From: Haliotis cracherodii
Taxonomy: Eukaryota
Assembly: GCF_022045235.1 (NCBI RefSeq)
Contig: NW_027266341.1
Coordinates: 56,234,001-56,298,000 of the forward strand
Direction of reading: 5' to 3'
Length of the DNA: 64,000 nucleotides
Both the position numbers and the translations under genes were made by a program. Shown one piece after another: positions 1-64,000 of the stretch (position 1 is the stretch's first letter; the number at the start of each line of letters is the position of its first letter). The notes under the pieces were generated by a model that saw nothing but the letters and a program-made list of their open reading frames with translations, did no database searches and was not told where the DNA came from.

Positions 1-14700: not shown

Positions 14701-15850
14701 TGAAAGACTTAAGTACAACAGAAAGAGGGTCGAAAATGAGTTTGGCAATACACAAGCTGCTCAGAAGGAACAACAAGGACAGTTTGATAACGCCCACAAA
14801 TCTGCCAAGCATAATGCTGCTTCAAGAAAAGACAACTACCAGGATGCTAAGAAAGCTTCCAGGGGCTTCAGCCTTAACAAAGCAAACAGGGATTCAGCAG
14901 CCAAGTCCAACATCAATGCTCATACATTCGACAAGGCTGCCCAGCAGGCTCATGGAAACAAGAAGGATATTGCTGAGTCTGACTTCAAGAACCAAAAGGA
15001 TTCCCTGCAGCAGAAACAGCAAAAACTCCACGACAACACCATTGGAGCCTTTGGAGTCAGTGCTGATGGTTACAAGAATGCCAAGGCTCAGGAGAAACAG
15101 TCTAGCGGCAGCGTCCTTGGCGGAACTGGTCTTAACGTTGGATTCGGCATCGGGTCATCGGCTGCTTACAGAGATGATAAAAACGGTGTTCTAGGAAACA
15201 TTGCTTCTGGAGCCCACGACAATGACTTTCATGGCAACGTTGTTACCGGGGCAAACCGGAATGAAGTCCACGGTGTTTCTGGTGCTGTAAATGGTGTTCA
15301 TGATTCCAACAATATCCACCAGGGAGATGTTGTTCATGGTTCCAACAATATCCACCAGGGAGATGATATTCATGGTTCCAACAATATCCACCAGGGAGAT
15401 GATGTCCATGGTTCCAATAACTTTCACCAAGGAGGTAACAGCTACAGAAACGGTAACAGCAACAACGCTGGTTCCTATGGCAGCACTGGAAGTCAACACT
15501 TCGGCGGTAAAAGGCGGGTTGGTAATCTGGATAACCATGGTCAATCTGGCTACGGAAATAACCATGCCAATAGCTTTGGAAGCAGCCTCTTTGGCCATGG
15601 TACAGGTAGTTTCGGCAATGGTCTGTTTGGCAGCTTCGGTTCTTTTGGACATGGAAGTGGACGAGGTAACAGTAACTTTGGAAGAAGCTATGCTTCCAAA
15701 TCCGGTGAACGGACATCCGTGCCCCGATCAGGTGGACTGTTTAGTTCCTCCTTCGGCAGTTCATTCAATAAACCCAAACCTTTCAGGTCATCTTTTGGGT
15801 CTAAACCACAATTTGGCTTTGGCCTAGGTTCCAAAGGACCCCTTTTCTAA
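11779..15850 (+). CDS. Gene 2: paralogue of gene 1, ~864 aa; join(11779..11784,13262..15850)
   Basis: ATGAAG|gtaagt donor. The ttacag| acceptor at 13261 is in frame with the 865-aa ORF and gives MKAVYATLVTALYAAVVLA. AATAAA at 15962. Long blocks identical to gene 1, e.g. AYNRGKVFNDNISYGFDKKF and ENFKKLKRFYHDKKSGGNN. Confidence 0.92.
15296..15433 (+). repeat. Coding 36-nt tandem repeat x4, (V/I)HGSNNIHQGDD
   Basis: catggttccaacaatatccaccagggagatgat repeated inside gene 2; absent from gene 1. Confidence 0.9.
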
Positions 15851-16044
15851 AGACATTTGACTATCATGTGGTATTATAACTTATTCGGTTGGGGTAAAAT
15901 GTGAAGACTAGTATCTCTGTGCATCAAAGTGAGCAGTCGTGTAGTGCACTATTCCTGTTTGAATAAAGATTGCATATGTCACCTAGACAATTGTGTTGTG
16001 TGTGAAAAGACAATGACTCTTATCATTAGAGTCTTAATTTTTCG

Positions 16045-16205
16045 GGTAGTGGGGTAGTCTAGTGGTTGAAGCATTCGCTCGTCACGCCGAAGACCTGGGT
16101 TCGATTCCACATATGAGTACAATGTGAGAAGCACATTCTGGTGTCCTTACTGTATTGTTGGTGGAATATTGTTAAACGCGGCGTGAAACTATACTCCCTC
16201 TCTCA
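16045..16205 (+). mobile_element. SINE family A
   Basis: ggggtagtctagtggttgaagcattcgctcgtcacgccgaagacctgggttcgattc...gcggcgtgaaac. Confidence 0.85.
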
Positions 16206-17900
16206 ATTACTCTGTTCCATGAACACAGCTTAAATATTTTTACAGATTTAATACTATTTAATGACCATCTAAGTATGAGGTGCATATCACACCAGACTAG
16301 TTAACGTCAGAATTGGGAACTATATTGATAGATAAATATGACCGTATATGCTTTTATATCTGAATGTATATTAATGCAAACACAAGAATTGATGACTACA
16401 AATCAGTGCTGGCTTTACTTTATATGCTGGTCAATCCAGATTTGACTAAAACTGTGGTCTTATTTAGTTGCAATTGTTGCATAGTAATAACACATTGATC
16501 ACGCATGCTCATTTAGGTATTGACTCTTCATGAAAACAAGCCAACGAACATACATAACTTCCAAATTACAGAAGATGCACTGCACAATCAGGTCAATTCA
16601 GTTGAAAAAACGCACAGCTCAGAGTTTAAAACACAGTATACAAGCCCGACTACATATAGCTGGAATATTGCAGGATTCTGCGTTAATAAAAAAACCCGAA
16701 CAACATCCAATATACCACTGTAATGTTGTCGGCCTTTGGCAAGTCTTCGTAAATCAATTTCATACCTACGGTAAATCATCATTACCTATTACAATATTGT
16801 ATTATCTCGAAAACATTGTTGTCATATTTGGTCAAAACATATACAGTCACATTACTACCATATTACAAGCGCTGTTGTAGAGCTTGTCACCGATCTGAGA
16901 ATCGGTTCCAAATGTACAAGTATCCCTCCTTGGATTATATCAATTAAACAATGTATGAAAACCAAATAACGCTGATAAACAAATTTTGCCACTGTTTGAG
17001 TCGCTTGAGAGTCGCAAATGACAAACGTGATATCGCTTTTTTATTATGTATACTTAGATGCATATATATACGTATACAAATCCACTCACATTTTTTTAAT
17101 TATACGAACTCGAACTCGGATTCGCTGAATTCCCGGTTGGCTCGAATTCAATTTATAGTTAAAAACATGTTACATTTTCCCTGATAAGTTAACTCATTTT
17201 TGAAGCCAAACTTATAGTTAAATACATACAATGACCTAAACACGATTGTTACGTTTGATGACAACAGCCATCGTTTATCAACAAATAGAATTGAAAAGTA
17301 ATTTCTTCGTGTTATAACTATTAGTTAAACTGACTTCTTTCAAAAGCTTTTATAATATAATACTGGTGATACTTTGAAATTAAAATCGGCTAAAGATGAA
17401 GGGTGAGGCACAAACATGGAAGGGAAACTGTAAGAATAATTCGGGCACAGTTTTACACAACATACTGTATATCGATGGCATTTTATTGCGTCATGTGAGA
17501 ATAAACAAGTGTGATTACCGGGTTCCCCTTCAATGTAGCAATCAAAGTTTAATGTATGTATATTACCGACGGGCGATCCGCCCCATGGGGAAACTGGGCG
17601 TACCTTACTTGGTTACCATGGCAACGTATTCTTAGCGATAAGCTCACCACACTTAAAATTATCCCCATCAATCTTGCGTTTACAGTGATCACGGTATTTA
17701 AAATTCGTTGAATTATTTGAGATGGAGGTTCTATGTTATTGTTAACCATTGGGTATAAACAGAATTGTTTACAAAACAAAATGTTATGCCCATACATGCC
17801 CATCATGAATTTACTATTCAATTCACTTTGTGGCAAAACCCGATAACGTAATCCTGCATCATGAACTCTATTCGACTTAAACGTAGGTATATATGTTTTG

Positions 17901-18262
17901 GACCCGTGAAGATCCGGGGTAGAATAGGTCTTCAACAACCCATGCTTGCCGTAACAGGCGACTAGGCTTTTCTTAAGAGGCGACTAACGGGATCGGGTGG
18001 TCAGGCTCGCTGACTTGCAATTGGTTGATGCAGGTCATCGTATCCCAATTGCGTGGATCGAGGCTCATGATGCAAATCACTAGATTGTCTCATCCAGACT
18101 GGATTATTTGCATTTTGTTTGTTGTTTAACGCCGCACTCAGCAATATTACAGCTAAATGACGGCGGTCGGTAAATAATCGAGGCTAAGCATCCGGTCTGA
18201 TTATTTACAGACCGCCGTCATTCAGCTGATATATTGCTTAGTGCGGCGTTGAACAAAAAAAA
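17901..18262 (+). mobile_element. Repeat family D, near full length, with an inverted second 3' end inside it
   Basis: gacccgtgaagatccggggtagaatagg...gcgactaacgggatcgggtggtcaggctcgctgac...gattatttacagaccgccgtca...gtgcggcgttgaacaa. Confidence 0.85.
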
Positions 18263-18639
18263 TAAAATATTATTTGACATGATTACAACTTGGTAACAAT
18301 ATGGTAGTACGCTGTTTTAGGTGTATATAGTCTATACATTGTATAACAAATAACCGATCAATCATCAATAATCCCCGTGTAATTTCATTTAATGTACACA
18401 TTATAAGCAAATAACGAATAAAGCGATATTCCATATTTGGAACATTCCTTCTATTACTCCATCGATAATGAAATATTCCGCAATAAAAAGACTCAATTTG
18501 AAGTAACTACGATGTTTTAGTTAATACTGATTTAGTTTGTTCACAAGTAGTGTACAACTGTAGTTATAGTGTAAGTGGTACTTTGACTGGATCGTTTGAC
18601 TAAAGCAACTCCTTGGAATGTAAGATGGAGGGGAGGAAT

Positions 18640-18883
18640 GAGAGAGAGTGATTGAGTGAGTTTGGTTTAACGCCGTTTTTAACAATATTCCAGTAATATC
18701 ACGGCGTGTCAGTTGAATGTGTGAGGAAAGCCCGAAGTGATGCAGGTCTCAGACGTTTACCACTTCGGTGAAACCCATGAGCACGGGTATGGTACTGACA
18801 TACCTAGAAACAAAATCGAGGCGGACCGGGATACGAACCAACAATCATAGGTTTCTGGCTTGCCGAAGGGCCACCCTCGACGA
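18640..18883 (-). mobile_element. SINE family B
   Basis: Reverse-complement match to 43770-44026 (gaaagcccgaagtgatgcagg, ggtgaaaccc); runs into the assembly gap. Confidence 0.85.
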
Positions 18884-19011
18884 NNNNNNNNNNNNNNNNN
18901 NNNNNNNNNNNNNNNNNNNNNNNNNNNNNNNNNNNNNNNNNNNNNNNNNNNNNNNNNNNNNNNNNNNNNNNNNNNNNNNNNNNNNNNNNNNNNNNNNNNN
19001 NNNNNNNNNNN
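18884..19011. other. Assembly gap (128 N)
   Basis: Run of N. Confidence 1.
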
Positions 19012-20434
19012 ATGAAGAGCAGAATTGTAATTTCCAAGCAATGTGAATAACATTCGTTATACCCAGAGTAAGGTTAATTGGAGTATTGAAAGTTTTATGA
19101 TGGACAAATTCAATAAACAAAGATGTGTGTGGTTGATGATGAATAAATCCTTTTGTTTTGAAACTTGGATTTATCAAACATTGGTGTATATATATATAGA
19201 CAATATATATATACCTATCTTTCAAAAGAAAAGGATTTAATCATCATCAACCAGATTTTATCGCGTCGATTAATTTTACTTTTTGAATGATAATCGCTGT
19301 CCTTTAAATACAGATAAGTCTGAGAGAGAGCGGAGGGCTCGTCGCTTAAGCTTGCCGGTACATGTTCACATTAATGTCATAAAATAAAATGTTAAAATGA
19401 TGTGCTTACTTACGTATAGTTAATATACCTTATGTTTAACTAGCATTTCCCTTGAGTTTCATATCTACTTTTCTATTCATAACCATGTTAACAGCATAAT
19501 AATGTAACAATTCGGAAACCTCTTAGATAAACCACCCAAAGAACAGCAGGTAGTCGCCATATCATTGCCTTGGAGACGCGCACGTTCTTCTTTTAAGGAG
19601 CGTTGTATAGAACCTTTTAAGTACGTTCTCGAGTGAATCGTAAAATAAACGTATTTTCTCTGTTTAAAGAGGACATCAAAACACAGTTGCAAGTTCATCT
19701 GGAAATATTCATGATCTACTAATGACAGAGGGTGTCTTTCAGTTATCGGAGGACAAAGGATTATTCAAACTCGATATTTTCATCATGGCTTTTAAAGTTT
19801 TTCACGAGTTCCACAAAGAGGATGTTACGGGCTAATGACATAAGATCATGGCGTCTTTAACCACAAGGGGTTATTGGAAAAGAGGTATAACAAAGGTCAA
19901 AGGATATCGCCTAGGGCATGACAGACAGAGCATACCCTCTCAGTCAGTTATTTAAATGATTTAGTATGAGATGAAAGTCAATTTGAGCAACTGGCAGTTT
20001 CCTATTGATTCCGATCTACACTAATTGTTTGTGAATGGTATAATTAAGCCTGCCCACATTTTTCTATTTGAACAATCGAAAACTGATTCCCATTATCATG
20101 GCAGATGTTGAATAATAAGAATAACTGCTAAATCTCATAGTACTTTAGGGAAAACCTGAAAACTAAGTACTACATTTACGTGTAGATTAGGCGTGGAATG
20201 TGAATCAATTATATTGCGCTTGAGGTCCTTTAGTTACATCGGGATCCCTCGATGTTTGGGGATGAGGATGCGGTAGAGTTAGGCGGGGCCTGGCTGGAGT
20301 CCCCGAATGACCATCTTTCCTTTACCTGCATCCATAGTAGGTGGGCCATGGCGAATCTAGGGATGCCACTTACAGTGTTGTTTTTCATTGTTCAAAACAA
20401 TATAGCTGCTGCAGTATATATTGACGTTATACAG

Positions 20435-20680
20435 CGACAGCGCCTCCGTGGTCTAATGGATCGAGTGTCTGCCCGGAGAACGGATGGTCGTGTGTTCGAT
20501 CCCCGGCCGCGTGATACCAAGAGACGTTAAAAGATGGTACTTGTTGTTACCATTAAGGTCTACATTTAGGGGCTAACAGAAGGGCTGGTCGGCTCTGAGT
20601 CAGTATACTGTGTCTGAGTGGGGTATGCATGTTAAGCAGCGCGATGGTATCTCAGTGGGCTAGGACTATATAGTCAAACA
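20435..20680 (+). mobile_element. tRNA-derived SINE family C (3' truncated)
   Basis: cgcctccgtggtctaatgg...gttcgatccccgg...ataccaagagacgttaaaagatggtacttg; homologous to 22823-23176. Confidence 0.85.
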
Positions 20681-20743
20681 AGTTATAGCATACATATTCT
20701 CTCAAATAGCGAATCAGATCACTTTTATGCCTAAATCAGAATT

Positions 20744-20746
<3 letters not shown>

Positions 20747-20801
<55 letters not shown>

Positions 20802-20813
20802 TCTCTCTCTCTC
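20747..20813. repeat. (CT)n microsatellite
   Basis: Directly visible. Confidence 0.95.
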
Positions 20814-20873
20814 ACCATGTCGTGGATATCAGTGTATAGCTATCTTGTGTCCCACTAAAACTAATTAGAGTAT

Positions 20874-21100
20874 AAGTGAGTTAGAGTTGGGATTTACGAT
20901 GCTTTGAACAGTATTCCAGTTATCATAGCGAATAAGCTTACTGTTGGAGGAAAGCCCGAAGTGATGCAAGTCTATGACATTTGCCACTTTGGTGAAACCC
21001 ACGAGCACGGGTATGGTGCTGACAAACCTAGAAACATAATCGGGGCTAACCGGGGTTTGACCCCAAGATCAAATGTTTCTGGCGTGCCTAAGGCACGAAT
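20874..21100 (-). mobile_element. SINE family B
   Basis: gaggaaagcccgaagtgatgc...ggtgaaacccacgagcacgggtatggtgctgacaaacctagaaac matches the other B copies. Confidence 0.85.
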
Positions 21101-21361
21101 TAAAGAATTAAAGTAATATAGAGTGTATATGTCACTGTACATGTGATTAATGTACATTCATCTCTTTGGATAATATACGTGATCCAAAATTGTTTTTTTA
21201 ATGCTGGCTGCTTAAAATGATTGATATTCACCAACAATAGTCCAGATAATTATATTAAGAAACCATTTATTCACAATAAAGTAAAATGATATGTTAAAAT
21301 AGTGTCCATGGATAATATACTGTATATATATATAGGTATCACATAGTCAGTCGAGATTACA

Positions 21362-22149
21362 CTAATGGTAAACACCTCCGAATTTTCCAAATCCCAAACC
21401 AAGAAGGCTATTGAAGCCATTGTAGCCACAGTTGCTATGACCATGGAGACCATGTGCATTCAGACCGTTGTATCCGTTGCAATTGGAGCCTTTGCGTTTG
21501 CCATAAACATTATGGTAGACAACGTAACCATTGCCAGGAAAACCGTTGAGACCAAGGCCCATGTTGAAGCCATGTCTTCTGGTGAGGCCCAGTCCTCCAT
21601 TGAAGCCAAGGCCGAGGTAACCTGGGCCCACAGCGAGGGTGGAGGAACAAACCACGGCGAAGACAATGAGCGTGACCTGGAATGAATAACAGTGTGTGAG
21701 TGAGTGAGTGAGTGAGTGAGTGAGTGTCCGATGACAAGGCCACAGAGTTCGATCGCCCGATCCAATTTAGTCGACGCCTACGACCGGAACAGGTTACCGG
21801 GCACCTATTACAACCCGCGTCGTATACATACATGAATTACAATATATCACACAGTTGTAAAACGGTAATGTTCATCATAATATGACGTATCACATTATCT
21901 CCAAAGAAAAATACCAAAATGTTGACGGGTACTGCTACATATATAAACATTCATCCTTTAGTACCATATACTTCTGTATCAAACTTTAACGTTGAAGCGT
22001 TTTTGTCTGTCAATTACGTAAATTTCTCGTTTAACCTTTCCCATATAAAACTGACACTATATCTGAAACTTACGAATATATGTCGTCATACTACTGAATA
22101 CAAATGATGGGAAACCAGTGATTTATTTCCATCATGGCATTACCTTCAT
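21362..22149 (-). CDS. Gene 3: small secreted Gly/Asn/Leu/Tyr/His-rich basic protein, ~106 aa; join(22149..22144,21676..21362)
   Basis: ATGAAG|gtaatg on the minus strand. The ttccag| acceptor is in frame and gives MKVTLIVFAVVCSSTLA-VGPGYLGLGFNGG...GGVYH*. TATATA at 22232-22237; AATAAA at 21271-21266. Confidence 0.85.
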
Positions 22150-22822
22150 GATTGTAAGAGGGTGCTCTGCAAGGATGGTACCAGTCTGATCTGAAAGACT
22201 CCGGTAAGGACGCCAAGGTCAGTGCATCTCCTATATACAGTATGTCCAATCACATATACATAAGGATTTCTCACTGCCTAATGAATATGTTAATGATTGG
22301 TTGTCGTAAAATTTGATCCTATCCTCGATTACATAATTCTGATTGATGACTACCCTCTGACCCATCTGACGAGCCATGCATACACTGACTATACTCTGTG
22401 TGAAACTTTGACCGTGTGAAGCTGTGGATTTCGAATGACATAAACCGAAAGTCAAACGTGACTGTAATCATGTCATCATTGGTCATATTTCTTAGAAGCA
22501 ATTCATAAGTTCTTTCTGTTTCTTTGAAGATTGAAGTCGAGTGTTTATGTGGGTTGTCGATTGATCCCCATAGATATACATTGTTCTGATATTCATTTCG
22601 GCTTATCACTTGCAATGTGTTTCCATAGGTCAAGCTCAAATACCAATTATGTTGTTTCCTTATTTGAGATGTACCGCAGTTTAAATGGTGATAATATTTG
22701 AGGTGGGTTCTTTTAGATACTGTTACGCTAGGTTAAGGACGAGGTTAAAGTACCCTGGTCTGTCTGGCGAGGGACTCGTTGTGTGCAAAACAATCTGTAA
22801 ATTCATTTATGTCCCTGTCATG

Positions 22823-23176
22823 GACCGCCTCCGTGGTCTAGTAGTAGAGCGTCCGCCCGGAGAGCGGAAGGTCCGGGGTTCGATCCCCGGGCGCGTCATA
22901 CCAAAAGACGTTAAAAGATAGTACTTGTTGTTACCCTGTCTGGCGCTCGCCATTAAGGGGCTAAAACAAGGACTGGTCTGCTCGGAGTCGGAGTACCGTG
23001 TCTGTGTGGGCTATTCATGTTAAACTGCGGCATGGTATCTCAGTGAGCTAGCACTATAAATCGGCAGCAGTCCGGACTAGTACAAGCAGCCACACAAACA
23101 CACACACGTACATGCAGCGTATATATAAGTGCAATAATCTTGGACGCGACGTTAAACACCATTTCACCTCACCTCA
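22823..23176 (+). mobile_element. Full-length tRNA-derived SINE family C with 9-bp TSD
   Basis: A box tggtctagtagt, B box ggttcgatccc, (tcacc)n tail. TSD cctgtcatg at 22814-22822 and 23177-23185. Confidence 0.9.
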
Positions 23177-23212
23177 CCTGTCATGATAATTATTGATATT
23201 CATTGTCAACAG

Positions 23213-23250
<38 letters not shown>

Positions 23251-23251
23251 C

Positions 23252-23292
<41 letters not shown>

Positions 23293-23510
23293 CATATACC
23301 ACACTAGTACTAGTATATGTTCAAATGCGGTTATATATGTATGTGTCCCCAACAAGTGGATCCTTTTCCATTCCAGTTATCATTTTCAACTCCCTGGGGA
23401 GAATACAACCCAAGCTGCCAACGGGCGCTAGAAGGTTTTATAATTACACCTACCTCACATATCGGGTACCCATTCCCTGCTGGGTGAACAGAGACACATT
23501 TGAACTGAGA
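23213..23510 (-). mobile_element. SINE-like fragment (family E) with (TAA)n tail
   Basis: Minus strand reads tgtctctgttcacccagcagggaatgggtacc...ctccccagggagttga..., ending in the (ATT)n array at 23213-23293. Confidence 0.6.
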
Positions 23511-25977
23511 TGATCTCAGTTATCTTTTTAATAAGGCAACAGTACATCGTTTAGCCCTACACTTCAGTTACGAACCAGCTACGCACACTATGAAGAAAGA
23601 GAAGAAGAAGTTATTTTGTTTGTTATGAGGCAATCGACTTATGTATTGTATCCATATGGTTAAAGAGAACCATGATAAGTGTAGTAAATTATTTTTAAGT
23701 TAAAGTGTTTACTAACAGCATTACTGTGTATTTGCAAATAGCAAGCTCATGTGTTCACTCTATCTTGATCAGACGTTATAAATTAGTACATTGAATTTTC
23801 ATTTATTAGGATGTACATGTTATTTTCCAAGAGATACAAGGAGATGTTCTTTTGACGTAGAGCCAGAATTCCACATCAGTACAACATTATATTCATCATC
23901 TATTCATATACTTGAAGATTAATACACAAGTCTCGCAGTGATCATTTTGTTCTGAAGGACACGATTTGTGAAGTTATTTTAGTAGAATGATATCGTCATA
24001 TTAATGCTAAGGCGGATTGTAGACAGACTGCAATGAACTGCCATCGTCGATTAAAATATTGTTGCGCAAACACATTCCCTTTTTTGCCGTAAGCAATAAG
24101 CGAACTTTCTGAATAACTAATTCTTTGATGTACATCTATGACAATTTGACATTTCGTTGCTATTAAACATGTTTTATTCACTTATAGTTGAGCTATATCT
24201 CAAACAACAGCCGAGTCCGGATTGATCAGAAAATCATAATGTCAGAGATCTTATATCTTTTTTCTGTAGTCACAAAACAGCTCCAGTGCATCACGTAGTT
24301 AGGTGATTATATGAAAACATGAATCACGATATCCACCCTCGTTGATCCGATGTATAATTCATGTATCTTCATATTCATTATACTAGAATGGAGATATAAA
24401 ACACTGGGTGATCGAAGATGCACGACGGTAAAAAAAATATGTTGGGTTCTATTATATATATATTTTCTATGACGTCATAATGCTGGGCGGAGGTCCCTTT
24501 TTGGTCGCTACTAAACGGCACTGATGCCTATGCATTGTACATCATGGATATTTGTTTGGTTTAGTGAATAAAAACATTTTTATGTTCATTTATTCGTTTC
24601 GTGACTTAAAACATTAAGGTAACATATACTTATCAATGAATATCATATTGATAAGAACGCATTACTTTGACAGTTCTCGCGAAACGCTATCATTAAAAAT
24701 TATTATTTCCCGTCTCATTTTTCTTTGGACGCTTCGAAAAACAAACGCTTGGAGACAAAATGTGAATGAATGCTTGGGCTACAAACATACCACGATTAAG
24801 CTACATTTACGACGTGGATAAAGAAACTCCCTCATCTTCAGCATCATTCTACGGTTTGACTTTGGGAGACATTTATGAAGCTAAACACTCAAATAATTAT
24901 ATCATTGCTGAGATTAAGGGACTTGTCCGGTTTACTGGGCATACAGTTGTTATCTAACGTTAAGTAAGAGGGTCGTGTATAGAACTAACGAATGTATAAC
25001 ATCAAGCCCAAGTTGTATTTGTATTTCTGTCCAATATCAAAACGACAACCTCAGCATGTGTTATAACATTAAACGTGAGAAAGGCTGTATGTTCTCTAAC
25101 CTTCTTTTTTGGATAAAGTAAAAGTCTTCAAATGTGATGTTGTGAGGGACATCTGAATTACGTAAATGTACTAAACTATACGTGCAGAATGTAATCTAAA
25201 ACATTTCTAAGGAATGAATTGCCCAAGACAGCAAATGATGTGTCAGTGCCGTATGTAGACTGTGAGGAAGCTCTGTGTCCTAACTAAACTGAAATAATAC
25301 TATGACAAAATTAATTTGTTTTTCTTCATCAGTGGTGTGTAAGAGTGGTGGTGGGGTGGTGGGGCTCTATGACTTCGCTGTAAATGTGTTTATCGTAATA
25401 CATATATCTCTATTTTAACTCACGATCTTCAGGCAATGTTTCTACTAATATACTAACCTTGTATCAGAGTCTTAAAAAAATTCAACCTGTAATTCTACAC
25501 AGTTCTGGCTTGATAGGATTAACTATTAAGGAATTCCGAAATATAACGTATTTTCCCAGGCCTATACGAATCTGTAGTCCCCCGATGAAGCAAAATGTAT
25601 TTTCCAACTGATTGAGACACGTCAACACGTCAACACGTCAACACGTCATCGTGTCATCTACATGAAACGATGCACTGGAATAATACGATTAGTTTTCGTT
25701 TTCAACGGTAATTCATGAAATAAATGAATTATGAGAAACGAATTCCAAGAACCAAGCTGAGGGGTGACAGGAAAGATGGCACTGTGTCTCTTTCGGGACA
25801 TTGGCTTGTACATGTATTCAAATGTGAAACCATATGAAATGAAAATACGCAGGAGGAGCCGAAAAAATTTAACTAATAGTAATCTTCTTATTACAAACTC
25901 GCACCAACCATGCTAAAGGCATAATAATTAGTCATTAGTGTTAATATTTATTTTATTTTCGTGTCATGAACGTCTGG

Positions 25978-26130
25978 TATGAGTGAGTTGAGAGTAACGA
26001 GCTTTGAACAGTATTTCAGGTATATCACGGCATCTATATCCATTTCAGTGAAACCTACCTGCCTGAAGTAGTCAAGGACTCGCGATCGCTTGATCCAAGC
26101 ACAACTAAAGGACGCAACTAGGTGCCGCTA
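25978..26130 (-). mobile_element. SINE family B, decayed
   Basis: gagtgagttg...gctttgaacagtatttcagg...tatcacggc...gtgaaacc. Confidence 0.5.
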
Positions 26131-26722
26131 AAGGCCACCTGTACTCCCAACACATGTGTGTTTTCAAATTGTAAACTTCCGGTGAACTTCCGAATCTCAT
26201 TGTACGAGATTTTCTTCTGACCAAGTAGTTTCAATCGATGAAGGGAACGACTTTAAACATATGGGAAGGTCTTACTTTCCCCAAAAGGCCTACTATGGGG
26301 TCTTACGTCTTTCAAGTAAGACCAACGGGTTGGGGTATGAAACAAATATACATCTGTGATCAATGTGTGTATCAATCAAAGATGATGATGTCGATTGTCC
26401 CCACTCCCCTACCCTTACCAAGAACTCATTTTCGGTCATGAACCTTTACTGGAAGCTAACTATTCAACAACATATTTCAATCGGATTAAAATAATGTTTC
26501 CATAAGAATTACGTGTATGTTTACATTTCTGTTTGAGACGAAGTATTTGAGCTGACTCATCACTTTTTGATTGTTTAACTTACAGTCAAGCGCCAGCCCC
26601 CACACGTGTTCGAAAAAGAGCACATAACGAGGGACAATATTGTGTCGATGATTGTATTATCGATATAATATATACATCAACAATTTAACATAATGATTAT
26701 ATATGATCATGGTAATACACAT

Positions 26723-27792
26723 TTAATAATGTCCAACGCCATGTCCAACGAAGAGGCCCTGTCCGCCGACAAGGCCATTACCACCATTAAGACCATGACC
26801 AGCGAAACCTTGTGCGCCACCAAGACCACGTCCTCCAAAACCTCCATATCCACTGAAAGCTCCATGTCCGCCTATTCCATGTCCGCCAACAAGACCACGT
26901 CCTCCAAAACCTCCAAATCCGCCTACTCCATGGCCACTGAAAGCCCCATGTCCGCCTACTCCATGTCCACCGACGAAGGGACCAGCAACTCCGACGCCAT
27001 GTCCGCCGACGAAGGGACCAGCAACTCCTAAGCCATGTCCGCCGACGAAGGAACCGATCCCCCCAAAGCTATGTCCGCCGAGAAAGGAACCAGCATGTCC
27101 AACGCCCTGCCCAAAACCATGTCCAGCGAAAGGTCCATGACCATTGCCGTAGCCGTAGTTGTTGTAGCCGTTGTAGCTGTAAGGGTAGTAGCCGTAACCA
27201 TTACCGCCGAGGCCTCCTAGGCCTCTGTTACCACGGAAACCAACCCCAAGGAGACCGTTTCCAGTCAGAGGAAATCCAGCATGTGCACATGCGCAAAATA
27301 CAGCGAGCAATGCTGCAATTGACTGCAAAAAAAAACAAAATAAGTGTCTCTTTTATCATATTATACACTTGTTATTTAAGAAAGTATTTAATGCCAAAGG
27401 GTGAAATAGTATTATTTCTTCATTCAAATGGAGATAATCAGTGAGTTGGGTTTAACGCCGTTCCTTTTGGCCCACATGATCTGTACAATTAAACTTTCAG
27501 AATTATCATGTTTTAGAAAAGTTATCAGATGTGTACATGTGAAGGAGAACTAAAATGTGTTCATTTAAACGATTGCATGTTTGGGACTTATAACAGCAAC
27601 AGTTAATGCATTGGTAAGGATAAAATGTGTCAATATGAAGAAGGATTGTGGAGGTTTTCATGAGGCGTTTTTCGGACATTTGAACATGAGTATATGGTCT
27701 AAGCAGAAAGTTCGGAGAGGTCCATTTCCACAATTGTGAAGCGCATTTATCTCGGACATTAGACTACCCAAATGCAAATACCGTACCTTCAT
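26723..27792 (-). CDS. Gene 4: secreted Gly/His/Phe-rich protein, ~201 aa; join(27792..27787,27322..26723)
   Basis: ctcaaccATGAAG|gtacgg. The polyT-gcag| acceptor is in frame and gives MKSIAALLAVFCACAHA-GFPL. GHGxGxAGPFVG repeats. TATATA at ~27869-27875. Confidence 0.88.
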
Positions 27793-30039
27793 GGTTGAGA
27801 TCAGAATCTGGCAATGTTCTTTGATGAGAAGCGAAGAAAGGTTTGAAGACTTGTTGAAACGAGCGCTCATATATAGACACAAATCACGAATAAATTATTG
27901 CTTTCCTTCAACCCTCTATTGTTATGTTAAATACAAAGTTACGGATAATAAATTTATTCATTTACGGTCAAACAGCAATAAACTATGATGAATATTCACA
28001 GCATTTCGCGAAGCTCAAAAGACTGTTCTTAATAGTTGACTTGATCTTGCATGAAACATGTATATGGAAGAAAAACTGATTAATATTAGAATTAATTTCC
28101 CTCACAGAGCTAGCTCTAGTTTCAAATCGCACATGTATATATGTATTAATGAGATTTGGAATTGAATGGATTTCTTTAGCTTCGAAATATTGTTAATACT
28201 AAATTTCATAAACGTTTGGTAATTTAAAACCAAATGACTTTAGAGCATGAATGCATGTTGTTTTTAATAACTATGTGCTCTTGGTGAATCAGGAAATCAA
28301 TGTGAGATACAACATGGCGTATAAGTTAAATGATGCAGTGGTTACAATATTATTTCTGTATATTGCAGTTATACATTTTCAATTGGTCATGAGATCATGC
28401 ATCAGACGCAGTAACATACTAAATCCATTTGAAAATAATGTGATTGTCATAGGAAAACGCAAGTAAGTGATTAAGTAGAGTTTTATGACGTCTCTGGTTA
28501 TAGCCCAGGAATTCCAGGACGTGACAGTAAAAAGTGTTCTCATATATTGTACCCACGTGGGTACCCGAGTCTTCTACACAGCGAGCGAATCTTAACATTA
28601 AATGTTACCTTAACGAGTTCATCAGTCAGCGGAATCGAATATTCAGTCTCTTGTATCTGACACAGTGTCGTTTTTATTTCCCCACAATATTAATGAATAA
28701 CCACATATATTCATCTAGTATCATTGTCATTGAATTTCTTGCTTTGATTGAATGGTATAGAGTGTTAAGCTGTGACAATGATGATTCGTGAGATTTTATA
28801 TTAAGAATTGATGGTGGTCAAGTTAAGAGACAGCTACAATATATATTATTAAGTAAAATACTCATTTAACCATATTCTAAATGAATATTCGTCCTCACCC
28901 CATCCCCGACACAACACACAAGCGCATACATGTACATATTAACGAGAATTTACTTTGGGTTTTGAAGTGAATATACGCTTTTATTCGCACAATATATCTG
29001 GTCCTTCATACTTGCTATGTACACAAAGGCAGATCGAAACTCAAAAGGTGAACTGTGTGTCCTTTTTTATATACATTGTACATGTGTGTATTTTAATCTA
29101 CGTATAAATGTGAGAGTACAGAGTACCAAAAAAACATGAATGCATTTTTGATAGATGTATACACCTAGTGAAGCAAATTAAAACTGGAAGAGGAAGCAAC
29201 CATTATTGACACTTTTATACAAAAAACCTGAATTTATTTTTACAAACAATATATAGAACCAATTGGAAAACAACTTATTTAACACATCCTTTATAACTAA
29301 CTCGTGTTCTCGGCGTACATATGTAATTACAACATTCAACGTGCAGACAAGACAGGGGGTTTGTAAGAGAATGATACAGTTCGACTTTCTATACCGGTTT
29401 TAGGATAATATTGTGATTTTATCTACATGGTTTTATACCAAACTTAAAGTACATGACTACCTACATGAGGTTTAGGGACGTTCCCTGTTTGTATCGGTGT
29501 TCGCGAACACCTGGTATCAGTTTCAGTGATCCATTCATATAACTTTCACGGCTATTTTGCCTTTCACGCTCATTGGAATCTGTTTCTGAAAATAATTGAG
29601 ACTGGTTGTTCTCTGGCGTTGTCATTGTAATTTACATCCTTTATCAACATCTGTGACCTATATGTAACAACATAAGATGGCTTCACCGGCTAAAGTGTGA
29701 GATTGAAAACAAATAAATAGCCGCATATCACCTCTGTCTGCCCAACAATGACGATACATTGTATCATGTCCTACTTGACAGTGACTGGCATTGTTGGTAA
29801 AGGAGATAGTATACAGTTGGAAAAGACGTCGACACAAGATGCTCAACCAAGTGAATAACATTGGTGTCACTACTTCAACACAATTTCTAACCTGATTATA
29901 ATCTGAAAATATATGAACAAAATCATGTTTTCTAGATGAAATATTTCCTTTTAAATACAGTTTATTTCATGACACAAAAACTACATTCACACACAGTTAC
30001 GATACAATGTATCTTGGTCCCAAGAGATGACCATATGAA

Positions 30040-30200
30040 TCGGACGGTAGGGATTCTTGACGTGGTTGATTGCGTGTCATCGTACCCCAAAGGCATAGAT
30101 CGTTGCTCACAATATCAGTCACTAGATTGTCAAATCCCGACTCGAATATTTTCAAGTCAATGTCATAATACGAGAATATTGCTATACAATAAACAACAAA
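30040..30200 (+). mobile_element. Repeat family D, decayed
   Basis: gtcatcgtacccca...atagatcgttgctca...tcactagattgtc...aatattgcta...aaacaacaaac. Confidence 0.55.
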
Positions 30201-30637
30201 CAACATTCTGTGTGTGAATAGACCTTTCAATGCTCTAAATTCAGTACATATGTTGTCCATGACATGGCTACAGAGTCATACCTTTCAATTATCAATATGA
30301 AAATTAAGGTGCTTCTTGAACCTATATATGAATAGTAACAATTGAGTATTCATCCCAGATACTGCTCTCTCTAAACTTTATTGCATTCCTGATCAAATAT
30401 TAATCAGACATTGCTTGTGATCATTACCTTTGGGTTCTAAAACCGCAGGGTGCTTTCATCTGTGAGAGGTCACAACCACCATCGCTGATTCATATTATCA
30501 TAACAAAAGGATACGGATGGCTGCTATTACTTTACTGTACAGGTGCTGTGTATATAAGAGTCATCGGGCTCAGCTGATCATCACACCATCTCGAGATTCG
30601 GGCTTCATAACAGCGAGCACCGTCCCAACACTCAACC

Positions 30638-31717
30638 ATGCAGGTAAGATATCTGATTTTGGCTGTCCATTGTTTCATGGGCCATTCTTCTAGGCTTGTA
30701 GGCGATGGTCTGCACAGTGTTCAGTGTTTTTTAGTCCCAGAAGTGGTATATTGTGTAAAACTCTTGGTGTTGGTATCAGTATTGCTGGAATATTTCTGAA
30801 CGCGGCCTAAACTTTCAATTTCGATGTCCTTATCCAAGTCAGTTCAATTCTGATAAATCCGTACACCTTTCATCACATATCTTATAACATCTTCAAAATA
30901 TGATTTTTTTTTACTTGTATGGGTTGATTTGATTGAAACAATACAATTTTTTCTTATTGAATTTATCTGCTATTAGAATCATCAATAGAATAAAACATTT
31001 ATTTTGATTCAGATCGTTGCCGTTTTGCTCGCCGCTCTTTGCGCATGTGCTCATGCTGGCTTTCCTCTGAATGGTCATGGTCTCCTTGGAGGCGGTTTCC
31101 AAGGTAACGGTTTCGGTTTCGGAAGAGGCCTCGGTTCTGGTCACGGACGCTATACCTACAGCTACAAAGGCTACAACAACTACGGCAACGGCAATGGCCA
31201 CGGGCCTTTCGCTGGCCATGGCTTCGGAAACGGTGTTGGCCATGCTGGTTCCTTCGTTGGTGGACATGGATTTGGAAATGCCGGTCCCTTTATCGGCGGA
31301 CGTGGTTTTGGACATGGAGTTGGTCATGCTGGTCCCTTCGTCGGCGGACATGGTTTCGGAGGAGCTGGCTCAATCTTCGGCAGACAGGGTTTCGGAGCGT
31401 CTGGTGCCTTCGTCGGTGGTCATGGCTTTGGTCACACTGGTCCCTTCGTCGGCGGACATGGATTCGGAGGGGCTGGCTCAATCTTCGGCAGACAGGGTTT
31501 CGGAGAGTTTGGTCCCTTCGTCGGTAGACATGGCTTAGGAGGGTCTGGGTCAATCCTTGGCGGACATGGGGTAGCTGGACACGGAGCTTTCGGGGGCCTG
31601 GGAGGACATAGTCTTTTTGGAGGTTTTGGAGGGCGTGGTCTTATTGGTGGTCATGGCTTTGCCGGTCTCTTTGGAGGACAGGGGTCCTCCTTTGGGCACG
31701 GCATTGGTCACGAATGA
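30638..31717 (+). CDS. Gene 5: paralogue of gene 4, ~236 aa; join(30638..30643,31013..31717)
   Basis: TATATAA at 30551; ctcaaccATGCAG|gtaaga. The attcag| acceptor at 31012 is in frame and gives MQIVAVLLAALCACAHA-GFPL. AATAAA at 31741. Head-to-head with gene 4. Confidence 0.92.
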
Positions 31718-31796
31718 AGTGTTATGGGTTGATCTTTGTAAATAAAAAAAAATATGATGTCATATATGAGCACTTTCTAGTTTTTCATCTTCCCGA

Positions 31797-31936
31797 AGGC
31801 GGTATGGTAGCTTAGTGTTGGCCAATAACGCCAGACGCCCGGGCTCGATTTCAAGCATGGAAACAATGTGTCTCCCCATGACATGGCTGGAACATGGCAA
31901 AACACTGCGTAAGACCCTTCTCACTTTCATCCACTC
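31797..31936 (+). mobile_element. SINE family A, decayed
   Basis: ggcggtatggtagcttagtg...ccgggctcgatt...aacaatgtgt...cactc. Confidence 0.6.
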
Positions 31937-33051
31937 ATTTTAGCCACATCAAATATCGATGCGCTTTTTGCACTGCTGCTGGAGTGACTGTATAGCTTTG
32001 TGTTGTAGTTTGGTGAAAAATAGTAACTGAATAACCACAATATACATAATATTTATAACCCATTCGAACCAGATATATGGTTTGATTAATGCTAAAGGAG
32101 ACGTAACACCCAACTCTTCCAGATTCATCTTGAGTGATGATAATATCTAACATTTAACAAACATTAGGGGACGTTGTTTTGCCCTAAACATCATAGATCG
32201 AACACATGTACAGGAAAGGGTTTCGTTATTATATCACAGTTCCACAGTTGAAACATAAAAGCTGATGAAAACGTAATAATGACTTTAAGGAAACCAAAAA
32301 ACAGAAAGATAGGCATATTTTCAATTAAATTCATGGTGTCTCTTAGGCCTCAGCGGCCGTGCTTAGTAGTGTATACCTGTCCGTAATCCCGATTTGTATG
32401 ACGAGCCACTAACATTCTTTCGTTCGATCTTTCACCCCTTTAAAGGCTCAAAACCTCACCCAGTAATAAAATCCCGAAAGAAATAGGCACTCTATATTTC
32501 ACTACACCACAATGCTAATGTAACGGTTTTCAATGGGTTTGGGACTACGGAGTGTCTATTTTATTTCAAAACTTATCAGAGGTATTGAAGTATTTATATT
32601 ATTGGCGACCATTATCCCTACATTAATCGTAATGTATTTTGAACCATAACTGTCCCTTCTATCCCTTCTATGCATCTAGCTGAGTCGTCTGGATTGGTTT
32701 CTGTTCCATGGAAAACAGAACTAACTTAAACTACCTTCATGAATGTTGTTTCATCAATAATCTCACAAAAAATATGAACCAACTTTAATTATGTCAAAAC
32801 AGCTGTACACGACTTGGCCACACGACAAACGTCATTCCTTAATATATGAAGCATTTGTCCTAAACATGGTTACCATATATATAGCTACATCTCTATTTTC
32901 AAGGAATCAGGACAGTTTGGGAAATCATTAAATCGGTCATCTGTCATCTATCAACGTTTTTCCATCCAAACCTGCAGTGTGCAAATATACACAACAGAGA
33001 CAAAACTATACTTATTTATTATGGCAAAATATTAATTTATGACAAAATACA

Positions 33052-35500
33052 AAAAGGGGAAATTTAAGATATTATCACTCAATTGTAGAGGCTTAAATAA
33101 TACTTTTAAAAGGAAACAAGTATTTAGATATTTGTAAAAATAAAAACAAAACAGATTTACTGTCTACAAGATGTACATTTCACAGTTGATCAAGTACAAA
33201 TAATTAGGCAGCAATGAGGTTATAAAGAATGTTATATTTGTCCTTTTAAAAGCAATGCAATCATGGTAACTGCTATTTTATTCAATAACAATTTTGAATT
33301 CAAGGTTATGCATTCAATTATAGATACAGATGAAGGTAACTTTGTGGCATTAGGTGTTATCATTGATGATAAAATATATACCATAATTAACTTATATGGA
33401 ACAAATTCGGACAAACTAGAATTTTTTTTTTTAAAGGATCTAGCAGTAGAATTAACAGGAGAAAGAATCATTACATGTGGTGATTGGAATTAAATAATCG
33501 ATCACGATAAAGACATTTATAAAACTATTAACCAAAAACTTTGGAGACAATTGATAATTTAGATCCTGAAGACCCATGGCAAGAATTATATCCATCTGCA
33601 AGAAGATACACCTGGCTACAACCCACACCAATAAAGCAAGCTCATTTGGATTATTTATTAGGCCCATACAATGTGCTACTGTAAGTTGAAGGCAGTGATA
33701 TGATACCCAGTATAAATTCTGACCATTCTATTATATCTGCTACTGTTTAACTTTCAGATATACAAAGGGGAAAAGGCTTTTGGAAATGTATTAACTCACT
33801 TTTGAAAGATAAACACTTTGTTACAATGGTTTAAAAAAGCAATTAATGATACTCCAGATCAATATGAAGACAATACGGCTAAAAGTGAGAGAGTATTTAC
33901 AATTGATGACCAACTACTTTGGGAAATGATACTTTTAAATATTAGGGGAAGCTCAATATTATTCTCATCAACATGTAAAAAAGAAAACTTAGCTTTGGAA
34001 TCAAGATTAGAACAAGATTTAAATCGGCTTGAAAATAAGTTAGGAGAACAAAATACAGACAGGAGAGATGGGAGAATTAATGGAACAATTAAATGCAGCT
34101 AAACTAGAATTGGAAAATGTGCATAGAAAAAGAACTGAAGGCTCGTTTATAAGATCAAAGGCCAAATGGATAGAACAAGGTGAAAAACCCTCAAAATATT
34201 TTCTGCAACTAAAATATAGAAACTGTTTAAACAAATCCATAGCATTACTTGAAAATTGAGATGGGACACAAATATACAAACAAGATGAACTAATTCAAGA
34301 AGTCAGAGACTATTATCAGAAATTGTATAAAACTGAAGATTGCACACAGATTGATTTAGAAAACCTATTTTCTGATACCCGTGTGCCAAGACTCGATGAT
34401 GATATAGCATTTTCTCTTGAGGGAGAATTGACTTACGATGAGGTACTTAAAGCATTGAAAAAAAATGAAAAATAATAAAAGCCCTGGCCAAGTATGGTTT
34501 TCAGCAGAATTTAAAAAATTCTTTTGGGTGGATCTTCATAGATATTTAATAAATGCTCTAAAATATTCTTATAGAAATGGATCTCTATCAATATACCCCA
34601 AAAGAAGGATTGATAACATGTATTCCAAAAGAAAATAAACCAAAATCATTTTTAAAGAATTGGCGCCCCATCTCCCCTCTTAACACATCTTATAAGTTAG
34701 CTGCAGCGTCAGTTGCAAACAGAATATAACATGTTTATCCTGGGCCTTTAATAGTTCAATAGGATCAAAAAGGTTTTGTTGCTGGTAGATATATAGGAGA
34801 GGTTACAAGAATTATTTATGACGTGATGGAATATACTGAATTTTACCAAATACCAGGTTTATTGTTATTAATTGATTTTGGAAAAAAACCATTTGATTCT
34901 GTGGAAAGAAATTTATGCATAATGTACTAACTTTTAAAAAAATTGGACCAAGTATTCAACGTTCGGTTGTCGCCAGGGGGGATCCGATATCACCATATAT
35001 CTCTATTCTTTGTGCCGAAATCTTAGCAATAATGATAAGAAATAATAACAAAATAAAAGGTATACAGATGGATAATATCAAAACTCTAATTGCATAATTT
35101 GCAGATGATACTACATGAAGTTTAAGTTGAATTGAAGAAAGCCTCGATACCTCAATGAGTACGTTAAATTTATTTGCCCGGTTTTGTTGATTGAAAGTAA
35201 ATGCTCAAAAAACAAGTTGATATAGATAGGTAAAAAATAACGATGAAGATATAAATTGTATGAGGACTGGAATTGTAACTGGTCACAAACTCAGTTTAAG
35301 TTATTGGGCATAGATTTTGATGTTGATTTGGAAAATGTGGTTAATTTAAACAAAACAAACAACTTTGATAAGATAGAAAAGGAAATGAAAATGTGGGAAA
35401 AGAGAGCCTTGACACCTATGGGTAGAAATGTTGTACTTAAATCCCAGTTGTTACCCAAACATAATCATCTTTTTTGCAGTTTTATATGATACTGAATTCT
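33052..35500 (+). mobile_element. Decayed LINE ORF2 (APE endonuclease + RT), L1/Tx1-like clade
   Basis: Motifs in order across frames, with many stops and frameshifts: KILSLNCRGLN, YCLQD, IINLYG, ITCGDWN, SDHS, KGFWK, RSKAKWIEQGEKPSKYF, KSPG, KNWRPISPLN, QKGFVAGRYIGE, LIDF..FDSV, GDPISPY, FADDT, FKLLGI. Confidence 0.9.
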
Positions 35501-36304
35501 AATAGATGATGGAAAATAAAACAAAAAAAATCTAAAATCTAAAAACACTCTGAAGTGAAAGTGAAACAATATATGAAGTGCTGAATTTTGTCATAGTAAC
35601 ATCTTCGTGAAATTATGCATACGAGTTAGAATTTCTCTGCGGATTGGCAAAATCAAAACAAAGGAATTTGGCCAAGAAGTTTGACTAAAGCTTCGTGTAT
35701 TGCGATGATCTGATATCTTTCAATAATGGACATAGCCAATTCCACCCTGAACTAGAAAAGAGATCATTAAAACTGACCTATCTGTTTCATATTATGTCTA
35801 TGCATAACGATTTCAGAATAACAAAAAGTAACTATCCCCAAGACTGTATGACAATAGGGATCACTTTAACTTTCCCTTTAGGCCGAGCTACAGCCCCGCA
35901 GCCCCAGCCTAAATTGGTGTTTATATTTTACAACTTTTGACGTACAATCAAACCTACTCTGTCTACAAAGTTTTCACAGAAAGTCATACAACTCTTGCTC
36001 AAACGTTGTCACACCATTCAATGCCTTACTTAACCTTTCAGAAAGTTTGATGGTAGACATGTGAAGGACATGTCCAAATTTGACGTATCAGGAACAAAAA
36101 TGATATCTGAATAATGATGCAATTGCCTATTCTGACTTTTTTGCCTGTCGTGTTTTTTTCCTATCTTTGCATGTGTTTGTGACGGGGTGCCACCGGTGGG
36201 GCAGGATGTGCTCACCTCTTCGCGAACACTTGGTATCGTCTCTATATTGCGATTCATAAACGCAATTATCCTCATGATGTAGTCAGAATCGTACGATCGA
36301 CTTT

Positions 36305-36836
36305 GCTTTTGACAGGGATTTCCCATGCTTATGGACAGGGATTCCTCATGCTTATGGGCAGGGTTTTCTCATGCTTATGGACAGGGATTCCTCATGCTAA
36401 TGGACAGGGATTTCTAATGCTTATGGACAGGAATTCCTCATGCTTATGGACAGGAATTCCTCATGCTTATGGACAGGGTTTTCTCATGCATGCTTATGGA
36501 CAGGGTTTTCTCATGCTAATGGGCAGGGTTTTCTCATGCTAATGGGCAGGGTTTTCTCATGCATGCTTATGGACAGGGTTTTCTCATGCATGCTTATGGA
36601 CAGGGTTTTCTCATGCTAATGGGCAGGGTTTTCTCATGCATGCTTATGGACAGGGTTTTCTCATGCATGCTTATGGACAGGGTTTTCTCATGCATGCTTA
36701 CGGACAGGGTTTTCTCATGCATGCTAATGGGCAGGGTTTTCTCATGCATGCTAATGGACAGGGATTTCTAATGCTAATGGACAGGGTTTTCTCATGCTTA
36801 TGGACAGGGATTTATCATGCTTATGGACAGGGTTTT
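36305..36836. repeat. Minisatellite, 23-bp unit atgcttatggacagggttttctc with a 27-bp (+atgc) variant
   Basis: About 20 tandem copies directly visible. Confidence 0.95.
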
Positions 36837-37416
36837 GTCCCTGTTATTTACCCTATCGTGATATTTCTAGCGTCACTGGGTTTATCTGCAAAGATGTAGT
36901 TATTAAACTGGTGGCTTGTTCAGAAAAGTAATTCCACTGTAGTCCACAAGTTCGCATGTTCCTTCGGATAAACAAGAACAAACAACCTCACTAAATAAGA
37001 CTACCAGCATTTCGACATTTCATCGTATCGTTATTCCAATTGTGTTTGCTAAAACGGTAACAGGATGCAGTCGAAAAGATTTGACGAATAAGAACGTACA
37101 TTTTGTGTTATTGTTTTAAGTGTGTTATTAGACAAGCCACGGATATCGCCGCAAAACATATTTGTGTTTTGTGGCAACATGTTAGGCTTCCTCGATATTT
37201 GACATGTGACGTGGTCAGTGGTCATGTATCATGTATCGCTATAGCTACCTTTGACAGATAAATAGTACTACATCATATATCATAAGGTGTTTATTGTCTC
37301 ATAAACAGATGAACAAATACAATGTAGTATAAACACATTCATACATCAGGCATCACAAACGACTTTGGTTACGGTGATTAAGACGAAGGGACTACACCTT
37401 ATGCAATAAAGGCATG

Positions 37417-39309
37417 TTAATAAACGCCGTGGCCAGCAACTCCATGTCTGACGAAAGGTCCATGTCCAGCAATGAAACCACGATTTCCGTTAATTCCATT
37501 CCCCACGAAAGGACCATGTCCAGCAACACCATGTCCACCAAAGGAACCAACATGGCCGACGAAAGGTCCATGTCCTACAAGACCAATTCCATGCCCGCTG
37601 ACGAAGCTGCCAGGTGCACCCAATACCTTGCCGTAACCGTAGTTGTTGTAGGGGTTGTAGCCGTAACCGTGTCCCTTACCAGCAACGCCGTGTCCAGCAA
37701 CAAAAGGACCATTTCCTACAAAGGAACCAACCCCTGAGAAGGTTCCGTGTCCTACAAGGCCAGCTCCATGTCCGGCAACATTGGCAACGCCTTTCCCGTA
37801 TCCATAGTTGTTGTAAGGGTTGTAACCGTAGCCGTAGCCATGTCCTGTACCAGCAATACCGTGTCCTGCAACACCGTGACCAGCAATAGAAGGACCATGT
37901 CCTGCGAAGGAGCCAACGTGGCCGACAAAAGGTCCGTGTCCGACAAGACCAGCTCCGTGCCCATAACCATAGTTACTGTTGTATGGGTTGTAGCCATAGC
38001 CTTTACCAGCAATGCCTCCATTGTTGAAGCCAACACCGAAAGATCCAACTCCAAGGAGTCCTTTCCCACGGAGGGGCACCTGGGCCAGGCCAGAGCATAC
38101 CAGCACGGACAACACAGCTACGACACACTAAAATTATAAAAAAAATAAAGAATAAGAATAATTATGTTAACACTATGTGTGTCGCACTCTTAAAACTTCA
38201 AGAATTACTTTCATCTTAATCAGCGTTCTTTTTCAGTGTGAGCTGATATTAATCATAAAAAGTTGATGCTCTAACATATTTTTCCAAATAGTTCCTAATA
38301 CAATATGTTTAACATGCATGTAAAATTAAGAAAAGACGGTTAATCCTATCCGGCATTTTTGTCTTTATTGGATGTTTACACTATAATTTCAAAAATAAAT
38401 ATTTTCATCATATCGGGATTTCTTTCGTTATTGTGAGTATATATGAAAAAGATGATGTTCAAACTGTTCAAATTGTCCCAGCTAGATGTCTAACATACGT
38501 TAAGTCAAAAGTATATTTCGTCATGATCGGCATTTCTTTCTCTATTGTGCGTACATATTATAACGTTATAATATTTAAATAATATTCATAATATTTATAT
38601 ATAATATTTAAATGGTTAAAGCGTTCGCTCGTCACGCCGAAGACCCGGGTTCGATTCCTGACATGGGTACAATGTGTGAAGTCGATTTCTGGTGTCCCCT
38701 GTCGTGATATTGCTGGAATATTGCTAAAACCATACTCTCACCCACTCTTCCAAATAATATCCAATATAACCAATACTATTTGAATAAACTTATAAACACC
38801 ATATTTCAGAACATTTAAACGGGTTTTCAAGGGAGCAAGATCTCCAAAACCGTTGTAAGAGAATACTCGTACCGTATATTGTAAATATAAACGTCATACA
38901 CCACAAGTATCTACACTTATCAACATAATAAAATCATGAATCGAGACGTAATTTTTTTAAATAGGTCAAACATAAAAACTAGGGCATCTACAATGGTGCA
39001 CCTACAATAATCGAAATAATAACAAACACGAAAGACAACAAAAGAAGACAACGGATAGGAGTAAGTGAGTGAGTGAGTAAGTATGGTTTTAAGCGGCTTT
39101 TAGCAATATTCCAGCAATATCACGGCGGGGGACACCATAAATGGGCTTCACACATTGTACCCATGTCGGAAATCGAACCCGGGTCTTCGGCGCGAAGAGC
39201 AAACGCTTTAACCACTTGGCTACCCAACCGCCCACCAATGGATAGGAAGGAGTGAACTTCGGATATTACAAAATTGGGTAATATACACTTTGTACGCCCT
39301 TACCTTCAT
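37417..39309 (-). CDS. Gene 6: secreted Gly/His/Tyr/Val-rich modular protein, ~238 aa; join(39309..39304,38127..37417)
   Basis: ATGAAG|gtaaag. The ttttag| acceptor is in frame and gives MKCVVAVLSVLVCSGLA-QVPL. GYGYNPYNNYG and GHGPFV modules. TATATAA at 39393-39387; AATAAA at 37295-37290. Confidence 0.9.
38610..38748 (+). mobile_element. SINE family A (5' truncated) in gene 6 intron
   Basis: tggttaaagcgttcgctcgtcacgccgaagacccgggttcgattc...gatattgctggaatattgctaaaaccatactc. Confidence 0.88.
39058..39235 (-). mobile_element. SINE family A in gene 6 intron
   Basis: Reverse match to the family consensus, flanked by ggatagga direct repeats. Confidence 0.88.
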
Positions 39310-39386
39310 GATCATGTCTGATGAACAAAAGCTGACTGGAGAGGTGACGTCAAGGCGACTGACGTTTCCATCTGAGATATGCCTAC

Positions 39387-39424
39387 TTATATACATGTAC
39401 AGGTTACATATATGGTCACGTGAC
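39387..39424 (-). promoter_or_regulatory. Gene 6 promoter: palindromic GTCACGTGAC E-box plus TATA
   Basis: GTCACGTGAC at 39415-39424, about 20 nt upstream of TATATAAG. Confidence 0.7.
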
Positions 39425-40519
39425 TACATACGTATGAGACTGCGTAGCTGACAATAACCCCAAATGGTTTTCTTGGATATCAACTGCATTATAATGAAAA
39501 CGTAAGAACGTATATATGTTAATTTATTTAGAAATTCAGAAAGGATTGTGCTTTTGATTCTATAGATAATTCCATCGCTACGCCTCGTTAGCCTCTTGTG
39601 AGGACATAAACACATATTAATGTTCGTCGGTGTCTTAGATCGCTGCAGTGATAGCCTCTCCGTCTTTCAATTGATCATGATGCCCACCTCTTCAATTTGA
39701 TTAAAGATTGTAAGTTCTTTAATGGGATGGAGGGGGGGGGGGGGGGAGGTATATCGTCCTCTGCCCACATGAATGACAAAGGTCTGCAACAGTTGCAATC
39801 TAAATTGAAATTCAATAGTGAACTACACAATATTGTTTCAATAAAATCCTTTTTCACAAGGTAAATCGGGCATTTAAACCGTTAGACGGAGAATGTAGAG
39901 AAACATATTGCTATACACAGATATGTACATGTACCACTTCAAACAAAATAGAAGGGGCAAGTGTTTAAGCGAAAATTAGATAGATGGCAAAATATCCACC
40001 ATCAAATCAAACAACCGGCCACAGTAACAACAAAAATGCAATACTTCGGATTGGTGTCTTTTTAAAGCAAAACCTTCATGTAATACTATATATCAGTGTG
40101 ATAAAAGGGAAATTATTTGGAAAAACAAATCGGAATCTGCATCTTTAATTACAATTCATGTGTCAAGTTATTTTTCAGTCGCCCTTCCGAGCTGCACGAG
40201 AAATGTGTTAATGATCACAATGGAAAATAAATAAAATTGTTCTCTCAATTTCATGTGTACGTAATTGACAACCAGCTCCCTATTCCTGTAAAATAATGGA
40301 CGTTTGAACAAACGAGTGACATCACATATTTGTTTTAAAAGTAGCAAAGGTACTTCCGAATAGTATTTTATTTTAAAGAACCTTAAAGCCTACAATCTAA
40401 TATCTGACAAGTTGCATGGAATTAAAAAAATAAGATCGATCCTCGTCTGGTGAATGCAACACTTTCCCTCTTTTTGTGCTGATGTGTGACCTTACACCTG
40501 CCAGAAATCTAACACCATT

Positions 40520-40680
40520 GGTTCCGGTCCCAGGTTCGCCTGATTTTGTTGATAGGTTCATCAGCAATATGCGCTTGTTCATGTGTTTCCCCAAAGTGGT
40601 AAACGTCTAAGATCTGCATCACTTCGGGCTTTCCTCCCACGTAAAACTGACACTGAAATACTGTTCAAAGCGGCGTTAGC
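40520..40680 (+). mobile_element. SINE family B, partial
   Basis: aagtggtaaacgtctaagatctgcatcacttcgggctttcctcccac...tgttcaaagcggcgtta. Confidence 0.75.
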
Positions 40681-40747
40681 ACAGATTACTTCGCTCTGGT
40701 GTAATGTAACACCTTCATTATATTTTACTTTCCCTTCGACATAAGGC

Positions 40748-40906
40748 TGGGGGATGGCCTCGCGGTGAAAGCGTCGGCTCGTCACGCTGAAGACCCGGGT
40801 TCGATTCTTCACATGGTTACAATATGTGACCCCCATTTCTGGTGTCCTTCGCCTTGATATTGCTGGAATATTGCTAAGAGCGGCGTAAAACCATACTCAT
40901 TCACTC
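40748..40906 (+). mobile_element. SINE family A
   Basis: ctcgtcacgctgaagacccgggttcgattc...gatattgctggaatattgctaagagcggcgtaaaaccatactc. Confidence 0.88.
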
Positions 40907-41057
40907 TAAATTATGGGGTATACCGGATCTTTATACTTTAATTTGTATCAAAGTTTAGAGTTCATCTCCCAAACATTGATTATTTTTTTTCATTTATGAG
41001 AAATACTTTATATTGACTATTTGTCACATCAACGAAACTCCATTGACACGGTAAGAT

Positions 41058-41517
41058 GTATGTGGTTGTGCGTACGCGTGTGCGTGTGTGTGTGCGTGTG
41101 TGTGCGTGAGTTGAAATGGATGTGGGTGTGGGTATTGGTTGAGATTGGGTGTGGGTGTAGGTGTGGGTTGAGATTGCGTGTGGGTGTGGGTGTGGGTGTG
41201 GGTGTGGGTGTGGGTGTGGGTGTGGGTGTGGGTGTGAGTTTGGGTGTGGGTGCTGGTTTAGATTTGGTGTTGGTTTTGGTGAGGGTGGGTTGAGATTGGA
41301 TGTGGGTGTGGGTGTGGGTGTGGGTGTGGGTGTGGGTGCGTGTTGAGATTGGATGTGTGTGTAGGTGTGTGTTGAGATTGGGTGTGGGTGTTCGTGTGGG
41401 TGTGTGTAGGTGTGTGTTGAGATTGGGTGTGAGTGTTGGTGTGCTTGTTGGTGTGGGTTGAGATTCGATGTGGGTGTGGGTGTGGGTGTGGGTGTGGGTG
41501 TGGGTGTGGGTGTGTGT
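41058..41517. repeat. G-rich satellite: (GGGTGT)n runs punctuated by GTTGAGATT
   Basis: Directly visible. Confidence 0.95.
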
Positions 41518-41890
41518 AAAAGTGGCACGTCCGTATAACAGTAAATATGAGGAAGGAAATACGAAACACAATATGTTATTATTTAAACCAAAATTAATCT
41601 TATTTTTTCGAAATAAGCACCGTGTCACTCGAGCAAGCTTTTTCTCCGATTTGATTTTTTTCAGTTCTTTAAAGATGCTGTTGAAACGTTCTCTGTAGAA
41701 CCAATTGTATATATTGTACAAGCAGAGAATTGATTTTGGAACGGGTTGTGTTGCCTTTTTACCAATTATGTTTCATAGATCAATTATGAATACAATTGCC
41801 AGATAAAATCCCTTTGACGCCAACACTATAAAATTACAATCACAAGTTTAATACTAGTTACGTGGAACATAACGCGCTGCGTCGGTAACA

Positions 41891-41920
41891 ATCACGTGAC
41901 CATGTTGAAGGCGTATATAT
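41891..41920 (+). promoter_or_regulatory. Gene 7 promoter: TCACGTGACC E-box plus TATATA
   Basis: CACGTG at 41893-41898; TATATA at 41914-41919. Confidence 0.7.
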
Positions 41921-41980
41921 GTTGGCGTACACGGGGGAAAGAGGTATCAGTCTTCTGTTGTCGCCCCTACTCGCCCAGTC

Positions 41981-43588
41981 ATGAAGGTAAGCAGCCATTG
42001 TCCACGTTAGCCTCATCCTAGTGAGCATCACAGAGACATTAACTGTGAATGGACATTGTGAAATGAATGGGTGTGTGCTGCGAGTCGAACTTTTCTCTGC
42101 CATTGAATACTTTTCTTGAGAAGTACATTTTTCTCTCGGCCCAAATTTAAAAAAAAAAGAGAGAGAGACTTTTACGTACATTTACGTTTATATGATTTAC
42201 TTCGTTATAACAGAAGCTTGTTTTTTATGTGTATCCGGTACACATACACATCACAACACAGGTATTTTAATTAACTAGATTGTTCGTTTTAGGTTTGTTT
42301 GTTTATGATGTCTTGGCTGTATGTTCGTGCAGTATGTGTATGGTGGTATGTAGTCAGGTTGAATATATCATATAGAATGGAAAAGCTGTAACGCAGGCTA
42401 TTAAAAACGACTTCTTCATATCTTTAATGTTCATGAAGAAATTATTCTTTTTTATATATTCTTCCAGTTTACTAAAAGTAATTTTGTTTATTAATGAACA
42501 ATCCACGAGTTGCAACAGTCATAAAGACAAACAAAGACACCAAAAACAAAGCTAGAAATATATAAATGTTTTCTTTTTTTGCTTCTCTGTACGTACAATT
42601 ACAGTAAACAAAATTTATTTAAATGTCGTCGTCGCTGTGTTGTCCGTGCTGGTCTAGATACGCTCTTTCCTGGCCCAATATGTAAACATATCGCATCAGG
42701 AACTATTTGGAAAATTATGTTTGAACATTAACTTTTTATATTTTTATAACTATTTAATACAAGCTCATACTAAAAAGGAATGCTGATTAAGATGAAATCA
42801 TTTCTTGAAGTTTTAAGAATGTGACACATAAAGTGTAAACATAACTATTCTTAATCTTTAGTTTTGTATAATTTTAGTGTGTCGTCGCTGTGTTGTCCGT
42901 GCTGGTATGCTCTGGCCTGGCCCAGGTACCCCTCCGTGGGAAAGGACTCCTTGGAGTTGGATCTTTCGGTGTTGGCTTCAACAATGGAGGCATTGCTGGT
43001 AAAGGCTATGGCTACAACCCATACAACAGTAACTATGGTTATGGGCACGGAGCTGGTCTTGTCGGACACGGACCTTTTGTCGGCCACGGTGGCTCCTTCG
43101 CAGGACATGGTCCTTCTATTGCTGGTCACGGTGTTGCAGGACACGGTATTGCTGGTACAGGACATGGCTACGGCTACGGTTACAACCCTTACAACAACTA
43201 TGGATACGGGAAAGGCGTTGGCAATGTCGCCGGACATGGAGTTGGCCTTGTAGGACACGGAGCTTTCTCAGGGGTTGGTTCCTTTGTAGGAAACGGTCCT
43301 TTTGTTGCTGGACACGGCGTTGCTGGTAAGGGACACGGTTACGGCTACAACCCCTACAACAACTACGGTTACGGCAAGGTATTGGGTGCACCTGGTAACT
43401 TCGTCAGCGGTCATGGATCTGGTCTTGTAGGACATGGACCTTTCGTCGGTCACGTTGGTTCCTTTGCCGGACATGGTGTTGCTGGACATGGTCCTTTCGT
43501 GGGGAATGGAATAAACGGAAATCGTGGTTTCATTGCTGGACATGGACCTTTCGTCGGACATGGAGTTGCTGGCCACGGCGTTTATTAA
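41981..43588 (+). CDS. Gene 7: near-identical paralogue of gene 6, ~238 aa; join(41981..41986,42878..43588)
   Basis: ATGAAG|gtaagc. The ttttag| acceptor at 42877 is in frame. 8 aa differences from gene 6. AATAAA at 43710. Confidence 0.92.
42625..42677 (+). pseudogene. Relic start of a gene-9/10-type second exon inside the gene 7 intron
   Basis: 31 nt identical to 58842-58872 (gtcgtcgtcgctgtgttgtccgtgctggtct). Preceded by aaat instead of AG, and the frame closes at TAG. Confidence 0.8.
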
Positions 43589-43769
43589 CATGCTTTTATT
43601 GCACAAGGTGTTGCTATGCCGCTACTTTTGTAAATTAGATAGAGTCGTATGCTTGTGGTGACTGGTGTATGAATGTGTTTTATACTGTGTTCATCAGTTT
43701 ATGAGTTCGAATAAACACCATAAGTAACAACAGTTTATTGTTATTGTTCAGTATTACTGGGGTCATTAC

Positions 43770-44026
43770 ACAGCGCCGCGATTTGCTGTGCAGAGTTGCA
43801 TCCCTTTGGCATGCAAGAAACCTATGATTCTGGGTTCGAATCCTGGTTCGCCCCTGTTATGTTTCTAGGTTTGTCAGCACCATAGCCGAACTCGTGGGTT
43901 TCACCGAAGTGGTAAACGTCCGAGACCTGCATCACTTCGGGCTTACCTCCCACATTTAGCTGACACGCCATGATATAACTGGAATAATGTTCAAAGCGGT
44001 GTTAAACCCAACTCACTCACTCACTC
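43770..44026 (+). mobile_element. SINE family B, near full length
   Basis: B box ggttcgaatcc, central gggtttcaccgaagtggtaaacgtc, 3' tgttcaaagcggtgttaaaccc, (tcac)n tail. Confidence 0.88.
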
Positions 44027-44619
44027 TGTATTACTGTAAATGATCACTGAACAGTTGATACCATTTAACCAGTGTAGACGAGTAACACAGTAACTACAGT
44101 AACAGTAACCAAATCTCTAGAAGACAAGTTTTGTTTATTTTAGCGACGATACCCATGGCCATTAAAACATCACACTTTGAAACAGTAAAAGAAAGATTAT
44201 TTTATTTAACAGCGATGTCCAAGGTCAATATAATAGCAGACGTTATAAAAATAAGAACAATTCAACTCTCCGTCAGACACTTTGATTAGAACTTTATTGT
44301 TTAATGAAATATCCAAGGTTTAAATGTGATTTGCGTTTAGGTGCTTTCTTCCTTACCACCGAAGAAAAGAGGACATTTTGAAAAAATCTTAAAAATGTTT
44401 GTCTGTCGCTATCCACTTTACTTAAAATGCCGTTATTCACTTTGAAATCTTACCATTGAAGTTATAATGTAAAACAATTAAACGCCCAAGAGCATTTTGG
44501 CGGTGCATATTGGCGGACGTCTCGTATGCGTTGATACATCTTATCATTTTGATATTGATTACTCCAACATTTATTCCTATCACCGCCACTACCATCAACA
44601 TCAACATCACCATCACCTT

Positions 44620-44747
44620 NNNNNNNNNNNNNNNNNNNNNNNNNNNNNNNNNNNNNNNNNNNNNNNNNNNNNNNNNNNNNNNNNNNNNNNNNNNNNNNNN
44701 NNNNNNNNNNNNNNNNNNNNNNNNNNNNNNNNNNNNNNNNNNNNNNN
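44620..44747. other. Assembly gap (128 N), preceded by a (CAT/CAC)n repeat
   Basis: Run of N. Confidence 1.
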
Positions 44748-45309
44748 AAACATAAGAAAACAACTCTCGATTCTATGTCGCTTGCCCTTACACAAATACG
44801 AATGGAAAAGAAAACACTATATTAAATCAGCAACAAATCTTAAACGTGCGAGTATACTTTTTTTCAACTGAACACGATTTGCCTGATATAACACAGTTGG
44901 TTAAAATTGAAATTGACGACATCCTATTAATAATTTAGAAAATCAATATGTCGTGACATCAAGTTTTCTTTTTTGGAAAAGTAACTTTCAAATCCCAAAT
45001 GCGTAGTTGGAAAGGTATGAGGAAATAATGCAAACACTGAGTAAATCTAAGTTATAAAAAGTATTCTGGCGGCCAACATGAAATCTGCAAAAACGTACGT
45101 ATAAGTTGATGTTTATTGTGTGTATGTGTGCGTTCGTCAATGTTTATTCTTATGTGTATGTATGCGTTAATCGGTGTGTGTATGTTTTCGTAACTGCTAT
45201 GTAAGGTGTCGTTCCTTTAAAATGTTATTAACAACATTTTATGTGTCTGTTGGAAGCATAGCAACAACACACAATGGCCAAGACATATTCATTATCATGT
45301 ATATTTTAC

Positions 45310-45475
45310 TGGGGCCCTGGGGTAGCCTAGTGGTTAAAGCGTTCGCTCGTCACGCCGAAGACCCGGGTTCGATTCCCCACATGGGTACAATGTGTGAAGC
45401 CCATTTTAGGGTGTCCCCCGCCGTGATTTTGCTGGAATATTGCTAAAAGCGGCGTAAAATCATACTCACGCACAC
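45310..45475 (+). mobile_element. SINE family A, young-looking copy
   Basis: ggtagcctagtggttaaagcgttcgctcgtcacgccgaagacccgggttcgattccccacatgggtacaatgtgtgaagccc... Confidence 0.92.
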
Positions 45476-45825
45476 AGTACGTTTTACTCTGTATAACCCG
45501 ACATCTGAGTATTTTACTACAAACATTACAATAATGCTAAATTCTATAACACTATATAAGGAAGTACTGTTTTGAAAATGGATTCTGTCAAACCAGTTGT
45601 CATACTTGTCCCAATATTAATGTACATTTGTTTCTAGTATTTCGTAAATATCTACAAAGATGACAACAATGATGTTATGACCAGTGAATGTACTGTAGAC
45701 GGTCAGCTTTCAGATATATGCAAACTCATGAGCCATGAGCTGGACTAAATGTACTACAGTTCATCTGAATCCCAACTTCAATACTTTAAACTATAATATA
45801 TTAAGCAAACTTGACATGTATGTTG

Positions 45826-46035
45826 GGTGAGTGAGTTTGGCTTAATGCCACTTTGAACATAATTTCGGTTTTAACAAGACTTGAAAGTCCGAAGTGATGC
45901 AGGTTTTAGACGTATGTACCTTTGGTAAAAACCTAGACAGAACTAGAAACATAATAATGACCAAAATATTATTCAAACCTATGATCATAGCTTCCTGGCA
46001 AGCTTAAGGGACGCAACTCTGAACACCGAATTGCA
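45826..46035 (-). mobile_element. SINE family B, decayed
   Basis: gaaagtccgaagtgatgcagg...ctagaaac...atcatag...agggacgcaactctg. Confidence 0.7.
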
Positions 46036-46069
46036 GCTGGTATTTTGAACGGTTTTACCTTTCCTGATT

Positions 46070-46500
46070 TTATAAGGTCCAATAGTAATAATTATAACGT
46101 CGAGCGACCTTATTGATCAAAACCAGCAACTCATTGTCCCATAATTGGTCCCTGTCCTGCAACACCACCTCCGTGTCTGATGCCACGTCTAGCATCGTCG
46201 TCTCCAGCAATGCAGGGCCAGCATGTACGATGAAAGGTCTGCGTTCAAAAACACCAACTTGATGGTGGTTAGCAAAGGTACTTGGACCATCGACGTGGCC
46301 TTGGGTAGCAAGACCATGCAGGGGTCCGCCACCAATGAAAGGCCCGTGGCTTGCAGCACCAGCTCCATTTCCAGCAATAATGTATTTGCTGGGTCCTTTA
46401 TAGTAGCCTTCATAGTAGCCTTTATAGATGAAGGTCATTCCAGCAATATCGCTCTGCTAGAAATCAATCCCGGAAGAACCGAGAAGAACCACCAAAACTA
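46070..46500 (-). pseudogene. Gene 8: decayed paralogue of the gene 6/7/9/10 family
   Basis: Minus strand reads VLLGSSGIDF*QSDIAG (cf. LLG..SFGVGFNNGGIAG) and IAGNGAGAASHGPFIG. After a frameshift it reads IAGDDDARRGIRHGGGVAGQGPIMGQ*VAGF, then ..RYNYYY (cf. GPFVGHGVAGS..SPYYYH). No intact signal-peptide exon start. Confidence 0.8.
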
Positions 46501-46714
46501 CCCGACCGCCCCCCACTGTAAGAGCATACTCGTACCGTATATTGAAAATATACTCGTCGTACACCACAAGTATCTACAATTATCGAAATAATACATCATC
46601 GAAACGTAAATTTATTAAATAAGTCAAGCATAAAGACTAGGGCATCTACAATGGTGCATCTTCAATAATCGAAATAATAACAAACACGAAAGACAACAAA
46701 AGGACACAACGGAT

Positions 46715-46889
46715 GGGAGTGAGTGAGTGAGTATGGTTTTACGCCGCTTTTAGCAATATTCCAGCAATATCACTGCTGGGGACACCAGAAATGAGCTTCA
46801 CACATTGTACCCACGTAGGGAATCGAACCCGGGTCTTCGGCGTGACGAGCAAAGTGATTTTTTTAACGTTCTAACCACTAGGCTACCCA
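46715..46889 (-). mobile_element. SINE family A, same insertion as 39058-39235 copied by segmental duplication
   Basis: Same orientation and the same ~200-bp left flank as the gene 6 intron copy. Confidence 0.88.
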
Positions 46890-46945
46890 CAGCATCTAGA
46901 GGCACAAGAGCAACAAAACACAACTTGCAACAAACACATTCTTAT

Positions 46946-46947
<2 letters not shown>

Positions 46948-47021
<74 letters not shown>
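46948..47021. repeat. (AC)n microsatellite
   Basis: Directly visible. Confidence 0.97.
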
Positions 47022-47023
<2 letters not shown>

Positions 47024-47205
47024 GTTGCAAGGTGAACTGCAACTGAACGTGCAATACTCGGGCAAGGAATTCTCTCAAAACAATAAGTAGCATAATGGAC
47101 AGAGAAGCTTGTAAAATCTACACTTGTGGTTTGGTGTTTGTACTGATCTTTTCAAAGCCTACCATAATCTCATTTAAATCTGAAAAGTTATTTGTCAGCA
47201 AAAAC

Positions 47206-47441
47206 GTGAGTGAGTGAGTGAGAGTTGGTGTTTACGTCACTTTGGCACAGTATTGCAGTTATATTACGACGTCTAAGCTTAGTGTAGTAGGAACGCCTGA
47301 AGTGTGGTTTGGTGAAACCCACGACCACGAGTAAGGTGCTGACTAACCTTGAAATATAATCGAAGCGAACCGGGATTCGAACCCACAATCATAGGTGTCT
47401 GGCGCGACCACGGGACGCAACTCTGCACAGCGCATTGCGGC
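47206..47441 (-). mobile_element. SINE family B
   Basis: ggtgaaacccacga...ggattcgaacccacaatcatagg...gggacgcaactctgcacagc; (gagt)n tail. Confidence 0.8.
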
Positions 47442-47914
47442 ACCTTAGAAGATTGGGTCACCTGTGCACCCCATAACAAACACGGAACAGAGATGTAGAG
47501 AAGTACAGATGTCAGCTATTAATAACAAAATGGCATGGCAAATTATTTGGTGTGCGGTGTACATTTATACTGTCATGTTAAAATTGGTGAAATTTGACTA
47601 TAAGAACTGCTACGCTCGTATGTGCTATTTCGGAAGTAGACATTTCAAATAGAGTGAGATTTGTAGGGTACATCAATTCTTCCAGATGTTCCTTCAGAAA
47701 ACAATAATCTGCAGAAATGTGTAGCTTTCCAATGATATGAGGTTTGTCCTTGTAGCTCGATCCCTTCTGCTGACCCTTCCTAAGTCCCGTCCTGCCATGA
47801 GAAGGTTGCCGTCACCACCCCGAGCTATGTCATTAAAACCAATTATTATTCACTAAATGACCTCATAATTGTCACATAGTGTTACAATAACAATAACGCA
47901 AGACAACTACTAGT

Positions 47915-48177
47915 TTGTTCGTTTGTTTGTTGTTTAACACTCAGCAATATTCCAGCTATATGACGGCGGTCTGTAAATAATTGGGTCTGGACCAGACAAT
48001 CCAGTGAATGATGTCATGAGCATCGATCCAATCAATTGGGATCGATGACATGTATCAACCAAGTCAGCGAGCCTGACCACCCGATCCCGTTAGTCGTCTC
48101 TTACGACAAGCATAGTCGCCTTTTACGGCCAGCATGGGTTGCTGAAGAACTTTTCCACCCCGGATCTTCACGGGTCG
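47915..48177 (-). mobile_element. Repeat family D, full length
   Basis: Reverse strand begins gacccgtgaagatccggggtgg and ends atagctggaatattgctgagtgttaaacaacaaacaaac. Confidence 0.88.
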
Positions 48178-50924
48178 GAGCAATGATGAGGGCTGTTCAG
48201 AAAGCATCTCTTTCCTTAGGCGAGGGGTTAAATTGTGAACGCGTTCTCTCGTCACGCCGATTCCCCACATCGTTAGAGTGTGTGAAGCACATTTCGACAA
48301 GTCGGCGGAAGGTACCTTACGCTCATTCAGCCTATATACTGTTCGTCGTACCAAACTCAGTTCTCCCAACTATTCTCTTTATGTTTTCGCCCAGGTTTTG
48401 AGACGAACCCTGTTTGGGTATATTTACAATGGCATACACTTGATGACATGCCTTACCGGTGTTTTGGTTTTAGTAGCAATAATTGACTCACCGCGGAGAA
48501 CCTCGATTCTCTATCCCCAAACATGTAAAGATGCAACGAAAATACATTTATTTTGTAATGGCCTTATTTCATACTGGTTAAGAACCATGTTTTTGAAAAA
48601 TCCTCTTATTTGCGTTTTGTTATAGTACCTTTGAAGAGTAATATTATTTAAATGTTTGGAACACTCAAGTTTTCGTCAAATTGTCCCCTGTAGTTAATAT
48701 TTCCCCGTTTTCTTTATCATTACAGTTAACACCATAAGCAGCACAACCATTTTAACAGTATTTAACTAGAATTCGCACTCGTATCTTGTAAAATCGATTG
48801 TTAAAGTCCGAAAAACATTTTTAAAATAAACTTTCGACTTTTTTAACATTTCATCAGGTGTTCAGGCTCGATGACACTGTTATCATCGTAGCTCAACGTT
48901 TTTCACAATATCAATCACTGGTTTATCTAGATTACTTATAGCTAGAATATGGCTGGGAGTTTGGATTTACACAGCTGGCAGTTAATCAAAACGCTCGTTC
49001 TGGATGTCCATATAACGTCACGTAACACTGCGATTGATGGTGAGGGTATCGATGAAACTAATGGATCTCTCACCTCCTTTACATGCATGAAGCTTGACAC
49101 ACAACGTAGTCAACAGATGGCATATTAATCTTAAGATCGTAAACATAATAAAAGTAGCGAAATGACAAAAACAGCTCAGAATATAATTTAGTTCATGAAA
49201 ATGATTATCACTTAGTATATTTGAAATAACAATATTTATATTTAATGTAATAGTTTAATTTACATTGTTGCGATTCGAGTGCAACATTTAAGCACACCGC
49301 TACGCCGCATTAGCCTCCTGTGAGGATAAATTTAACTCTTTATGATCGACGGTGAATACGATTGCCATAACGATTGCATCCACCTCATCCCCTGTATCCC
49401 TAATCTCTGCAGGTGTCAGGATCGCTTCATTGTATTCATTATTTATGGTAGTCATCATTCTATTGACAAGAACCATGCATAAATGCGTAAACCAGTGACA
49501 GTGGCGATTAATGAGTTAATAGCTGAACCTAAGTAAATCATAAATAAGGTGTTGCATGAAAATCAGTTGTAATCATCACTGGAGCTTTGAACTTATCTGT
49601 GTTATATTCAACATTTAACGCATAAGTATGTAAAAAAAACACAAAATAAACAATTTATGTTCACAAATTTTTGTATCTAAATATATCGATGTAGCAAGAA
49701 AATACGCACATATTTTTCAGTCTGTGATCAGGGTAAATTACTTTTTTATATGATCCTATTCAGTTGTAATCCACGTAATTTATATCAGCGTTAATGTATG
49801 CATTTAAGATACATCTGTATTTGTTTTAAGTAAAATATATGCATTTTTTCATTTTTTTTTCATTTCAGCAAGGGCTGAATAATGTAACTGACAACGTCTT
49901 TAAAGTTTCGTTTCTACTTGAACAAACAAAGACAACACTGTTACAGTTTCTCCCATGGAAAATTAAATGTAAATTCACAACATCACTTTTAGCACCACTG
50001 CATTCATACTTGTGTGTACGGGATTTTTTCTAAATGTGTTATTTCCTTTTCGATTAAACTTTAATGTCATGTGACAGACCTAGGTTCCCTGAAAACGTAT
50101 CTTACATGTGCAGACCATAGATACTGACGTATAAACAAATTCTGACTTTGTGAAAACGTCCATTAAAATCAGAAAAAAATAGCTTGCAATTGGACCTAAT
50201 ACTCTGTTACTTGCATTACATAAATCACTGTACCATGAACAAACAAACAAACAAGTCAGTTAGGTCCCATTCTCCTAATGGGGAAAATGATATCAGTCTT
50301 AATTCAATTAACATTACCGATTACACCAATGCATTCATATTTTGATATTTTATTGATTCATTTGTGACACTTCTTTCTTGCTAAGATCTGTTGTGTGACG
50401 CATCGGATTGACGTTTACTGAAATTCTTGTAGTAGTAAAGTTCTTCTCCAACAGTCCTCAAAGTTACCACAATCGTACATCACATTCGTTTGAACGAATA
50501 TATTCGTTTGAAAAAATCACGACAAATGTCTAAAAATATTTGAAAAATTGATAAAATCGTGCTTGCAAATGTTATCATTTGTAGATAGTCAACGAAAATT
50601 TTTAACTACCGAAGTTGGTAATGGATAAGTGACAATGTTATTTTCCGACAAATATATACATGGTGATCGGTTATGCTGATAATAACTCAAATGCATATCT
50701 ATTTATAATATTGATACATTAAACTTTTTTTACAATCAGATCAATATCTTATCAAGTTAAAAGAAGAACGTTGTTCCATACTCTTATTTCACTTATTTCT
50801 GTATCATCGTGTTCTTGTCAATTTCGATTGATCTATTTAATGGTAATTTACGTAACTCTTCAAACAGCCGTTAAATGATAGAGTCACGTCGTTACACCAA
50901 TAGCGGTCTAGCTGTGTAGGTAAC

Positions 50925-50958
50925 AACCACGTGACCCCGTTGAAAGTAAATATATATG
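50925..50958 (+). promoter_or_regulatory. Gene 9 promoter: CACGTGACC plus TATATA
   Basis: CACGTG at 50928-50933; TATATA at 50951. Confidence 0.7.
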
Positions 50959-51027
50959 TAGAGAACACCATGGTGGTAGTATCAGTCACCTCAAGACTGG
51001 TGTATCATCTAGTCAAGTATGTTCATC

Positions 51028-52224
51028 ATGAAGGTAAGCTACCTATACAACCTTGCCAGCTTCTGGTGGTGAAATGTCAATCTTTGTTTACTTCATTTCT
51101 CAATGAAATGTCACGTCCAACCTTGGCATCCTTTTCATAAACAGATGTATTTTCAATTGTCCCTAGAACATCTTGAAACATTGAACTATGGATATTGCAA
51201 ATCGACTGTGGTTGATGAAGTTACCTAATACGCAAAATGAAAAAGAAAGGTTGTGCTTTATCTGTAATGTACAGGTGAACATTAGCATGGAATGGCACAT
51301 AGTCTTACCAATGAGAAAATAGAGGTGGTGAGCGTTTTCAATAACTAAGTACGTGGCCGATAACTCTTCGATCACTTCTCGACATGAAATTAATAAAATC
51401 CCTATTTATTCTGTATATTTTACTGCATGATTCTCACAAAGAGTATTTTAACAATTTGTCTGCAGAGGAGTTCTTAAATGTTTTCCTTTCTGAATGATGA
51501 TATATGCCCATGTTCGAATGCTTTAATCAAATAAAACCATAAGAACTACAGCCAAGGCAATATTGTCATTCTATCATGAATTCATTCGGACATCGGTGAA
51601 ATAGTTATCCCCGTATTTTTATTTCAAATTTCAAATGAACACGATTTGAAGAAAATTCTTTATTTTCATGACCGTGTTATTCACATGATTTTCTCTTTTC
51701 AGGTCGTCATTACTGTCTTATCCGCGCTGGTCTGCTCTGTCCTGGCCCAGGTGCCTCTCTATGGTAAAGGGCTCACCGGTACTTACGGTGTAGGTTTCAA
51801 CAATGGACGTATTGCTAGCGGAGGCTATGGCTACAACCCATACAACAACTATGGCTATAACGGATACGGTTACGGTAACGGTAAAGGCGTTGGCAACGTT
51901 GTTGGTGTTGCTGGTACAGGCAATGGCTACAACACATACAACAACAACTATGGTTACAACGGCTACGGTAAAGGCGTTGGCAAATTCGTTGCTGGACATG
52001 GAGCTGGTCTTGCAGGACAAGGACCTTTCGTTGGGCACGGTCCTTTCGTTGCTGGACACGGACCTTTCGTTACTGGACAGGGCCTTTACGAACATGCTGG
52101 CACCATTTCTGGGCATGGACCCTTCGTTGTCGGACACGGTGTTTATGGACATGGTGGACCCTTTGTTGGTCATGGAGTTGCTGGGTCATTCGTCGGCAAA
52201 GCAAGTCCCTATTACTACCATTAG
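51028..52224 (+). CDS. Gene 9: secreted Gly/Tyr/Asn/His-rich protein, ~175 aa; join(51028..51033,51703..52224)
   Basis: ATGAAG|gtaagc. The ttttcag| acceptor at 51702 is in frame and gives MKVVITVLSALVCSVLA-QVPL; the protein ends KASPYYYH. AATAAA at 52297. Confidence 0.92.
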
Positions 52225-52987
52225 AGACCTATGCGTGTCGTGCCTTATGTTTGAATGTTTTATACTGTATTGCTATGTTCTTTACATAATGAAATGAATA
52301 AAGTGAATTGAACATACCCATATTTTTTTATTATTATGACCGCTGTATTCCACGGTGTACTGATTCTGTAAACAGATGTGTATGTACGGAGTTTGACCTA
52401 CACGTTAATTATATTCCACTCACATTTCGATTCGAAGGAACGTTCAGATTGAAGGTTACCAAAACAATGTTGAACTCACGTGTTTATTGGCTGACATTTC
52501 TTTTTAAATATATTCATATAAAGAGTCATGTATTTTCTACTAATAATCCTAATAGGTAATACTATGTTGTCATTTATCACAACACATATTTATTCCTTAA
52601 TCTACATGTACACATACCTATATCCAATTTCTAGTAAATACAGACTGAGTAATTAATTGATTTGATAATGCTTAATATATATCATATCAAAAAACTATTT
52701 TTTACGCTACTGTCATAAGATGACAGATTTTTGGAGAAAGGTTTCTTTTGAGAAAAATGCAACGGTCATCATCTGAAAATCATATCGGACACATGTTTTA
52801 ATTTGGATAGCCAAACTGTTACTGAAGAGAGTTGATGACTGTATCGTGATCTCCCAGTCTAATAATAGCATGCACAGACTATAGGCACATAACAGCCCTA
52901 CATGCAGTATCAAAGTTCATAGTGTCATATAAACATAAACCAGTCATACCAAACATGTACGCACCATATACATTTTTCTAAATCCAT

Positions 52988-53150
52988 GTAGCCTAGCGGT
53001 TAATGCGTTTACTCTCAAGCAGAAGGAAAGACGTATGATGCCCTTTAGGGCACAATGTATGAATCTCTTTTCTAGGGTTCCCTTCCGTGATGTTGCATGT
53101 TTATTGCTAAAAGTTCCGTAAACACATACTCACGCACTCATCCACTCACA
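52988..53150 (+). mobile_element. SINE family A, decayed (shared with 59860-60028)
   Basis: gtagcctagcggttaatgcg...acaatgt...attgctaaaag...catactcacgcactc. Confidence 0.6.
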
Positions 53151-54029
53151 ACTGCCTCACTGTTCAATGCTAGGGGCGAGTACATCGGTAGTGATTGAGG
53201 TTTAATAGGACAGGGCAGTTAAACACGGGTAATGGTACACCCATTTAGGGGATGATATAATGAGATACGCCATACAACTCCATTCAAACTTATTAGTCAT
53301 TATATTATCATTTATTTGGACAATACTCGAGTATGATTGGTCAGTCAGAGGTTTCAAATCAGAAAAACGCCCCCTCCACCACCCCGCCCTCATGACACAG
53401 CCGGTTTGACTGCCGCGTCACCGCGAAGGCCAATATTTTTAGAATAGTACAATAACATCTTTCACAGTCATTGTCGGTGGGCATATTTAAATAATTATAT
53501 ATGTGCAATTATAGGCTACGAAATGTAAATTTGCGGTTACTACAATATTCAAAAGATGAAGGTCAATACGTATCGTGCAGGAAACACTATAGAAATCTCC
53601 AAAGAGAAATTAATGTATTTCAAGTATTGTCAACTTGTCAACTTGCTATTTGGCGCTTTTCAATATACGACTGTGACGTGATATCTTTTGCGTCACAATG
53701 GGCGATGTGACGTCACAATAGTGACGCGTGTTATAGAACGAGACCTTTAAAAGGCTTGTTTAGGATTCTTTTGGGATGCCCACTTCATGTTAGCTTACTA
53801 AGTTGCCGTGTCACATGCTTTCACTGACTTTCATAAGTTCGAGTGAAACATCACTGTGTTAACAAACTACTGGACATATAGTGCGCCATATTTTGTTTAA
53901 AGTGCTTGTCGGTGATTCCGTAAAATCTTATCGACAACCCACTCAAAGCACTGGGCTAAACCCACGCTGTTTTACTCAGTGTATTTGCTATCACCAAAGA
54001 GTTCGCGTTTAATTAAGTCATGGTAGAAT

Positions 54030-54193
54030 GGAGATACACCTAATTTGTTTTCAATGTAGAGTGAGGTTACCTGTACCTCGCTAAACCCAACATTTGAAAC
54101 CTCACGCTACGAGTTCGGTTTCAAATTCAATATAGCGCGGTTAAATCTTCAGGTAACCTAGCTCTACATTGAAAACACAGTAGGTGTAGCTCC
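54030..54193. repeat. 164-bp imperfect palindrome (foldback or MITE-like)
   Basis: Nested arms ggagatacaccta/taggtgtagctcc, tgttttcaatgtagag/ctctacattgaaaaca, aggttacctg/caggtaacct, tttgaaacc/ggtttcaaa. Confidence 0.85.
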
Positions 54194-54369
54194 TGAGTAG
54201 TCACCTTCAATCGATTGAATATACAGTGACATCTCGCCATTTTCATCAACGTCATTAAGTTGCCATTGGTTTCCTAGTAAAGGATTGCAAGTAAACTTGG
54301 ATAAAATTTTAGTTTTCAGGAATGGTGGCAAACTTAGACATACACAGAATTGGAAATTTGGAAACATTA

Positions 54370-55441
54370 ATATTAAGGTTTCTACTTATTACAGCTACCA
54401 GGGTTTAATATTTTAAAACCGTTTGTGTTGGACTTAATACCCTGGTGAATAAGGTTAATAAAGCTCTCTTTGCATTGAAGCACATAAGAATTCGTTTAAA
54501 GAATATTCCTATCTCAGCCTTATTTAAGATTTTTGATATGCAAATAAAGTAAAGCCCAATATTGTTGTACTCGTCAGAAATGTGGGGTGTTAACAAAATG
54601 CCAGCAGTTGAAAAATTTCATGTGGAATTTTGTAAGTTTTTTTGGGGGTGTTGGAAATCATGTAACAAGTGCAGCAGTATTAGGAGATAGATATGGATTG
54701 TATGTTAATCACCATAAAAGGTGTATTAAATATTGATTTTATATTGACATTTATTATATTTACCTAATAGTAGATACCCAAAGCAATGTTATATACTATT
54801 GAAGTCTCTAGATGATGCTGGTCGCATTACATGGGTCACATATGTTAAAAAATGTTATTTGATTATGAATTGGGATTTGTTTGGATTTTGCAAGACGTTG
54901 GTGATTGTAAAATATTTATTGATATCTTTGTACAAAGACTAAAAGATTGTTATCAACAAGAATGGTATAGTACAGTTTGTGAATGTCGTAAATTAATATT
55001 CTTTAAAGAATTTAAATTACTTGTGTACGTTGAATTCTATTTAACAAATTTATCTAGCCAACGTTATAGACATATGTTTTTCTGTTACGATCTGGTGAGC
55101 TATCCTTGATGAAAAATGTTGGTAGACGCTGTGGTGTGGAATATTCTCAAAGACTTTATAATTATTGTGACATGCAAGCTGTTGAAGATGAGTTCCATTT
55201 CATGTAAGGATGTCCATATTATAAGCATTTAAGAAACAGATATTTCACACAATATTATTGTCATAACACATGTTTAAGAAAATTGTACTCTCTAGTGTCT
55301 AGATGTTGATGTTGATTAATTGTGCAAGGTTTATATACAACTCTCTATTTGTCAGACAAAACGCACATCTGTCTCAAAATTGACTTTTGTAATTTATTGT
55401 ACGTGGGCCAATGGCCTTTCTTCTGAAATAAACTTTGAAAC
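54370..55441 (+). mobile_element. 5'-truncated decayed LINE (post-RT C-terminal ORF2 region; CR1/L2-group-like)
   Basis: Fragments FKIFDMQI..PILLYSSEMWG, EKFHVEFCK, RYPKQCY, GFVW..QDVG..F.QRLKDCYQQEW, VEDEFHF...CP; 3' end gggccaatggcc...gaaataaactttgaaac. Clade assignment is from motif recall only. Confidence 0.75.
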
Positions 55442-57917
55442 ATTGGTTTCCCAATTTTATTCCATGTCAAATACACTCATCTACAAATACAAATACCAAC
55501 TCATCACGAGGTCCAAATAACTTTGATATCAAAAAAAGGAATTAGCAGATGTTTACCAATGACTTCTAAATATAGTTATAGGAGCGTCACTGGTGTGTTG
55601 TTGATAGTGGTTGACAAATCTTCCAACATGTTGGTATGACGTGCATGGAGACGTGCATATTTCTCCGTATCCTTTTAAACGTATATCATCACTGACTTAC
55701 TGTGATTCATAAGCATCTTCTCATGAATTAGTCGGAATAGGAGAATAGACTGCTTTTAGCAGAGATTCCGTATGAATAAGGACATTGTTTTGTTTCCGAT
55801 TTACAGGTTCTGAAACATCTTAGAAAGATTAGAAATAAAATAAGAATACAACAAAAAAACAGGAAAAAATCTTACATCCACGTGATTTTTTTATCTACAC
55901 TGTTTAATTGCTTTACACATGTGAACGTATTATTTGAGAAAAAAACACGTACAAAGATGTACAAATTTCGTGAACAATGATGTTAAATAACAGCTACATT
56001 AATTGGCTGGGTTAAAAGTATAAATAATTACGTAAAGAACGTAATCAAATATCATACATATAGGTGTCGAAGGTGATTTGACTTGTCTGTTGGGATGAAG
56101 TGAGGGCGCGGTGGGGGCGTGGGGCGTTATCACACATTAACACAATCACATCACATTGAATACTGGAACAAAGCGCATTTACGAGTCACAGGGTGTTACA
56201 AATATTTATGGTTAAGCATCAGTTTTATAGAGAGTAATCATAGGCCTTAATATAATTACTCCCTGAATATAAATGATTCACGAGCATACACTGGCAATAT
56301 AAAATCACGGTTTTATGTAATGTGGTCACCACAAAATGACGTCTAACAATTCATTGTAATTATATTTTCCGATATCCTAGTAGCGGAGGGAACTGAAGAA
56401 GCATTAAATGTTTCCATTGCCCAACAAGGCCTCGGTAATGTCAAAACCCAGCAAGACTCCATACACATGCATCTCCATCTGTTGCATTTAATTGTGTACT
56501 GCCCTGCCATTCATGGATTCTTACTCGTATAACATAGATCAATGAACTCAACAGGAGAAAGGTAAAGGCTATTAGACTGTAAATTACGGCACTGAATTTA
56601 AAGTAGATTTGAGGCCGTTAAACTAGTACTCTGGTAAGTTCAAATGCATATTAATAACACGATCAAAGGCAACCCAACTTCAAATGGATCACAAGGCCCG
56701 GGTCGTATTGTGATTGCTAAATGTACTGATTGTTTCCTTCAATATCTAAAATATAATACACTTAATACAATACTAAGGTGTTATCTATGACCGGTTTTGA
56801 ACCGATAAAATTAAACGTGAGAGAAATTAAGGTTCAATATTGTGACATTTTTAAATCGGCACATAAACAGTAAAAAATTCTATCAATCTTTACACACTGT
56901 TTAAGACATACATGTACATGTACTGGATACAAACTCGAAATGTTATATCCTTTGAATACACATGCAACTGTGCAGCAGCCATGTGTTGTGTGAGGGTTTT
57001 CGTAAACGAAAATTCTTGCAATATAGTTAAAAGAATAATTTAAATAATAATAATATGTATATGTAATGTATCAATTTAGTTCTAATTTTATTTATTTAGA
57101 ATTCGAAACGCTGCGATTCGGGTGCAACAGTTAAGCCCGCCGCTACGCCTCATCAGCCTCCCATGGGGATAGATTTAACGCTTTAAGTACGACGGTGAAA
57201 TTCTATTGCCGTAATAATTGCATCCGCCTCATTTCCTGTTTCCATAATCTCAGTAGGGATGTGAATCGCTTTATTGTATTCATTATTTATGTCAGTCCTT
57301 TATTGACAAGAAGCATTTTTTTAAAAACGTAAAACATTGACAGTAGCGATTAATGAGTTCATAGCTAAACCGAAAATAGAATAGAACAAGCAAACAAACA
57401 AACAAACAAAGATTTATAGTTACAAATATAATTTCACAAAATCACTGTTTACACCACTGCATTCACATTTTCATTTTAAAATATATCAGTAGACCAAATG
57501 TATTTACGTTTAATTGAACAAACACTGAAAATGAAAACTGTTTTGTCTACGATTGCAATTTGACACAAATAGTCCTTTACTTGCATCACATAAGTCAATG
57601 TACCTTAAACAAACAAACAAGCAAACATTGATAACACCGCTCACATGACTTCCATAGTCAGCGGGTTGCAGTGGCGTGGAATGTGTTTTATCCTTAAAGT
57701 TTGTAGATACTCGCCAAATTGTTCACTTCCTGTGACTGATTTTAAAGTTGGTAATGGTCAAGTGACAATGCTATAATCCGAGAACGTTATTCCATAACTC
57801 TTATTTCAGTCATGGAATCCTCATTTTGCTTTCATTCATCAATTTATTGACTTGACATTTCCGATTGATCAAATTAATTTTAATTTACGTAACTGTTCAT
57901 ACGGTCGTTAAATGATA

Positions 57918-57994
57918 GGGTCACGTGGTGCACGTATAACGGGATAATCGTGTGGGCAGCGACCATGTGACCATGCCAAAGGTACGTATATATG
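57918..57994 (+). promoter_or_regulatory. Gene 10 promoter: GTCACGTG, CATGTGACC and TATATA
   Basis: CACGTG at 57922-57927; CATGTG at 57964-57969; TATATA at 57987-57992. Confidence 0.7.
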
Positions 57995-58063
57995 GAGGCG
58001 ACATCAGAGTGGTGGTATCTGTCATCTCAACATTGGTGTATCTTCTAGTCAAGTCTGTTCATC

Positions 58064-59429
58064 ATGAAGGTAATATGAACGACATGCAATTGTTTTCATC
58101 ACAATTTGAAACTTTAAGCATTTGGGCGGAGTTTGGTTAATTCTGTAACTGACCGTTTTTAGTGTTGGGGAAAGTATGAGATTGATGCATTGTACCGTCA
58201 CACATGTACCAACTTTTAGTTCTGCGCTGAAATCTCGTTAAGTCGATCTTTATTTACTTTATTTCTCCTTCCAATGTCATATCAAACATTGGCATTCTTG
58301 TTTTTAGTTGTCCCAAGAACGACTTGTCATATAAGACTTCGGATAATGCAAATGCGATTGACGAAATTAAATACCTGAAAAGGCTGTACAATGTTGTGTT
58401 TTATCTTAATGTGAATTATGAACTGACATTAACTTGGAAAAGCTCATAGATATACCACTGAGAAAATAGTCATGAAGTTGGTGGCCGATACCTCTTTGAT
58501 TACATCGTGATACGAAATTAATAGAATTCTTATTTATACTTTGTATTTCATTGCACGATTTTCACAAAGACTTGGATTATTGTTAACCTAGGCGTTCTTA
58601 AATTGTTATGATTGGGAATTATTTATTAATATGCCCAGGTTCGATTTTTTAAAATCAAATACAACCACAAGAACTGCATTCAAGGCAAGTTTATTTTAAA
58701 TTATCTACCCATCAACCATGGTTTGTTTCGGACATCGGTGAAATATTATTTCATTTCAAACATCACGTGAACACTATTTTAAGAATATGCTGTATTTTCA
58801 TGACCGAGTTATTTCAGTTTCAACTGATTCTTTGTTTCTAGGTCGTCGTCGCTGTGTTGTCCGTGCTGGTCTGCTGTGCCCTTGCCCAGGTGTCCCACCT
58901 TGGCAAAGGAGCTGGTACTTTCGGTGTAGGTTTCAACAATGGACATATTGCTGGTACAGGCTATGGCTACAACCCATACAATAATTATGGCTATAACGGC
59001 TACGATTACGGTAAAGGCGTTGGCAATGTTGGCGTTGCTGGTACAGGCTATGGCTACAACCCATACAACAACAACTATGGTTACAACGGCTACGGCTCCG
59101 GTAAAGGCGTTGGTAACATTGGTGCTGGAAAAGCTTATGGAATCAACTATAGCCCCTACAACTACAACAACAATGGCTACGGTAAAGGCGTTGGCAAATT
59201 CGTTGTTGGACATGGAGCTGGTCTTGCAGGACACGGACCTTTCGTTGGACATGGATCCTTCGTTGCTGGACAGGGTTTGTACGGTCACCATGGCGCCATT
59301 GCTGGACATGGACCTATCGTTGGACACGGAGATGCCGGACACGGTGTTTATGGACATGGTGGACCCTTTGTTGGTCATGGAGTTGCTGGTTCAGTCGTCG
59401 GCAAAGCCAGTCCCTATTACTACCACTAG
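58064..59429 (+). CDS. Gene 10: paralogue of gene 9, ~197 aa; join(58064..58069,58842..59429)
   Basis: ATGAAG|gtaata. The ttctag| acceptor at 58841 is in frame and gives MKVVVAVLSVLVCCALA-QVSH; the protein ends KASPYYYH. AATAAA at 59506. Confidence 0.92.
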
Positions 59430-59859
59430 AGACGTATGCTTGTCGTGCCTTATGTATGAATGGGTTTTTTATAGTGTATTGATATGATCTTTACATCAAC
59501 AAATGAATAAAATGTACCTAACATATCCATGTTTTGTGTTCATTCAGACAGCTGCATTCCATGGTTTATTTAATTTTCTTTTGAAAGAAGTGCATGCATG
59601 ACTCTGGACATACTCGTTAATTACATTTTACTCTAATTTCGATTCGAAGAAACGTCAGACTGATATTCAAGAGACTTAATTATTGTGTCGTGATATCCCA
59701 GTCAAATAATGGTTTGCACAGTATGATAGCACAACATTCGGAAATAAAGTCGATAGAGTTATATAAACTTAATTCTTGTATAAGCCAGTCATGGTGTTGC
59801 GATATAAGCATATATATATATATACATCATATTCAATTTTAAAATTGTTTCTCTGTCGA

Positions 59860-60028
59860 TGGGCGCTGAAGTAACCTATTGCTTAAAACGTTCACTTTTC
59901 ACGTCGAAGGCCTAGGATTCCATTCCCTTTAGGGTTCAGATCGTGAATCTGTTGTCCACTGTCGTGATATATATTGCTTGAATATTGTTATAAAGCGGCG
60001 TAAAACCGTACCCACTCACTTATCCACT
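59860..60028 (+). mobile_element. SINE family A, decayed
   Basis: ttaaaacgttcac...gtcgtgatat...aatattgttataaagcggcgtaaaaccgtacccactcac. Confidence 0.65.
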
Positions 60029-60257
60029 GCCGTACTGTTCATTGCGAGGAGTGAGTACACGGTTTGCGATTTGGGCTTACAGGACTAGGTCAGGTTCACA
60101 AGGGTAATGATATTTTTCTGTAGTATATATATATGCTATCTATCTAATTCTCTAGTCTGTTTCAGGGTTAAAATGAATGCCAAATGAAAGCAGTATCTAG
60201 CCAGTGACTAATTATAAACATAGGAGCCTATATGATTTTACGGCAAGCATTGTTGCT

Positions 60258-60390
60258 TTATTTGTTTCTTTGTTGTTTAACGCCGCACTCAGCAATATTC
60301 CAGCTATATGACGGCGGTCTGTGAAAAATCGAGTCTTGACCAGACAATCCACTGATTGACATCATGAGCATCGATCCACGCAATTCGGAA
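60258..60390 (-). mobile_element. Repeat family D, 3' fragment
   Basis: tgttgtttaacgccgcactcagcaatattccagctatatgacggcggtctg...ccagacaatcc...catgagcatcgatcc. Confidence 0.85.
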
Positions 60391-61168
60391 GTGGAAGTAA
60401 TATTTACATGTATGGGCTGGGCCAGAAGTATATTCAAATGCTAACGAACATCGTCATGTATCATAAAAATCCCAGTACCAGTCACAGTCACTAGACACTC
60501 GATATGCAAAAGTATATCAACATGTCTAAAATTCAAGATAGAGTGAAGGCTAATCGTAGTAGGTGATATTTCGTAAATAGAAATATCACGGGGGTCTGTA
60601 ACAAATCGAATCTGAACCAGCTAAATCAATGGTCGATTATGAGCAAACATGATGATGACAGACAAGCAGCCAGGTCATGATGACAGCCGCGGCCGAGAGT
60701 TGGTCTTCTCTGATGTACACCTGTCCCAATGCAATTCATATTCACCGGAAACCGGTATGAAGACCTGCTTTTAGGTACGTTTGACAACCACAAGATCCGA
60801 AAATAATATAACATGATATGTTGACATTAGTGAAAATATAGTATATTGGTAAATGGACATGAGCAAGATACACAAAATGAAAAGGGGATCCGCTTAACTG
60901 TATAAGATGGACGTTGAAGGTGATTTGATTCGTCTGTGGGGATGAAGTGATGGATATCTGTACACGTCATGGTGGATCCCATTTCCTTCCTACCTCCTGC
61001 ACAGGCGCACACACATGCACACATACACGCACACAGATATACGACTACACACATACATAACACACACATGTACACACGTACGCACAGGCAGAGGGAAGCC
61101 TTGCTGTCACACACACAGATAATCACACCACAATCATCAGTGTTGCAACACGTACCTACAAGTCTCAC

Positions 61169-62272
61169 GGTTTACTCCCATCATAACTACAGCCCATTAG
61201 AACTACAGCCCATCATAACTACAGCCCATTAGAACTACAGCCCAAAATAAATACAGGGGTAATGTGAACACAACTGGCCTACCACTATCTTGATAATGGA
61301 AAAGCCTCTCCAGTGTCCAATCAAAACTACAGTAATTATACAGTAATTACTTTTAATATATATAAGAAATATAAGCAATTAAATATATTGATTAAATAGA
61401 TTGAATTGAATAAATTAAAATCAATTAAATAATTTATTACATATATTTTTTCTGGTGATGTTATTATGTATTTTGTGATTGTTGAGTGGCTTGTCATGGA
61501 AACCAGTTACTTGTGATTGTTGAGTGGCTTGTTATAGATACCAGTTACCTGAGATTATCAAGAAGCCAGTTTAACACCTAATTAATCCGTTTTGATTATC
61601 ACAATTACAAGCTGTATATAAGACTTCAGACTTCAGTTTTAAAAAAATCAAACTATAGCTGGGATGAGAACAGTTGGGTTTGTCTTGCCTCAGAAGGGGA
61701 AACCACAAGTTTTTCTTGATGGTTACCGTTACCAGAAAAGTGAGTGAGTGAGTTTGGTTTTACGCCACTTTTAGCAATAGTCCAGCAATATCACTGGGGG
61801 GGGGGGGGACATCAGAAATGGGCTTCACACACTGTACCTATGTCGAGATTCGAACCTGGGTCCTCGGCGTGCCGAGCGAACGCTTTAACCACGAGGCTAC
61901 CTGACCGCCCCGTTACCAGAAAGTAGTAAGAGGGAAGCTGTGTACTTGTCATTAAGCACTGCAGAGGCAATTGTACAAATGGTGGTAAGTATTTCCGAAA
62001 CACTTCAGATCGCCCCTCTAGTGATGCAGATAACTCGAATGCAGAGATGGCTGATTTTGACTTCGTTAAATTATATGTATGAATGTCATGTTGTCATGTA
62101 TGTAAAATGAATAAAGTGCATCGATATCAAGTATCATGTGGGTCTTATGGCAGTAAAAAGCGGCCAGTCCATTTACATAATGGTAATTAATACCCACCTC
62201 CCTGACCACTAAACTTTAACTTTTGTAGTTTGAAGCTGTAGTTCTTATGGGATGCAGTTCTTATGACACAAC
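61169..62272. mobile_element. Non-autonomous DNA-transposon-like insertion with 11-bp TSD and inverted subterminal repeats
   Basis: acaagtctcac at 61158-61168 and 62273-62283. The left cataactacagccc/ttagaactacagccc array mirrors the right gctgtagttcttatggg. Absent from the paralogous block near 56180. Confidence 0.7.
61740..61910 (-). mobile_element. SINE family A nested in the above element, TSD cgttaccagaaa
   Basis: Direct repeats at 61727-61738 and 61911-61922. Confidence 0.9.
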
Positions 62273-64000
62273 ACAAGTCTCACAACGTTAAAGTGATAAA
62301 TATTTATGGTTAAACATCATTTCTATCGAGGGTAATCACAGGCCGCTAATTTACCCACATTGACTAACTGCGGAAGATAAATATTTTTACGATATAACCA
62401 CAAAGATGGAATTAAAGGTTAATTGTTATTATATATCCGATATCCTAGTAACGGAGGGAACTGAAGAAGTGTTTAATGTTTCCATGGTCCATTGACATTG
62501 TCAATAACCCAGCAAGGTTCCATACACATGATTCTTCATCTGCTGCAATTCATGGATTCTTATTCGTATTTTATATATCATTAACGCAACAGGAGAAAGT
62601 TAAAGGGTTAGACTGTAAATTACGTCACTGATTTTAAAGTAGACTAGAGACAGTTAAACGAGTACTTGCTGGTAAGTTCAAATGCATAATTACAGCCTTA
62701 AAGGCAACACGACCTCACATGGATCACATAGGTCATATTGAGGCTGATAAATGTACTGTATCCTACAGTTCGTACCATATACATGACTTAATGCAATACA
62801 TAGGAGTAATATACGAACAAATAAATATATAAGAATAAACGTGAAAGAGCTCAGGGTTTCAGGTACAGAATATAGTACCGCTGAACTAACAGTTTATTTA
62901 TACTCCATGTATGTCCAGAGCGATCACATTGCATTTGCAAATCTTATCATAAGTTATATTGGACGAAATACAATTTTCATTAATGTATATGTGTTCGGAA
63001 AATATACTGTAACTCCTACTAAGTCAAAAGTGTCCTTGTACTGTTTAAAACACACACTTTTGAAGACATGCAAAACTGTATTTTGAGGTGAAAAACACAT
63101 AACTGAAATGGTATTAACTTTTTGATTTGCTCCATAACTAAGATATTTTATCATCACTTGCGTATAAACTACGATATTGCTAGGGGAAAATATTTTACTT
63201 AATTTGAATTCTGTTTAGATTAACTTTATAACAATACCAGAACGCCTATGGAATCTGTCCTATTAAATCTAGTATATTAACATTTTCAAGAATTAGATTT
63301 TGTATTTACGTGATTCTTTAACAAAATTACAGAAATATATAGAAGAACATGACCACAGTTAAATTGGCTTTTGAGTATAAATACCAGAGAGCTGACGAAT
63401 GACATTCGCATTTCAAGCATACAGTATCGCCATACATGTTGGTCATTGAATGGATTTTGAAGTTAATTAATAACAATGCTTCATATATAAGATCACTCAG
63501 ATTTAATATAAGAATGACAATATATCATAAAGAGGTTAGATATCCCCAAACTCACTGAATACAATGAATGCGTATTCTCAATAGAGGATTATTATCCCAT
63601 AACACACACGCGTAATAGCCCTATGCACATAGATATCCATGGATAAATGCATGTTGAATTTATTGCATATTGTTCGGGCATTTCCTTGGTTGATCAAGTT
63701 CACAATTGTGGTTCAGATGCATGTACATTTATGTATATGTATAAGATGGATTTCTGTTAATGGTATAGATTAAAATAACAAGGGCAGACCTATATGTAAC
63801 ACGCAGAACCTTTTTCACATGCTGATGAACAAAACGCGCTTAAAGATACTTTCGTCATCAGAACGCATACTTCATTTAATGTGTCTACGTTGTAAGTCTA
63901 ATTAAAAAATCCATAATATAAGTTACCTGCATAAAGGCAAAAGGAACTGTATGAGAAAGGTACATGGTGTCCATTTTTCTTATACGTCACGACGTTGTAT

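What the first reader, a model, noticed from the sequence alone, without database searches (positions are those of the whole stretch)
26723..59429. GHGPF/GHGVY His-Gly block copolymers resembling squid-beak coacervating proteins and suckerins
Seen: genes 4-7, 9 and 10 are built from GHG(P/V/A/F/I)x motifs, including the literal pentapeptide GHGVY in genes 6, 7, 9 and 10, alternating with Tyr/Asn blocks (GYGYNPYNNYGYG). Genes 3, 4, 6 and 7 contain no Asp or Glu; genes 5, 9 and 10 have only 1-2. Established: Dosidicus gigas beak His-rich proteins phase-separate through GHGxY repeats in a pH-dependent way, and Nereis jaw Nvjp-1 hardens via His-Zn. Inference: a convergent or homologous pH-triggered coacervate or metal/catechol-crosslinked matrix family, with Phe often replacing Tyr.
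Basis: partly seen in the sequence, partly recalled or inferred. Interest (0 to 1): 0.75.

Follow-up and report, generated by a model that had tools for sequence, protein, structure and literature searches.

The report
Abalone Gly-His-Gly matrix protein gene cluster
An abalone genome holds a tandem cluster of genes for predicted secreted proteins built from Gly-His-Gly repeats and Tyr/Asn blocks; they likely condense in seawater and help harden an unmineralised structure, probably by convergence on squid-beak chemistry, but neither their tissue nor their condensation has been tested.

Summary
The window is abalone (gene 2 equals a Haliotis cracherodii record). Six intact two-exon genes (4-7, 9, 10) encode predicted secreted, disordered, basic proteins; 73 of their 93 His sit in GHG, above all 2000 shuffles per gene. 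Separate His and Tyr/Asn blocks are supported in genes 6, 7, 9, 10 but not 4, 5. Paralog dN/dS is 0.23-0.33. Real relatives were found only in Haliotis.

They fail the membership tests for squid beak proteins (0-1 GHGxY per protein, Ala 4-7%, His 6-9%, pI 9.2-10.6), suckerins and Nvjp-1. Beak proteins were not found even in octopus, so convergence is likelier than homology. Calculated charge falls 3-5-fold from pH 5 to 8.1, so a pH switch is plausible but untested. New here: a conserved E-box next to the TATA of genes 6, 7, 9, 10, and no family motif in the H. laevigata shell-proteome files. Tissue is unknown; jaw/radula or periostracum are likeliest. Verdict: an uncharacterised abalone family of a known kind of material protein.

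The parts
26723..27797 (-). gene 4: exon 1 ATG at 27792 (2 codons), 464-nt intron, exon 2 27322-26723; Gly 43%, 11 GHG, 12-residue repeat; g4/g5 subfamily
   Evidence: exon 1 assigned from ATG+GT and a TATA at -83, not from RNA
30638..31717 (+). gene 5: exon 1 ATG 30638, 369-nt intron, exon 2 31013-31717; Gly 42%, Phe 13%, 13 GHG; divergent pair with gene 4
37417..39309 (-). gene 6: exon 1 ATG 39309, 1176-nt intron, exon 2 38127-37417; 16 GHG, three Tyr/Asn blocks alternating with His blocks
41981..43588 (+). gene 7: exon 1 ATG 41981, 891-nt intron, exon 2 42878-43588; 18 GHG of 19 His; inverted copy of gene 6, exon 2 97% identical
46070..46456 (-). gene 8: degenerate member, likely pseudogene; in-frame stop just upstream, no GHG, 12 Asp/Glu, weak likeness to g6/g9, preceded by an 87% copy of gene 6 intron sequence
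   Evidence: tblastn E 0.003-0.008
51028..52224 (+). gene 9: exon 1 ATG 51028, 669-nt intron, exon 2 51703-52224; Tyr/Asn N-half, His C-half, conserved Tyr-rich C-terminus
58064..59429 (+). gene 10: exon 1 ATG 58064, 772-nt intron, exon 2 58842-59429; tandem paralog of gene 9; type expanded in H. asinina
39415..39424 (.). palindromic E-box (CACGTGAC on both strands) 113 nt upstream of the gene 6 ATG
41893..41900 (+). E-box CACGTGAC just 5' of the gene 7 TATA
50928..50935 (+). E-box CACGTGAC just 5' of the gene 9 TATA
57920..57971 (.). gene 10 promoter: CACGTGAC on the - strand (57920-57927) and the variant CATGTGAC (57964) at the position aligned with the other three
1831..4829 (+). gene 1 (linked neighbour): about 800-aa Ala/Gln/Asn/Lys-rich predicted secreted protein, same exon plan, conserved across gastropods
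11779..15850 (+). gene 2 (linked neighbour): paralog of gene 1; 864 aa, identical to XP_071088974.1 of Haliotis cracherodii

Best explanation
These six intact, tandemly duplicated abalone genes encode predicted secreted, disordered Gly/His/aromatic proteins that likely serve as filler of a hard, unmineralised extracellular structure, likely condensing when their histidines lose charge in seawater and then being cross-linked. Steps: (1) shown in sequence: two-exon genes, hydrophobic N-terminus, low-complexity mature chain, almost no acidic residues, purifying selection. (2) Calculated: net charge per residue 0.085-0.115 at pH 5 and 0.02-0.03 at pH 8.1, so the chains would repel each other in an acidic secretory granule and much less after release into salty alkaline water. 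(3) Inferred: Phe of the GHGPF units and the Tyr/Asn blocks act as stickers and drive condensation to a dense liquid or gel that can wet a chitin or protein scaffold. (4) Inferred: tyrosinase or peroxidase oxidises Tyr or small catechols, which His and Lys capture, curing the material; the shared E-box could co-activate the genes with tyrosinase through MITF. My odds for the site: jaw, radula or other buccal cuticle 0.4; periostracum or mantle/epidermal cuticle 0.25; larval operculum or shell 0.1; foot adhesive 0.1; other 0.15. The likeness to squid beak proteins is most likely convergent.
For: Motif enrichment and block structure. Mean hydropathy 2.1-3.1 of the N-terminal 15 residues of exon 2. 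GT-AG introns in 9 of 9 modelled genes, a TATA-like box upstream of all 9, AATAAA within 250 nt of the stop in 8 of 9. dN/dS 0.23-0.33 for four paralog pairs. No predicted fold, no Pfam or PDB match. Cluster kept in other abalones: H. asinina members carry accessions XP_067660468-487 with the gene 1 orthologue at 488, all on one 101,978,182-nt contig; the H. rufescens member and gene 2 orthologue share a 59,995,430-nt contig; an H. rubra model fuses two tandem copies. Seven accessions of a 168-aa g10-type protein in H. asinina fit high-dose structural secretion. Gly+His enrichment with aromatics is the shared signature of hard protein materials (PMC9999432 section 3.4.5). No family motif in 27 of 27 supplementary files of the H. 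laevigata nacre/prism proteome, whose search databases came from mantle, haemolymph and tentacle, while a control motif was found in 2 files. All 4 distinct CACGTGAC sites of the 64 kb lie in the promoters of g6, g7, g9, g10; MITF activates both tyrosinases in H. iris.
Against: No tissue or expression data were obtained. Nothing shows condensation, DOPA or cross-linking. His is only 6-9%, below beak proteins (10-16%) and worm jaw proteins (27-40%). The proteins stay net positive at pH 8.1, whereas HBP-1 separates near its pI of about 6. Tyr-to-Ala loss abolishes phase separation of the beak peptide and the His-Tyr hydrogen bond is the proposed trigger; GHGPF cannot form that bond within the motif. 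His is replaced by Asn or Gln in some units (GNGPF, GQGPF). A slug jaw gave a negative catechol test, so gastropod jaws need not be quinone-tanned. In H. iris tyrosinase is mainly a mantle gene, which points away from the buccal mass if the E-box is a MITF site. The E-box is shared by descent and fits other bHLH factors (recalled). No chitin-binding or oxidase gene was recognised in the window.
Confidence: 0.55

Rival explanations
1. The proteins are shematrin-like framework or periostracal proteins of the mantle, stiffened by beta-sheet packing and tyrosine cross-links, with His incidental and no pH-gated liquid phase.
For: Basic Gly/Tyr-rich secreted repeats with aromatic C-termini resemble shematrins and Has-tsfgr1. 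The H. rufescens relative carries the automatic name 'shematrin-like protein 2'. Tyrosinase and MITF are mantle genes in H. iris. Periostracum was not a layer analysed in the shell proteome (abstract).
Against: No family motif in the nacre or prismatic proteome files although each protein gives 3-5 tryptic peptides of 7-35 residues. A silk-like protein screen of the small H. asinina transcriptome gave two other proteins only. No shematrin appeared among the hits. His is kept in a fixed GHG context across four abalone species.
Confidence: 0.22
2. They are DOPA-bearing adhesive or coating proteins of the foot or settling larva, working like mussel foot proteins.
For: Mussel foot proteins are Gly-rich, basic (pI mostly above 8), disordered and delivered as coacervates; these proteins share pI 9.2-10.6, near absence of acids and 8-13% Tyr in g6-g10.
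Against: The Tyr-Lys dipeptides typical of MFP-3/5 are nearly absent (1 in g5, 0 in the other five). The chains are Val/Phe-rich and hydrophobic. No mussel protein was hit.
Confidence: 0.1
3. The family is a true homologue of squid beak His-rich proteins, inherited from a common molluscan jaw protein.
For: Shared GHG-hydrophobic-aromatic unit (squid GHGPY/GHGLY/GHGVY type; here GHGPF and GHGVY). Both families form clusters of about ten genes.
Against: No cephalopod or non-Haliotis mollusc hit. Not found in Octopus. Different architecture and composition. Short Gly/His motifs recur in unrelated jaw and cuticle proteins. Low-complexity sequences can lose detectable homology, so this is not excluded.
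Confidence: 0.06
4. They are cationic Gly/His-rich antimicrobial or defence proteins secreted into mucus or haemolymph.
For: Secreted, basic, tandem multigene family with lineage-specific expansion; MITF has immune roles in bivalves (search listing).
Against: Purifying rather than diversifying selection between paralogs. No family motif among the haemolymph/tentacle reading frames confirmed in that shell study (file 11), a weak test because only shell-detected frames are listed. Low Lys/Arg (4-8 per chain) and no Cys.
Confidence: 0.07

Closest known systems
Dosidicus gigas histidine-rich beak proteins (DgHBP-1, -2, -3) and the Doryteuthis pealeii cluster
   Same: Secreted, disordered, Gly-rich; His almost always flanked by Gly, often followed by a hydrophobic and an aromatic residue; 15-21 kDa; clustered multigene family.
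   Different: Phe replaces Tyr at the fifth place (20 GHGxF against 5 GHGxY); His spaced mostly 5-12 apart in 6-, 7- and 12-residue units rather than tandem pentapeptides; no GAGFA; Ala 4-7%; pI 9.2-10.6 against 6.0-6.5; Tyr/Asn blocks, not described for HBPs in the sections read; no detectable sequence homology.
Suckerins (squid sucker ring teeth)
   Same: Basic Gly/Tyr/His-rich block copolymers in gene clusters.
   Different: No Ala/Thr/His module (at most 4-5 of 12 residues), no Pro-delimited M1/M2 repeat, GGY/GGL/GHY at most 1 each per chain; His sits in the Gly-rich block.
Nereis Nvjp-1 and Glycera MTP jaw proteins
   Same: Gly plus His richness; GGH occurs 7 times each in g4 and g5.
   Different: His 6-9% against 27% and 40%; Nvjp-1 has 15.5% Asp+Glu, here 0-2 residues. 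Dense His-metal networks are less likely.
Shematrins and Has-tsfgr1 (mantle Gly-rich proteins)
   Same: Secreted Gly/Tyr repeats with a short aromatic C-terminal motif.
   Different: tsfgr1 is built from a Gly/Tyr/Leu heptad with no His repeat described; no shematrin hit; family motifs absent from the H. laevigata shell proteome files.
Mussel foot proteins MFP-3/-5
   Same: Basic, Gly-rich, Tyr-rich, disordered, acid-poor. A likeness of the Tyr/Asn block to MFP-3 slow variants is recalled, not tested.
   Different: Larger, repetitive, His-Gly blocks, almost no Tyr-Lys pairs; no homology found.

Membership tests
Squid His-rich beak proteins (HBP) | Two or more GHGxY pentapeptides, in tandem arrays | tested here: not met
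   0 in g4, 1 each in g5, g6, g7, g9, g10; longest run of adjacent GHGxx units 2-3; rule from PMC6884462
Squid His-rich beak proteins (HBP) | Gly 20-35%, Ala 16-19%, His 10-16% | tested here: not met
   Gly 30-43%, Ala 4-7%, His 6-9% against PMC9999432 section 3.4.3
Squid His-rich beak proteins (HBP) | Non-repetitive Ala/His-rich N-domain; GAGFA motif (optional) | tested here: not met
   N-halves are Tyr/Asn- or Gly-rich, no Ala run of 3, GAGFA 0 in all six
Squid His-rich beak proteins (HBP) | pI near 6 | tested here: not met
   pI 9.2-10.6 against 6.03-6.5
Squid His-rich beak proteins (HBP) | His flanked by Gly on both sides, followed by a hydrophobic residue | tested here: met
   73 of 93 His in GHG; 58 of 73 followed by P/V/A/F/I
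Squid His-rich beak proteins (HBP) | Sequence homology to DgHBPs | tested here: inconclusive
   No cephalopod hit; but low-complexity queries are down-weighted, only 8000 candidates were scored, and no HBP sequence was at hand for a direct alignment (they are figures in the supplement)
Squid His-rich beak proteins (HBP) | pH-triggered self-coacervation; buccal-mass expression; His-catechol cross-links | not testable with these tools
   Only net charge was calculated; runs carried no tissue labels
Suckerins | [Pro-M1-Pro-M2]n with an Ala/Thr/His-rich M1 of 10-15 residues | tested here: not met
   At most 4-5 of 12 residues Ala/Thr/His in any window
Suckerins | M2 with many GGY, GGL, GHY tripeptides | tested here: not met
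   0-1 of each per protein
Nvjp-1-type jaw proteins | His about 27%, Gly 36%, Asp+Glu about 15% | tested here: not met
   His 6-9%, Asp+Glu 0-2 residues
Nvjp-1-type jaw proteins | Zn-induced hardening | not testable with these tools
   Needs a binding assay
Shematrins | C-terminal motif ending in Tyr | tested here: inconclusive
   g4, g6, g7 end in Tyr; g9, g10 end in three Tyr plus His; g5 ends in Glu. The basic residues of the shematrin tail are recalled, not read from a call, and are absent here
Shematrins | Presence in the calcified shell matrix | tested here: not met
   Five motifs absent from 27 of 27 supplementary files of the H. laevigata shell proteome, control motif found; a different species, spreadsheet cells cut at 400 characters, cross-linked proteins may escape

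The most novel reading that the evidence does not exclude
The cluster is the abalone counterpart of the squid beak hardener: a gastropod independently evolved GHG-x-aromatic coacervating proteins, put them in a ten-gene array like the squid's, fused them to Tyr/Asn sticker blocks, and switches them on with tyrosinase through a MITF E-box to infiltrate and tan its jaw or radula, beside a gastropod-wide 800-residue helical partner (genes 1-2) that forms the scaffold.
Probability: 0.2. Interest if true: 0.72.

Novelty: new variant of a known kind. Interest (0 to 1): 0.45.

Why it matters
The proteins that harden unmineralised gastropod mouthparts and cuticles did not turn up in my searches. This cluster gives named candidates, a promoter element and simple assays. 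If they coacervate, they show that the GHG-x-aromatic unit arose twice in molluscs and works with Phe and a net positive charge. That would extend the design rules of beak-derived peptides now used as delivery carriers (search listing); cationic natural variants could suit nucleic-acid cargo. If they do not, this is one more lineage-specific low-complexity secreted family.

Tried and rejected
- No whole genome was held for this window, so the cluster's ends and neighbours beyond 64 kb are unseen.
- Pfam: 0 families for 9 proteins and for the 11 aligned members. PDB sequence search: 0.
- Gene 5 as query: no hit at E up to 10 among 8000 scored candidates, so g4/g5 orthologues were not found.
- Profile search of 1.84 billion proteins: 7 hits, 5 Haliotis; 2 (E about 1e-5) are unrelated repeat proteins of DUF11/TIGR01451 type and were dropped.
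- ESM Atlas: gene 7 gave only arthropod cuticle clusters at 0.77-0.80, below the tool's 0.9 level; gene 2 gave nothing usable.
- AlphaFold: gene 7 pLDDT 33.6, gene 1 pLDDT 44.0; both too poor for a fold search, which was not run. No complex job was sent.
- Expression: no RNA holder listed. Four coded runs laid on gene 7 covered exon 2 (relatives' contigs about 96-97% alike) but showed no joint across the intron and had no library labels: no evidence either way.
- Earlier findings of this scan: nothing shown.
- Literature: no paper describing this family in searches. The motif search returned 8 papers, 7 listed, all unrelated by title. H. iris supplement tables gave one 'filaggrin-like' and one 'glycine-rich domain' row that I could not tie to these genes. 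The squid genome paper's supplement held only one small file, so HBP gene structure and synteny were not seen.
- Rejected: artefact or chance ORFs (splice signals, selection, orthologues); suckerin and Nvjp-1 membership; shell nacre/prism matrix as the main site.


Full report
WHAT IS THERE. Six-frame scanning found nine Gly-rich or GHG-bearing reading frames and a tenth, degenerate one. Nine units follow one plan: a TATA-like box 67-141 nt upstream, a first exon of two codons, a phase-0 GT-AG intron of 369-1477 nt, and a second exon with the rest of a hydrophobic leader and the mature chain; 8 of 9 have AATAAA within 250 nt of the stop. First exons and cleavage sites were assigned by eye from these signals; no signal-peptide predictor or spliced read confirms them. 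Gene 2 is letter for letter XP_071088974.1 of Haliotis cracherodii, so the window is abalone, most likely that species.

THE OBSERVATION. It holds. In genes 4-7, 9 and 10, 73 of 93 His are in GHG, against an expected share of 0.09-0.19, and each gene's count exceeds all 2000 shuffles. Block segregation of His from Tyr/Asn is supported in g6, g7, g9, g10 (0-1 of 500 shuffles) but not in g4 and g5 (29 and 116 of 500). Gene 3 has no GHG. Gene 8 has an in-frame stop upstream, 12 acidic residues and only weak likeness to g6/g9; I read it as a pseudogene.

EVOLUTION. Rough Nei-Gojobori dN/dS is 0.28 (g6/g7), 0.33 (g9/g10), 0.26 (g4/g5) and 0.23 (g7/g10); alignments of repeats make these approximate. 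g4/g5 form a separate, well-supported subfamily in a 14-row tree. A gene 7 search gave 5 hits, all Haliotis. An 11-sequence profile against 1.84 billion representatives gave 7 hits, 5 Haliotis and 2 unrelated repeat proteins that I dropped. Gene 5 found nothing at E up to 10. H. asinina members have accessions XP_067660468-487, plus XP_067661361, with the gene 1 orthologue at 488, all on a contig of one length; seven accessions are a 168-aa g10-type protein. This suggests a conserved cluster, but I saw accessions and contig lengths, not coordinates. The neighbours g1/g2 are older: relatives in Gigantopelta (58%), Batillaria (35%) and Littorina (32%), dN/dS 0.08, long helices at low confidence.

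A SHARED PROMOTER ELEMENT. CACGTGAC matches 5 times in the window (chance mean 1.21; 1 of 100 shuffles reached 5). These are 4 distinct sites, all 88-142 nt upstream of the ATG of g6, g7, g9 and g10. In the aligned promoters the element and the TATA are the main conserved islands, although the g6 promoter barely aligns with the others (scores 28-33 against shuffle maxima 26-32). The other five genes lack it. That it is an E-box for MITF/USF-type factors is recalled knowledge. In H. iris MITF activates both tyrosinases, which are mainly mantle genes (PMC13544226, passages). Co-regulation with tyrosinase is therefore an inference, and the four sites are not independent because the genes are paralogs.

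HOW IT LIKELY WORKS. AlphaFold gives no fold for gene 7 (pLDDT 33.6). With textbook pKa values (recalled), net charge falls from +13..+25 at pH 5 to +3.5..+7.4 at pH 8.1, a 3- to 5-fold drop; aromatics are 14-17%. A review of hard protein materials (PMC9999432 section 3.4.5, read whole) describes this logic: His keeps the chain soluble in acid, deprotonates in seawater, permits aromatic condensation and then adds to quinones. Ala-to-Phe changes favour separation and stiffer gels in a beak peptide (PMC10766971, passages). Against this, the beak mechanism needs two Tyr and a His-Tyr hydrogen bond (PMC6884462, parts 1-3 of 7); here Tyr lies mostly in separate blocks, so the contact would have to be between blocks or chains. 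The chains also remain cationic. I put secreted structural role at about 0.85, a pH-gated condensation step at about 0.6, and the whole chain of steps at 0.55.

WHERE. No tissue data were obtained. Five motifs of the cluster are absent from all 27 supplementary files of the H. laevigata shell proteome (448 proteins; databases from mantle, haemolymph and tentacle), while a control motif was found in two files (PMC6003135: abstract, passages and supplement searches). Each protein would give 3-5 tryptic peptides of usable length. Caveats: another species, truncated cells, cross-linking, and a database that may lack the transcripts. A silk-like protein screen of a small H. asinina transcriptome found two other proteins (PMC4944945 section 15). 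This argues against nacre or prisms and leaves unmineralised structures. Abalones have a very large radula (59 mm2 in H. tuberculata, the largest in PMC9079087, passages) and paired jaws (recalled). A slug jaw tested negative for catechols (PMC6685607, passages), and the MITF link would favour mantle or pigmented epidermis. Hence buccal hard parts 0.4, periostracum or epidermal cuticle 0.25.

COMPARISON WITH KNOWN FAMILIES. Beak proteins have Gly 20-35%, Ala 16-19%, His 10-16%, an Ala/His-rich N-domain and tandem GHGxY, pI 6.0-6.5 (PMC11931252, passages). The abalone proteins have Ala 4-7%, His 6-9%, 0-1 GHGxY, no GAGFA and pI 9.2-10.6. Beak proteins form a ten-gene buccal cluster in D. pealeii and were not found in Octopus (PMC9068888, passages), which favours convergence. 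Suckerin modules and Nvjp-1 composition are not met. Shematrin and tsfgr1 likeness is compositional (PMC2034539, passages), as is likeness to mussel foot proteins. A direct alignment with HBP sequences was not possible because no tool returned them. Passages of PMC9263180, PMC13425148, PMC10795318 and PMC5995198 held nothing on this family.

NOVELTY AND VERDICT. The databases give these proteins only automatic names, and none of my searches found a paper on them; subscription journals are largely outside that library. The family is new as a sequence family and in combining GHGPF units with Tyr/Asn blocks and a basic charge, but Gly/His-rich secreted matrix proteins have arisen many times. Interest 0.45.

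Noticed in passing
window 1831-4829 and 11779-15850 (+): Genes 1 and 2: about 800-aa predicted secreted Ala/Gln/Asn/Lys-rich pair with no Pfam match, conserved in Gigantopelta, Littorina and Batillaria, dN/dS 0.08, predicted long helices at low confidence; possibly a fibrous scaffold family of gastropods that deserves its own study.
   Followed up: partly
window 37283-38311 and 42683-43722: Genes 6 and 7 are inverted copies, 90% identical over 1050 nt around exon 2 (97% in the coding part), while their promoters barely align: gene conversion or an exon-2 duplication.
   Followed up: partly
window 42625-42680: A short remnant resembling the start of exon 2 lies inside the gene 7 intron (seen).
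   Followed up: no
window 46070-46853: Degenerate gene 8 sits behind an 87% copy of gene 6 intron sequence (38854-39203 versus 46517-46853).
   Followed up: partly
window 38610-38729, 39064-39233, 40751-40906, 45312-45476, 46717-46888, 61739-61910 and others: Many copies of a 150-170-nt interspersed repeat, 75-91% alike; it looks like a tRNA-derived SINE (recalled, not tested).
   Followed up: no
window 43773-44027: A second high-copy repeat just downstream of gene 7, with thousands of matching contigs in all four laid runs; copies at 18645-18870, 20875-21093 and 47208-47441.
   Followed up: no
window 36304-36836 and 41117-41514: A 23-nt minisatellite (about 22 copies) and a 6-nt TG-rich array (about 68 copies) flank genes 6 and 7.
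   Followed up: no
window 18884-19011 and 44620-44747: Two 128-nt runs of N; the second lies between genes 7 and 8, so the cluster may be incomplete there.
   Followed up: no
P0012 (H. rubra XP_046561801.1): The 638-aa annotation is two tandem family genes fused into one model, each with its own leader.
   Followed up: yes
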